This document shows positions 1 through 64,000 of a stretch of 64,000 nucleotides of DNA, one piece after another; position 1 is the first letter of the stretch; each line of letters opens with the position of its first letter. Source of the stretch: Oculina patagonica (lineage: Eukaryota). The notes below the pieces were generated by a model, which searched no databases, had not been told where the DNA came from, and worked only from the letters and a program-made list of their open reading frames with translations. Position numbers and translations under genes: made by a program. The DNA lies in NCBI RefSeq assembly GCF_052425735.1, contig NC_135761.1, forward strand, positions 33,728,001 through 33,792,000, in the 5' to 3' direction.

Positions 1-1056
1 AAACAAAGAGAGAGGAGGCACAACAAAAGGAAGAAAATGAAAAAAGGAAACCCAGAAGATCTGACTGTTTGGCTGTTGCGAGAGATTTTGGACGAGTGAG
101 CCGTATAGTAAAAGTTGAAAAAAAGGAGTCCTGATCGAGAAAGTTAGAGCTGCCAGGGAAAAAGCCAACAACACAACATGTACCGCCTCTGTCTGAAACA
201 CAGTTACCACCGGTCACGAGAGATCTACAGGCCACAATTCGAACTCAGATTCTGCTGACTTTTTCATTGCAGAAGAGAGAGCCAACTCTACGTCTTTGTC
301 GTTTCGTTGTTTCCAACGTGTTGTACGACCAACACAAATTCTTTATTATTTTGATGAAAAGAAAGAAAGGTTGATCTACCTATTATTGCTTGTACTGTTT
401 TTTTATTGACCTGCTCAGGCGTACATGGCAAACGCCCTTTACGTTTACGTTATTTATGCACTGATTTTAATTCAGGCAACTCTGGTTTTCGAATAAATAA
501 TTTGTTTGTTTGCCTCGTTTCTTGCATTATTGATGATGCTGTTGACTTGTTCAATGCTTGCGCAAGTAAATGTACGTTCCTTCTGTGGTGACCAGTATCC
601 AATAGACATGTTTTGTGCTGCCTATGGCTAGTGTAACTAATGAGCGAGCCTTCTAGCCGCCAGACTCTTTTGGAGAGCTTCTTTTTCAAGGCGTTTAAAC
701 TGCCATTTTTATGTTACAGTTCAAGTTTACAGTTTGAAAGGCAAATCATGACTTATGTTAGTGTTTTAAGATAATTTTTACTTTTTTAAAATATGACGCC
801 AGCATTGCATTAGACGGTATTCAATTTTAAAGCACTACAGGTAAGTGACCTTTAATCTTCTTTGATCTCCGTTCGATCACAATTCATCAATTTGATGGCA
901 AATTGAGAATTGATATTGTTATAAAATCGTATGCCCAGTTCTACGATGTATCAATCACTATGTGAAAAAAAGTTTTATTACAGTTTTCCTCATTAAAATG
1001 CATAACGAGACCATGTTTTAGAAATATTGACTGAAAATATAACGCATCAAAAATGA

Positions 1057-1264
1057 AAACCAATCGATGACAATCGATGTCAAATAACTGATCAATTGGG
1101 ATTGATAATCAATAAAAATTGATAATCGATGAAATCGTTAATCACAAAAAACCTGAGCATCGATTGTTCATCAATTATTGATATTAATTATCAATCGATT
1201 AATTGGCATCAATTGTTATCGATTGATTTTCCGATCATTGGTTTCATCAATTGTTCAGGCCCTG
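1057..1264. mobile_element. End of a non-autonomous DNA transposon (MITE) with ATCGAT-rich subterminal repeats
   Basis: Many degenerate ATCGAT/ATCAAT/ATTGAT motifs, ending in ...aggccctg (hAT-like CCCTG terminus); partner end not identified. Confidence 0.45.
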
Positions 1265-2043
1265 AACAGAGGCGCACAGAGCCAAAGAAAAAGACAAGCA
1301 AGAAGATAGTGGAGACGAAAAAACAAAGAGATTACCGGGGTATTAAGCTATTCAGCCTGTTGGCTGCCATTTAATTGTTTAAACGAAACTATCTTTTTTT
1401 ACTTTTTAGGAAGAAGTGGTAAAATAATTTGTTGAATGCTTAAATTGAAAACGGCCAAAAAAAAAAACCATCTTACACTTTAACCAACCGTCTACCTAAT
1501 GATGACTATCTTGTGTAATTAAAATTTACCTCCATTTCTGACCATTAAACACAGGATCCACTTTTAGTTTGGCAGAAACTAAGCTGCAACGACATTAATC
1601 AGAGAAAGATAGCAACATCACCTTCAATCTTGTGAGAAATATCTAAACAGCAGAAATAAACAACAAGAAAAAAACAGCAAAAACTGTTGCCTTGTCTTTT
1701 TGTTTCCTGCACTCTACTGCCTAAAACGGCCTATCAGCACTTCCAGCTACCATGACTTCCTTTTTTTAAACTACTGCTTTTATAACACCTAAACACCTAT
1801 TACACATGCTGCAAGGAGAGCTCTACAAAAACTAAGCAAAAAAAAAAACAGCACAAACTAAATGCTTTGAAAGGTTATTTTATTTTTATTACTGCCGGTC
1901 CTACTTGATGAAATGTCTCACTTTCAGTTTTATCTTAAAGAGATGCCAGTTTATGAAACATCATTGTCGGTACCAAGAGCACGAGAATATTGTCCAAATC
2001 CCAACGAGCACATGGACTTATTCCCTGATCCTACACTTGGACC

Positions 2044-2290
2044 TTGTGGAGTGAGTGGCATCCTCTACGACTTTGAGGTGTACACTGGAAAAACAACCAA
2101 GGCACAAGCAAATCCAGAATTACTTATGGGCGACAATGATGTCTTTCATTAAACACAATCACTGACAGAATGTGAATCACAAGGTTTTCTTTGATAATTT
2201 CTTCTCTTCAATGGCTATCACGAACTATTTGAAAAAATATGCTTTGGAGGCTGTTGCAACCATCCGCAAGGGCCGTTTGAAGGGGGTAGA
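2044..2290 (+). pseudogene. piggyBac (PGBD-type) transposase catalytic-core fragment
   Basis: CGVSGILYDFEVYTGK...NVNHKVFFDNFFSS...ATIRKGRLKG motifs with a frameshift; second copy at 23420-23650. Confidence 0.85.
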
Positions 2291-3649
2291 CAACCATTTC
2301 CGACTTAAAATAATTAGGAATGTTTTTGTTGTAAATAATAACTTATTTTAGCATTTTATTGTAAATAATATATTTTAGCATCCTTATTATTTTAAACTGA
2401 GGGCCCCAAGGTTATCAGTAACTTAATTAAATAAAGTCTAGAACAGTATGGAACAGTTCAGCGAATCAGGGATAAGGTTTTTACGTCAAACCTTCAAACA
2501 GATGTGGGACAACACCTTCGGACATCTTCCTTGTGGAATGTCAATCTTTCTAGTTTTCCTAGTTTTCAATCTTTCTGTCAATATGTCTCAAAACATCCCA
2601 TGAAATTCATGATCTTTCCCAGTTAGCCAATACCACTTTGGTTAAGCCTGGAAGACATCTCTGGAATCTCTGGTCCGTCTCTGCCCTCCATCGCTTGCCG
2701 TTGTTTGTGTAAAACTCTGAAAAATGAAAGAAAAAAAAAAAAAACGATGGCAATTCAAAAAAAAACTACAAGGAAATGGCGTCGGGTGCAAGTTAGTAAT
2801 CAACTTAACTATTGAAACTAGTTAAGGAAAAGGAATGGCTTCGGTACGTCACAGGACAATTTCAATTGCGTTTAAGAAAAGTTTACAAAGAAGAATTGCT
2901 TATATTGTAATGAAGAAGAAGAGGTTTATGAAGAACAGCAAGTCAGCTAGAAGGGTGGGAAAGAAATAGCTGGAGCACCATGACAACTTACAGATAGTTA
3001 ACTGATATCTGAATTATTTCTGATGAAACGGTGATGAGAATTAATTCCTATATTTTTAAGCGGGGGATGATGAAAAACGTACTTGCTGATTTATTTTTTC
3101 CATGTGACAAGTCACACTACATACTTCATGCCGACGAGAGAGAACTGCTAAGGCACCTTAGCAGTGAGCCCGTTGATGAAATCGATTCAAGACTTAATAT
3201 TTGTTTCACTGGGATGAAGAAAAAAATACAAATGCTATGTGAAGGACATTACAGGAAAGACGACAATGTACTATGTGATTACAAATACTCAGGTGGCAAA
3301 TGAAAAGACGACACACAAAATGGCGGATTAAAAGCTAGTGTGCAGCCGCTGAGCAATTTTGCATTGCCATTGAGTGACATTTAGTTTAACCATGCAGTCA
3401 ATTAAAAGATGACATATTTTCAATTTAAAAACAATGGGAATCCTACTTTTTCTCAACGAAGAAAAGCTAAGTACTGCCTTATTTGAATTGCACCACAGCA
3501 CTGTGCTGCGCGCTGTGATGTCCTTCTTTCATCTACATCCTAAATAGTGTCATTTTCAGTATTTACATGTTGGAAGAAGACAAAAATAAAAAAGAAAAAA
3601 AAGAAAGTAAACAAGGATCAAGAAGTACGTTAAAACTGTGTGTGTTTTT

Positions 3650-4279
3650 TGAGGAGAGGTTACTATAGCATGGGAATCTCTGAGGATGAGTTTAAAACAG
3701 AAGTCACTAGATGGAAGCATAAATGGAGTGGCATGGATCCAAATGTGACGCCGCATACTTTGGTTGAGACTCTTGACCATGCAAACTCCCAATTTTATCC
3801 CAGTGAATATGTTGCTCTCGTAACATTATTAACTTATCCTGTGACAAGCACTGCCGAAAGTAGCTTCAGAGTATGAAAAGACTTAAATCTCCTTCGCGAA
3901 GTACGATGACGGACAAAAGATTAAGTTCCATAGCAATCCTAAAAATCCATAAACACAAGAACGTGGATATTGACAGTGTAGTAATGGAGTTTGCCTGTCT
4001 AAAGGCTTGACACCTCGCAATTTGCTCCTGACCTGTGTCCGTTGTTTTTGTTTTTCCTTTTGTAACACTGTAGCTTATGGAAAACACTAGAGAAAAGGTT
4101 AAAATAAACTGTCTTTCTCCTGCATTTTACTCCAAAATTGAAGTGAAATTTTTTCATTGTGTGATTACAGATTAGAAAATGTGAAGAAATGTGTGTTTTA
4201 TTGAAAATGCCCGCAGAAAAACCAGGAGATGGCATTTCCGAGAACCTAAATTTCAAAATTACGCTATGCCCCTGATAGG
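3650..4279 (+). mobile_element. 3' part of a deleted hAT element (C-terminal dimerisation domain + right TIR)
   Basis: LLTYPVTSTAESSF..MKRLKS..RSTMTDKRLSSIAIL.IHK; right end acgctatgcccctg followed by ATAGG. Confidence 0.85.
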
Positions 4280-4609
4280 TTGAACCCTGCCCTTTAAAAA
4301 CCACTTTAATAAGCCCTGCTTAATTAGCTCTTGCATGCACATGTCTAAATCAACTTCCTGGAAATTTATGCTGTTCAGAAATAATGAACTGTCTCAAATA
4401 CCTCCCCAACAAGTATACAATAGTTCATATATTGTTTTTTATCTTGTTTCTGTTATTTTTCAATCAACTCAATGCAGCTTAAAATTACTTTTTTTCGACA
4501 GGTTGAGACGGGTCAGGCAGATTGTAGTGTTGAGCTGGTAGCCAACTTCCCTTAAAGATACATTTATTAATGTACATCCACACATTTACATACATACAGA
4601 CAGACAGAC

Positions 4610-4766
4610 GTAGAACTTCAAATGTTAGCGACGGTCCCCTGCTTGATAGGTACTTTGTCTTCTTGAAAGATGAATATCAAACAGTTACAAAAGTCCGGCG
4701 ATACTTTGCAGCAACCTGCATTGGTTTGCAGCAGAAAGGGCAGGGTTATTGGTACCCATCTAGTAA
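4610..4766 (+). pseudogene. Exon fragment of an unassigned protein family (paralog A)
   Basis: TSNVSDGPLLDRYFVFLKDEYQ..KVRRYFAATCIGLQQKGQGYW aligns with the 7600-7790 and 25040-25270 translations. Confidence 0.55.
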
Positions 4767-5148
4767 GGTACTTGCAAGATTAATTTGTTTTAAAATGTCT
4801 CACCATGCCTTGATTTTAGAGTAAGAAATGGTGTAAAAAATGCTACACAGGAAATGTGATTGTGCTAGCATGTACTCTGTTTCATAGTTCCATATCCAAA
4901 AGAAAAAAGTGTTGCAGAATGAGCAGCAACATTATCTATTTTTGGACACCAAATTCCAACCTTTTCAATGTGACCGCTAGAGATTTCAATGAAAGAACCT
5001 GGGCATCAGTTAATTAGAGGAGGGTCTGAGATATTCCAAATTGAAGATTAATGCTAAACCCTTTGTTCCATGTGCTTGATGTCGAAGCGCTGCAAAGAAT
5101 TTCGAATTTTTCTCACCAAACACATCTTTAAAACCCCGCACACACTGA

Positions 5149-5605
5149 ATGGAAAGCTCTGAAGAAGAAGATTTTTCTGATGATGATATTGTCGATATTT
5201 TTGGTGAAAGCGAAGACGAAGATGATTTTGGTGGGTTTAACTTTACCCTTCCTGACAAACTGGAAACTGATGAAGGAGGAGCGAAGACGCGCGGATTTTA
5301 CGAACAGAATCCTCGCAAGGTATTTAGCCGTGACAATGTTGGTCCAACAATCGATGAACTACCTAGTGAGAAGAGACCTGTTGATATTTTTCAACTCTTT
5401 ATCAGCGATGAACATTGGGAAAAAAATCGCTTGATGGACGAATGAATGGTTTCAAGTTACAGAACCAAGCAAACACAAAGCACCCTACGCACCGATCACC
5501 GACATTGCTGAATTGAAAGCGTGCACTGGTGTCATACTTGCAATGAACCAAAACATTGATATGAGCATTATCGGTACTTTCGCCAAGACGAGTCAAAATG
5601 GCTTC
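5149..5605 (+). pseudogene. piggyBac (PGBD4-like) transposase N-terminal fragment
   Basis: Acidic start MESSEEEDFSDDD, then GPT..P....PVDIFQLFISDE.W....WTN...AELKA..G...AM; second copy at 31197-31645. Confidence 0.75.
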
Positions 5606-5719
5606 TTATTTACAATACTAAGTACGTATTTTGTTCATGTGCATCATAATCCCCAGAATGCTACAGTCTCAAATACACCATGAAAAACACATAGCTACAG
5701 CTGGTACACAATTTCTTGA

Positions 5720-6800
5720 TCTTGACAAAGAAACGCAACAATTGTTTGCAGAATATTTAAGTAAAAGAAATTTTATTGAACGGGGTCCAAACTATTGAAA
5801 ACACGGTCCTATCTGCTCACCATCTGTTCACAAGGGAGCATCCCCTGGTAACAAACAACAAGCAGAAAATATGGAAAGCATGGCTGGGGAAGTAGTAAAA
5901 TGCATTGGTACCAAAATTTTCAATAAAGAAACCTTTTCAGTGCATCAGAGGAATGCCCTGCAAGAATCTGTGCGTGATGCAGCAGATTTATTTCTCTCTT
6001 TGAAGTATCCACTATTGCTTTTTATTTGTGATACACCATGTGGTATTGTAAGGCATATGGATTGCCGTGCACCTGATGTGGGGGAGATGCTGTGGGGAAA
6101 ATACAGTGGATGTTTGGAGGTTCCTGAAAGCCACAGATAACCATCACAGGTGTGAAACCTCTTAAAGAAACTAAAAATTACAAAAAAAAATCGTAATCAT
6201 CTTGGCTGCTGAATTTAATTTCACTTGTTACACTTTCCCTCATAATAATCCTCCCTTTCTAAATTGTTTTTTGTTATACTCTCCCACTCCCTCTTTAGGT
6301 TTCAATTATACCAGTAAAGAGATCAATTAATTGATTGTATTTTTTAGGGTATTAGTGTCCCACAAAGTGTACTTCCAGAGTACCTTGCTAGTTCAGTAGC
6401 TCCTGATTGCCGTTTAAACGAAGACAAGCCTCTAATGCATTCTTTATCTGGAGATTGCAGAAGATACATACTTGGTGATAGATTTCATTCTGCTAGCAAT
6501 TTACATAAATCAAAACTATGTGCATTTCATGACATAAATCTACGTTTGCAAGCTAATAGCCTGAAGACAAGCTATCAGGAGTGTGAGAATAATCGGAAAA
6601 ACATTTGCAAGTTACGAGGTGCATGTGTTCAAGGTTTTGGGGTCCACTTTCTCTACAATTACCTCATGGACTATTATCAAAATGAACAGATTGTACACAG
6701 AGAGGTTGCTTTACTAAAAAGGAATGCTCAAGGCAACTGTGATATCGTGAGAGATGAATTTATGCGTTTTGTTTTTAAACAAGCGGAATCCAAGAAGTAA
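5720..6800 (+). pseudogene. KDZ/CxC-type (HMGXB3-like) transposase fragment with intron
   Basis: QESVRDAADLFLSLKYP..FICDTPCG..RH, then after a GT-AG intron (~6150-6347) YILGDRFH...C.FH...TSYQECEN; further copies at 21630-21930 and 31760-32720. Confidence 0.65.
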
Positions 6801-7331
6801 ATTCAGCATTGAGGGTTTTCCTTTTGTTTCATTAGCATTAATGTAATAATGTTTTCCTACAACTAAATATTTGTGCAAATTTTGGCCAAAAATTGAGATT
6901 TTGGTTTTTGTTTCCTATTGTGTATTCTTCATAGCCAACATTTTTTGTCATCTTTCTTTGACATTTATTGCCGGCAATTTATGGCTGCCGAGAAAAACAT
7001 CTTTCTCCCTTGAATAACAATAAGGGCAGAAAAGAATAAAAGGATAGAGTATTTAAATATGATTCGATGTTGTTGCATTAGTTTTTGAGTGGATAGGTCC
7101 TTCCTCTATCTTGCTTTCCTTTTAATTCCTTTTTCGGGGGAGAGACCCTTTATCCCAATTCTCACAATTTACTATTTTCCCTTATTCCACACGTTACTGT
7201 TAGGTTTATACACTCACAAATCAAAATGAGTTTTACTAAATGTGTAACTTCTCGGCCTGATCTGTTTTCATTTGAATGTTGCAGACCCATTTTTTTTGCA
7301 GTGCTTGTTTTAGATGTTAGATCCGTGCTGA

Positions 7332-7790
7332 TGTCTCATTTTTCCTTCTCAGTTGTCACAGGACGAGGATGTCCTTTTTTTCATTGTTGGTGATGGGGGA
7401 CATACTTCGAAGAAAAAAAAGTTGAACGCTTCTTTTACTTGAAGATAGTCGGGGAAATCACTGAGGGAGGCTTCTGGGTCTGCTCCTTTGGTACCAGAGT
7501 TCTAGGAAGGCTGGTGGAAAGGTACTGTATTACATCACAAATTCTTTTGGAAGTTTTCGTTTACTGCTTTCGTACAACTTTTTTAATTTTTATTCTTAGG
7601 AGAATTGTCTTACATCCCAGTGCATTCAACTCCAAGTCGATTTTTTTTGCAGAAAACTCAGAAAAGCTTTGGTGCCGGTACCTTCAACTTAAGAGAAGGT
7701 GAACATTTGGAGAAATACCATGCATTCCTCAAATAGGAGTATTACCAAAGCTCAATTAGGCGATATTATGCTCTGTCGTGCATAGAAAAG
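7332..7790 (+). pseudogene. Two exons of an unassigned protein family (paralog B)
   Basis: ag|LSQDEDVLFFIVGDGG...KIVGEITEGGFWVCSFGTRVLGRLVER|gt, then ag|RIVLHPSAFNSK...TFNLREGEHLE.YHAFLK.EYYQSSIRRYYAL; copies at 22503-22986, 33289-33550, 34493-34670. Confidence 0.55.
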
Positions 7791-8667
7791 CTTCTGGTAC
7801 AAAGTTTGGCCTGTAAAAAGTGTTTATGGTGAGCATTTTGAGCGTGAAAGTTGCCATTACGGTATGCTAAACTTCAAGGTTTTATGACGAAACAAGCCAC
7901 GTTTATACCCAGTTAGATCATGTTTCAGCTGCTCGTGTTCACGGTTAGATAAAAGTGACGGTAGTATGAAAGATTGGGTGAATACCATAATTACGACCTG
8001 CATTTTACAGGAAATTATTAGTACAAAATCTTGCTATTATTGAAAGGTGCTCCTGACCAATCCATCTCAAGCTTAATAAAAAAATGTAAAGCAACATTCG
8101 ATGCACTCTTTTTGATGAAGTACATAAAAGTTATATCAAACCGGATGGCGAGCATCTGACAATAATATTGAACTTACAGTTTGTGTATAATTTATGACAA
8201 GAATGAGAGATTCATTTTTCTACTTTTAAAACAACAAAACTATTGGTTTACTTCCAAGGTGTAGAACAAAATATTTTGGTTTAAAATTTTTTGAAATTAC
8301 TGAGGGGTGGGGAAAGGATAATTAACTCCCCCTGGAAGAGAAATCATGTATGGGGTGAGGGTGCAAAACAAAATAGCCATCAGGGGCGTAGCCAGCCTAT
8401 AGGCCCGTAGGCCCGGGCCTACAAATTTTTTCGCCCACTTGAGTTTTTATAATATGATTATAATAAATGTTGAAATGAAAAAAAAATTATGACACATTTT
8501 CAAGTTTGTAAATAAGAAAGAAGGAGCAAGAATAAATCGCGTTAAAGCACACACACTAGTGCTGTTTTGACGAAATTTTGATAGTCAGCGGTCTTCAAAA
8601 AAGCTATTAAACCATACGTTCAGCGGTTACCGTCTACAAGGCAGCGAACAAATGCAGTTTCACAAAT

Positions 8668-8723
8668 ATGGCATCTAAAAGGCCCGGCAGTCGAAGCATT
8701 GATAGTTATTTCCAGAAAACAAG
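8668..8723 (+). CDS. Predicted leader exon 1 of the hAT element genes (MASKRPGSRSIDSYFQKT)
   Basis: ATG at 8668; hAT-like N-terminus (..SIDSYF.K); donor AG|GTATGT at 8724, phase 2. Confidence 0.7.
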
Positions 8724-9582
8724 GTATGTATTACCATTTAGTTTCTGTAGAAAGATAGATGAGAGCTGTTAGTACTAAACAAAGTTCGTGATATTAAAGT
8801 AACGACTGCAAATCCTAAGAGTTCTGTGTGCGGTCAAACATGAAACTGAAACAATTGGATCAACGGGCTATTAATTCAACTGCAATTTACAATATTCCAG
8901 ATTTGCCGTCTCTGCCTCAATGAGAATGTTCTGAAGTAACCTTGATACTTCTATTATAAAGCTTAATTAAATTATTTCTTTTAATATGTTCATTCAGTTA
9001 TCGTTTCGTTTCTAATGAACTGTCTATTCTGGCTACGATGGCCGAACACAGTTTGCGCGCGCTCTGTGGATTTTATCGCTGACGTAAGAAGCGCACGCGA
9101 GAGGGTTGAGAAAAACAACCGTGGAGCCGAAACAGTAATCACTTTATTTTTTCCTCGTTAAGGTTCCAGATGGATTGAAAAGAGCTTAAAATGACACAGT
9201 ATGTTCCGTGTCAAAACTTTTGTTACAACAGTATGTCAAAAAAGTTCAGGACGCAAAAAAACTCGGCCATTTTGGAGTCTGACTGTTGCCTTGAACTGTC
9301 CACGAGAACCCAGTTAAATGCAGCGCCATCTGGGACTATTAAAGTGCTTCGGTGGGATTTCACACAAATGCGCCGATTTTTGACAACCAGCCATTATCAG
9401 ATTTATAAAAAATTGGCAAAGACAACACTTCAGGAGACAATCAAGAGGCATTTTGCAACAAAAGAATGGAAATCTAATAGAGGGATTTTTTATGCTCTGC
9501 TGGGACATGTTAAAAAAAATTAAAATTCCCTCTTTGGAAACCCTATTTCTTTATGACATATTTGATTTAATTTTCAAAACAG

Positions 9583-9635
9583 CACTGCCACAAGTCAAAC
9601 CGATGGCGAAGATCCAAAACGGAAACGTTTGACAG
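9583..9635 (+). CDS. Predicted leader exon 2 (STATSQTDGEDPKRKRLT; NLS-like PKRKR)
   Basis: Acceptor ttttcaaaacAG at 9581-82, donor CAG|GTATAC at 9636; phase 2 in and phase 1 out, in frame with exon 1. Confidence 0.65.
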
Positions 9636-9906
9636 GTATACTATCTATTGGCCGCCAGGTTTAAATTTTTTAATACCACAGCCATGTTGTTATTTTAAAT
9701 AACTGAAATACTTTTTCTCGAGCTGTTTTTTTCCTTAAACAGCCAGAAAAACTAAAAGACATTGCAATCGTAATTTTATCTTATACAAATAACGAAATAG
9801 TGAAGCTAAAGACATTGAACAAGTTTGAAGATAAGTTAAGAATAAAATGCTGCCACATATGAACCGTGGAAAATGTAAAGTACTTTTTTTCATTTTTTCA
9901 TTGAAG

Positions 9907-10706
9907 AATCAGATGTGACCAGCAGTGATAGTGTAGAGTCTGTGGACCCAGACAAAAGCTTGAAACATGGATCATCAGGTGCCTCGCCCTTTCACATCCT
10001 TGATCTTCCTGAGGAGATATTGCTTACTATTTTTAAATACCTTCCATTGAGAGAAGCTAAGCAAACATATCTAGAGTTTGTAATATTTCAAGAGATTGGT
10101 GAACAGTGGAACAATGTGGAAATCATTTGGATTTTTGGACGATTTTGTTGTATTAAGTACGACAAAAAGTTTTTGATACCATATTTGATCATTCTCATCA
10201 GTTTCAGGAGTTGTATTTTAATGGCGACTTTGAAGCATTACTATCCCAAGTACCACTTGATTATTGTACTCAAAACTATCTGCATGCTGTAACTTGAAAG
10301 TCTTAGATTTAACTACAAATAGGAGTGTGCGTGAAATTCATTTGTTGTAAGTATGCCCAACCTAGAAAGTCTATTTCTTGAATGGTGTACACAGCTGATT
10401 CCAGATTCAGTCGTAGCTCTCTTATCGAAAGAACATCTTTGTCCCAAATTGAAGCAATTAAGCATGCGGAGGTGCGAGCAGTTTTTGGAAACAGAAATCA
10501 TGACCATTGTTATTTCACACAAAAAGCTTGAACGACTGGATATAAGTCACACAAGGGTGTTTAATGTTCAGTGCACTCTCAATATGATTAGTTCACTTCC
10601 TCGCCTCAAAGAGTTTGTGCTTTCTCCAGATTTAGACGAAAATAGTGAGGAGGAGTGGGAGCGTTTTCAAGCAAAATTTCCAATTCTTCGCTTTGAGTTA
10701 ATGTAG
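9907..10706 (+). CDS. F-box/leucine-rich-repeat (FBXL/AMN1-like) protein carried by the hAT element; frameshifted in this sequence
   Basis: F-box ILDLPEEILLTIFKYLP...SRVC..FKRLV..MWK (across frameshifts); LRRs MPNLESLFLEWCTQL, CPKLKQLSMRRCEQF, KLERLDISHT, LPRLKEF; stop at 10706. Confidence 0.85.
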
Positions 10707-10765
10707 TGCTTGGGGAAAAACGTTTTGCACGAACTGTTGAAATCCTGGAGAAAAGTTGTTGCTAA

Positions 10766-10771
10766 AATAAA
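10766..10771 (+). terminator. Polyadenylation signal of the F-box/LRR terminal exon
   Basis: AATAAA 60 nt after the F-box stop and 50 nt before the transposase acceptor. Confidence 0.5.
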
Positions 10772-10822
10772 TGAAAGTTGACTGTTAACTTAATTTTAAA
10801 CTTTCATTTCCCCTGCTTTCAG

Positions 10823-12949
10823 CCCGCCCTGCCGAAAGCAATTTGGTCAGTACGGCTGCACAAGTTCCATTCCCAGAATATGTGGACATTGCCTCCACAC
10901 AATTCAGGAATACAGATGACGAAATCAAGCTAAGTATTCTTTGTGAGAACTCAAAACACCCAAATGTGTGGCAAAAGTTTACTTTCCCGTCACACAACAT
11001 TGATGGTAAACAGAGAAAGGTGAACTACCAAATACTTGAAGCTACCCTGGATGAGATACTCGATCTCGAATGACTCTTGTATTGTGGTGTTTGCTGTATT
11101 TTAGCAATGAAGGTCAGGGTGATGTTTTCTGTAAAGGTAAAGGCAGAATGAGGAAAATTACAACTATTAGTCGTCACTGTCCAGAAAAGCAGCCACCATG
11201 GTGACCGTCGGGTAGGACGGGGGGAGTGAAGACACACGAAAGGAAAATTCAAAAAGTCTTATAGTTGTAAACAAAACATACCAGTTCGTTCATACTGAAG
11301 AAGATAGCAATTTCAAAGCGATACTGGAACGAGTTGCTGCCTCAAATACGGTTTTACTTGATCATCTAAAGAATGCCTCCCGAAACGCAACCTACATAAG
11401 CCCAGCAATCCAGAATGAAATCGACCTTTTGGTAAATGTTCGTAATGCTCTTGTGGAAGAGTGTAACGCAGCTCAGTGTTTTTCCTTGTTAGCAGACGAA
11501 GCAACAGACAGTGCAACTATTGAGCAAGTATCTATTTCAGTGAGGTATGTGCATCATAAAGACACTGGTGATATTCAAGTCAAGGAAGAATTCCTGGGTT
11601 TTAAAGAGGCACCTGGTCGGACAACAGCGGCTGTAATGCTGATCTCTTTTAAACTCCCTAAAAGAGTACAAAGTAAACACTAACACACTGCGGGGGCAGG
11701 GATATGATGGAGCTGCCAATATGGCAGGTACCGAAATGGGGTCCAGGCTAAAGTGAAGGAAGCCCACCCAAATGCGATATACGTTCATTGCCAATCACAC
11801 GCATTAAATCTCAGTATTGTCCACAGTTGCCAAGATAGAATTGTAAGGAACATGATGTCCACGGTACAGGAAATTGCATTTGCATTTTCTTTCTCAGCTA
11901 AGCGACAGCACCAATTTCAGGAGAAGTTAAAAGAAACACCTGAAAGTCAAGAGCAAATGGGACGACGAGCAAAGCTGCGAACACTTTGCGAGACTCGTTG
12001 GGGTGCAAGAGCTGACGCATTGTGTACTTTTAAGTCATCTTTCGATGTCATCTTAAAGGCTTTGGAGGTGCTTGACACTATACAGGACTCCAAAGCGAGA
12101 GGCTTTATAAATAGCATGCTCAAGTTTGAGTTTATAATAGCATTAATTGCTTCCGAATGGCTGCTGCAATTTATTGTGCCGTTGACCAATTATCTTCAAA
12201 CAGTTGATTTAGATTTACTTCAAGCACACGCTCAGGCCAATGTCGTTATCCAGTCACTTCGCAATGAGCGCAAGGACGAGTCCTGGAATAAGCTGCACGA
12301 AATGGCGGTATCTCTTGCAGTGAAGCATGATGTCGCAGTGTGTAAACCCAGACTAGCTGGTCGGCAGTTATTTCGAGAAAACGTTCCAGCAGATTCAGTC
12401 AGTGAATACTACAAGCTAGCGATGTATTATCCGTTCCTTGACCATTTAATATCGGAACTTGATTCCCGCCTTATCAAACCAAGTCCACTATTCAAAGTAA
12501 CAAATCTTTTGCCGAAAAATGTTGGCAACTGGTCTCCAGCTGAGATCAGTGCTAAAGAAATTTTGGACGCGTATGATCCCGATATTCCAGAAGATATTCA
12601 ACAGTTGCACGAGAGTGAATGCCTGCGGTGGAAATTGCGCTGGGACAAGGTGGACAATCCTCCAGCCACCATTGTTGAAACGCTTCCTCACTGTCGACCA
12701 CAAGAATTTCCAAATTTATCGAGGGCATTCACGGCACTTCTTACTCTGCCGATAACTACAGCCACTGCAGAGAGGTCTTTCAGTGCGTTGAGAAGACTTA
12801 AAACCTACTTGAGGTCAACGATGAAGGAAGATCGCCTGAGTGGACTTGCACTTATGCATATCCATAAACACGATGTGTCATTGAATGCTGAAGACATCGT
12901 TGATGATTTTGCGGCCTCTGGAAACAGGAGGATTGAGCTCCTTTTTTAG
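10823..12949 (+). CDS. hAT transposase (ZMYM1/P52rIPK-like: TTF zinc finger, DUF4371 core, C-terminal dimerisation domain); 5' half frameshifted
   Basis: Acceptor ctttcatttcccctgctttcAG at 10821-22; YPWMRYS...YCGVCCI; FSLLADEATD..EQVSISVRYV; GQGYDGAANM; YVHCQSHALNL; CETRW; TATAERSFSALRRLKTYLRSTM..RLSGLALM; 398-aa stretch 11753-12949 uninterrupted; AATAAA at 13060. Confidence 0.93.
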
Positions 12950-13284
12950 CTATTAGCTAGATTACTTTAGTGATAGGTTGACTTGTAACAGTGTATCGTT
13001 GGAGGAAGTCACTTTTAGTTGGTATTGAGTTCTATAGCTCAAACAAACAACAAAGAAACAATAAAATCATTTTTGAGGGTCTCTGCATAACAAACCTTCC
13101 GGCGAAGCATTTTACTGGGTCCCCTTAAACGCGGCCTTTATAATTTAGAGATCAGGCCTACAACAAGTTGAAAACCTGGCTACGCCCCTGGCCATCAATC
13201 AGTGTAAGGTCATGTATTTCTCTTACCACACATTAAGGACTTATTAAGACGAGATTTTTTTGAACTTCGAGCAACGCGCGGCCA

Positions 13285-13451
13285 AAATTCCCATGATGCC
13301 ATTCGTCACTCGTCGGCATTCACGTGTGTTTCGCGTCCGGAGGAATGGAGAGTTCGCTTTTCTCCTTTCTCTTCGCTTTTTACCCATCTGAACGAACGGA
13401 TATGAAGCAATTACTTTGGTAGAAGAAACTCCAAGTATGTAAACTGATATT
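13285..13451. repeat. 167-bp exact direct repeat, copy 1
   Basis: aaattcccatgatgcc...gtaaactgatatt identical to 15341-15507. Confidence 0.9.
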
Positions 13452-15340
13452 TGGCCCCGATAGAAATTAGATAAAGGACTATAAAACGTCGTGATATGCA
13501 TTTAACGCGGTCTGTTCTTGGAGAAGTGTGACTGATCCGGCCGGTCAACTTTCAATAACAGCATGGAGAATCCAGTAATAAAAGGTACATGTAATATTTT
13601 ACCTGTAAAAGTAATTAGTTCTTTCGTTTAGAAACAACCCTTCCTAACACAGAAATCCATTTGAAGGAACAGTTTGAAGCACCGATTGCAATATTACGGG
13701 AATATTATGACAGAGGAATATTTTTAGTGCAGTGTAGATTTTTTTCGCTACCATACTCATTCCCTTGTGATATCCTCGATCCTTGAGGGAAATTGCGATT
13801 CTACCCTGCATTTTTATGAACTTTATTTATAAGAACATTGTTAGAATAGAGGTTTAGCCTTAAATGGTTCTGTTTCACCTTTAGAATTCTTGAACACAAG
13901 CACAATAGCATTCTTGGGATTCCCATGGATTTGTTGATCACAAATCGATCCCCGCGTGCGAAATAATATTATTTATATTTCTTTTCAGAGAATATTCTCT
14001 TAAAACCTTGTTGTACTGAGGATTACCCACCTAAGGCAATTTATTTTATACATATTACACTCGATACTAACATTCTTCAAGTCAAATATATTTGAACCGG
14101 TTTTTTTTCTTCAACTCAAACTTGTAGGCTAACGCAATGTCAACAATAAAACATTGGCCGTTCAACAAGGATCAGCTTTCTTCTGGTAAGTACTGAGTTA
14201 ATGAACATACTGTCATTTCGAACTTCATATATAGTGATTTTACTTTTACGACATAATGTTCTTGGAACTGTGACTTTTGCTCAGCAATTACGCTTCTTTC
14301 GCAACGGAAATAATTGCCTCTAAATTGAATAATGAAGCAACGTGTTCAACGCTTCATCCTTGATTATTTGCGTTGTGTACCAGACAGTTATCATTACAAA
14401 TCAGTCCTTTAAAGAATAAGCTTGCTAGTGCTGTTTAAGTTGATATGATTTCGTTTTGAACCGGTTATACGATTGCAATTTGAAAATGCGCGAGCTTGGT
14501 TTGTTTATATTGAAATTCGATAGCTGCTACGATCGAAAAATTCTTTCACGTGCCAAGATTCTTTTTCGACGCGTCGATGCCAAGCTGAAAATATTTCGCT
14601 TGCACGCTTTGTATTTGGACGTCGATATTTTATGGTTTTGTGAAACCGTTATGGCCAGGTCACATCATTTCCATTCTTTATCAGAAATATAAAGCTATTT
14701 CATTTTAAACACTGTTACTGAGTACTTGTCCACTTGGAATGACAACTTAATCGATCTGTCGGTTTTGTAAATGCCATTTATTTGCGGTTTCTTATAGGTC
14801 AGTATTTGTTTGGGTTTGAGGTAAAACTTTCCTTTGATCAGAAATTCTTTTTCCTTGTTTTAAACATCAAAATTCCCGCCTTTTTTCCTGAGCTGGTGAC
14901 CGTCACGGAAAGCGCGGCAAAGTTGGCGCGCAGTGCGACGCAAGCCATCCGGCTTTTGCTATTGTTGTGTCGCCAACATGTCTGCAAAACGGCCGAAGTT
15001 CCCACTCAGGTAGTATAGAATTTGCAAGCGTTTCATTTGGAGTACTACAGTTTATCGTATTTCTTAAGTTAAACCATAAAAAATACTAATTTCACTTAAA
15101 TGCTGTGACATTATAGTGCCAATGCAATAATGCTTAAGCGCCGAAAAATGCAGACGGGAAGTTACAAGGTGCAAGGTGTTGTTTTTCCGGAAAAAGTAGA
15201 GAGGTATTTTTTTTTTCAAATCTGAATTTCATCCTAATCAATCAAATCTTGCAAGAAGAGAATTTAAGTTTTCTTTTCCTACAATTGCATTATATTTCAG
15301 AACCCCCGAAGAGATCGAAAAACAACAGGAAGAGGAATTG

Positions 15341-15507
15341 AAATTCCCATGATGCCATTCGTCACTCGTCGGCATTCACGTGTGTTTCGCGTCCGGAGGA
15401 ATGGAGAGTTCGCTTTTCTCCTTTCTCTTCGCTTTTTACCCATCTGAACGAACGGATATGAAGCAATTACTTTGGTAGAAGAAACTCCAAGTATGTAAAC
15501 TGATATT
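15341..15507. repeat. 167-bp exact direct repeat, copy 2
   Basis: Identical to 13285-13451. Confidence 0.9.
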
Positions 15508-15556
15508 AACTTCATAACAAGCATTTTTACTTGAAAGGTATCCATTTAAATGCAGA

Positions 15557-15744
15557 TTTCTCCTGCCTTCTCATACCCTTGAGTGCTCTTCTGTAGTGAA
15601 TCACTGCATGATAAAGGGATGTGGTGATATTGTGCAGCGAGGATCAGAGCAAGAGCACATTGCTCAAAATCTGCCCAGTCACTTTCGTCTTCTCCAAGAT
15701 GACAGAGAAGCCATTCTCTGGAAGGAGAGAAGGCCAGTGCTGCG
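15557..15744 (+). pseudogene. Possible TRAF-type zinc-finger exon fragment
   Basis: CMIKGCGDIVQRGSEQEHIAQNLPSHFRLLQ, bounded by AG and GTGAGT. Confidence 0.3.
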
Positions 15745-17946
15745 GTGAGTTAAACTGTAGCAAATATGTTAAGTGAACTCCTGATTATCTTCTTTATCCC
15801 AAAATGTGTATTCACACAAATAACTTTATTAATTTGTCAGCCCTTTTCTTATTTATTGTAAACAGGCATGGTTAAATGTTGAGCATCATAAGACAGGGAA
15901 GGCAGGAACCTTTTCTTGGTCAGTTCTAGCCGCTGCCAACACAGGACAAGCATACTGTTCTCCCCAGATGGAAAAGTGGGGAAGGAGATGGAAGCTATTT
16001 TTTGCAAAGAGGGGAGAAAGTGTCGAGATTGGCCTAGAATACTCTCAGGGAGTCTCCCCAGTACACTTAAATCTGAGGTGAGCAAAAATATCAAATGACA
16101 AAAAAACATAAAAGTTTGTTGCAGTTAAGATTTCCATTGATTAGAGAATCACTGATTAATATTAATCAATCTGTCAGATTTTTGGCTCAAACTGTTCAAA
16201 AATTATTGGTAGACAACTGTACCTATGGAAAACATAATCTGTGAACATCTAAAAGAAGTTATAACGTTAATCTCTGGATAGAAATTAAATATCGGCTTAT
16301 AAATAATTTGGAGGGCCACAAGTTATGAAACAAACACTGAAATCTTTAAATCTTTATGGAGACATCAATCATGTTTGTTCAAAAGTAAAATTTATGTTTC
16401 GATGTTTCGTTTTTTCAAGGATAAGATCGTAACGTAGTGTTAAACAACTTAAGAATTATTTGCCCCGGGTGAGGATTTCTGTTTGTTGACACTTTCCACT
16501 TTCGTTCAAAGATATCTCACGCATGTCTTGTTACCTCATAAAGTAATAGGGATTAATAGCTTAATGAGAACTTATCCGACTTCATTCGATAAACCACGTG
16601 ACCGCCGAGAAAGCAGCAATTTGTTTTTGTTATTTCCACATAAAAGATATCGATTTATTTCATTTTTCTAAAGAAAAAGAGAACCATGTGCGTGTAAATG
16701 AGAGTAATTTTGCTTTATGCAGCTTACCTTATAAACCTAATTTCAACTTCTGAAGCGATGTCCCTCTGTTTCAATTGCTGGACTTCACGATCGGTCTGCG
16801 AAATACATTCTCCACTTCCGCACCTGAACAGCATCAAGTTTGGCGAAGATGTCCTATTCAAGATTAACTCACAGATAAATGTAGAGCTCGATTTGCTTTT
16901 CCGTTTCTTCAAACGTTGAAAAATAAACTAGAACTACTTCTATAAAAGCCACAAATTTTCAGTCACACTGAGTTAAGTGTGCCAGTGACCGTAGAGATCT
17001 GAGGCGAGTGACGTAACGGGGACACCATATCGAGACTTCTTTCAAAAAAGCGCGCGCTGTTTCAGCTGAGGGTTTGTCCTGAGTAAGCATTTGTCTGACA
17101 AGTAGTGACCGTTTGGTTTAACAACGTTTGGTTTAACAACGAAGTATAAGGTAAAGTTTTGCTCGGTTTTTACTTAAATCACCAGATTTTTGACCTCACT
17201 GTCTAAATTTCTGGTGCTCTGTTGAAATTGGAGCGTGTAGGGGTAGAAATATGGAACTAAAATATGGGCTAGTTGTTTCCTATAGAGCGCGGCACCACTA
17301 AAAGTAACTAAAGCCAAAATATAGGTAACGGTTTCACTAGAAACTGTGTGGCCGTTCGATACAAACTTTATACCAGTAGGCTGGTAAAAGGAACGGGGCA
17401 AAGTTTGCCTTAACACTTTACAACACTTTTTATAGAACTGTGGTTGAATTATATATCTCTTATTGGCATACCTAACTGCGGTGTTAATTGTTGTCAATTT
17501 TTTCAACAGATCAATAAACTAAGCTTATAAAATGCAGACTGAAGACGCAAGTGCAAGTCGACAAGTCGGAGAGGGAAATGATACAGGTAGCTATAAAGTA
17601 TTGTGATGAGATATTTCATTGGGTTGTTTTCAGAAATTTTCCATTTTTTCTCCACAGAAGGAATGGGAATCTAAACAACATTTTTTATAAAACTGTTATG
17701 TATTTCCATAAACCCTTAAATTGTTGTATAGTTTATAGTCTTGTTCCAGAAACTTTCCCTATGTCATCTACATAAGGGATTGAAGGCTTTTAAAAATATA
17801 TGGAAGAGAAGAGAATTCACTACAGTGCCAGTAATATACATCATTCACAAATAAAATATAAGAAATTTATTAAGTCAGAAGTACTTTTTTCTTAAGTTGA
17901 GTCTAGCACTTAAACCGTGACATACACACAAGCTATCTTTTAAAGT

Positions 17947-18319
17947 AACTCACAGTTTAAACAAACTTTGTGTCTTGCAGCAGGTCTAGAGGCAGGCAAT
18001 CAGTCTGAGCTCATGGAAAAAGTGAAAGGTAATTGCCTGTTTTTTTTTTCTTTCACAAAAATGCGATCAGCAAACTAGTAAGGATATCGTTGTTACCAGA
18101 ATGATATGTTGATAAAAGAATTTGTGAAATTATTTTGCATTACTTAACAAAATATTTCAAGCAGGAATATGCATGTCAAAATCGGAGAAACAGTATCAGA
18201 CACATATATTGTGTAGTTCCAAAAAAAAATCATACTTCTAAAGAAACTCACAGTTTAAACAAACTTTGTGTCTTGCAGCAGGTCTAGAGGCAGGCAATCA
18301 GTCTGAGCTCATGGAAAAA
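17947..18319 (+). repeat. Duplicated 75-bp acceptor+exon block (17947-18021 and 18245-18319)
   Basis: aactcacagtttaaac...tgcAG caggtctagaggcagg...atggaaaaa occurs twice; in frame with an upstream ATG exon at 17532-17586. Confidence 0.8.
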
Positions 18320-18372
18320 CCATCACAGTCTTATTCAAACGTTTAAAGATCCTTCAACTTAATTTAAGAAAA

Positions 18373-19032
18373 ATGGCGCAACGAGAAAGCCAACGATTAA
18401 GAGGTTTGGAAGCAGAAGTGGAAGCTTTCCAAGAACGATGCTTTTTTTGCCTGGCGGACATAACACTGAGAAGCTTGACAAGTCCCACCGTTCGTCAACT
18501 TCACTGCTGTGAAAAATTTGTGCACACGAGGTGCCAGAATCGTTGGCAGGAAACATCTACCACCTGCGCACACTGCACACGCGTTATTCGTCAGCCCGCA
18601 GCCCAGATTTGGAACCTTCCAGAAGACATTCTCAATACTCCACATAGAGAAGTAGCCAGGGAGGCGATAAATCTATACCAAAGAAGCGAAACGGCCTACA
18701 GAAATCGCGTCACCCCTGAAGTAAGTATCCATGCGTTTAAAATATGACTCGTACTTAAGTTTGTACTAAAAGTTATGTTTGTTGTTTTTCAGTTTCCTTT
18801 CTTCGTCAATCCAACAACCTGGTTCGATTTGTGGGAAGCCCTGGACGCATACTTATCGTTCCACGCAACAGACCTGCCTTTGATCATCAGTGGCCAAGTA
18901 TTCTCGGACGAGTCGCTTCATTTTGTTCACCGGTTTCGACTGGAAAGCATGGTAGGTAAAGGTGGACCATTCAATACCTATTTCCATACACATGTACGCG
19001 TCACGAACGCAAACGCTTTCGCTATTTTGTAA
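18373..19032 (+). CDS. Two-exon RING-finger protein (putative E3 ligase), probably Polinton-borne
   Basis: CFFC..CCEKFVHTRCQNRW..CAHC RING pattern; phase-0 intron GTAAGT(18721)..ttttcAG(18792) joins ORF 18373 to ORF 18775 (~195 aa). Confidence 0.7.
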
Positions 19033-19384
19033 ATAGGGAATTGGGAACAACAGTGACAATCTTGGATCTTCGTTGCGACGATGAATAATTTTTTATTTTT
19101 TGTTTTGTCTTGTATATATTTGTTGCCTAACATACATACATCAGCTCGCACACACAGTGACTCCATACTAACTTTACCTCCCAAATAGCACACACTCGAA
19201 TTTGTAAACTGTTTTTTTTTATTTTGAGTAAGTCGGGCACGGATCACTAAGATCACGTACACGTCCCGCAGTTGTGTATTTAGGATAATTGTTGTAGAAT
19301 ATAATAGTTTAAAACTTATTTCTGTTGTCTGTCGTGAAACTGAGCGAGTGTGTTACATAGTTTTTACCATTCACGATTGGTTGT

Positions 19385-19569
19385 CCTGCTTGCTCCCCTC
19401 CTTTTTTTAAAAAAAGCGGGCGCCCCCCACTCTTTGCGTGTTTTTTCAACCTCGCGCCATGTTTTTAAGCAAATTTCTGAATACTGCAATCTGATTGGTC
19501 CATTCAAATTTTAAATGATATGTTCTCATTCCTGATTGGTTATCAGCTCGTTGAGCGTGCTCTACTACT
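19385..19569. mobile_element. Probable Polinton/Maverick terminal inverted repeat (one end)
   Basis: Ends CTCTACTACT (= 5'-AGTAGTAGAG on the minus strand) with tandem CCAATCAG boxes inside; array-repeat sequence resumes at ~19575. Confidence 0.55.
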
Positions 19570-20852
19570 AATGGTATAAGCCAATTTTACTCATAATATT
19601 CAGATTTATTTGTGTTAAACAGAGTAATACAGAGTACATCTGCTTTGAGGGTATCTTCTTACAAGAACTTTTCGCTACAATATCAACTTTGCAATGGCAA
19701 GCGTATGAATAAACAGGGAAATTCCTTAATTACCACTTTGATAAAAGTACCGAACGGAAGGACCTTTAAATGAGTTATGCAATGTTGAAACTCAGAAAAT
19801 ACTGAAACACAGCAGTACACATTGGTTGTCCCTGATGAAATGGATGCACAGAATTTTGAGGCAATGCAAGGCCTTACAATATTTGATAGAAAAGAAAAAC
19901 GGCAAAAAACAATTGGAATTTACGACCCCATGACAAAAGTAAAACATGCTGTTCTTACAGTGTCTTTTCAATATTTGATGCTTTTACAGTTCTCTTAGAA
20001 TGATTCACAGAGTTGGTGTCTGTTAAACAAAGTTGACAAAGTTATCGGGAAGGTTTATTGACCATCAGGTTGTCTGTGAGGCAGACTCGATTTTGACACA
20101 GAATACACAGATCCCACAATTCAGACACAAACTGCAAGAAACCAGGTAGTCTATTTACAGTGAAGATCTTTAAGGGACACCTGGGATACAAACGTTCTAT
20201 CAAAAGGTTTGTAGCTTCTTTTTTACAGCTTTTGACTTCGTAAAAATAACTTTCTTTGCAACTATGCAGTGGATGCAGTCATGGTGATTCAACAGACTAT
20301 ATGATTGATTTTTTGACCTCCATTTGAGATTTCTTTGTTTTTAAAATTGATTTAAAACCCTATGTTCCAAGAGCCCTTTGTTTTTTGTGTTCTTCAAAAG
20401 CAACATCCCTTCTCCCTGGAGCTGCTGAACAATGAGAGACAAGGAAGTTCTAAGGAAAACATTTTTTCCTTGAGCTCTTTGAAACTGTGACTGCATATTA
20501 CAAAACGAAATTGAGAAAGGCGGAATTGGAAATTGAACTCCTAAAAGAACAGGCGTGAAGGTATGAATCCTCAGTAAAACATTTTAAAGAAAATATATGT
20601 ACCAAACTCTGAGGCAGACCCCTAAGACCAAATCCAGTTCTGGACATTACATACTTCTTTGTCTTTACTAGAAGCTTAAAATAAAAGAAACAGTATATTA
20701 ATTGGACCTGTGACTTTGATCAGTGGTGAACACTTGTACCGTATAACTCCAAAATGTAATAGTACAACAATTCAGTAATCACTGTTTCTATTTCAATTAG
20801 CAATACCGGCCATAGTAGCTATCCAAGGACTTTTCTCCAACTTTTTCGGTAA

Positions 20853-21065
20853 ATGGTGTATCTAATCAAAAGTGCGATGGACATTAACGCGACTGTATTT
20901 TGGTCAAGTGACCTCTTAATTTGTACCGCCTGTTACAAAAAGCTCCTTCGATTTGAGAAGATTTCAAAAAACCTCTGTTGTCTGGAAAGCAAATTCAAAG
21001 AAAATTACGAAAAGGGAGGCCTAAGGAGCAAGAGATTGCAGAAGGATTTGGAATTAACAGAATAA
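20853..21065 (+). pseudogene. Zinc-finger (ZAD-like) fragment, TE-derived
   Basis: LICTACYKKLLRFEK followed by a coiled-coil-like stretch. Confidence 0.35.
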
Positions 21066-21219
21066 AGTCTCGCCGAATCCACTGAAATTCAACGACTGTG
21101 ACATGTGCTCGGTGCGGTAGTGCTGCCACAAAATCGTTGACATTCCCTACAACTTGTACTTCTTCTTTTGGGCTGGAGCTAGTTCCTTAACAGCTTCTAC
21201 TACTTCTGGGGATGCTACT

Positions 21220-21350
21220 GCCAGCCCAAAGGAAATTGTGGAACAGATAACCAGTCTGCTAAGCGATAAAGGGATACCTCAGCGCCTTTTTGCCAAAAAG
21301 GTGACAAACAGATCCCAAGGAACGTTTTCGGATTATTTATCGAAGGCCCC
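21220..21350 (+). pseudogene. CUT DNA-binding domain fragment
   Basis: PKEIVEQITSLLSDKGIPQRLFAKKVTNRSQGTFSDYL matches the CUT consensus (..IPQ..FA..V..RSQGT.SD.L). Confidence 0.75.
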
Positions 21351-21464
21351 CATAGAGAGGCCTAAAACTTGGAAAGCCAGGAACAATAGCAAGAGTTAAT
21401 GGAGATGAAGAAAAGTAAATGTTATTTAAGGTCATTATTGTTACTTCATAATCAGATATATAAT

Positions 21465-24400
21465 ATAAATTCATAATCATCTTGGCTGATGGATTTAATT
21501 ACACTTGTTGCACTTTCCCTTTTTAATAATCCTCCCTTTCTAAATTGTTTTTTTTTGTTATACTCTCCTACTCCCTCTTTAAGTTTTAATTATATCAGTA
21601 AACAGATCAATTAATTGATTGTATTTTTTTAGAGAATTAGTGTCCCACAAAGTGTACCTCCATAGTACCTTGCCAGCTCAGTAACTCCCGATCGCCGTTT
21701 AAACGAAGACGAGCGTCTAATGCATCCCTTATCTGGAGATTGCAGAAGATACATACTTGGTGATAGATTTCATTCTGCTAGCAATCAACATAAATCGAAA
21801 CTATGTGCATTTCACGACATAAATCTATGTTTGCAAGCCAATAGCCTGGAGACAAGCTATCAGGAGTGTGAGAATATCCGGAAAAACATTTGCAGGTTGC
21901 GAAGTGCATGTGTTCAAGGTGTTGGCATTTTTTTCTACAAACGTGTCACTTCTCGGCCTGATCTGTTTTCATTTGAATGTTGTAAACCCAAACCAAGTCA
22001 ATTTCTTTGGCTAATCAGAAAGCCATTCATATAATACAGTGAACAAATCCAAACTTGAAGTAATTAATCACAGTTGACATAAAGCGCGGGAAAACACGTA
22101 CGTGCACAGGCGACTCTTACCCCCAAAAATTGAAACTTCACAAACAATTAGATTAACTGAAATGGTCCATTATTGAGAATTTTAAACAAATCACCCTTTT
22201 GACTCTGGTACAGAGTCGATTTTTCCCCAGAATCCAGATTAAACACGATCAAGTTTAGCAATGAAACTCTGTTTCTCTCATTGCTTTATCTCCAAGCCAC
22301 AGACGTAGTCAAGTGAGCGCTTTGTGATATACGCTAGTGTTTTATATCTAACTACATATATTTCCATTGTGGATACTGTCTGGAACAGGGTAACTATTTT
22401 GAAGATTAATTCGAAGTTTATTATTTTCAAAGTTCTCTTTTTTTCTTGCAGTGCTTGTTTTTAATGTTAGATCCGTGCTGATGTCTCATTTTTCCTTCTC
22501 AGTTGTCACAGGACGAGGATGTCCTTTTTTTTCATTGTTGGTGATGGGGGACAAACTTCAGAAGAAGAAAAAGTTGAACGCTTCGGAGATTTTTACTTGA
22601 AGATAGTCGGGGAAATAACTGAGGGAGGCTTCTGGGTCTGCTCCTTTGGTACCAGAGTTCTAGGAAGGCTGGTGGAAAGGTACTGTATTACACATCACAA
22701 ATCCTTTTGGCAGTTCTCGTTTACTGCTTTCATACAACCTTTTTAATTTTTATTCTCAGGAGAATTGTGTTACATCCCAGTGCAATCAACTCCAAGTCGA
22801 ATTTTTTGCAGAAAACTCGGAAAAGCTTTGGTGGCGGTACCTTCAACTTAAGAGAAGGTGAACATTTGGAGAGATACCATGCATTCCTCAAAGAGGAGTA
22901 TTACCAAAGCTCAATTAGGCGATATTATGCTCTCATGCATAGAAAAGCAACCAATGGGGAATGATTATTGGTGCTTTTCAAGAGAGGTGGGAAAGATTTT
23001 TAAGTTTATTTGTAACTTCCACCAGTTTGATATTATGGGTAACATGGCTCAGAACTTTAAAATAACTGGGGAGTAAACGGTGTACAAAAATATGGCGATC
23101 GAGGGTGAAACATTTCTACTCGTCGATCGACACATTGATATATCAATCGACCAGTATATTGATCAATGTCATTAAGTTATTATTATTATCAAGTGTTATT
23201 TGTTGGAATGAGAAATTTCAGTGGGAAATACAAACAAGGAAGGTTTAATAAATTTTATTTTTAATACTGCTGGTCCTGCTTGATGACATATCTCACTTTC
23301 AGTTTCATCTTAAAGAGATGCCAGTTTACGAAACACCATTGTGGGTATCAAGAACACGAGAATATTGTCCAAATCCCAACGAGCACATGTACTTATTCCC
23401 TGATCCTAGACTTGGACCTTGTGAGTGAATGGCATCCTCTACGACTTTGAGGTGTACACTGGAAAAACAACCAAGGCACAAGCAAATCCAGAATTACTTA
23501 TGGGCGACAATGATGTCTTTCATACACAATCACTGACACAGAATGTGAATCATAAGGTTTTCTTTGATAATTTTTTCTCTTCAATAGCTATCACGAACTA
23601 TTTGAAACACATGCTTTGGGGGCTGTTGCAACCATCCGCAAGGGCCGTTTGTAAATAATATCGTATTTTAGCATTTTATTGTAACTAAGGGCAACAAGGT
23701 TATCAATAACCTAATTCAATAAAGTATCTTTTTATCTCCTGGCAGGAAACGAGCTATAAAAGAAGAAAGGTCATGGGTCGTTTTTTCACAAGTTGCTTAA
23801 AGTGGAGCTTTTCCTCTTACCGGTACCTAAGTTTTCATTCAAAAAAAGAAAAATTAAGCCATAGGGCAAAATAAATATAAAAAATAATAAGGCTTGAAAA
23901 GTATGGAACAGTTCAGGGAATCAGGGATAAGGTTTTTATGTCAAACCTTCAAACAGATGTGGGACAACACCTTTGGACATCTTCCTAGTTTTTCTTGTTT
24001 CACTGGGATGAAGAAAAGCAATAAAAATGCTATGCGAAGGACATTCTAGGAAAGATGACAATGTACTATGTGATTTCAAATGATTTGCAAATGAAAAGAT
24101 CACAGGAAAATGGTGGTTTAAAAGCTAGCATGCAGACGCTGAGCAATTTTTCATTGCCATTGAGTGACTTTTGGTTTAACCATGCAGTCAACTAAAAGAT
24201 GACATATTCTTTTCAATTTAAAAAAATGGAAATCCTAGTTGTTCTCAACTAAGAAGAGCTAAGTACTGCCTTATTTAAATCGCAGTACAGCACTGTGCTG
24301 CGCGCTGTGATGTCCTTCTTTCATCTACACCCTAAATGGTGTGGTTTTCAGTATTTACATGTAGGAAGAAGACAAGAAGAAAAAGACGAAAAACTGCAAG

Positions 24401-25612
24401 TTTAAGAACTCAAGAAGAACAATTATCATTACAGGCATTTGTAAACCAAAAGCCATTTTAATAATTTTAGTGCTAAACAAATCACATTGTTTAACCCAAT
24501 AAGTATCAAGTAAGACAAGCAAAACTAACCACAACATAGGTTGTACCCTGTCCTTACAAACCCCTTTAATGCCGCTGCTTAATTAGCTCTTGCATGCATA
24601 TGTCTAAATCGACTTCCTCAAAGTTATGCTGTTTAGAAATAATAAACTGTCTTAAATACTTCAGCACTGGACTAAAATTAAGTTCCCAACAAGTATACAA
24701 CATTTTATATATTGTTTATTTATCTTGTTCCTGTTATCTTTTCAATCGACTCGATGCAGCTTCAAATTACTGTTTACTACAGATTGTAGTGTTGAGCTGG
24801 TAATCAACTTCCCTAAAAGAGATATTTATCAATGTACATCCACACATTTACATACAGACAGACAGACAGACTTATTCCCCAGTTTTGGCTGCATAACATT
24901 AAGTGTTTAGACCAATCACACACACACAAAAGTGAAAGTGAAGTGAAGGGGGAAAAGAAAGAAAAAAGTATTAATCACAATTAGGCAGCCAGTAGTCTTG
25001 ACTATACAACATATTACAAAACATTGGTTTTAATTTTTAGGAGAATAGTTTTGCCACCAAGTTCATTTGATTCGGATTTAAAGTTCCTCAAAAACACCAG
25101 AAAAAGTTTTGGTGGTGGAACTTTTAATGTCAGTGATAGTGTCCTGCTCAAGAGGTACTTCGTCTATTTAAAAGATGAATACTAACAAGGACATTTGAAA
25201 GTCCGCCGATACTTTGTAGCAGCCTGCATTGGTTTGCAGCAGAAAGGGCAGGGTAATTGGTGCCTATCTAGTAAATGTGTGATTGTGCTAGCATGTACTC
25301 TGTTTCATAGTTCCATATCCAAAATAAAAAAGTGTTGCAGAAGGAGCAGCAACGTTATCTATTTTTGGACACCAAATTCCAACCTTTTCAAGTGTCCATA
25401 AACAGATTCTTGGTGGAGAATCAAAACCACCTGTCTGGCATTGTACAAAGGTATGTTAATTCAGTTGCCAAAACCAACATCAATAGCATAAGTCAATTTT
25501 ACTCATAATATTCAGATTTATTTGCGTTAAACAGAGTAATTCAGAGTACATCTGCTTCGGGGGTATTTTCTTACAAGAACTTTTCGTTACAATATCAACT
25601 TTGCAATAGCAA
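21465..25612 (+). repeat. Mosaic repeat unit, copy 2 (most divergent; lacks the small hAT insertion)
   Basis: Blocks homologous to 6195-6650, 7240-7790, 1870-2440, 2445-3600 (partly deleted) and 4280-4970. Confidence 0.85.
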
Positions 25613-25639
25613 AATGGTTGATAATTATACCAAGGAAGA

Positions 25640-26105
25640 AGTGAACTTTAGAGATCATCTCTCATCCCAGAAATAAATCGCAGAATAAACAGAACAAATG
25701 AGTATTTTCACCCTCGAGGACCACAACCATGTTTTGAAAAGAATCACTAATTGCACAAGGAATGGGGATGTGCCTGATGTTGGCGTACGAGCATTTGTTG
25801 AAGCCCTACACAACCCAAACACTGGTCTTACATACACTGCCTTGAAAGGACAACACAAGCAGTCTGTTCCAGATTGTGAGCAGGTATTCTCACGTGGTGT
25901 CATTGAGTTTATGGAGAGAAATGGGCACACAAGCACTGCTCGTTTTGTGCGTGTGGTACACAATTGGCACAGGCTAGTGATGGACGTGGCTTGAATGAGG
26001 AGACCCCAAAGAAGTACAATTTAAAAATGCTTGATTACCTTCTAGAGGACTGGATGCCTTGGTATGAATCAAACAGGGACTATTCTACCATGGATGTTAA
26101 TATAG
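25640..26105 (+). pseudogene. P-element-like transposase fragment
   Basis: LEDHNHVLKR (DxxH) ... KQSVPDCEQVFS ... ARFVRVVHNWH.. DGRG...LLEDWMPW; frameshifted; ends at a GT donor. Confidence 0.5.
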
Positions 26106-26992
26106 GTATGCATTATTTCAACTTGTGATGTTTTTTTGAAAGTGGATATTATTGATGGGCATATTTTGATTCATTGCTCAGAATAAAAAGGATAACTTGA
26201 ATTACAAATAAGAATGTCAAAAACTGAAAATTTTAACTGAGAGCATCCAAATGCCAAAAGATCTGAATCTTCAGTGACAACAGCATAATATATAGATTAA
26301 GGCCAGCCTAAAAGCGGACCTCCCCATTTATTTAACTTTCACTGGAGCTTACAATGTTTTCATTATAGTGAATAAGCGGCCAAAGTACTAATGTTTACAG
26401 TGGTTTATAGGTGCAAGGCAAATTTAAATCGCTCACCGTTAAACTGAAATTCTGCGGTACAGTTAATTATATGTTAATCATTTGTTTTCACTACAAAAAA
26501 GAAGAAAGGTCATGGGTCGTTTTTTCAAAAGTTGCTTAAGTAGAGCTGCTACCTTAGTTTTCATAAAAAAAAGAAAAATTAAGCCATAGGGAAAATAAAT
26601 ATAAAAAATAATAAGGCTTGAAAAGTATGGAACAGTTCAGCGAATCAGGGATAAGATTTTTACGTCAAACTTTCAAACAGATGTGGGACAACACCTTTGG
26701 ACATCTTCCTTGCGGAATGTCAATCCTCCAAGTTTTCCTAGTTTTCAATCTTTCTGTCAATATGTCTCAAAACATCCAATGAAATTCATGATCTTTTCCA
26801 GTTAGCCCATCCCACTTTGGTTAACCCTGGAAGACATCTCTGAAATCTCTGGTCCATCTCTGCCCTCCATTGCTTGCCGTTGTTTGTGTTAAACTCTGAA
26901 AAATGAAAAGAACATCGATGGCAATTCAAAAAAAAAACTACAAGGAAATGGCGTCAGGTGCAAGTTAGTAATCAACTTAACTTAATAAAGCC

Positions 26993-27030
<38 letters not shown>

Positions 27031-28647
27031 ACTAGTTAAGGAAAAAGATTGGCTTTGGTACGTCACAGGACTATTTCAATTGCGTTTAAGAAAAGTTTAC
27101 AAAGAAGAACTGCTTATATTGTAATGAAGAAGAAGAGGTTTATGGAGAACAGCAAATCAGCTAGAAGGGTAGGAAAAAAAAAAGCTGGAGCACCATGACA
27201 ACTTGCAGATAGTTAACTGATATCTGAATTATTTTCTGATGAAATGGTGATGAGAATTAATTCCTATATTTTTAAGCGGGGGATAATGAAAAACGTACTG
27301 GCTGATCTATTTTTTCCATGTGACAAGCACCACTACATATTTTATGCCGACGAGAGAGGACTGCTAGCCACCTTAGCGGTGAGCCCGTTGTAAAATGGAT
27401 TACAAGACTAAATATTTCTTTCATTGGGATGAAGAAAAAAAGTACAAATGCTATGCAAAGGACATTCCAGGTAAGACAACAATGAACTGTGTGATTTCAA
27501 TTACTCACGTAGCAAATGAAAAGATCACAGAAAAATGGCGGATTTAAAGCTAGCGTGCAGCCGCTGAGCAAATTTGCATTGCCATTGAGTGACTTTTGGT
27601 TTTAACCATGCAGTCAATTAAAAGATGGCATATTCTTTTCAATTAAAAAAAAATGGAAATCCTTCTTTTCTCAACGATGAAAAGCTAAGTACTGCCTTAT
27701 TTGAATCGCACCACAGCACAGTGCTGTGATGTCCTTCTTTCATCTACACCCTAAATAGTGTGATTGTCAGTATTTACATGTTGGAAGAAGAAAAGAATAA
27801 AAAAAAGAAAAAGAAAGTAAACGAGGATCAAGAAGTACGTTAAAACTGTGTGTTTGAGAACTCATTTGTTAATCAAAAGCCATTTTAAAAATTTAAGTGC
27901 TAAACGAATCACATTAATAAACCCAATAAGTACACACGGTAAGACACGCGAAACTAACCACAACAAAGGCGTAGCGTCCATATACGTACAAATGCCCATG
28001 CATACAGCTGACATCTGGGAATTTTATTTTTTTTGGAATTACCTAAAAACGTTTTTTATCATTTTATTTGCTGGCTGATAATTTAATATTTGTCACATTA
28101 CACTAGCGTTTTTTATCAGATTTCCCTTTAACTAAGTATTGATCATTCAGTGCTGGCCACTAATGGCAAGATGCATTTAAGTGGTAAGTAAAAATAGAAC
28201 AAAACGCCTCATGTACTCCTCCCTCAAGGTCAGCCTCGCCAGTTTCCCCCGGGTATCTAGAGGAAAGGTTACTATAGCATGGGAATCTCTGAGGATGAGT
28301 TTAAAACCAAAGTCACTAGATGGAAGCATAAATGGAGTGGCATGGATCCAAATGTGAAGCTGCATACTTTGGTTGAGACTCTTGACCACGCAAACTCCCA
28401 ATTTTATCTCAGTGAATATGTTGCTCTCGTAACATTGTTAACTTATCCTGTGTCGAGCACTGCCGAAAGTAGCTTCAGTAGTATAAAAAGACTTAAATCT
28501 CCTCCGCGAAGTACGATGACGGACGAAAGATTAAGCTCCATAGCAATCCTCCATATACATAAACACAAGAACGTGGATATTGACAGTGTAGTAACGGGGT
28601 TTGCCGGTCTTAAGGCTTGACGCCTCGCAATTTGCTCGTGACCTGTG

Positions 28648-30277
28648 CAGGGGTTTCAATTGAAGCTGGCAACCGGCGAATTTCGCCGCCTACTTTCCAA
28701 ATCATCGCCGCCTACTTTCTAAGACCTTCTAACATTAAATTTCATTCGAGTTTCTTGAGTTTCTCGAGTCATACAATTTCTCAAAGCTCAAAGTCAAAGC
28801 TCTACAAGAGAACATCAACAACCGATTTGACGAGAGCCTTCGTGTCCTAACTGCATTCCGCATATTTGATGTCACTGCCATTTCCAATAGATCTGACATG
28901 GGATTTAAGGAGTACGGAGTCAAAGATGTGGAAATTCTGGCTGAACACTTCTTCCAGAAAGAGCCCGATGAAAAGAAAAATGAAAAGAAGCAGGAACTCC
29001 TCTCTCAATGGCAAAAGTTGAAATATAACTTTTTGCAAATAAGAGAAGACATTCCACCTGAAATTGCTAAGCTAACAAACAACATGATGACCAAGTCCCC
29101 AACAGAATGGCTTCTAGAGCAGATGCTCTCACTGCATTCAACTTACCAGCATTTTTTTCCTGGAATGCTCCGCATTGCTGAGGTATGCCTTTCTTTGCCA
29201 GTAAGCAACGCTTGGCCTGAAAGGGGCGCCTCAGCAATCAGGCGCATTAAGACGTGGATGAGAAGCACAATCAAGGATGATATGCTTGAGGCACTGATGC
29301 ATATTTCTATTAATGGTCCAAAGGTGAAGGAATGCAGTGGTGTTGTGAAGGAGTCGGTCCAACAGTGGTTAAAGGAGAAGCCTAGAAGAAAGCTGGCCAA
29401 GAAGACTGCAACTGGTAATCGTAACACCTGTACAGTTTCAACCAGTGATGCTGCAGTTCAAGTGGAGATTTCTGAAACTGAAGACGAAGAGCCTGAGAAT
29501 ATTGCTGAGAGCGAAGTAGTTCAGATTGAGGAGGAAGATCAGCTTCAACTTGAGGTTAATGCTGCTATTGCAGTGATGAAACTACCAGATGGTGAAGACA
29601 GTGACTCAGATAGCGCTTTTGAGTCAGACAAGGATTATGACTAACGTTATAGTTATGTGCGTCATACTCTGAAGTTATAGTCTAGCAAAGCGTGCTTCGT
29701 CCTTGCTAACTTGTCCTTGGATAACAGTTCTTTATTTATCCAATGCTGTATTTAAATATCTTTTTAGGTAACGAGCGGTTTTTAGTAGCTTTTACAAGTC
29801 ACATGTGGAAATCAGTAATGAAATATGCTAGTGACCATAGATCGATAGTAAGACAACAACAAAGCAAGATGAACTTTCATTTCATTTGTAAACATTGTTT
29901 TCCTGTTTCATTTGATGTTATACTTCTGGACTTCAGCTATGCATCTGCGAATGCTTCACATTGCTGTATAATGTATATAATGAAAAATTCCCAACATTCA
30001 GTATTCTATGGGTGACGTAATCCTTTTATTGAAATTAAACTTCACCTGAAAAACTAAAAATAGTTGTCACTTATGCTGTTGTTACTTAATCAATAATTAG
30101 TACTGAAATGGATGCCAGAATGCAGGAAATGGCATTTCCGAGCCTCTAGATGTAAAAAATTTCTGGGGGGGCATGCCCCCAAACCCCCCTAGGGGGGGGT
30201 GGCCTTACGGCCCCTCCATGTCACAGCCGCCTACTATAAAAGGGTCTGCCGCCTACTTCAAAACTTATTAAGCCCTG
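28648..30277 (+). mobile_element. Internally deleted hAT element (ZNF862-like transposase C-terminus)
   Basis: Left end CAGGGGTTTCAAT, right end CTTATTAAGCCCTG, GCCGCCTACT subterminal motif twice at each end; absent from the other unit copies. Confidence 0.8.
28898..29644 (+). pseudogene. hAT transposase C-terminal fragment (ZNF862-like)
   Basis: FPGMLRIAEVCLSLPVSNAWPERGASAIRRIKTWMRSTIKDDMLEALMHISINGP plus acidic tail. Confidence 0.85.
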
Positions 30278-30338
30278 CTTAATATGCTCTTGCATTAAAA
30301 ATTATTTGATAAAAGTTGACACTGGCTTAAAATATGTA

Positions 30339-30374
30339 CAGGACGTTTCAGCTACTGCTGTAGCCTTCTTCAGC
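30339..30374 (-). ncRNA. Penelope-type minimal hammerhead ribozyme core (remnant)
   Basis: Minus strand: CUGAAGA-aggctac-agca-gtagct-GAAA-cg-UC; stem I poorly paired. Confidence 0.55.
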
Positions 30375-33366
30375 AATATGTAAACTTCCCTGCTTGATAG
30401 GTACTTTGTCTTCTTGAAAGATGAATATCAAACAGATACAAAAGTCAACGATACTTTGCAGCAGCCTGCATTGGTTTGCAGCAGAAAGGGCAGGGTTATT
30501 GGTGCCTATCTAGTGAGGTACCTGCAAGATTAATTTGTTTTAAAATGTCTCACCATGCCTTGATTTTAGAGTAAGAAATGGTGTAAAAAATGCTACACAG
30601 GAAATGTGTGATGGTGCTAGCATGTACTCTGTTTCATAGTTCAATATCCATAAGAAAAAAGTGTTGCAGAAGGAGCAGCAATGTTATCTATTTTTGGACA
30701 CCAAATACCAACCTTTTCAAGTGTCCATAAACAGACGCTTGGTGGAGGATCAAAACCACCTGTCTGGCGTTGTACAAAGGTATGTAGATTCAGTTGTCAA
30801 ATCCAACATCAATAGCATAAGCCAATTCTACTCATAATATTCAGATTTATTTGCATTAAACAGAGTAATACAGAGTACATCTGCTTTAGGGGTTTCTTCT
30901 TACAAGAACGTTTCGTTACAATATCAACTTTGAAATGGCAAGCGTATGAATAGAGAAGGGCGGTAAACCAGGATCCGTTTTTTTCACTGGAACGTACTAA
31001 GCAGCTTTTCCAGGAACTTGACCGCTAGAGATTTCAATGAAAGAACCTGGGCATCAGTTAATTAGAGGAGGGTCTGAGATATTGCAAATTGAAGATTAAT
31101 GCTAAACCCTTCGTTCCATGTGCTCGATGGCGAAGCGCTGCAAAGATTTTCGAATTTTTCTCACCAAACACATCTTTAAAACCCCGCACACACTGAATGG
31201 AAAGCTCTGAAGAAGAAGATTTTTCTGATGATGATATTGTCGATATTTTTGGTGAAAGCGAAGACGAAGATGATTTTGGTGGGTTTAACTTTACCCTTCC
31301 TGACAAACTGGGAAACTGATGAAGGAGGAGCGAAGACGCGCCGATTTTACGAACAGAATCCTTGCAAGGTATTTAGCTGTGACAATGTTGGTCCAACAAT
31401 CGATGAACTACCTGGTGAGAAGAGACCTGTTGATATTTTTCAACTCTTTATCAGCGATGAACATTGGGAAAAAATCGCTTGATGGACGAATGAATGGGTT
31501 CAAGTTACAGAACCAAACAAACACAAAGCACCCCGATCACCGACCTTGCTGAATTGAAAGCGTGCACTGGTGTCAACCTTGCAATGAACCAAAACATCGA
31601 TATGAGCATTACTGGTACTTTCGCCAAGACAAGTCAAAATTGCTTCTTATTTACAATACTAAGTACGTATTTTGTTCATGTGCATCATAATCCCCAGAAT
31701 GCTACAGTCTCAAATACACCACGAAAAACACTTAGCCACACCTGGTACATAGTTTGTTGATCTTGACAAAGTAACGCAACAATCGTTTGCAGAATATTTA
31801 AGTAAAATAAATTTTATTGAACGGGTTTATACTATTGAAAACACGGTCCTTTCTGCTCATCATCTGTTCACAAGGGAGCATCCCCTGGTGACAAACAACA
31901 TGCAGAAAATATGAAAAGCATGGCTGGGGAAGTAGTAAAATGCATTGGTACCAGAATTTTCAATAAAGAAACCTTTTCAGTGCATCAGAGGAATGCCCTG
32001 CAAGAATCTGTGCGTGATGCAACAGATTTATTTCTCTCTTTGAAGTATCCACTATTGCTTTTCATTTGTGATACACCATGTGGTATTGTAAGGCATATGG
32101 ATTGCCATACACCTGATGTGGGGGAGAAGCTGTGGGAAAAATTCAGTGGATGTTTCAAGGTTCCTGAAAGCGACAGATAACCATCACAAGTGTGAAACTT
32201 CTTAAAGAAACTAAAAATTTAAGAATTGGCATTTGTGAAGATGTTCTCTAAATTCATAATCATCTTGGCTGATGAATTTAATTACACTTGTTGCACTTTC
32301 CCTCTTTAATAATCCTCCCTTTCTAAATTGTTTTTTTTTGTCATACTCTCCTACTCCCTCTTTAGGTTTTAATTATATCAGTAAACAGATCAATTAATTG
32401 ATTGTATTTTTTTAGAGTATTAGTGTCCCACAAAGTGTACCTCCAGAGTACCTTGCCAGCTCAGTAACTCGCGATCGCTGTTTAAACGAAGACGAGCGTC
32501 TAATGCATCCCTTACCTGGAGATTGCAGAAGATACATACTTGGTGATAGATTTCATTCTGCTAGCAATTCACATAAATCAAAACTATGTGCATTTCACGA
32601 CATAAATCTATGTTTGCAAGCTAATAGCCTGGAGACAAGCTATCAGAAGTGTGAGAATAATTGGAAAAACATTTGCAGGTTGCGAAGTGCATGTGTTCAA
32701 GGTGTTGAGGTCCATTTTTTTCTACAAACGTGTCACTTCTCGGCCTGATCTATTTTCATTTGAATGTTGTAAACCCAAACCAAGTCAATTTCTTTGGCTA
32801 ATCAGAAATCCATTTATATAATACAGTGAACAAATCCAAACTTGAAGTAATTAATCACAGTTGACATAGAGCGCGGGAAAACACGTACGTGCACAGGCGA
32901 CTCTTACCCCCAAAAATTGAAACTTCACAAACAATTAGATTAATTGAAATGGTCCATTATTGAGAATTTCAAACAAATCACCCTTTTGACTCTGGTACAG
33001 GGTCGATTTTTCCGCAGAATCCAGATTAAACACGATCAAGTTTAGCAATGAAACTCTGTTTCTCTCATTGCTTTATCTCCAAGCCACAGACAAAGTCAAG
33101 TGAGCGCTTTGTGATATACGCTAGTGTTTTGTATCTAACTACATATATTTCCATTGTGTATACTGTCTGGAACAGGGTAACTATTTTGAAGATTAATTCG
33201 AAGATAATTATTTTCAAAGTTCTCTTTTATCTTGCAGTGCTTGTTTTTAATGTTAGATCCGTGCTGATGTCTCATTTTTCCTTCTCAGTTGTCACAGGAC
33301 GAGGATGTCCTTTTTTTTCATTGTTGGTGATGGGGGACATACTTCAGAAGAAGAAAAAGTTGAACG

Positions 33367-35614
33367 CTTTGGAGATTTTTACTTGACGATAGTCGGGGAA
33401 ATCACTGAGGGAGGCTTCTGGGTCTGCTTCTTTGGTACCAGAGTTCTAGGAAGGCTGGTGGAAAGGTACTGTTTTACATCACAAATTCTTTTGATATTTT
33501 TCGTTTACTTCTTTCATACAACCTTTTTAACTTTTATTTTTAGGAGAATTTGGCAAGGCTTGAAAAGTATGGAACAGTTCAGCAAAACAGGGATAAGGTT
33601 TTTACGTCAAACTTTCAAACAGATGTGGGACAACACCTTTGGACATCTTCCTTGTGGAATGTCAATCTTCCTAGTTTTCAATCTTTCTGTCAATACGTCT
33701 CAAACATCCAATGAAATTCATGATCGTTCCTAGTTAGCCCATCCCACTTGGGTTGAGGCAGGAAGTAATCTCTGGTCCATCTCTGTGCTCCATCGCTTGC
33801 CGTTTGTTGGATCTGAAAAATCATGAACAGAGCATCGAGGGCAATTGGAAAAATAAACTACAAGGAAATGGCGTCAGGTGCAAGTTAGAAATCAGCTTAA
33901 CTATTGAAACTAGTTAAGGAAAAAGATTGGCTTTGGTACGTCACAGGACTATTTCAATTGCGTTTAAAAAAGTTTACAAAGAAGAATTGCTTATATTGTA
34001 ATGAAGAAGAAGAGGTTTATGGAGAACAGCAAGTCAGCTGGGAAACAAATAGCTGGAGCACCATGACTGCTTGCAGATAGTTAACTGATATCTGAATTAT
34101 TTTTAATGAAATGGTGATGAGAATTTATTTCTATATTTTTAAGCGGAGGATGATGAAAAACGTACTGGCTGATTTATTTTTTCCATGTGACAAGCACCAC
34201 TAAAAGATCACAGAAAAATGGCGCATTAAAAGCTAGCGTGCAGGCACTGAGCAATTTTGCATTGAGTGATGTTTGGTTTAACCATGCAGTCAATTAAAAG
34301 ATGACATATTTTCAATTTAAAAAAGCTAAGTACTGCCTTATTTGAATCGCGCTACAGCACTGTGCTGCATGCTGTGATGTTCTTCTTTCATCTACACCCT
34401 AAATGGTGTGGTTTTCAGTATTTACATGTAGTAAGAAGACAAGAATAAAACAAGAAGAAAAAGAAGAAAAAGAAAGTAAACAAGGATCAAAACTTTGGAG
34501 ATTTTTACTTGAAAATAGTCCGGGAAATCACTGAGGGAGGCTTCTGGGTCTGCTCCTTTGGTACCAGAGTTCTAGGAAGGCTGGTGGAAAGGTACTGTTT
34601 TACATCACAAATTCTTTTGATAGTTTTCGTTTACTTCTTTCGTACAACCTTTTTAACTTTTATTTTTAGGAGAATTTGGCAAGGCTTGAAAAGTATGGAA
34701 CAGTTCAGCAAAACAGGGATAAGGTTTTTACGTCAAACTTTCAAACAGATGTGGGACAACACCTTTGGACATCTTCCTTGTGGAATGTCAATCTTCCTAG
34801 TTTTCAATCTTTCTGTCAATACGTCTTAAACATCCAATGAAATTCATGATCGTTCCCAGTTAGCCCATCCCACTTCGGTTGAGGCAGGAAGTAATCTCTG
34901 GAATCTCTGGTCCATCTCTGTGCTCCATCGCTTGCCGTTTGTTGGATCTGAAAAATCATGAACAGAGCATCGAGGGCAATTGGAAAAATAAACTACAAGG
35001 AAATGGCGTCAGGTGCAAGTTAGAAATCAGCTTAACTATTGAAACTAGTTAAGGAAAAAGATTGGCTTCGGTACGTCACAGGACTATTTCAATTGCGTTT
35101 AAAAAAGTTTACAAAGAAGAATTGCTTATATTGTAATGAAGAAGAAGAGGTTTATGGAGAACAGCAAGTCAGCTGGGAAACAAATAGCTGGAGCACCATG
35201 ACTGCTTGCAGATAGTTAACTGATATCTGAATTATTTCTAATGAAATGGTGATGAGAATTAATTCCTATATTTTTAAGCCGAGGATGATGAAAAACGTAC
35301 TGGCTGATTTATTTTTTCCATGTGACAAGCACCACTAAAAGATCACAGAAAAATGGCGGATTAAAAGCTAGCGTGCAGGCACTGAGCAATTTTGCATTGA
35401 GTGATGTTTGGTTTAACCATGCAGTCAATTAAAAGATGACATATTTTCAATTTAAAAAAGCTAAGTAATGCCTTATTTGAATCGCGCTACAGCACTGTGC
35501 TGCATGCTGTGATGTCCTTCTTTCATCTACACCCTAAATGGTGTGGTTTTCAGTATTTACATGTAGGACGAAGACAAGAATACAAAGAAGAAAAAGAAAG
35601 TAAACAAGGATCAA
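33367..35614 (+). repeat. ~1.1-kb head-to-tail tandem duplication (33367-34490 / 34493-35614)
   Basis: Near-identical copies, reflected in the near-identical ORFs at 33305 and 34509. Confidence 0.9.
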
Positions 35615-35747
35615 GAAGTACGTTAAAACTGCGTGTTTGAGAACTCATTTGTTAATCAAAAGCCATTTTAAAAATTTTAGTGCCAAACGAATCACATTGT
35701 TAAACCCAACAAGTACACATGGTAGGACATGCAAAACTAACCACAAC

Positions 35748-36694
35748 ATAGGCGTAGCGTCCATATACGCACGAATACCCGTGCATACAGCTGACATCTG
35801 AGAATTTTTTTTTGGAATTACCTAAAAACGCTTTTTATCATTTTATTTGCTGGCTGATAATTTAATATTTGTCACATTACACTAGCGTTTTTTATCAGAT
35901 TTTCCTTTATTCAAGCATTGATTATTTAGTGCTAGCCACTAATGGCAAGATGCATTTGAGTGGTAAGTAAAAATAGAAAAAAGCGCCTCATGTACCCCTC
36001 CCTCCAGGTTAGCCTCGCCAGTTTCCCCAGGTATCTAGATGAGAGGTTACTATTGCATGGTAATCTCTGAGGATGAGTTTAAAACTGAAGTCACGAGATG
36101 GAAGCATAAATGGAGTGGCATGGATCCAAATGTGACACTGCATACTTTGGTTGAGACTCTTGACCACGCAAACTCCCAATTTTATCCCAGTGAATATGTT
36201 GCTCTCGTAACATTGTTAACTTATCCTGTGTCAAGCACTGCCAAAAGAAGCTTCAGTAGTATGAAAAGACTTAAATCTCCTCCACGAAGTACGAAAACGG
36301 ATAAAAGATTAAGGTCCATAGCAATCCTCCATATACATAAACACAAGAACGTGGATATTGACAGTGTAGTAACGGGGTTTGCCAGTCTTGAGGCTCGACG
36401 CCTTGCAATGTGACCTGTGTCCGCTGTTTTTGTTTTTCCTTTTGTAACACTGTAGCTTATGGGAAACACTAGAGCAAAGGTCAAAATAAACAGTCTTTCT
36501 ACTGCATTTTACTCTATTTATTGAAAATGCCCGCAGAAAAACCAGGAGATGGCATTTCCGAGAAGCTAAATATTTTAAAATTTTCTGGGGGACCAAGCCC
36601 CCAGACCCCCCTGGTAGTTAGTGTCTTTGGCGTTAACAAAAAATTTCTTCTCCTGCATACATCTCGAAAAATTGCACGCTACGCCCCTGATAGG
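35748..36694 (+). mobile_element. Small deleted hAT5-like element with 5-bp TSD ATAGG
   Basis: Left (ATAGG)cgtagcgt, right acgctacgcccctg(ATAGG); hAT C-terminal ORF 36039-36413; empty site ccacaacATAGGttgtacc at 24536-24540. Confidence 0.8.
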
Positions 36695-37904
36695 TTGTAC
36701 CTTGCCCTTACAAACCACTTTAATAAGCCCTGCTTAATATGCTCTTGCATGCACATGTCTAAATCAACTTCCTGGAAGTTTATGCTGTTCGGAAATAATG
36801 AACTGCTTCAAATACCTCCCTAACAAGTATACAATAGTTCATATATTGTTTATTTATCTTGTTTCTGTTAATTTTTCAATCAACTCAATGCAGCTTAAAA
36901 CTACTTTTTTTCGACAGGTTGAGACGGGTCAGGCAGACTGTAGTGTTGAGCTGGTAGCCAACTTTCCTTAAAGAGATATTCATTGATGTACATCCACACA
37001 TTTACATACATACAGATAGACGTAGAACTTTTAATGTTAGCGACGGTCCCCTGCTTGATAGGTACTTTGTTTTCTTGTATGAAACAGATACATAAGTCTG
37101 GCGATACTTTGCAGCAGCCTGCATTGGTTTGCAGCAGAAAGGGCAGGGTTATTGGTATCCATCTAGTGAGGTACGTGCATACGTACGTACGTTGTTTTAA
37201 AATGTCTCACCATGCCTTGATTTAAGAGTAAGAAATGGTGTAAAAAATGCTACACAGGAAATGTGTGATTGTGCTAGCATGTACTCTGCTTGATAGTTTC
37301 ATATCCAAAAGAAAAAAGTGTTGCAGAAGGAGCAGCAACGTTATCTATTTTTGGTGCACACAAGCTAAATAATGCAAGGTGGTTTCTTCCTTGGGAACAA
37401 CTCACTCAACTTTTCAGAAATTTTTAATTGTTATACGTTTTCGAATTTTAAAAAAAAACCCTGACTTTCAAGGGCCCTTGTACATCAGTACATCTTTCAA
37501 TTGTCATTTTACAGTTACATTTTACTTCAGTTTCATGCAAATAATGGTTGCAATAAATCGTGAATGAAATGCAAACGCGCACACAGAAGCCAATGCAATG
37601 TGGTGCAGTTGCCAATTATCCGCGCATGACCTGTTTATATCATTATTCAATAAAAGTGAGAGCCTGTAGATTTATACAGAAACGATTGGATTATTTGCTC
37701 TCGATTTCTATGGGTGATACATGTAGTTGCTTGTTAATTATATTTAAAGTTAGGTATGTTTTATATTTTAATTTTAATAGCGTCCCTGATTACTAGGCCT
37801 ATGGCCAGCTAGAACAAAAGACACTAGAAAAAAGTTATTATAATTATTATTATTATTACTATTATTATTATTTAAAAGCTATTGGTTAATAGAATATTCC
37901 GTCT

Positions 37905-39569
37905 TGGGAGAGACCGACCTGGTGAGCAATGGCCGCGACCGGCCACGTTTTGTGAGCGAGAAGAAACCGCTCCCTCTGTGAACCTAAGACCAATGTCAAA
38001 TACTAATGTCAAGCACAAACAGTAAGAAAAACAAAAGAGGCGCTAGAGGATCAACTGAAGAAGAACCAACAGCGTCCAAACGACTGAATATGTCGTTGGC
38101 CGACAACAATAAGTCCGAAGAAGAAGTAATGGAGGCGACAACTGGTGCCGCCGAAACCACAGAACCAAACCTCGCCGATATCCAGGCGCTGCTGATAAGT
38201 ATTCAAAAAACAACTAACAGTATTCTCAAGGAAAACAACAAACTCTCAAATGAAGTTGGGGAACTCAAGTCATTGTTTAATAGGTTGGAAACTGAATTGC
38301 TGACAACAAAGACAACTCTAATCAAAGTGCAAAATACCAACAAAGAACTTAGAGTCGAACTTGACGCTGCAAAGCGAAAAATTTCTCAACAGAGAGAGGA
38401 AATTGACGGACTGCAGGATGGCATTGACGATCTGGAGCAATATTCCCGAAAGAACTCACTGGAAATTGTCGGCGTTCCGGGGAGTATACGCGATAACGAA
38501 GGAGCAGTTCTGAAAATCGCCAGAGTGCTAAATGTTGACATGAAACCAGAGGACATAGACATTTGCCATAGAGTAAGAAGAAAGAAATCGAACCCAATCA
38601 TTGTGTGCTTTGTCAGTCACAAGGTCAAAACTAAACTCTACAAGCAAAGAGTCCAACTTAAGCATGTGAACTTTTCATATTTATTTCCGGATGCAACCCC
38701 GGCTGATAGAGTTCAAGCCAACAAAATTTTCATAAATGAAAATTTAACAGCTTTCCGTAGGGAGTTATTGGGGAAGGCGCACGCAAGAAAACAAGAGCTT
38801 TCACTTCTTGGTATATGGACCATCGGTGGAAAAATGTTCGTCAAAACATCTCCAGAAGAAAGACCTATTCAAATTTATTCCGAACATGACTTAAATAACC
38901 TCTAGACCTCATGATTGTATATGGTAGGACTTGACATACAATAATCTCTGAATGGGGAGGCAAAATTATTTTTTCTCATGGGAGGCACCACAGCAAAGGT
39001 GTTTGCATCTTATTTGATCCAGCTATTCAACTAAATGAACAAAATAATTTCAGTAACAAAACAGGAAGAATTATTCTGATTACTGTGCATTTAAACGGCG
39101 TAAAAATCTCGCTATGCAATATTTATGCACCTACCTAACAACCAATCTGAACAAATAGAGTTCAGGAAAATTTAATTGGGGTTACTTCCAACCTACCTAA
39201 TAAGAAGAAGCTAGTGAAAAAACTTAATTTTACCTTGCTATATGCCCGATATTTTATTTATACGAATAAGTTTCATAATAAGTCTCTCCTTATCACAGAT
39301 TTTGTAAGTAGAATTTTAAGTAAGTACATGCTAGAAAACTTAGGTTTAAACTTGTATACGGAGTATCCATACTCCTTCTCAGGTCTTTTTTTTTCTCTTC
39401 TCTTTAATTCTCCTTGCTGCCCTACGTGCCAGTGGGCACAATGGGCAGTGAGTGAATCTTCAATTCTCCACTGTAATCTATTATTACGTAGTTTTACCAT
39501 TAATTGCATTGTAATATAACTATATATGTGTGACTATCAATAAAATAATAAAAAAAAAATGAAAAAAAC
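37905..39569 (+). mobile_element. Non-autonomous L1/Tx1-like LINE (ORF1 intact, ORF2 collapsed)
   Basis: 12-bp TSD AATATTCCGTCT (37893-37904, 39570-39581); AATAAA plus A-rich tail; APE endonuclease remnant WGGKIIFSHG..HSKGV.IL...GRII....NIYAP (38945-39135); ORF2 C-terminal remnant LNFTLLYARYFIY. Confidence 0.9.
38006..38905 (+). CDS. LINE ORF1 protein (coiled coil + RRM + CTD)
   Basis: 299-aa intact ORF; DDLEQYSRKNSLEIVGVP, DIDICHRV, PIIVCF, IFINENLT. Confidence 0.9.
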   Translation: MSSTNSKKNKRGARGSTEEEPTASKRLNMSLADNNKSEEEVMEATTGAAETTEPNLADIQALLISIQKTTNSILKENNKLSNEVGELKSLFNRLETELLTTKTTLIKVQNTNKELRVELDAAKRKISQQREEIDGLQDGIDDLEQYSRKNSLEIVGVPGSIRDNEGAVLKIARVLNVDMKPEDIDICHRVRRKKSNPIIVCFVSHKVKTKLYKQRVQLKHVNFSYLFPDATPADRVQANKIFINENLTAFRRELLGKAHARKQELSLLGIWTIGGKMFVKTSPEERPIQIYSEHDLNNL

Positions 39570-39989
39570 AATATTCCGTCTGTCATCTCAGGTAGAATTC
39601 AAATTGAATGGTAGGAGTTAATCTTGCCTCCTTCCACCCAGGGGCTTCCTGCCGGCCACACCATACTGTTTTAATGATGGTTTCACTCAACATCAATGTG
39701 AACTTGTTCACTCTACTAAGTTAAACGCGGAAGCAACATAATTTGTCCCACAAGTAACAAGGCAAAGTTGCAGACACACTCTGCTGAACCATAGAATCGT
39801 TTTTAAAATTAATAATTTTTTTCAAGGGACATTTCGGCACCTAAAGTGTCGTAGCATCTTAACCTTTGTTCTGCCAGGTTATTCATCAAAAGAAGCTGGT
39901 TTTGCACGATATCCTGTATTTATTCATGTATGTGCTGCCATTTGAAGTATTGCATTACGTGAAATGGAATAATTTTTATGTGAAGGCAA

Positions 39990-40253
39990 ATATACTTCTG
40001 CAGGATTCTGTTTTGGTATATAAATGGGTTTCTGGAGATGCTCCAACTCACTTGCAACAATTGTGGACAAAAGAAGGACAACAATAATTTAAAAAAAGAA
40101 AATTGCTTGGTACTACCAAAACCAAAGGCAGACTTCCTCAGAAAGTCCATTAAATACGAAAGGGCCACACTGTGGAACTTACTAAAAAACAAGGCCCAAG
40201 TTAAGGAATCCTTGGGGAGCTTCAAGAGTGTCTTAAAAGAAAATAGCATCTAA
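39990..40253 (+). pseudogene. CR1/L2 LINE reverse-transcriptase ORF C-terminal remnant
   Basis: LVYK..SGDAPTHL...LVLPKPKADFLRKSIKY..ATLWN.L....SLGSFK. Confidence 0.7.
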
Positions 40254-40529
40254 AGAGCCTATGTAAATGTAATTTTTTGAAATGTGTTTGTTATTGTAAC
40301 ATTTTAAATGTTTAGTTGTAAAAGACACGAGCACATCAGCTCTGCAGCAACAAATTCATTGTGTATAAATATGAGCTTAACGATGGAGATAACATCACAG
40401 AATGGGTCTCAGCGGGTCCAAAAATTATGCGTTTAAAACACACATGGGCCATACTACGTGCAAAGTGAGAGGATTCACTCTCGACACCAGAGGCTGACAA
40501 AAACTTAATTTTGAGTCAACAAAGGAATT

Positions 40530-41110
40530 GGTTCGTGGAGAAATTTACCAACCAGAACCTGCTAAACGTACCATTGTCTTGAACAAGCCATTCAAAATTA
40601 ACCGTAACAAGGCCACAAAAGAAATTGCTACCACCTCTATGGACAAGACTATTATTATACTTAGGACTGAACAAGAAAAGTACTAGAAACATGGAATAAA
40701 AGCAAAGAGAAACCCCAAGAAGTACTTGTCCATTACCATCGACGGAATGGACCAAAACAAACATAACCTGCCAGATTTTAATATAAGCAGCAAGGTAACA
40801 AAATGATTTCCTGTAAGACTACTACTATTCAATGTTCATTAGTGTCACACTAAAAGAGAAACAAATTGCATTTGAGATGTCTCAAAGGAAGGCTTTAAAT
40901 GATGGATAAAATTTAAAGTCAAACATTTCAGTTTCTCCCATTTAACGTTTACTTAACTTTGTTTTCTTTACTTTCGATGGAAGTGCGTGGCACTTATAAA
41001 CGCACGTAGCGGGAGTTCATGTTCTTGGATATGTGGGAATGGCCACACTATAGCAACTCAACTATCAATGTTCTGCTCAATGTGTTTTTGGAGGTGAAAA
41101 ATTCAGTAAG
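40530..41110 (+). pseudogene. Transposase-like fragment (DUF7869-like) with introns
   Basis: KHGIKA.ENPKKYLSITIDGMDQNKHNLP, followed by WPH..NSTINVLL. Confidence 0.5.
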
Positions 41111-42214
41111 TAAATCTTAATTTATGGTTTCTTTTAGCATTGTTTTTGTTTACAGTCCTTCTTCATATCCAACATTTTTTTACTTTGTACTTCTCAATGA
41201 TGAACTACAGGCTTAGAAGCCTGGATTTTTTAAAAAAATTTGCCCTTTAGTTAACTCTAAATTCTGGAGATTGTACAATTTTTAGGTTAAGACTTTTTTT
41301 TATCCGTTTATTTTCTTATTCTTTTGTACCTGGATTGGCAAGCAGGCAGATAAAAAAGAGCACAGGAATACTTGCCCTTATTGTAATCTTTTCAACGGTC
41401 AAGTTCTTAAATCAAAGTTTTTTCCGACATGCATTGTCTTGTCATGTTTGTCACCACAGTGTGTTCTTATTTTTATTGAAATTGTTACCTTGTTTCTTGT
41501 TATCAAGTTCTTAAAATGTCCTTAGTCTGTTACATAAGATCAAGCATAAACTCAGAAAAAAATGTCTCTCCTATATTTGCCATTTATATAAGATGCTGCC
41601 AGAGAAGCAATGCATGAAAGCAGGTTTACAAAAACAATGCCTCATAATTTAAAGCTACATGTCAACCAGATTATTTTAAGAGTCAGTGAATGGAAAGTTA
41701 CTCTAGAGAGAACAGGCCACTAAACAAATGCCTTGCTTCAATATGAAAAATCAAGTTTTGCGCAACAACACAAGGTTAATAAAATTTTTGGTTCCCCTGA
41801 AAACTGAGACTCCTAGAAAATGTACGTGTTGCTGGGATTGTTGATTTGATCAGTCCTGAGAGGCAATCTCGTAGCAGCCCAGCGTTCAAGGTAAATAATC
41901 TGCCGGTTTTACTTTTCTTTCATATTTAAACTCTGCTCCTAGCATGACGACCAGCACGCCTTAGCAACAGGTCATTGCGTCAGCCATGAGCACACTTAGT
42001 GTACCTTATTTTGCAATATTAAACAATAGGCGTGTTGACAGATCAGGCAATTTGAAGCTCAGCAAAGCTGGCAAGAGGAGTGCAAAACATCAGTCACATC
42101 TCGGCACTTGACAGAATCATTAATCATTAGATTCCCATTAATTATGATTTGCACTTAATTCTGTTTTATGCGGTTGTAAACCTTTTAGATTTTGCTCACT
42201 TGGCTTAGTTCATG

Positions 42215-42332
42215 GCATTTCACGGCAGGAAACCACTGGTGCCAGGTATTTATGAAGAGAAATGGTCTGTTGCTTCGACAGAAGACAACTCTTGCTCAGC
42301 AGCTTCCAGAAGATTACGAAGAAAAGATCGTC
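42215..42332 (+). pseudogene. pogo/Tigger CENP-B-type HTH fragment
   Basis: FTAGNHWCQVFMKRNGLLLRQKTTLAQQLPEDYEEKI. Confidence 0.8.
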
Positions 42333-42723
42333 CAACAAGAGCAAGCGGTGAGAAATCTGTATCTGGGAAAAGACGTCCTTGCCGTTCTGCCTACTGGATT
42401 CGGCAAGAGGCGCATTTATCAAGCGTTTTCTTTACTGAAAAGCTGTGAAAATATCGGCGCTACATTGATTGTCATTGCTCCATTTAATAACAAGTACTAT
42501 TGAAGACCATTTGGCCGATTTGCGCTCGCGAGGTATTCGTGCTGCTGCGTTGTCTTCTATAAGTTCAGCTGAATTAGAAGAATGAAGTTTAGAAATAATA
42601 CTCTGCTCAGCAGAGGAAGCAATTACCAAGGAGTTTACCAGCCTTCTTAAGAAAAAGAGTTCTGAGCTGCACCAGCGCGTGTGCTGCATCGTTGTTGACG
42701 AACTCCACACGGTGGAAACGTGA
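42333..42723 (+). pseudogene. RecQ-family helicase N-terminal fragment (AcademH-type by inference)
   Basis: QEQAV...GKDVLAVLPTGFGK (motif I), IVIAP (motif Ia), CIVVDELH (motif II). Confidence 0.85.
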
Positions 42724-42879
42724 TGAAGTCCGCAGCATATCTGATTTTCCTTGCGCAGGGGCGGCAAACTTTATCTGATTATCCTGGATCTTGGACCAGC
42801 TTCACACCAACAATGAACAAAGTGTCCGCCAACACACAACCAGGGCATTCTTTCCTTCCCGAAGGCAAAAACAGGTTCT

Positions 42880-43490
42880 CATTTGAACATTTGGTCCCCA
42901 TTTAGGCAAAAGAAGAATTACAAATTTGGCAGTGATCATTTGAAACTTTATCTGGTTTTCTTCACGGTTGTGCGATTGGCACTTGCTGTTGGTTTCATCG
43001 TTTTTGGACAAGGTTTTTCAAAATTCTATAAAACATTGAACCAGTGCCTTGGTATTAAGGCAACATCAAAGAACCGTTATGACCAAGTTCTCAAACTGAT
43101 TTATCCTCAAATTCTTGACATTTTGATTAAGATGTGTGATAAAGAGAAGGCAAACATGAGAGCCATTGATGATAGAATGCTTGGTAGTTAGAAACGAGGA
43201 GTTGTCACGTCAGATGGAGTATGGCATACACTGGGCCACTTTAGCAAAAATGGCTCGTTTATTATAAAAATTACCTGACTGGAGGGATCCTTGTTGATGA
43301 ATGTTACCAGCAGGCCAAATATGAAGGCTGCGAAATAGCTGTGGTGTGGCAAGATAGGGACTAAAGCTCTCAGAAATCAGTAGAAAAAGTTTATGGTAAA
43401 GAGCCTAGGAGAGTCTTCAAGTGTGGGGGTCATGTCGGAAGGGCTCATGCAAACAACCTGAAGGAGCTTGGCAAACAAAAGGTATTTTCA
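42880..43490 (+). pseudogene. Mutator-like/Kolobok-Hydra-type transposase fragment
   Basis: GQGFSKFYKTL..LGI...VVTSDGVWHTLGHFSKNGS...VWQDRD...KCGGHVGRAH. Confidence 0.6.
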
Positions 43491-46349
43491 GCTAACCTGC
43501 CAGAAGGGGGGCCCCAACATTTACATTGCACAATATAACATTGAAAATCTAAAAACATCCAGGTTTATTAACATCTGCATAGCCACTAAACAGCTTAGCC
43601 ATAGTAATGTTCCATGTGGTAGAATATTCTTTACTACCCCAAGCACAATCAAATGACATGGTTGTCTTCAATCTGCGTAATAGATTACAGATTTACGACA
43701 GTGACAAGAGGATCTTATAGTATGAGGTGGGCTATTTCCCAGTGTCAGCATTGGTAAGAGTGGTGAATTTCCCATATAAATGACAGAAGCAAGCAATAAA
43801 AGGATCATAAAAGTCACTGTTTCTAGTAAATTGCAAAATTGAAATTAGTGTCATTATTTAACAAAAGTCTGCAGAAAAAAATGCATGTTTAAGATATAAT
43901 TATGGCACCGTTTCACTGCTGTGTTTCATTTGTGAAAAGTTTCGTATTTAAGTTGTTGCTCCTTATAAAAAAAAAACATTTGTTGGTTTTTTTTGTTTAT
44001 TAGAATGAATTGGTGATCCATGAGTGTTTAAAAGATGTTGCTGCAGTGCAGTACAAAACTAGTGACATTGATGTCAAGGTTGGTGAAATGAGAAGAAGAC
44101 CAACAGAATTTGCCCTAACTGTGTGAAGTGAAGTGAATACTTTATTTACCCTCGGATTGTAGAGTAGCTTTTAACATAGCTAATATCTCCGAGCATTTCA
44201 ACAGTACAACGGCGCAACAGAAATGCTAAAACAGTGACTGTATCAACCAAGCCTGTCGAGTCAACTTACTATCAGCTGAAAGTAATTAATTTAACTGTCG
44301 AGGACATACCTGTAACAGAACGTATTGAGCCTGTGTAGCGTCCTAGTACCTTCAAAGAAACTGAGGTCAACCTTACAGAAGAAGATTTGCCATAATTAAA
44401 AGAAGTTGTGACCAAAGTGGCAAGCACATGGAAGGATGTAAAGGTTGAGTGGGAACATGTTCCAATAGGTCACGGTTATCAAGCTTGAAAGTCACAGTGT
44501 CAGATTCTGTTTTTTATCTAAGGCTGCTTTGCTCTAATTTTTTCCTATTAGTAATGTTATTGATAAGCTTTCTCTTTTTTATTCCTCCTATTATATTTAT
44601 TCTAACATATTATTTTTTACTTAATTTTTTTTTTGCTCACTGTTATGTTGTGTTGTTTGTGTGGTCTACTGGCCTCAACTTGTATGTACATAATTGTAAC
44701 ACTGGCTGCCTGCCCTTTTAAACTCTAGGCAACAGCATCATTCAAATAACAACAGTTTCAGTTACCCTTAACAAAACAATTTTTAGTTTGCACTGAACTA
44801 TACTGAACTTAGTCCAATGGATAGATTTTATGTAAAAATTCATTATGGTAGGGACACTATGTTGTGCATGTCAGAGCAACTAGAAAAGTGTTGTTAATCA
44901 CATTCAGGAAGCTGGTCATGCTGGAATGGATGGTTATCGAGCCCATAACATTGTCTTATTACATGGTAACATTTGTACTTAAAATGTGATCCTTGTTTTT
45001 GTAGGTGGATAGTTCAAGTGACGATGGAGCTTCAAATTCAACAGCAGCATTCAGCGGCATGTCTAGCTTTCCGATGTTGACTAAGCTGTAAAATAATTTA
45101 CGTGTGCCATTGCGTAAATCTAGAAAGCCCTTTTCAAAGAGTTTGCAATTGTTAATTCAATGCCTCTCCATAACTGCGGTGGTAATGGTGCAAAGGGATG
45201 CCTTTGTTCTCATCATTTATGTTTGAAGAGCCAAAAGCAAAATTTGTGGAACCCAACATTGTCTATCAATGCTTTCCAAAACAATAGCCATCAACACCTT
45301 AATGAAAACGTTAAACGACAAACTGAAGGTGGTAGAATATTAATCGTGACTGCCTGTCATCAATGAAACAGCCTTCTAACGATAAAAACCTTTAAGGAAC
45401 TCTCTTTGGAAGAGAATTTTTAAAAAACAGCAGCTTTCAAATCATTTTATTCTGTAACTTAATTACGCTTTTTACCTTTTTAATATTTTATCTCTTTTTT
45501 TGCATTTTTATTTGTTACATTGTCTCATAGTTTTTACTATTTTACTGTCAATAATTTTAGAGGGCCACTGGTTTGTTTGTAATTTTTATGCTATTTTAGT
45601 GCTACCCTCGTTAAATAAAGATTTTACTTACTTACTTACTAAATAACTAACATACAATAACAAAGACTATAAAATGAAACATTTGAACCAATAACTACAA
45701 AGATTTGTATTTATCTATATAATCGTTTTTATCACACGACAAATCCACTTTGCTAGGAATCTTATTTAAGTCACATGACAAACACAAAGTTGAATATTTT
45801 ACTGAGCCAGCTGAAGTTACTGTGCAGGATTGTCTATTGAAGAAACTGGGGACGAGACTGGTGCAATCAAAATAACTGTCTGGGAAAAAGGAATTGATGT
45901 TCTGGTAAAAGAGGAGACAACCAGGTTTTAAATGCAAGAGAGTACAGCCAAAGATTTTATCTAACTTTTCATAACAGATAAACTGTGGCAACCACATGGA
46001 AGGATGTAAAGGTTGAGTGGGAACATGTTCCAACAGGTCATTGTAATCAAGCTTGGAAAGTCAGTGTCAGATTCTGCTTTTATCTAAGGCTGTTTTGCTT
46101 TTATTTTTCTTATTAGTAATGCAATTGATATGTTTGTAAGTATATTTGTAAGCAGAGTCATCCATGCTGTGGTCTTCCTCAAACGTTACTGTTCTCAAAC
46201 ACCAAGGAAAACTGACGAAGTCCACAGAAAAATAGCCGACAAGTGGTTAAAAGGTTCAGTATGGCAAACCTATATAAGTGAGATGTCTGAAATCAGTGAT
46301 GATACGATGAATGATGCCATGGACGATATTGAAGAATGAGAAAAGGTAA

Positions 46350-46777
46350 GCCAAGATTCTGTGTGTGAGGTTGCCCGATAACAACATTGTGTTCAAGGAT
46401 TCCATTTGTTTCCTCCAGATGCCTCTTTTCTTCTTTCCCAAAGCGTTTGGTCTCACACCGAGCAGCCAAAAAGGTCCTTTCCTCATTTGTTTAACACAGT
46501 CGAGGAACAATCGTACGTGGGACCAATGCCTGCTTGCGACTTCTACGATCCCAAAGGTATGTCAGCCTTTCACAAGGCCGAATTTGAAAAGTGGTACACC
46601 GATCTTGTGGCCGAGGACTACCAGTTCAACTTTAACTGGGAACTGTTGGCTTATTGCCAATCTGACGTGAAATTGTTGCCAGAAGGATGTGAAGTGTTCT
46701 GGGAAGAATTCCAAGCAGTGGCAGGATTCGACCCCATGGAGCAGTGTCTCAATATCACAGCTGCCTGTAACCGTTAA
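46350..46777 (+). pseudogene. Protein-primed family B DNA polymerase fragment (Polinton/Maverick)
   Basis: FKDSICFLQMPL..FPKAFGL...FPHLFN...YVGPMP...F.KWY...FNF..ELLAYCQSDVKLL.EGC..F. Confidence 0.9.
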
Positions 46778-47189
46778 CTCCATCATCGTTCATGCTTCGA
46801 ACTTAGCTGCTTAGTAACCCAGCAGATGTGTAGTTCCTAGTGACCACTGAGGTTGTAGCTTGGTTACCAAGTCCTCAAGCGTGCTTAGTATTGCTTAGTA
46901 CTTTGTTATCGAGTGATTCTGAAGCTTTTTTGGTGTTTTCCTTGTCTTCTAAAGTCATTTTCCACTTTCCACGCTTAGAAAGCTTTGTTTCAAATGAGTA
47001 TCCTTGATTTTCTCTGTCTATTCCAACAATATACAGGTGTTCTATAAAACTTGTTGATATGTAAATAAACTTTGCATTGAAACTTTCTGTTTCTTATATC
47101 TTACTTAAAAGTCAACAAGCAACATTAAGTGTTTTCATTGTTCTTGTTTTAACAGTAATTTCCAGTAAATTGGCAGTCATATGATTTTG

Positions 47190-47302
47190 TTGGGCGTAAA
47201 TACCCGCCTATAAGACACACCCCAATTTTGGCATAAACTTCCCGTTGAAAAACAGATTTTTCTCGAAAAAGCTGTGCGCCTTATAACTGAATAACTACGG
47301 TA
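47190..47302. mobile_element. pogo/Tc1-type MITE right end
   Basis: tataagacacacc ... tgcgccttata ... tacggTA terminus. Confidence 0.45.
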
Positions 47303-47636
47303 TTTCAAAGAAAGCAAACCAAGAAAGTCGAAAGCAAGTCTTGACAACTTGTTTGGAACAAAGAGGCCAAGACTTCAAAGTGCAGAAGAAATGCACAAAT
47401 TCATAAAATCAAAGATCACAGAGCTTTGAACTTTTCTCTGGCAGAATATCAAGTGGTTTCCAATTCATATTCTGTGAGAGTTAAGCCCAAGGAAGATCAT
47501 GAGGAAGATGATCCCGTGCCTCACACACCTTGGCTAGATTTGTTAGTCTGCAAATGTAATTGCTCAAATTTTCCCACTACCTGGAAAAGTAATTGTGGAG
47601 ATGTCCAATGGAAATAATGTCCTGTCAGTCTAGCAC

Positions 47637-48967
47637 TAGCCTGCGTAGCTGGCGGGAGTTGAGTGCGAGCGCTTGCTTCGAGCGGGTGAAGCCTGCGTGT
47701 GTGAGCGGCGAAGCCGCGATCCGCGAGCGGCGAGCAAGTGAAATTCCCGCCTGCCACATTACTAGGGGGTTTTGCTTGCCGCCCACTTTTATCGCCCTTG
47801 ATGATCTAATTATATAAGCCAATCAGAAAGTGAGGTGTAATACAAAACTCCAGTTTTTTTACGCGCGAAACGGCGGTAAATGTTATGACCACAAACATTC
47901 CTTTGATGGCACATGGAGATTTCCAGTAACGATAAGAACGGTACGCCAAAAAAAACTGCAAAACCCGAAACCAAGAGAAGGAGTTGTTAGGGATATATGC
48001 AGACTGTGTTGTACCAATTTCAAGCAAAAGTTTGGCGATTTTAAGAAATCCGTGTCCGTTTCCACTGTAAATCTATTCAAGCCGTCGAAAGGAGAAGGAG
48101 TCGAAAATGGTGACACATTAGCCAATCTCTGCTCGCGAATTGGTTTTAACGTCGAGAAGAGCACAACTTTGTCAGAACGTGTCTGCCAAAGTGTGCAAGA
48201 AAGATACCAAACACTGTGCAGCTATATGAATTTATTGCGTCGAGCCTGAATCGAAACCAAGAACACTCTCAATCGAAGAGCTTGCAGTTATGTTCGAGTG
48301 AGGAATCACCGCCTAGATTCAAGCGTCTCCTTCCAAGCTCCATCGCCTCTCCCCAACGAAGCCCACAGCCCAAGAAAGGCCACAAAAGAAACACTGGCGT
48401 TAAAAAAACCTTTAACTTCGCAGAAAAAGTATCGTCAACCGAGGAAAATGACGAGCGGCGTTCGAATGCAGAAAGCTTAAGGTGTCATAATCTCAACCTG
48501 GATGATTTGGTTGGAAATCAGACAAGCCAAGTGAAAGTTGTAATAGTGGCTCCTAGTGGCCGGGTAGAAAATCATAGTTCCTTTGATGACAAAAGTAAAT
48601 CAATGATCACGAATCTGTGTAGAAAGAACTGGCAACCTGTCGCCAATGCGTGTTTTCAGCACCTGCATTTGCGCGATGAATTCACAGAACCACTGCGAAA
48701 AACAGTCAACGCAGAGTTTAAAGAATATTGTAAAAATTCAACTGATTCTGTGTTGAAGAAGTCAAGCCCGGAAGATTCTCGTACACAAAGCTGAAGTTTG
48801 GTGCCCCGTATGGATGGCTTGCTTGAAAGGCGCTTGCAATGTACAAGAGTCATCAGATGAAGACATCAAGGCTACAAATTCCCTAGCCTTGTCGACGGCA
48901 GTAGCCGCTCGCTGTAGAAATCCGACAATGTCAGCTGTTTCCTATCGCATCTCAACAATTCTCTTTG
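47637..48967 (+). mobile_element. 5' fragment of an Academ-like transposon
   Basis: Starts TAGCCTGCGTAGCTGGC with a GC-rich subterminal region; ORFs CRLCCTNF...ERVCQ.C and ...ARCRNPTMSAVSYRISTIL; absent from the paralogous site at 55279-55300. Confidence 0.55.
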
Positions 48968-49479
48968 GTAAATAAAGGTGATGGGCCTACAGGACTCCTA
49001 CGTTCGTGACATTTGTAACCTTTTCCGTTTTATGTTGAGTTCGGTCTTCTGAGTTCTGACTTCTTTCTGAGGGTACTGTTATTATTTGGAGGCATTATGT
49101 ATTGTAGAGCCGTAAGATTGTGGCCAAGGAAGTGTCTAGAGGTCATAAGCCCGCGCTGCGTGGTTTCCGTTTGTAGAGCTGAATGACGCCTCTAAATCTG
49201 TACTCTGCCACATGTTGTGCTAGTTTAGTTTGTTTTGGCTCAATTCTAATTGCAAGATAAGCTTTAAGCTATCAAAATGTTCGCTCTGGAAGGACAAGAT
49301 CTGAAATGTTCCGTGAAAATGTAAACTACTTGCATGCTGTTATTGATGACGGGCCCGGCATTTTAATCAATACTGTTGCAAGATGTATCATCTTATCACG
49401 GATTATCTTGGTCAGGCTTGGCCAGAGACTGTTTCAGCTTTGATATGAAAAAGAAAAATTCAAAAAACCCTATCCATTA

Positions 49480-50545
49480 GCACTGACTCAACTAATGGTG
49501 AACAACTTGGTGGAAAAACCCCAGTACATTAAAAGGAAGCAGCTTTCACAAGGACTGCTAAAAAACACTACGAAAGTGAAAACAGTTGCAGCTACTAAAG
49601 AAAGCCATGGAACTTAGAATGAGCCAGAAACCAGCAGCCCCACGTATAGGAATGCTGTGATATTGGAAGGCTACATAGACTCCTTGTGGTCGCAGATTAG
49701 TTATATTCCCAAAGAGAAATTAAGGAAAGCTGTTGTTGCCATCAGAAACAATGAAATTAAGAAAGAAGAGTTTGACTTTTATTGGATTTATGTATGTTCC
49801 AGATTTGAATGATGGCTGTACCACCCGCGTGTACTGATTTCCAAAGATGGCCATTTTCTCCAACAGATGCCCAATTACAAATAAAACTTCAACTCCTTAA
49901 CGCTAACTTCAAAGCTCTTTGCTTTAAACATTGGCCAGACTATGTAAGATTGGAGAAGTACATTCCCAGTCACTTCTCTGTGTTTGGAAAAAACTCAGAA
50001 TGTGAGATTTTCTGCCTGAAAACTTTTCATTATTTGCTGCAGTCTCCTTCCCTGAACAAGTGTTTGTTTAAACTTTCGTTCACAAAAAACTTGCCGAGTT
50101 CTGAACGGCAAGGGCTTTTTTTTAAAAAAAACTTCCGTAACTACCTATCCTTTAGGGCCAATTATATTTTGCATAAGAGGTAGCTTGACATCGTCAATAC
50201 AAGCAATTCACTGTAACACTCAATCACCACCATTTTAAATTGATTTTCACTGATTATAAGGTCTGTGGACATATTTTTACCCACTAAGCTTCACTGAGTT
50301 GATCAGTTGCTAAGGTACGCCATGCACATGTGCATGCACATAAGCCTTCGTTAAAAATGACACCTCTGTGGAGGCAGAAAAAGATTTCAAAGTGCAAGAA
50401 AAAAATCCCTGCTGTGCAAGGGAAAAAATCAGCTGAGTCAAGTGAATTGGAGCTGGAAGTCACAGAAGGTTTGTCCTGGCAGCACATTGGACGGAAGAAC
50501 TGTACAAGAGTGGCGACCAAGAATCGGATTTGATAGTCCAGCAAA
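49480..50545 (+). repeat. Duplicated block (copy of ~55290-56505) with a HIRAN-like domain remnant
   Basis: High identity; LKGSS.H...EP...NAVI..G.I.......YIPK. Confidence 0.75.
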
Positions 50546-50757
50546 AGTAAAAAAAAAAAATTGAGTAAAGCGCTTTCTTTTAAAGAAAACTGAACCAACT
50601 TTAAATGTATAATTTATAGTATAGTATAGAATAGAGTATACTTGTATGTAGTAATTCAATGATGATAGAGTTTTAATTGTAAATATCATTTTATTTGTTA
50701 GGTTAGGGCTAGTTTGGTAAATGTAGAGCTACTCTGTAGATATGTCACCAATAAAAC

Positions 50758-50758
<1 letters not shown>

Positions 50759-50812
<54 letters not shown>
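50759..50812 (+). repeat. (ATT)n microsatellite, LINE-type tail
   Basis: 18 ATT units directly after AATAAAACC; similar tails at 26994-27028, 37845-37872 and 45616-45641. Confidence 0.85.
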
Positions 50813-50814
<2 letters not shown>

Positions 50815-53800
50815 AGGCCTGGTGTAAAAATCAATCTCACTGTCATATTTTTCATCACAGTTTGTTTGGCAGGGAACTGACGATGTAAGGGTAACACTAC
50901 TGGCGCTTCTCCCCCTTGCAAATAAAAATCAGCAGTACCACAAATTGATTATGTAAGTAAAAAGTCTTTGCACACTTTTTTGCATTTTTCAGCACTTAGA
51001 GCATCCTTTATTAAAAAGGTGACATATTTTCTATAAATTTATATACTTTTGAACAGGTTGTTAAACAACGTACCTAACACCTGCGCATGCTATCTGTGGA
51101 TAGCCGACAAAGACTCCAATGAGGGGAGAAAAGGTATGTATAATATAACTGTAATTAATAATTTGTTTTCTCAATTATTTTGGAGTCTGGATTCTTTTTG
51201 ACAGCTGTATGTGTTGTTTTGAAGATTCAGTATCAGTGAAATATGGAAATTAATTTCAAAGTGTAAACATGGTATTCAAATTCTATTTTGGTCAGACCAG
51301 TTTCTTAGAGTCATGCTGCATGGACGGCTTGTTGTAATTCTGTCTGTTTAAATATATCTGAGTGACTTATACCTATTATTCATTTCAGTGAAAGTGAAAT
51401 TCGGTGTTTAACATGATAACTGGACAGTGCTTGTGCTGGCTCCATCCCACAGCAGGTTAAAACCACAGTGTATCGAAATCTTGGATGGTCAGTATAGTGG
51501 ACGTAATTATTGAATGGATCTAGTCTAAAATAAAGTCAATAATTTACATGGGCACTTCTGTAATACTATGAGATGGGCACCTCTTAAAGATAAACAAAAG
51601 ACATCTTAAGCACTGTTAGCAAAAAAATACTTTTTGTTGACATAAAGTTAAGGAAGTCAGTGACTTTAAAAACCCACACAAAGTAATTTTGTGAGGTGAG
51701 TTGAAAACACTGGCATGCAGTCCACAAAATTCATACCAACCCCCAATCCATAGACTATGTATAGACTACAGACTACCCAAGAGACTTACCATATGAAACA
51801 AACACAATTATAATCACTTTTACAGTAAGACGGAGTTTCTTCTGCAGGGTTAGGATGTAAATTAAGTAAGAATTTTGAGTTTGATTTATTACTGGGATTT
51901 CCGGAATTGCAAGCAAGTTTGTTGCACTTTAGTTTGCTTGGGATATAAGTAATAATTATAATCAAGATTGCTCGCATTTTGTTACCGGTAGTTCATCTCC
52001 AGTTTGCTTGCAGAAAGCTCCACTCCGGTAATTAAGGGAATGAAATTTCATTTAGTATTTTGTAGAATATTTATTTAGTCTTATATTATTTTTTTTGGAA
52101 AAGTGAGAAAACAAGTACAAGGGTGAATTTAAACGTACAAACTACCACGCCAAGATAAATCATTTAAAAGTACTGTGATCATTTTAATTATTTCTAACAG
52201 AATCAAACTTTGAAGAGGGGAGTAGTGAAGTAGCATTGGCTACTGCAGCAGAGTTTTGTGCTGCCGTCAGTGATGAAAGGTAACTTGTTGGTTTTTAACT
52301 GTTAAAATTTTGTGTTGGTATTCACTATTGCCTTCTTTTTGATATAGTATGTAATTTAGAGGGTAATGTAAGTGATCTAAAATTTGTGGCATTCTGACTT
52401 GGTATATTATATGGTATTAAAATCAATAAGTATGCAGCCTGAGGTGGTGCAAGCCCATAAGTTTGGAAAAACTTTGAGTGATCCTTAATTATTGTTTCTT
52501 GAGATGCGCAATACCTTGCCTGCAATAAAAAACAAACAAACTGATGATGCCAATGAAAACAAATAAATTGTGCAAAAATTGTTGATTGAAATGTACCAAG
52601 GCTTTAAAGCATTGCAGGAAGTTGTAAATTAACTGACTGCTATGAACTATTTAACTTTTACAGAGAAAAATTAGAGGCATGGAGGTCAGAAAAAGAAGTG
52701 CAAGATAGGGAGTGAGGTAAATAAATAAAGCATAGCATAGCATAAAGCTTGGCATAGCATTATATTGGGGTTCCCCTGTAAAGGATGATAGCAACTTGTA
52801 TAATACAGTAACGCATTGCTGGCCAATATGGGGTGCCTCATCCACAGCTTAACACAATGGCTCCAAGAGTAGGACTTAAAAAAAGACGTGATTTAGATTT
52901 AATAAGATTGTGGGATCCGTCGCACGAGAGAGTATTACTTGGTGGTGCAGAAAATTTTATCTCAAAATAATGCTGACATCAATTACCACAATAGAATGAA
53001 GAAATTTCTGGAAATATGCCTTGAGAAAAGATGAAAATAAAGTCAAATGGCGGCTAGTGCTCATTTCAAAGAATACAAAAGCAAGAAAACCCAAAGCAAG
53101 TCTTAACAACTTGTTTAAAACAAAAAGGCGAAGACTGAGTGCAGAAGAAATGCACAAATTCTTGAAATCAAAAAATAACAAAAGAAGAGCTTCGTTTTAA
53201 CTTTTCTGTAGCAGAAACTTGGGCAGAAATTTCCTTACAGATACAAAGACACATCCTCACATCTGACAATAAAAAAAACGAAGCTCTTGTGGTTGACCTT
53301 AATCTTGGTCTACTCTTGGAAAGTGGCCTACAGATTTATCAAAAGGAAAAATCCTCAAGCATGTGACAGGAACTTTGGATCAGTGGAACACAAAGAATAC
53401 ACAGATTTCAGCTTATCATGCAAGACGATTAAGAGCTTTAGTCAAAGCTTTTCAATCATTTCCAAAACTTGCAAAACTCAGATTGACAACAACAGAAGTT
53501 TGCAGCAGACTTGCTGTTATTCTCAAAGGTCTTGAGATTCCTGAATATAGAGACTTTTGGTCACAGACCAATTAACAGCAAAAATGGCTGCAAGAGTAAG
53601 ACTTAAAAGAAAGACATGCAATTTAGATTTAGTAAGTGAAAAGTTTCGAATTGATATGCAACATGCCTGCTGCCATTTTAAAACATATCCATTATGCAGG
53701 TAAATGTTATAACAACTTTAACATGTCTTTTCCAATCTAAAGAGGGGTAAGACTTTAAACAATATTACCATTTAAAAAAAAAAAAACACCAAACAAGTAC

Positions 53801-54719
53801 ACAACACAACACTGATGGATAGCACAGAATCCATAGCAATGTCAATTGGGGGAAAATCATGTCTATGTAGGAGGGAGAGTTCTATACATTCACAGCATGC
53901 AATCTGTACCATTTTTATGGCAAATGTTTGACAACAACTTGGTCAACAACTGTGTCTACTGCAGCAAAACAGGACATCAGCAAATCAGTGTACCACCAAG
54001 TGCAGGCTTGGATTTGCTGTCCAGACATTTTGAACGTTGCTGTCAATTTACTCCTAACATAAAATAATGAAGACTGTAAAATGAACATTCCACTATGCCA
54101 CATAGCCAAATATCACAACTGCAACAGGTTAATGCTGGTGAAAAACTGTTTTGTTGATGTTAATGTTTTAGTTTCATTTTTGTTTAATCGATCAAGCTTT
54201 GTAGATTGATGTCACCACTTCTTCTTTAGTTTCTTCACCACCTCTATCCTTCCAGGTACATGAAACAATGTTCATAACTAAAACTAAAACAAAAGTACAC
54301 GGCATTTGTCATGGGGACACGGGCAGACGGGAGTTTCAGTCTAAGCTAAGATAAAGACAGCAAACAATACTCAGTGACTGCTTTCCCAAGGTCATCTCTA
54401 CAATTCTGAATGAAGACATCTTTTTCTTTGACCCTCTTGTAAAGAAATATAAGAATCAAGCAATTAATTTATGCAGAGACATAATTTTGAGGCATCATTG
54501 TGATTATATTCACCAAGCATTCAATAGCATTTTTGAAGTTGCAATAAACCATCAAAACACCATTTCAACATTTCAAATTTTTTCACAGTCAGGGTAGGAT
54601 AAAAGCACATTTCACCAATTTCTTGCAGACTTAATGAAAAGAATGAAGACAGAAGTTGCCCTCAGACACGAGCAACATTTTGTTTAACTTGACGCTATTT
54701 CCATTTCAATAATTCGTAG

Positions 54720-54870
54720 GTGCCAATGCTCAAATTGTTCCCTTGAGCTAATTACCAAGCCAGACGAGTGCTAGTGTTGCACAGACATTGACAGGTGCAT
54801 TGAGCGAATGTACGAAGTGGAGAAAGAGGGCCAATGCATTACCGAGAATCCAGGCTATGCAGCAAATGAT
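54720..54870 (+). pseudogene. P2X7 C-terminal-like Cys-rich domain fragment (Kolobok accessory-protein type)
   Basis: CQCSNCSLE..TKPDEC*CCTDI......CITENPGY after an AG acceptor. Confidence 0.7.
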
Positions 54871-55278
54871 AGAACATTATCTGTTGTTGTGGAATATCAA
54901 GTGGTTTCCAATTCATATTCTGTGAGAGTTAAAACCAAGGAAGATCATGAGGAAGATGATCCCATGCCTCACACACCTTGGCTGGATTTGTTAGTCTGCA
55001 AATGTAATTGCTCAAATTTCCCCTACCTGGAAAAGTAATTGTGAAGATGTCTGAAAATAAAGACGTCCGGAAATAAATTCAGAGAGATTTAAGAATGTAT
55101 TTGTTAATAGCCTAATTTTTATATATAATATCAAGTTTTTAATTCTTCTTATATTTTTTATCGTTCTTAGATTTTAAATGTAATTTATGTAAATTAGATA
55201 CGTTATGTATTTTTTTATGTAACATAATATATGTATTTTTTTTGAGAACTATGAAGATGATGATTATAATTGGATATC

Positions 55279-55710
55279 CTGTCAGTCCAGCACTGACTCA
55301 AGTGATGAAAATGAATCAGAGGGGAGTGATGAGGAGCTCCATGAAGAACTTGGTGGAGAAACCCCACTCAGTGATGAAAGTGAGCAGTTTAAAGAGTACT
55401 TTGCATTAAAAGGAAGCAGCTACCACAAGGACTGATAAATAACATTACGAAAGTGTAAACAGTTCCAGCTAGAAAAGAAAGCCATGGAACTTAGGATGAG
55501 CCCGGAACCCAGCACCCCAGGGATAGGAAGAACCTAGCAACCCCAGAGATAGGAATGCTGTGATAGTGTAAGGCTACATAGACTCCTTGTGGTCGCAAAA
55601 TTAATATATTCCCAAAAAGAAATTAAGGAAAGCTGTTGTTGCCATCAGAAACAATGAAATTAAGAAAGTAGAGTTTAAGTTTATTGGATTTATGTATGTC
55701 CCAGATTTGA
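55279..55710 (+). pseudogene. Acidic stretch + HIRAN-like domain fragment
   Basis: SDENESEGSDEE...FALKGSSYH...EP..NPRDRNAVIV....YIPK. Confidence 0.55.
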
Positions 55711-57569
55711 ATGACTGACTGTACCACCCTCGTGTACAGATTTCCAAAGTTGGCCATTTTCTCCAACAGATGCCAATTACAAATAAAACTTCAACTACTA
55801 ACGCTAACTTCAAAGCTCTTGGCTTTAAACAGTGGCCAGACTATGTAAGATTGGAGAAGTACATTCTCAGTCACTTCTCTGTGTTTGGAAAAACTCAGAA
55901 TGTTTAAAAGTATCCATTATTGCAATAAGACTTAATTAAGGTGAGATTTTCTGCCTGAGAACTTTTCATCATTTGCTGCAGTCTCCTTCCCTGAAAAAGT
56001 ATTGGTTTAAACTTTCCTTCACAAAAAACCTGCCGAGTTCTGAACCAAAAAGGCTTTTTTTAAAAAAAACTTTTGTAACTACTTATCCTTTAGGGCCTGT
56101 TATATTTTGCATAAGAGGCAGTCTAACATTGTCAATACAAGCAATTCCCCGTAACACTCAATCAACACCATTTTGAATTTGATTTTCACTGATCATAAGG
56201 TCTGTGGACATGTGTTTACCCACTAAGCCCCACTGAGTATTGTTTTGTTGATCAGTTGCTAAGGTACGTCATAATGCATGCATCACATCTGGTGACACAT
56301 AAGCCTTTATTCAAAATGGCACCTCTGAGGAAGCAGAAAAAGAATTCAAAGTTCAAGAAAAAAAATCCCTGTTGTGTGAGAGAAAAAATCAGCTGAGTCG
56401 AGAGGAATTGGAGCGGGAAGTCACAGAAAGTTTGTCCTGGCAGCACATTGGACAGAAGAACTGTACAAGAGTGGCGATCAAGAATCAGATTTGATAGTCC
56501 AGGGAAATATTTGAGCAAAAAAAGTGTAGAAAAAGAAATTGTTTCTTGTAACTTGTCCGATTGTTTTTATGAAAAATCTGCTAGTTCTCTGGAGGGCAAC
56601 GCAGACAGCGATGACCCTTCTCACAGACATTGACATTGCTTTACACTTGTTCATTTTCATTTTTGTGCCAGTTAATTTTTCACTAGCTTTTCACACTTGT
56701 AAACATAACTTGATCGTACACAAACAGAACAGAGATAGCTCAGAGATTTTGTTATTACAGAGATATTTTTTTATGGTTTTAGGCATAGTCAGGAATTATA
56801 ATGCAAGTTCCATCTTAGTTTCCTTTTACTATTCAATTTATGCAGTGTTCCCTTTCCTTCAATTTTAGCTGTATATTTGCTAACACACATTTATGTAATT
56901 TTAGTTCTCACCGCATGCTTTGATGATTGTAATTTAGTCATAAATCATTGAAGTTACATTGTTGGAGTGTGTGTTGATCACTGCGAACCCCAAGGACTCG
57001 ATTTGGGACCAAGACAACTCTGAATACTATCAGAGTTCTGAGGAAGCTATCAAATGTAATGTAATGTGGTTGCCATGGAAGGATTGTGAATTTCAGAGGC
57101 TCTGATATGCCATGGATATGCCAAGTTTTCAAGAACTCTTCGACAGTGCCTTGGAATTCCCTGCATATCCAAAAACCTGTATTATGAAGTTATTAAACTT
57201 GTTTACCCACATATCACTGACATTCTTAGTGAAATGGGTGAGGAGGAAAAAGAAAGGACGAGATACTAACAACTCCTTTGCAATTCTTCAACTTAAGGTG
57301 GTACATATGGCTAAAATGCGTCTAAAAAGAGCCCATTTTAAGATATTTTATTAACTTTGTTTAAATTCCTAAATTCACTATTGTATAGTAATTTTTACCG
57401 TAGAATCCAAATTTGAATTAAAATTTTTCGATTTCCGGTCATAAAGGTGTGAAAATTGACACCTTAAAATGTCACTCAAAATAATAATTACTTTATTTTC
57501 TCCATTTCTTTTCTTTGAATAGCTTCCTTCTTTGTACTATCAAATACCTGTATAAAAACAATTCTTATG

Positions 57570-57694
57570 TGACTTAGCCGACATCCAGTTGTTATTCCTA
57601 CGGAAAATAATCGACCATCTCTAAGCCAGTCACGTGTCATATCATAATCGGGCATAATATCGATCCGATGCTACGAAAAATGTCGGCTAAGTCA
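57570..57694. repeat. Perfect 15-bp inverted repeat in a probable DNA-transposon subterminal region
   Basis: TGACTTAGCCGACAT (57570-57584) and ATGTCGGCTAAGTCA (57680-57694). Confidence 0.75.
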
Positions 57695-59780
57695 GGAAAC
57701 TTAGCTCCATTTGTGTGTATTAACTCTGCCAAATTTCACAAGAATTCAATAAAACGCATGGAAAATATTTCAATTTTCGTCTCACACATGCTGAGAATCC
57801 GTCGAATTTTGCCTGTTTTTGTGGCTTCGTTCGCACAATTCTTGTCCGCCATGTTTGTTTTCGGTTGTCCATGCTGCATTGGCTTCTGGGTCACGTATTT
57901 CGTGGAAGAAACGAAGAAAATGACGTATTTCGAGCGTGCTACGTGTCCTCGAGAGAAACAAAAGGAGAGACCCTAGCAACCGCCATAAACAATGGTACTG
58001 CGATCCTTCTGTCAGCGGTAACAATGCGCACTTGCTATTACGCATAAGCATCGCGCGTGTTCGAGTAAACATATCGAGTGTACACGCAAGGGTATTTAGA
58101 TGCTTCGCCGTGGAGATTCAAGTTCTGCTGTTATACAGCTTATAATCTTGTATTTTTTTCGTTGGAATTTGTGAAGGATAAGCGAAATATCCTGCGACAA
58201 CAGTGGCGTTCTATTGTGTTTACAGCACACACAAAAGGAGTTGGACGCGCGTATAATTTTCGTACGATCGATCGCGACAAGATGAAAAGTATTCTGGCTG
58301 GTTCGAATGCTTCAATAGCTAAAAAGAGTTCAAAGATGTTTCCGAACCATTTTTTCGTGTAGTACGTGAAGTTTATTCTTTGCTGTTGTGGCCTAATCAA
58401 CATTCGATTATACCCAGGGATTATAGCTTAAAAAAGACATGCAGTTGTGGCCGTGGATCAGCCAGGGATATTCATAATGAACCAAGATCGATCGGGGTAA
58501 ATATCTGTAATGTCAATTCAGGGTTGGAAATTAGCGCTCGCCCGCTCGCCCAGGCGAGTGTAAAAACTGTCGGGCGAGTATATTTTCGCCGAAATGGCCA
58601 TGTAAGTAGTTGCAAGATAAACTGGTCTAAACTTACATTTCTCAATTGACTTGTCAGCTTTTATTTACTGATCGCGGTAGGCTTTTCGTTGTGTGATTGT
58701 GTCCATGTCCCGGCTACATTTAGCTTCACCATTTGAGATATTAAAGTATTATGAGAGAATATATTGGTATTCGCTGTTGTTATAGCTGGTTGTTTTAGAT
58801 TAAACTGAGCTTTCAATGCCTGTTGCTTTGCTGTAGCTTCGATGGCATCCTGCAGTTCGCGAGACCGGAAGCGAGTAAACACGCAAAATTTCAAAATGGC
58901 GGCTCAAAATGGCGGACCTGACAACGAATTTCAATCTTCGCTTTCTCCAAAAAAAAAGCGGACAGCGAGCCCTTACTCCGAAAATAACAACATAACTACA
59001 CAAAAACTACAATATAAGCCAAACTGCGAGAAAATTTTTTTTTTGCGCTTCAGCCAAATGTACCACCTTAACTGAAAACAATTTTCTTTAGGTATCTGTA
59101 AACAATGTAATGAGCAGCCCTACTTTAGTCTGTGGAATGTGATACAGCAGCATGTTTGTCATGAAATTAAAGCTGGCTTCATTCTTCAAGGACTTCCAAG
59201 GATGGCACTTATGTTTAAGCTAAAATGGACATTATTACCACACGGAATGCAATAAGCTAAAAATTATAGAGTGAAGTGAGCATGCATTAGAAATCTGTAA
59301 AGATTTTATTGTCAGGAAGGGTTCCACATATCACCGACATTCTTAATGACACGAGGAGAACAAAAAAGAGGTTGAGCCAGTTTGACACGTGTATAAACTC
59401 TGCTTCTAACCTGTCAGCTGTCTTCAATGCTTCAACTTGTGTCATTCTTCCAACTCCTCCAACTGTCAGTTGGAAATAATTATTTCTGCCGCGGATTCAC
59501 CATTTGAGATCTGCAATTTACAAAGTACAAGCTTCAACGTGATATTAAATAGCTAGAATTTAAAAAAAAAACAGCTAAGAAAGGCATTCAAATATTTTAC
59601 AATTCAAATTCCTTGTAAGAAACAAAAATGCACAGCTAATCGCCGCGCGCACGCGAGTACCTCGCTACACTCGACCCGCGTGGGTTTCAGTTTAATTTGA
59701 CTGTTTGTGGGCATAGCAAGCACGAAAAAGCTTAAAATTCCGCCCGAAACTACAAAAGGTTTTGTCAAGAAAATTAATTC

Positions 59781-60062
59781 ACTCACCAGAAGTTCTTGTT
59801 TCGATGTAAAGCTGCCATAACTTAGTGCAAATGGCGGCCGAAATCAAAACATCACATGCCCCGAGCTTGTTCACTCAAGGTGATGCTGAGTAACCAGGCG
59901 TGTTGCGCTCGTTGTGATCGCAGGGACTGGGTTCTAGGAGATACAAATTTACTTTTACATGAAGTACAAGGTGTAGAATTCGTCATTTGACTGCGCGGTG
60001 AAGGAGGTGTGGATGTGAACTCAACTGAGCTGATTTTGCTGTGTTTCTGCGTTCAGGTAAGA
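59781..60062. promoter_or_regulatory. Candidate (bidirectional) promoter with a minus-strand first exon
   Basis: CpG-rich; YY1-like AAATGGCGGC at 59829-59838; consensus minus-strand donor CTG|GTGAGT at 59786-59781; plus-strand CAG|GTAAGA at 60057. Confidence 0.35.
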
Positions 60063-61333
60063 GCTAATTTTACAATATTGTCTCGTATTAATGCGCCTCA
60101 ACATGTTTCAAACACTGCTTAGGCTTCGTATTTTTAAATAAGCCTGCGGACTCGAAAAGTATGCCTTCCAGATGACCACACGTGCAGAGGAGGTATCAGT
60201 TATTTTTGCTGCAAATTTCAGGACTTCTGTCGTGTCACCAAACCAAAAGCAGTCATTTAACAACGCAAATTTTAGTATCTGTACGCTATCTTTTTGATGT
60301 AGGACTTATGAAACAGATGTTCACAACTTTGCTCGCACTCAGGTAAAGGATTTCATTGAATAATTTACGGAGCAATTGCAGAATACCCGGCCCAGCCAGA
60401 GCGTAAGTCGAATCTACTGCTCCCGTGGTCCCGCAGTGGTAAATGATCTAGCGCCCAAAGGAGACTAATGTTACGCGGGATCTGGAAACGAGTTTGAATC
60501 CAGTCCATTTTGTTCGAACGGCGGGAAAACGAGGGAAGGCGCTTGCAGGACTTTCAGATGGCTTTTCCATTGACTATTTACTGTCTGCTTTATATACGGA
60601 AACGACGCAGAATGAATGTAAAGCAGGCAGATCGTGTAAAATACTGGGCTTTATACTTCATCTTTGCAGTCCACTTTAATTCATTTTAAAGGGAAACATC
60701 GCGAGATCAGTAAATCCAAGAAAAGTGACGAGTCAAAAGTTCATTGATAAACGAAGTTTTTGAGGAGCAGAGGAAATAATTTCTATCCTGACGGTGGCTT
60801 TCTTTAGTGTAGAAAACTTCCAACGCAAGAACAAGGGCTGTTGATAAATAAAGTAAGTGAAACTCAAACTGAAATGTGTAATTTTGATCGTATTGTAAGA
60901 TAATTTGCGTTTAAAACAGTGACAACGACAACTTCATTGCCAAGAGGGAGTTAACAGATGACAGCTAACTCGTGAACGGCATCTGATCTGCCGTTATTTT
61001 TTTTTCCTCTTAAGAAACCAAACAATGCGGTCGAGGTTAGAGTGGAAAAACGGTCTGGGGAAGGAATGAAGCTAATTTTGGCCGTTTAAGCGAAATATGA
61101 ACACTATACGCAAGCATCTTACTGTGTAAAAGTGGCAGAAAATTTTATTTTGCTCAAAAAAAATATTTTGCTTTCAAGTTCCGAGACTTTTGTAATAGGC
61201 TTTGATACAAGAAACCCCATTTTGTGATAAAAGTTTGAACATCCAGGAAAAACATCGTGAAAAGTAATTCTTATTTAAAGTGGCAGCGCTCAACACTAAC
61301 ACGACGAAGGCCTTCACTGTTGTTTATAAACGC

Positions 61334-61407
61334 GTCAATAATTACTTTACAATGGCGTCTCAGTTTTCTTAATTTTGTCAATTACTTTGCGAGTGTTTGG
61401 GTCTGTT
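61334..61407. repeat. Exact direct repeat of 63927-64000 (runs off the window)
   Basis: 74 identical bases gtcaataatt...gggtctgtt. Confidence 0.85.
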
Positions 61408-63465
61408 AATTGCAACCATGTAAAGCTAAGAAATTTCTTCTCTTTTTGAGGTGTCTTTAGATTACATTGCTATGATATAGGAAATGAAAAAGATAGAGGA
61501 AACTACGCGCGTGCAAATATTTTTGGCAAAAACGCAGAAGACTTAGTTGCCACCTAGTTATCTCAGCACCACTTATCAGAAACGAGTTCGTGATACAGCA
61601 ATCGCTTTAAACAGGGTTTAGAGGAATAAATAAAGAATTAGATGAGAATGAGATCGGTAAAATAAAAGTGGCAAGGCGTGCGAAAATGACATGGGAAAGT
61701 GTAGCCAATAGTTGCATCAAGAATAAGCGCTTTCATAAGTCTTAATACACATATCATGCCACCATATGCATGAGGCTGGCGCTTTATTATCGTGCGGTCA
61801 AATGACATTAACGCTTTTAAAATAATTTGCCTTTTGAAAGAAAACAAAAGATAATATCAGTTCACTCTTAATTTTCTTGATATGAAATCGATAAAAAAAT
61901 AAGACTTAAAATTAACATTGTATATATTTAATGTACACAATCATCCTAATTACACCTGTACATGAATATTAAGTTATAATGTAAAAAGCATAAGATACAA
62001 AGTTACGTGGAATTCTTGTACAATGTAAATGTAGCATACTTTTATATAAAATTTGCAATATACAAATCTTAAAATTTGTACCTTCCAATAATATATATAA
62101 TATATATATAGCATTCACAAGTGAGATCATTAATTTAAGATGTATTTACAGAGCATAAATATAATGGATACTAAAATAAGGTAAAATAATCAAATATTTA
62201 CAAAAGTGCACATATGTTAAAACGCATACACTCTACATGTATCATTTGTGAAATTTACAATGTACCATATTCTAAAAACAGTTATTTGGAGATTTTAAAA
62301 ATCACCTTCAGATGGTGATTTGTTTGTTGGGTTATTTGTTTAACAAATAACCATAAAGCTGTGCTATGACCATCAGCCCAGTAAAAATGCTGAGTGGTGC
62401 AGTTACTGGGGACTCCAGTAACTTGAACATATACTGAATGCCTTTAACATTTTGTGGGAAAATGGGCCACTTGACATGCCCCTGCTCCCCTGCTACGCCC
62501 GGTAAGGCAAGGACCTCTCGGCCCTCTCTCCTTATATTTAAACACATTTTGACTGGGCTGGACCATTGGTTGCTATGCAAAGCAACATTAAGTATTGTTG
62601 GTTTTCAAGAAAGTACAACCTTAACATTACAATAGTAGAATGATCTGAGCTGGGCTCAAACATGCCTTACACTACAAATAATTTCACAAACAAAGTGGCA
62701 CTAATGGCACACCTCTTTTAAACAACAATTTGATTCACTGTTTCCTTTTTTTATGCTGTTTTAAATTGTCAGCAGAAACAACTAACTTTTCAGGACCTGT
62801 TTCTGCTCACATAACTGAAGTAAAAAACACACTAAAAGGTTTTTTTGTTAACAAACCTTTTGATCAATACTAATAATTATACAAGATGTGACATAATGAT
62901 GATGGCTTGTTATAGAACATTTTCATTTAGTGTATGTTATCTCTCTATTACTTAGCCCATAATAGTTAAGCAGGGCTTGAAAAAGGTGTCGTCTGGTTGT
63001 TCAAAACAACCAGATTTTTGTGCGGGACTAGTAATTTCCCATGCTTATGTGCCCAGTGGGCAAGGAGGTGGGCAAGTTGTCTGCCAACTAAATCATACTG
63101 AAAAGTAAACTAAGACAAGCATACAACTGCTCTGAGCAAGCTAATTATTGAGGTTTTCAATGTTTTAATGTGGAGATGAAATATGTCATCAAAAATGGCA
63201 ATTATTTATGAATTAAAAAATAAAGCAAAAAGTGCAAGCAATATTTTTTCGTGGTCATTTGTGTAAAATATCAAGGGATCTCTGTAAATGCAAGTTTCAG
63301 GTTGTCTTTTAAAAAAAAAGAAATCATTGAAATGGGTCTACTTACTTCCCCCCTCAGAAACCACCCTCTCCCTTAAACAATGTGAACCTTGCCTGCACAC
63401 TTACCTTTGTATCCTGTTTGAAGTGGTGAAATGGCTAGAAACAATCATGAGAGCATCAATGTTTT

Positions 63466-63468
<3 letters not shown>

Positions 63469-63504
<36 letters not shown>

Positions 63505-63577
63505 GTTACAATGGCGAGCCGATAGGCGAGCCATAGTAAACACCCATACAGATCGGACGCGAATATTTTATTCTACT
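63469..63577. repeat. ~110-nt imperfect palindrome/hairpin
   Basis: agtagataaaatat..gatctgtatggg..ttacaatggc pairs with gccatagtaa..cccatacagatc..atattttattctact. Confidence 0.8.
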
Positions 63578-64000
63578 TGTGAAATGAAAACAATAAATTG
63601 AATGCAAAGTATTGTTATGCGAATCAGTAGAGATCTGTATCAAAAGTTAATGAATACAAATTAGCTGAGCAGGAGTCTGTATCAAAAGTTAATTCTATTG
63701 TTTGATTTGTATTGGGGTTTACAGTTATGTACATGTGATCTGAATAGTGTGCTGGGATTGGTTTGCACCCTCATGAATAATTAATGAATTTTACAAGGTA
63801 AGATAATTGTAAATTTCAATTAATGGCCAACTCAAAAGAGAGAGAGAGAAACCCAAAACATAACTGATACAAAATAACAACAGTTCGTTTACGATTTAAC
63901 AAAATTCTTTCCTCAGAATGGCGAGAGTCAATAATTACTTTACAATGGCGTCTCAGTTTTCTTAATTTTGTCAATTACTTTGCGAGTGTTTGGGTCTGTT

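What the first reader, a model, noticed from the sequence alone, without database searches (positions are those of the whole stretch)
1870..57000. ~55-kb library of co-oriented transposon fragments: candidate uni-strand piRNA cluster
Seen: about 18-20 unrelated TE-derived coding fragments (two piggyBac, three hAT, KDZ, P-like, RING, CUT, L1, CR1/L2, DUF7869-like, pogo, RecQ, Mutator-like, PolB, Academ, HIRAN, P2X7-C) are all on the + strand, mostly 100-500 bp and abutting without their own ends. I saw only small minus-strand remnants (Penelope core at 30339, LINE tail at ~44130). Random orientation is highly unlikely (order 2^-17). Established: flamenco-type clusters accumulate TE fragments antisense to one long transcript, and cnidarians have PIWI/piRNA pathways. 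Inference: this is a TE-memory locus transcribed from the minus strand, dominated by DNA-transposon and Polinton pieces.
Basis: partly seen in the sequence, partly recalled or inferred. Interest (0 to 1): 0.85.

Follow-up and report, generated by a model that had tools for sequence, protein, structure and literature searches.

The report
Same-strand transposon graveyard in a coral
A 55-kb stretch of an Oculina patagonica (stony coral) chromosome is packed with broken transposon genes, plus a few whole transposons, that almost all face the same way; this is the layout expected of a one-strand piRNA source locus, but part of it comes from local head-to-tail copying and no RNA evidence could be checked.

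Summary
The window is Oculina patagonica chromosome CM126638.1, 33,728,001-33,792,000. The strand bias is real. There are 19 ORFs of at least 120 aa on + against 3 on -, where chance predicts about 1-1.6 per strand. All 73 minus-strand ORFs of at least 70 aa gave no credible Pfam hit. Plus-strand ORFs hit hAT, piggyBac, pogo, DEAD/RecQ-like, CUT and F-box/LRR domains. True internal fragments exist: a 251-bp RecQ-like piece fused to a pogo piece, and the last ~200 aa of a KDZ-like protein.

A ~6-kb mosaic (1877-7791) recurs about five times head to tail in 21459-37354. All 56-58 DNA self-matches inside the block are direct. Some elements keep their own ends, notably a young, complete 4.8-kb hAT. 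After duplicates are collapsed, the bias persists (15 to 3). Adjacencies checked against other loci are unique to this locus, so it is not one dispersed giant element.

A minus-strand piRNA precursor locus is the best single reading (about 0.4) but is untested. Unistrand clusters are already known in sea anemones and corals. PolB/Polinton, Academ, HIRAN, P2X7-C and Penelope labels were not confirmed.

The parts
1871..57300 (+). The block: a mosaic of transposon pieces whose coding strands face +
   Evidence: ORF asymmetry is present in every 8-kb bin. The upstream 4.85 kb (L002) lacks it. CpG o/e is 0.62 in the block vs 0.90 at 57-64 kb.
1877..7791 (+). Reference copy of a ~6-kb mosaic unit holding piggyBac, hAT C-terminal and KDZ-like pieces
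   Evidence: Self-blastn; the repeat finder families D1-D20.
21459..37354 (+). Head-to-tail array of about four further rearranged or deleted passes through the unit (75-96% identity), including a 1.13-kb tandem pair at 33367-35614 (96.5%)
   Evidence: The same recombinant junction occurs twice.
1871..2348 (+). piggyBac transposase piece (unit); second copy at 23252-23655
   Evidence: DDE_Tnp_1_7, E 1.3e-4, on the second copy; 93% nt identity between copies.
3634..4037 (+). hAT C-terminal (dimerisation) piece of the unit; copies at 28261-28617 and 36039-36410
   Evidence: Dimer_Tnp_hAT at 2e-3 on two copies; 36-44% aa identity to the complete hAT.
5954..7279 (+). KDZ-like transposase 3' piece (last ~200 aa only); copies near 21459-22170 and 31994-32957
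   Evidence: tblastn of 700-860-aa relatives matches only their C-termini. One relative has a weak CxC4/KDZ hit. L003 shares only this part of the unit.
8381..13190 (+). Complete young hAT element: 15-bp perfect TIRs, GCCAT on both flanks, 110-aa ORF intact. The F-box/LRR cargo gene (9915-10703) and the transposase (10882-12946) are each broken at least once
   Evidence: It is 97.5% identical over its full length to L005/L006, which have other flanks and intact 265-aa and 723-aa ORFs.
18307..18744 (+). RING-H2-like ORF (weak)
   Evidence: PDB hits to RLIM/RNF38/Arkadia RING domains, E 0.017-0.08; no Pfam hit.
21121..21396 (+). Partial CUT DNA-binding domain next to the restart of the array
   Evidence: Pfam CUT, 6.3e-13, profile positions 7-52 of 79.
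28739..29641 (+). Third hAT lineage, C-terminal part, placed 120 bp after a unit hAT piece
   Evidence: Dimer_Tnp_hAT, 2e-5.
37988..39559 (+). LINE-like copy: 305-aa coiled-coil ORF1-type ORF, short endonuclease-like and ORF2-end-like stretches (by eye), and an A10 tail
   Evidence: Baculo_FP_2nd, 2e-4; translations; A-run at 39550. No PDB hit.
42189..42584 (+). A pogo (Tc5 HTH) piece fused directly to a 251-bp RecQ-like helicase piece
   Evidence: HTH_Tnp_Tc5 + DEAD in one ORF. Database relatives cover one half or the other but not both. Family homology continues past both ends of the RecQ piece.
42817..43535 (+). Unnamed transposase-like ORFs; a diverged relative lies at 57090-57266 (+)
   Evidence: 53% aa self-match; no Pfam or PDB hit.
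46350..46774 (+).
   Evidence: A resemblance by eye only; no Pfam or PDB support.
47302..56502 (+). Second direct duplication (47302-50541 vs 53063-56502, 78-93% identity). The first copy holds a broken member of an unnamed ~300-aa ORF family (47637-48791)
57293..59071 (.). TTAA-flanked 1.78-kb element with ~32-nt terminal inverted repeats, at the right edge of the block
   Evidence: the repeat finder pair I2.

Best explanation
The block is a long-lived transposon sink. Pieces of at least a dozen unrelated elements, mostly DNA transposons, have accumulated and been truncated. The region has also been enlarged by local head-to-tail duplication, and it still receives whole insertions. Nearly everything lies with its coding strand on +.

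The most likely cause of that orientation filter is that the block lies in a transcription unit read from the minus strand, whose RNA is antisense to the elements. That would make it a unistrand, flamenco-type piRNA precursor locus. In such a locus, insertions giving antisense RNA are kept and local duplication multiplies them.

What is shown: the mosaic, the co-orientation, the duplications and the uniqueness of the junctions. What is inferred: the transcription, its direction and processing into piRNAs.
For: Only the plus strand has an ORF excess (19 vs 1.0 expected; minus 3 vs 1.6). The excess persists after duplicates are collapsed (15 vs 3). The Pfam tally is 11 plus ORFs with TE or gene domains against 0 credible minus hits, with all ORFs of at least 70 aa scanned.

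Diverged paralogues from separate insertions are co-oriented: three hAT lineages and two unnamed transposase-like copies. Junctions are not shared with other loci, so the pieces arrived or were joined here. Young insertions with their own ends also face +: the hAT at 97.5% identity to other copies and the LINE-like copy with its A-tail.

The pieces are close to other genomic copies (93.6% nt for RecQ-like, 81-90% for KDZ-like). CpG o/e is 0.62 with TpG/CpA excess in the block, against 0.90 in the right flank. From general knowledge, this fits germline methylation, which in invertebrates tracks transcribed units.

Unistrand clusters predominate in cnidarians (PMC5731801, PMC5793845). Per-strand TE content predicts flam-like clusters in flies with a false-positive rate near 0.011 (PMC11400887).
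Against: No small-RNA or transcript data exist for this species in the searchable literature, and none could be mapped. About 21% of the window consists of duplicate copies whose orientation is inherited, so the number of independent events is about 12 rather than 18-20. With many windows scanned, chance is not excluded.

AATAAA and ATTAAA are not depleted on the minus strand (71 vs 62 and 46 vs 31). The public gene models seen in the first 17 kb are mostly on +. Predicted coral piRNA clusters were reported to have low TE density (PMC13343488). The left flank is as CpG-poor as the block, so the CpG signal does not mark the block specifically.
Confidence: 0.4

Rival explanations
1. Neutral transposon graveyard. 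Nested insertions and deletions in a gene-poor, possibly pericentromeric region, followed by repeated direct tandem duplication. The remaining co-orientation among about a dozen independent pieces is a chance extreme picked out by the scan.
For: All self-matches in the block are direct, with shared recombinant junctions and a 1.13-kb tandem pair. 13.4 kb is redundant. The window lies at 33.7 Mb of a 64.4-Mb chromosome. There is no minus-strand polyA-signal depletion.
Against: The bias persists in non-duplicated sequence (15 vs 3) and in every 8-kb bin. About 12 unrelated families are all on +, giving p near 5e-4. Separately inserted young elements are also on +.
Confidence: 0.3
2. The block lies in a long intron or lncRNA read from the minus strand. 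Sense-oriented insertions are purged because they disturb processing of that transcript, without the locus being a piRNA source.
For: From general knowledge, antisense bias of TEs inside transcription units is well known. CpG depletion extends into the left flank, as it would for a longer unit. One minus-strand gene model starts at about 15546.
Against: From general knowledge, intronic bias is usually modest and strongest for LINE/LTR elements, whereas most pieces here are DNA transposons. No minus-strand ORF of at least 70 aa has any domain hit. The other gene models seen are on +.
Confidence: 0.15
3. A composite mobile element such as a Helitron, or a Pack-type capture of fragments, or its tandem array. 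The fragments would be cargo picked up in one orientation.
For: Co-oriented short internal fragments of unrelated genes abut directly, and the mosaic unit is arrayed head to tail.
Against: No Rep/helicase or other carrier gene was found. The unit junction is an ordinary recombinant join with no terminal motif. The mosaic is not shared as a whole by L003, and the pogo|RecQ join is absent from 5.8 billion clustered proteins. No convincing terminal repeats bound the block.
Confidence: 0.05
4. Plus-strand expression: the ORFs are exons of real, TE-derived or chimeric plus-strand genes or one sense transcript.
For: Public gene models on + cover 5149-6800 and 8668-12949, and one ends at 2152.
Against: The model at 5149-6800 joins an acidic ORF to a KDZ tail while skipping a homologous coding block. 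Most ORFs are truncated internal pieces, and copies differ by stops and frame changes. No exact products are on record for three large ORFs.
Confidence: 0.1

Closest known systems
flamenco and flam-like unistrand piRNA clusters of Drosophila
   Same: Tens of kb or more, dense truncated TE pieces, near-uniform orientation, local duplications, and continued capture of new insertions.
   Different: Here the content is mostly DNA transposons (hAT, piggyBac, pogo, KDZ-like) rather than Gypsy-type LTR elements. Promoter, transcript and small RNAs are unknown. The host is a coral.
Unistrand piRNA clusters of Nematostella vectensis and Anemonia viridis (PMC5731801, PMC5793845)
   Same: The same phylum; most clusters there give piRNAs from one strand.
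   Different: Those clusters are defined by small-RNA mapping. TE orientation inside them was not described in the passages read. This locus is defined only by sequence layout.
proTRAC-predicted piRNA clusters of reef corals (PMC13343488)
   Same: Scleractinian hosts; LTR and DNA transposon families enriched.
   Different: Those clusters had lower-than-expected TE density, whereas this block is TE-dense.
Antisense TE bias inside long introns
   Same: An orientation filter imposed by a host transcript.
   Different: The bias there is usually partial. No spanning host gene was seen here.
Helitron or Pack-type arrays of captured gene fragments
   Same: Short co-oriented internal fragments of unrelated genes that abut, and tandem arrays.
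   Different: No carrier gene or termini were found, and the junctions are not found elsewhere.

Membership tests
Unistrand (flamenco-type) piRNA cluster | Dense 24-31-nt, 1U-biased small RNAs from one strand | not testable with these tools
   No small-RNA data are available, and no Oculina piRNA paper was found.
Unistrand (flamenco-type) piRNA cluster | One long precursor transcript from a promoter at one end | not testable with these tools
   No RNA data. PolyA hexamers are not depleted on the minus strand, which is uninformative at best.
Unistrand (flamenco-type) piRNA cluster | High density of truncated pieces from many TE families | tested here: met
   hAT x3 lineages, piggyBac, pogo, RecQ-like, KDZ-like and LINE-like pieces.
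Unistrand (flamenco-type) piRNA cluster | Strong common orientation of the TE pieces | tested here: met
   ORFs 19 vs 3, or 15 vs 3 after collapse; Pfam 11 vs 0; self-matches 427 vs 0. Whether this orientation is antisense to a transcript is unknown.
Unistrand (flamenco-type) piRNA cluster | Pieces similar enough to dispersed genomic copies to guide silencing | tested here: inconclusive
   93.6% (RecQ-like), 81-90% (KDZ-like) and 97.5% (hAT) nt identity to copies in other assemblies of unknown species relationship.
Single giant or composite mobile element (Helitron-like) | The same mosaic and junctions at other loci | tested here: not met
   L001, L003 and L004 share only single pieces. No protein spans the pogo|RecQ join. 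Sampling is limited because no whole-genome search was possible.
Single giant or composite mobile element (Helitron-like) | Carrier gene and defined termini | tested here: not met
   No Rep/helicase domain in any ORF of at least 70 aa. Only weak 36-nt, 72% inverted arms lie near the block ends. The unit junction is plain.
Local tandem or segmental duplication array | Direct repeats with shared junctions and graded identity | tested here: met
   56-58 direct and 0 inverted matches inside the block, 75-96% identity, with a recombinant junction duplicated. This explains about 13 kb, not the whole bias.
hAT superfamily (element 8381-13190) | Terminal inverted repeats, target duplication, and a transposase with the hAT dimerisation domain | tested here: met
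   15-bp perfect TIRs and a 5-bp flank repeat; DUF4371 and Dimer_Tnp_hAT; intact 723-aa transposase in L005/L006. That a 5-bp duplication fits a known hAT subgroup is from memory.
Polinton/Maverick | Protein-primed PolB plus integrase and capsid genes | tested here: not met
   The stretch 46350-46774 has no Pfam or PDB hit. No other Polinton gene was seen.

The most novel reading that the evidence does not exclude
A flamenco-style, orientation-filtered piRNA source locus in a stony coral. It would be built mainly from DNA-transposon fragments, would grow by head-to-tail duplication of a mosaic unit, and would still be trapping active elements such as the F-box-carrying hAT in the antisense-producing orientation.
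Probability: 0.3. Interest if true: 0.55.

Novelty: new member of a known kind. Interest (0 to 1): 0.35.

Why it matters
If small RNAs confirm it, this would be a clear TE-trap-type unistrand piRNA cluster in a scleractinian coral. Clusters predicted in corals so far looked TE-poor. It would show that the flamenco layout (co-oriented fragments, growth by duplication, capture of active elements) also serves against DNA transposons outside bilaterians. If they do not confirm it, the locus is a useful caution: direct tandem duplication inflates apparent strand bias in TE-rich regions.

Tried and rejected
- **Exact-product look-ups.** Three large window ORFs are not on record. Nine of ten further ORFs are not in the collection, so the right flank beyond 64 kb and most public gene models could not be fetched.
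- **Rfam, tRNA and tandem-repeat scans.** Nothing relevant.
- **Pfam on short ORFs.** It has little power: the 70-99-aa ORFs gave only chance-level hits on either strand.
- **PDB sequence searches.** The PolB-like, ~300-aa family, P-like, LINE ORF1-like and unnamed transposase-like ORFs gave nothing. The RING-like ORF gave only weak hits.
- **Helitron-like ends at the unit junction.** Rejected.
- **The 251-bp RecQ-like piece as a discrete mobile unit.** Rejected, because family members continue past both ends.
- **The F-box/LRR ORFs as a captured host fragment.** Rejected: they are normal cargo of this hAT family.
- **Minus-strand Penelope near 30339 and LINE tail near 44130.** Nothing recognisable in minus-strand ORFs there.
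- **PolyA-signal depletion on the minus strand.** Not seen.


Full report
**Origin**

A KDZ-like ORF of the window is 100% identical to part of hypothetical protein ACROYT_G014478 of Oculina patagonica. Its locus L002 (GCA_052425735.1, CM126638.1:33,723,149-33,744,800) matches window 1-16800 at 100%. The window is therefore CM126638.1:33,728,001-33,792,000, near the middle of a 64.4-Mb chromosome. It has no N and a GC content of about 37%.

**Is the strand bias real?**

Yes.
- Stop-to-stop ORFs of at least 120 aa number 19 on + and 3 on -. Those of at least 150 aa number 7 and 0.
- Shuffling within 1-kb blocks predicts 1.0 (+) and 1.6 (-) ORFs of at least 120 aa. The plus strand is far in excess and the minus strand is at background. 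The excess is seen in all eight 8-kb bins.
- I ran Pfam on every ORF of at least 70 aa on both strands (105 plus, 73 minus).
  - Plus-strand hits: DUF4371, Dimer_Tnp_hAT in four ORFs, DDE_Tnp_1_7, CUT (6e-13), DEAD with HTH_Tnp_Tc5, F-box, LRR_4 and Baculo_FP_2nd.
  - Minus-strand hits: one chance-level hit only.
- Pfam is weak on pieces this short, on both strands. The ORF statistics carry most of the weight.

**Which labels hold?**

| Status | Labels | Basis |
|---|---|---|
| Supported | hAT (three lineages), piggyBac, CUT, pogo | Pfam hits above |
| Supported | RecQ-like helicase | Relatives carry DEAD/helicase domains; one is named RecQ by its source |
| Supported weakly | KDZ | One long relative has a sub-threshold CxC4/KDZ hit |
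| Supported weakly | RING | PDB RING-H2 hits at E 0.017-0.08 |
| Supported weakly | LINE ORF1-type ORF | Baculo_FP_2nd at 2e-4, plus endonuclease-like and ORF2-end-like stretches by eye and an A10 tail |
| Not supported by any tool | PolB/Polinton, Academ, HIRAN, P2X7-C, P-like, Mutator-like, DUF7869, the two minus-strand remnants | |

**Are the pieces true fragments?**

Some are.
- The 251-bp RecQ-like piece (42334-42584) is 93.6% identical to a copy in another assembly (L001). Homology stops abruptly at both ends. Family members continue to match each other beyond both ends, so the window copy is an internal fragment.
- That piece is joined directly to a pogo piece within one ORF. No protein among 5.8 billion clusters spans the join.
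- Only the last ~200 aa of 700-860-aa KDZ-like relatives is present.

Others are whole elements.
- hAT 8381-13190 has perfect 15-bp inverted ends and GCCAT on both flanks.
- It is 97.5% identical over its full length to copies with different flanks (L005, L006). Those copies encode an intact 110-aa ORF, a 265-aa F-box/LRR protein and a 723-aa transposase.
- In the window copy the 110-aa ORF is intact. The F-box gene and the transposase are each broken at least once.
- The LINE-like copy keeps a 3' A-run.

- Self-blastn gives 58 matches covering 21 kb. All are direct and none is inverted.
- At relaxed settings there are 56 direct matches and one inverted match. The inverted one is a palindrome outside the block.
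- A ~6-kb mosaic (1877-7791: piggyBac piece, hAT C-terminal piece, KDZ-like piece and unnamed ORFs) recurs in 21459-37354. The recurrence forms about four further circularly permuted, partly deleted passes at 75-96% identity.
- This array includes a recombinant junction present twice and a 1.13-kb tandem pair at 96.5%.
- A second duplication links 47302-50541 with 53063-56502.
- All 427 protein-level self-matches are co-oriented.
The two piggyBac pieces are an example.

**Does the bias survive?**

Yes.
- Dropping the downstream copy of every duplicate (13.4 kb) leaves 15 vs 3 ORFs of at least 120 aa and 6 vs 0 of at least 150 aa.
- Counting only distinct, tool-supported or multi-copy families gives about 12 plus-strand events and no confirmed minus-strand event. 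The families counted are piggyBac, three hAT lineages, KDZ-like, CUT, LINE-like, pogo, RecQ-like, two diverged unnamed transposase-like copies, and the ~300-aa ORF family.
- That gives a two-sided p near 5e-4 before correction for the number of windows scanned (my inference).
- Adjacent pieces were not imported together. L001, L003 and L004 each share a single piece with the window.

**Edges and context**

- The 4.85 kb upstream of the window has no such ORFs.
- Beyond about 57.3 kb the asymmetry fades. A TTAA-flanked 1.78-kb element with inverted ends sits at 57293-59071.
- CpG o/e is 0.62 in the block with TpG/CpA excess, 0.66 in the left flank and 0.90 at 57-64 kb. It is 0.95 around the young hAT. 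This suggests old germline methylation of the block but does not single it out from its left flank.
- AATAAA and ATTAAA are not depleted on the minus strand.
- Public gene models seen in the first 17 kb are mostly plus-strand joins of TE ORFs.

**Interpretation**

The layout matches what defines flamenco-type clusters at the sequence level. In Drosophila, per-strand TE content alone predicts such clusters with about a 1% false-positive rate (PMC11400887). Cnidarians have mostly unistrand clusters: 402 of 457 in Nematostella (PMC5731801) and 61-68% in Anemonia (PMC5793845). Corals have 47-107 predicted clusters, reported as TE-poor (PMC13343488).

| Reading | Probability |
|---|---|
| Minus-strand piRNA precursor locus | ~0.4 |
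| Neutral graveyard inflated by tandem duplication plus chance | ~0.3 |
| Minus-strand intron or lncRNA filter without piRNAs | ~0.15 |
| Plus-strand expression | ~0.1 |
| Composite mobile element | ~0.05 |

The decisive evidence, strand-specific small RNAs and transcripts, is not available. No Oculina piRNA study was found.

**Verdict**

If true, it is a new member of a known kind.

Noticed in passing
window 8381-13190; L005 1988-6919; L006 1-4902: A young, multi-copy hAT family carries an F-box + LRR protein gene (265 aa in intact copies) and a 110-aa ORF upstream of its 723-aa transposase. A transposon-borne F-box protein is unusual cargo. The flanking repeat is 5 bp (GCCAT).
   Followed up: partly
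window 13285-13451 and 15341-15507: A 167-bp direct repeat, 100% identical, 2056 bp apart, just right of the hAT. It could be a very recent duplication, small-element ends, or an assembly effect.
   Followed up: no
window 57293-59071: A 1.78-kb element with ~32-nt terminal inverted repeats, flanked by TTAA on both sides. From memory, this is the piggyBac-type target. No recognisable coding domain.
   Followed up: partly
window 63469-63577: A near-perfect palindrome with 47-nt arms and a 4-nt spacer. It is the only inverted self-match in the whole window.
   Followed up: no
window 47637-48791; L004 9769-10767: A member of an unnamed ~300-aa ORF family with no Pfam or PDB match, present in many copies in coral assemblies (one cluster has 43 members). 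In L004 it lies beside NACHT/WD40 (NLR-like) genes.
   Followed up: partly
window 42189-42500: The pogo and RecQ-like pieces are joined in frame, giving one 104-aa chimeric ORF. The join is not seen in any database protein.
   Followed up: yes
window 61334-61407 and 63927-64000: A 74-bp direct repeat, 100% identical, outside the block. The second copy touches the window end.
   Followed up: no
L001 (ENA ERZ25067872, 20 kb): A tandem minus-strand array of BTB + TLD domain ORFs surrounds an isolated RecQ-like piece. This is an example of co-orientation arising from gene-family duplication.
   Followed up: no
window 50759-50812: A perfect (ATT)18 microsatellite.
   Followed up: no

Follow-up and report, generated by a model that had tools for sequence, protein, structure and literature searches.

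How an hAT transposon comes to carry an F-box/LRR coding segment inside an intron of its transposase gene, and whether a single transcription unit could supply both proteins, is the question raised by positions 8381-13190 of a 64,000-nucleotide stretch of the genome of the stony coral Oculina patagonica (contig NC_135761.1, 33,728,001 to 33,792,000; here, the window). Cells use F-box/LRR proteins to tag proteins for destruction. A sequence-only reading of this DNA had proposed that the element switches between an F-box/LRR ubiquitin-ligase adaptor and its transposase by alternative splicing and polyadenylation.

Positions 8381-13190 are an hAT DNA transposon. Its ends comprise the following features:

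8376-8380, unstranded: left target-site duplication (TSD) GCCAT (5 bp), read directly
8381-8395, plus strand: left terminal inverted repeat (TIR) CAGGGGCGTAGCCAG, 15 nt
8416-8424, plus strand: subterminal motif GGCCTACAA, read in the sequence
13176-13190, minus strand: right TIR, 15 nt
13191-13195, unstranded: right TSD GCCAT (5 bp), read directly

Consistent with the earlier description of perfect TIRs, the two 15-nt repeats (8381-8395 and 13176-13190) are 100% complementary, and a TIR pattern search that allowed up to 2 mismatches returned 3 matches, while 0.02 are expected by chance. A second full copy (L001:33136-38061) lies on another chromosome and is 97.4% identical to the window element, and a third is implied by gene model P0124, whose exon 1 differs; thus, the dispersed copies expected of an hAT are represented by the window, L001, and P0124. 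In total, at least 2-3 copies with 97-99% identity occupy unrelated loci, distributed over two chromosomes, and one of them sits within an intron of an SRCR/fn3 gene. Every inspected copy carries disabling mutations. The left TIR end recurs in L001 and in the sister element L012 and, in a diverged form (CAGGGGCGGATCCAGG), in the relative L008. The GGCCTACAA motif, a putative transposase-binding site, is present again near the right end in the same orientation (13155-13163) and at both ends of L012. The usual TSD of hAT elements is 8 bp. Neither the window element nor L001 has a TSD of this length; rather, both have 5-bp duplications of different sequence (GCCAT and CTGTC, respectively), and L012 has an 8-bp TSD (TCGTAATG). 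According to PMC12730594, which cites Kapitonov and Jurka 2007, 5-bp TSDs mark the recognised hAT5 subgroup, and the two Oculina copies share this length with it. The window element also has the short CAG... TIRs, TTF-type zinc finger, DUF4371, and hAT dimerisation domain of the DUF4371/ZMYM1-like/P52rIPK-like clade and the hAT5 group; it differs from that clade in carrying a second conserved gene and in having a sister element with an 8-bp TSD. We conclude that the window element has decayed and belongs to a young, low-copy family in the DUF4371 or "ZMYM1-like" clade with 5-bp TSDs.

Between these ends, the coding and processing features are arranged as follows (a slash marks an exon boundary):

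8668-8723, plus strand: exon 1, 56 nt; start codon and MASKRPGSRSIDSYFQKT; donor AAG/GTATGT
9583-9635, plus strand: exon 2, 53 nt; STATSQTDGEDPKRKRLT, basic and NLS-like, containing PKRKR
9907-9978, plus strand: exon 3, 72 nt; acidic and Ser-rich; phase-1 donor CAG/GTGCCT at 9978/9979
9979-10706, plus strand: F-box/LRR coding segment (intron 3 of the transposase models), decayed; original stop 10704-10706
10766-10771, plus strand: intronic poly(A) signal AATAAA, 60 nt past the F-box stop and 51 nt ahead of the acceptor
10823-12949, plus strand: exon 4, hAT transposase; TTF-type zinc-finger motif, DUF4371, RNase-H-like core, hAT dimerisation domain
13060-13065, plus strand: transposase poly(A) signal AATAAA, read directly

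Conceptual splicing reproduced exons 1 and 2 and their joint phase-1 end as originally drawn, and the acceptor AG of exon 3 (9905-9906), the donor at 9978/9979, the acceptor AG at 10821-10822 (10822/10823, preceded by a pyrimidine tract), and the AATAAA signals at 10766 and 13060 were all found in place. The product of exon 1, MASKRPGSRSIDSYFQKT, includes a PIP-box-like motif, I-D-S-Y-F. Exon 1 corresponds to the N-terminus seen in gene models P0002, P0003, and P0124, and models P0002, P0003, P0121, and P0124 all include exon 3 and its donor. The GenBank and RefSeq models, which come from two annotation pipelines and may be purely predictive, join exons 1-2-3 to exon 4, and conceptual splicing gives the same joins. 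The gene models place the F-box segment in a transposase intron, and its frame agrees with apparent sharing of the start codon and NLS-like exons with the transposase. By contrast, the choice between the two products had been placed at the acceptor used after exon 2. Because exon 3 is part of the transposase mRNA in the models, the choice point would instead be the exon-3 donor, i.e., splicing versus read-through with intronic polyadenylation; and because exon 3 is 72 nt, both routes are in frame. This donor had been regarded as a weak side option. It would splice in frame to the transposase, and it is the conserved donor. It has the form CAG/GTG and lacks the consensus +5 G; by a simple consensus count, it was not clearly weaker than the exon-2 donor.

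A search identified 487 homologues of the transposase. The hAT C-terminal dimerisation domain (PF05699) scores 50.4 bits in the window at 11753-12949 (cut-off 21.4), and DUF4371 scores 75.3 bits in L001. RefSeq labels the models "zinc finger MYM-type protein 1-like". The acceptor at 10821-10822 leads to the transposase as had been read; however, the transposase frame of the window is not intact and has ~20 indels at 11039-11729, such that the first stop in the spliced product is at residue 143, and 398 C-terminal codons are intact. In L001, the transposase is open but for one stop.

With the exon-3 donor unspliced, the window frame runs into the F-box motif GSSGASPFHILDLPEEILLTIFKYLPLRE. The F-box/LRR frame, which had been described as open to 10706, contains three in-frame stops (10290-10292, 10320-10322, and 10332-10334) and, relative to the intact copy, 1-bp deletions at ~10058, 10083, 10145, 10167, 10263, and 10337. 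Because of these deletions, the read-through product would have no F-box homology past LPLRE and would end after 164 aa; with the domain out of frame from there on, the F-box of the window reaches a score of only 21.9 bits. The intact counterpart, L001:34727-35470, is an ORF of 248 aa in which Pfam detects F-box-like (45.3 bits, cut-off 24.3), F-box (39.5 bits, cut-off 20.5), and LRR_4 (30.2 bits, cut-off 27). Thus, as in FBXL proteins, an F-box above the Pfam gathering score is followed by an LRR solenoid. In L001, the exon-3 junction has a +1 frameshift, and the intact ORF consequently starts behind an internal ATG (L001:34727) in another frame than exon 3. Using L012 as the outgroup, the in-frame junction of the window is ancestral and the +1 shift of L001, a 1-nt insertion, is derived. 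The fusion is, therefore, defective in both inspectable Oculina copies, i.e., the F-box body is frameshifted in the window and the junction in L001. With both ORFs broken, the window copy as assembled makes neither protein.

The same layout, consisting of exon 3, a CAG/GTG donor, an F-box/LRR ORF, a stop, an AATAAA, a phase-matched acceptor, and the transposase, is common to L012, L008, and L010. In these three elements, the F-box/LRR ORF has no start codon of its own, and leaving exon 3 unspliced gives an in-frame read-through. Exon 1 has homologues in all three, as does the basic exon 2 (PTKRSKQ in L008, SPKRLARSR in L010, and LKRKRLT in L012), and the exon-3 donor is conserved in place and phase (CAG/GTGAC in L008 and L010; CAG/GTGCC in L012). 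L008 is bounded by TIRs and has exons of 56, 47, and 72 nt; its read-through product is an open F-box protein of 303 aa. The spliced frame of L008 ends at a stop after 131 aa, which calls for the assumption of an additional intron or a frameshift in that element. The read-through product of L010 is an open protein of 311 aa, its spliced form is in frame into the transposase, its F-box part has no ATG, and the first in-frame ATG is >100 codons into the ORF. In L012 (~80% nucleotide identity), the junction SGAFHILDLPQE is in frame. Shared 5' exons in frame with both coding regions were thus found by conceptual splicing in the window, L008, and L010 and at the junction of L012, but not in L001 owing to the derived frameshift. 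All five elements (window, L001, L008, L010, and L012) have an AATAAA downstream of the F-box stop and upstream of the acceptor, which makes it a candidate mRNA 3' end signal in the retained intron. The Logan and ENA contigs examined all contain introns and are, therefore, genomic.

The F-box ORF is intact in five lineages (L001, L002, L007, L008, and L010). In comparisons with measurable dS, its dN/dS is ~0.15; relative to the close sister L012, dN/dS is 0.385 for the F-box and 0.13 for the transposase. At depth, the F-box protein is 42-49% identical and the transposase 28-30%. These comparisons indicate purifying selection on the F-box protein and, at depth, stronger conservation than in the transposase. 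The proposed signature of an intact F-box ORF with a dN/dS below 1 (~0.15-0.385) is seen in other copies and relatives; the ORF of the window copy is not intact.

In an AF2 model with alternating strands and helices (pLDDT 93, pTM 0.86), the F-box/LRR protein is predicted to fold like Skp2/FBXL2. The best Foldseek matches are SKP2, FBXL2, FBXL17, FBXL3, and FBXL5 in SKP1 complexes, and a profile search also matches FBXL2, FBXL17, and SKP2. Similar to these receptors, the protein begins with an F-box and continues as an LRR solenoid; however, it is much shorter (a domain of ~240 aa with about five repeats), only 16-20% identical to them, multicopy, and located inside transposons. Based on its canonical F-box, the protein may bind Skp1 and assemble into an SCF complex.

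We consider it reasonably likely that one transcription unit yields either the transposase or an FBXL-type protein depending on the exon-3 donor, and that the latter most likely serves as a Skp1-Cul1 substrate receptor. Both products would begin with a common leader of ~60 residues, in which an I-[DE]-S-[FY]-F motif resembling a PIP box is accompanied by a basic, NLS-like part and an acidic part. Splicing of the exon-3 donor to the acceptor at 10822/10823 would give the transposase. Without use of the donor, the ribosome would read on in frame through the F-box and about five LRRs to the stop at 10706, and the message could end at the AATAAA at 10766; the resulting FBXL-type protein would have ~300 aa. 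This protein most likely docks on host Skp1-Cul1 and would send a specific protein for ubiquitination to the benefit of the element, with a host factor restraining transposition or the transposase itself as candidate substrates. As predicted from gene structure, the splice/polyadenylation switch is structurally well supported; that both mRNAs are made, in a regulated ratio, and that the product binds Skp1 and has a substrate is what we infer from it.

Three other explanations bear on this arrangement. An independent accessory gene, with an internal promoter and a start codon of its own, could merely be nested in the transposase intron without an isoform switch. Shared exons are not universal: the F-box genes of L007 and L011 have their own ATGs, the F-box gene of L002 begins with a short exon that is private to it (METKN), the transposase of L002 has a separate ATG at 1836, and the intact L001 ORF starts at its own ATG with exon 3 out of frame. 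Nevertheless, the ATG frame of L001 stems from a derived 1-nt insertion, and in the window, L012, L008, and L010, the F-box frame has no ATG before the LP motif, is open upstream through exon 3, is phased with exons 1-2, and follows a donor of identical position and phase. On balance, we regard a nested independent gene as unlikely.

It is very improbable that the segment is passenger DNA, i.e., a host gene fragment or retrocopy captured Pack-type by one hAT family, functionless for the element, and in frame by coincidence. DNA transposons commonly capture genes, the F-box ORF is intronless and followed by an AATAAA, and the window ORF is full of stops and frameshifts. However, elements with transposases of just 28-30% identity carry the same gene at an identical position and in an identical phase, its ORF is intact in five lineages with a dN/dS of 0.15-0.39, and the closest matches in an exhaustive search included no named host paralogue. 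Moreover, no inverted repeats were found around the segment, and it lacks ends such as an independent nested insertion would have. The sequence-only reading judged the arrangement too ordered for chance; its recurrence in three diverged relatives, with the ORF intact in L008 and L010 and a dN/dS well below 1, agrees with this judgment and contradicts a chance capture. Finally, the RefSeq name would fit an immobile, domesticated ZMYM1-like host gene with an alternative F-box terminal exon, an idea that is contradicted by the perfect TIRs, the TSDs, the at least 2-3 dispersed copies of 97-99% identity on two chromosomes, and the disabling mutations in all inspected copies, and that we hold to be extremely improbable.

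The favored reading, a splice-versus-poly(A) choice at the exon-3 donor, has parallels in other transposons. The Drosophila P element makes a repressor in place of its transposase when the third intron is retained. As in the hAT element described here, an unused intron donor in one unit results in a second protein that has the transposase N-terminus and ends within the intron; however, the P element product is a truncated transposase in another superfamily, while here an entire F-box/LRR domain, unrelated to the transposase and equipped with a separate poly(A) signal, is predicted. En/Spm (CACTA) makes TnpA and TnpD from one unit by alternative splicing. Similarly, shared 5' exons of a DNA transposon are predicted to give two different proteins in the hAT; the En/Spm proteins, which belong to a plant element of another superfamily, function in DNA binding and transposition, and neither is a ubiquitin-ligase adaptor. 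Pathogen F-box proteins hijack host SCF complexes, as in the case of polerovirus P0 (which acts on AGO1), nanovirus Clink, and the poxvirus PRANC proteins. These are likewise parasite-encoded F-box adaptors that presumably redirect host ubiquitination, but their carriers are viruses or bacteria, whereas here the carrier is a cut-and-paste transposon and the protein has a canonical FBXL-type F-box and CC-type LRRs. VANC of VANDAL elements is an accessory anti-silencing gene of a DNA transposon. Fungal hAT, IS3EU, and other elements encode a TET/JBP dioxygenase (PMC12730594). Similar to the F-box hATs, the carriers of TET/JBP and VANC have a conserved non-transposase gene, in several DNA-transposon lineages, that is thought to act on host control; they differ in that their genes function in DNA demethylation or anti-silencing, while the F-box gene by its sequence encodes a ubiquitin ligase adaptor and lies inside a transposase intron with shared exons.

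The F-box family is also linked to transposons more widely. In L002-L006, an F-box protein 60% identical to that of L001 is found in a different hAT with candidate TIRs; the F-box gene of L007 adjoins a zf-C17orf113 zinc-finger ORF; and in L016, a Harbinger-like locus, a distant F-box relative is flanked by a Myb-like and a DDE_Tnp_4 gene. A near-identical cluster of 42 members includes a Porites lobata protein. Tentatively, we speculate that, in corals and other marine invertebrates, this compact F-box/LRR family could serve DNA transposons as a dedicated accessory module that is shuffled horizontally and spans two hAT lineages and a PIF/Harbinger-like element. In the DUF4371 hAT, the module would be made from the 5' exons of the transposase by a splice-versus-poly(A) choice and may function as a transposon SCF adaptor that destroys a transposition-limiting host factor or tunes transposase levels. 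Altogether, the recurrent layout points to a mobile element that brings along a ubiquitin-ligase adaptor of its own; if the broader model is true, the module would be to transposons what F-box suppressors like polerovirus P0 are to viruses.

The ends of the transposon in the window, the intact F-box/LRR ORF of a second Oculina copy (L001, on another chromosome) and the ends of a diverged relative of similar layout (L008, 5.0 kb) are as follows.

Window 8376-8380 and 13191-13195: 5-bp direct repeat GCCAT, the target duplication that flanks both terminal inverted repeats (TIRs)
Window 8381-8395 and 13176-13190: perfect 15-nt inverted repeats CAGGGGCGTAGCCAG, the element ends
L001:34727-35470: intact F-box/LRR ORF, 248 codons, uninterrupted
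L008 129-144 and 4939-4954: TIRs CAGGGGCGGATCCAGG

A pattern search for the TIR with up to 2 mismatches gave 3 matches, where 0.02 were expected by chance. Between the ends, a 398-codon ORF (11753-12949) with a hAT dimerisation domain is 100% identical to annotated Oculina patagonica proteins, and DUF4371 matches occur in pieces upstream of it. A second full-length copy (L001:33136-38061) is 97.4% identical to the window copy and lies within its own 5-bp duplication, CTGTC, in an intron of an SRCR/fn3 gene, while the RefSeq model P0124 differs in exon 1, implying a third Oculina copy. Given the TIRs, the 5-bp duplications, the 97.4%-identical copy elsewhere and the implied third copy, the window element is a hAT transposon, young and present in few copies, rather than a host gene. 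No further copies were found inside the 64-kb window, in which self-BLAST returned the element alone and tblastn with 22 family members gave a sole match at 9906-10703.

Target site duplication (TSD) length is normally constant within a transposase family. Both Oculina copies have 5-bp duplications (GCCAT and CTGTC), and the ~80%-identical sister element on contig L012 (8896-14343) has one of 8 bp (TCGTAATG). A hAT5 group with 5-bp TSDs has been documented (PMC12730594). The L001 copy lies on the same strand as its SRCR/fibronectin-III host gene (L001 1-47502, CM126642.1), and the GenBank protein KAL9964914 (P0121, 1611 aa) joins host fn3 exons to transposon exon 3 and the transposase, giving a predicted host-transposase chimera. 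Elsewhere in the window, a different hAT transposase survives as its C-terminal part, a 248-aa ORF at 28898-29644 (+) that has an acidic tail and scores 25.2 bits for the hAT dimerisation domain; no F-box relative is nearby. A lone TIR-like sequence, CAGGGGCGTAGCGTG, at 36675-36689 (-) has 2 mismatches to the element TIR and no partner within 6 kb; it may be left over from one end of a related element or a MITE. A 299-aa ORF at 38006-38905 (+) resembles Baculovirus FP protein domain 2 only weakly, at 21.5 bits, which is below the cut-off of 24.

The sequence-only reading had proposed that this transposon may switch between an F-box/LRR protein and its transposase by alternative splicing and polyadenylation, and its anatomy of the locus was right. 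Exon 1 (8668-8723) and exon 2 (9583-9635) jointly end in phase 1; the acceptor at 9905-9906, the donor CAG/GTGCCT at 9978/9979, the strong acceptor at 10821-10822 and both AATAAA signals (10766 and 13060) are all present; and exon 3 (9907-9978) is 72 nt long, so that the frame is kept on both routes. By conceptual translation, reading through the donor enters the F-box motif in frame (...GSSGASPFHILDLPEE...). However, the ORFs of the window copy are not intact. The F-box/LRR frame, claimed to be open to 10706, meets three stops at 10290-10334, and compared with L001 the segment lacks a single base at six places from 10058 to 10337; the transposase frame is broken as well, by ~20 indels between 11039 and 11729. 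Over the whole element, the window copy differs from L001 by ~30 deletions, mostly of 1 bp and a few of 2-35 bp, with no insertions and very few substitutions. With L012 as the outgroup, these deletions are derived. They cluster in two zones (9988-10337 and 11039-11729), and the remainder of the element is near-identical to L001. They could be either real decay or assembly or polishing errors; natural decay would not usually produce this pattern, which may be such an artefact.

The predicted gene models treat the F-box segment as an intron. P0002, the GenBank model of the window locus, and P0003 and P0124, RefSeq models of other copies, all join exons 1, 2 and 3 to exon 4 (from 10823), and conceptual splicing reproduces them exactly. 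Because exon 3 is spliced to 10823, the donor at 9979 is the one used by the annotation, and the models have the F-box segment as their intron 3; this exon structure is predicted, at the level of annotation. The donor had been described as a weak, additional site. Its position stood, while its role changed. A simple count against the consensus does not place it clearly below the exon-2 donor, so that weakness carries no weight in the argument. In all lineages, GTG is retained and the consensus G at +5 is missing, and the donor sequence is additionally constrained by its coding role (Gly-Asp or Gly-Ala).

The intact L001 protein matches the Pfam families F-box-like (45.3 bits) and LRR_4 (30.2 bits), each above the gathering score. 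An AlphaFold model built from a family alignment of 22 sequences (pLDDT 93, pTM 0.86) has three helices in the F-box and, after them, an LRR solenoid. The best structural neighbors of this predicted fold are SKP2, FBXL2, FBXL17, FBXL3 and FBXL5, all from SKP1 complexes, and a sequence profile search recovers the same FBXL/SKP2-type proteins.

A search with the L001 F-box protein gave only three clusters (48-60% identity); further relatives came from an exhaustive profile search, and their contigs were inspected as well. In L008, exon 1 has the same length as in Oculina (56 nt) and encodes ...TIDSFFEKRR, exon 2 encodes ...PTKRSKQ, and the 72-nt exon 3 ends in CAG/GTGACG. Read-through gives an open F-box/LRR protein of 303 aa followed by AATAAA at 1611, and a strong acceptor at 1662/1663 is in phase with a transposase leader resembling that of Oculina. 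The spliced frame stops after 131 aa, and therefore a further intron or a frameshift has to be assumed. The relative L010 starts with exon 1 (MKKIESFFVKK); its exon 2 encodes SPKRLARSR and its exon 3, of 114 nt, ends in CAG/GTGACT. Here, read-through gives an open 311-aa protein with no ATG in the F-box part, AATAAA follows at 1306, and the acceptor at 1434/1435 leads in frame to a DUF4371 transposase. L012, a 469-kb contig holding an element with an 8-bp TSD and coding DNA ~80% identical to that of the Oculina element, matches that element in its exons and donor, and its junction, ...SGAFHILDLPQE, keeps the frame. Thus, three independent lineages concur in two phases each, for which the chance expectation is ~(1/3)^6.

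The F-box ORF is uninterrupted in L001, L008 and L010 and in two loci with other family members, L002 and L007. Its pairwise dN/dS is ~0.15 where dS is unsaturated. Against the close sister L012, it is 0.385 (dS 0.57, 217 codons), while the transposase has 0.13; the higher value in this close pair could reflect some relaxation or, alternatively, an adaptive interface. Among Oculina, L008 and L010, F-box proteins are 42-49% identical and transposases only 28-30%. On these comparisons, the F-box gene is maintained by selection. The view that the arrangement is too ordered for a chance capture is thus upheld by the same exons, donor and phases in L008, L010 and L012 and by selection on the F-box ORF.

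Other readings of the junction fare less well. In L001, the start of the F-box ORF is an internal ATG, shifted by +1 from the frame of exon 3, and read-through from exon 3 stops after 8 codons, as would be expected if the F-box gene had its own start. The frameshift is caused by a TT-for-C difference at window 9988-9992, where L012 has the window state; therefore, it is derived, the in-frame junction is ancestral, and the ATG in L001 is ruled out as the ancestral start. Similarly, a nested insertion with its own ends is ruled out, since no inverted repeats bracket the segment and the layout is conserved. An F-box-transposase fusion protein is also rejected, because no phase-1 donor was found close to the stop codon of the F-box ORF in either the window or L008, and conservation of the C-terminus extends as far as that stop. 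The claim of shared exons holds as a family-level trait, while the isoform switch and the function of the F-box protein are proposals.

In the proposed mechanism, the transcription unit would have a composite terminal exon. If the exon-3 donor were left unused, the frame would run on into the F-box/LRR domain and the intronic poly(A) signal could terminate the message; splicing at the donor would instead remove the poly(A) site and give the transposase. Both products would carry a common leader with a basic stretch and the motif I-[DE]-S-[FY]-F, and the F-box protein would most plausibly recruit host Skp1-Cul1 to a substrate. The motif is also N-terminal in related bivalve transposase models. 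More generally, the N-terminal exons all encode [KR]xx-I/L-[DE]-x-[FY]-F-x-K, in the forms SIDSYFQK (window 8695-8712), TIDSFFEK (L008), KIESFFVK (L010), TIDSFFQK (L012), KLDFYFSK and TIDRFFSK (the bivalve ZMYM1-like models P0038 and P0059) and NITSFFAK (minus-strand ORF of L007). We take this motif to resemble PCNA-interaction (PIP-box-like) boxes, a putative assignment and a lead only; such a motif would be common to both isoforms.

Family members also occur beside other transposases. In L002-L006, an F-box protein 60% identical to that of Oculina lies upstream of a very different hAT-type transposase, which, despite the lack of a significant BLASTP match, shows the DE, C-x-TRW and ERxFS motifs in collinear order. 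Candidate TIRs (CAGGG[C/T]TCGTACA) enclose the two genes, of which the F-box gene has a mini-exon to itself and the transposase a separate ATG. In L002, an 84-nt perfect inverted repeat (2213-2456; a hairpin or foldback, possibly a MITE) lies in the intron that separates the exon of the zinc finger from the main exon of the transposase. The L007 F-box gene has its own ATG and faces an ORF with a zf-C17orf113 zinc finger. In L016 (1076-5950, Logan ERR14113986), the distant relative P0246 (24% identity, full-length collinear) has a Myb/SANT-like ORF on one side and, on the other, an intact ORF for a DDE_Tnp_4 transposase on the opposite strand. Because these two are the gene pair of that element type, P0246 appears to lie inside a PIF/Harbinger element; no clear TIRs were found on this contig. 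A JGI metagenome scan gave chiefly generic F-box matches and one good locus, L017, which is decayed and adjoins a possible Pif1/Helitron-like helicase fragment. A 347-aa ORF downstream in L011 has no Pfam match, and the contigs L014 and L015 are too short for genomic context. A single cluster of the family comprises 42 near-identical members, which are spread over many contigs and include a Porites lobata protein. None of the top family hits has a functional name, consistent with a gene hidden in repeat-derived introns, and a word-index profile search (alignment A2) for named members gained almost nothing.

Eukaryotic cut-and-paste transposons are usually regarded as transposase-only; host-acting accessory genes are few, with known examples mostly from plants and fungi. 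Parasite-encoded F-box adaptors are known in viruses, e.g., polerovirus P0. The logic of the proposed switch recalls third-intron retention in the Drosophila P element and TnpA/TnpD of En/Spm. Host-directed accessory genes in DNA transposons include TET/JBP in fungal hAT and other elements (PMC12730594), and the nearest paper describes host F-box genes that have taken up an HTH domain from mariner (PMC12062965). Full-text searches turned up no account of an F-box/LRR gene carried by a hAT or by any other transposon. Here, an F-box/LRR adaptor is better conserved than the transposase at deep divergence, is built into the transposase exon structure and has related copies in other transposon lineages. 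Genome annotation currently misses the protein family because repeat-derived gene models place the gene in "introns". A transposon with its own ubiquitin-ligase substrate receptor would, if real, be the first found, and, with a defined protein, a defined partner (Skp1) and a defined isoform switch, it would offer a directly testable way to study how mobile elements regulate themselves or interfere with the proteostasis of their host.
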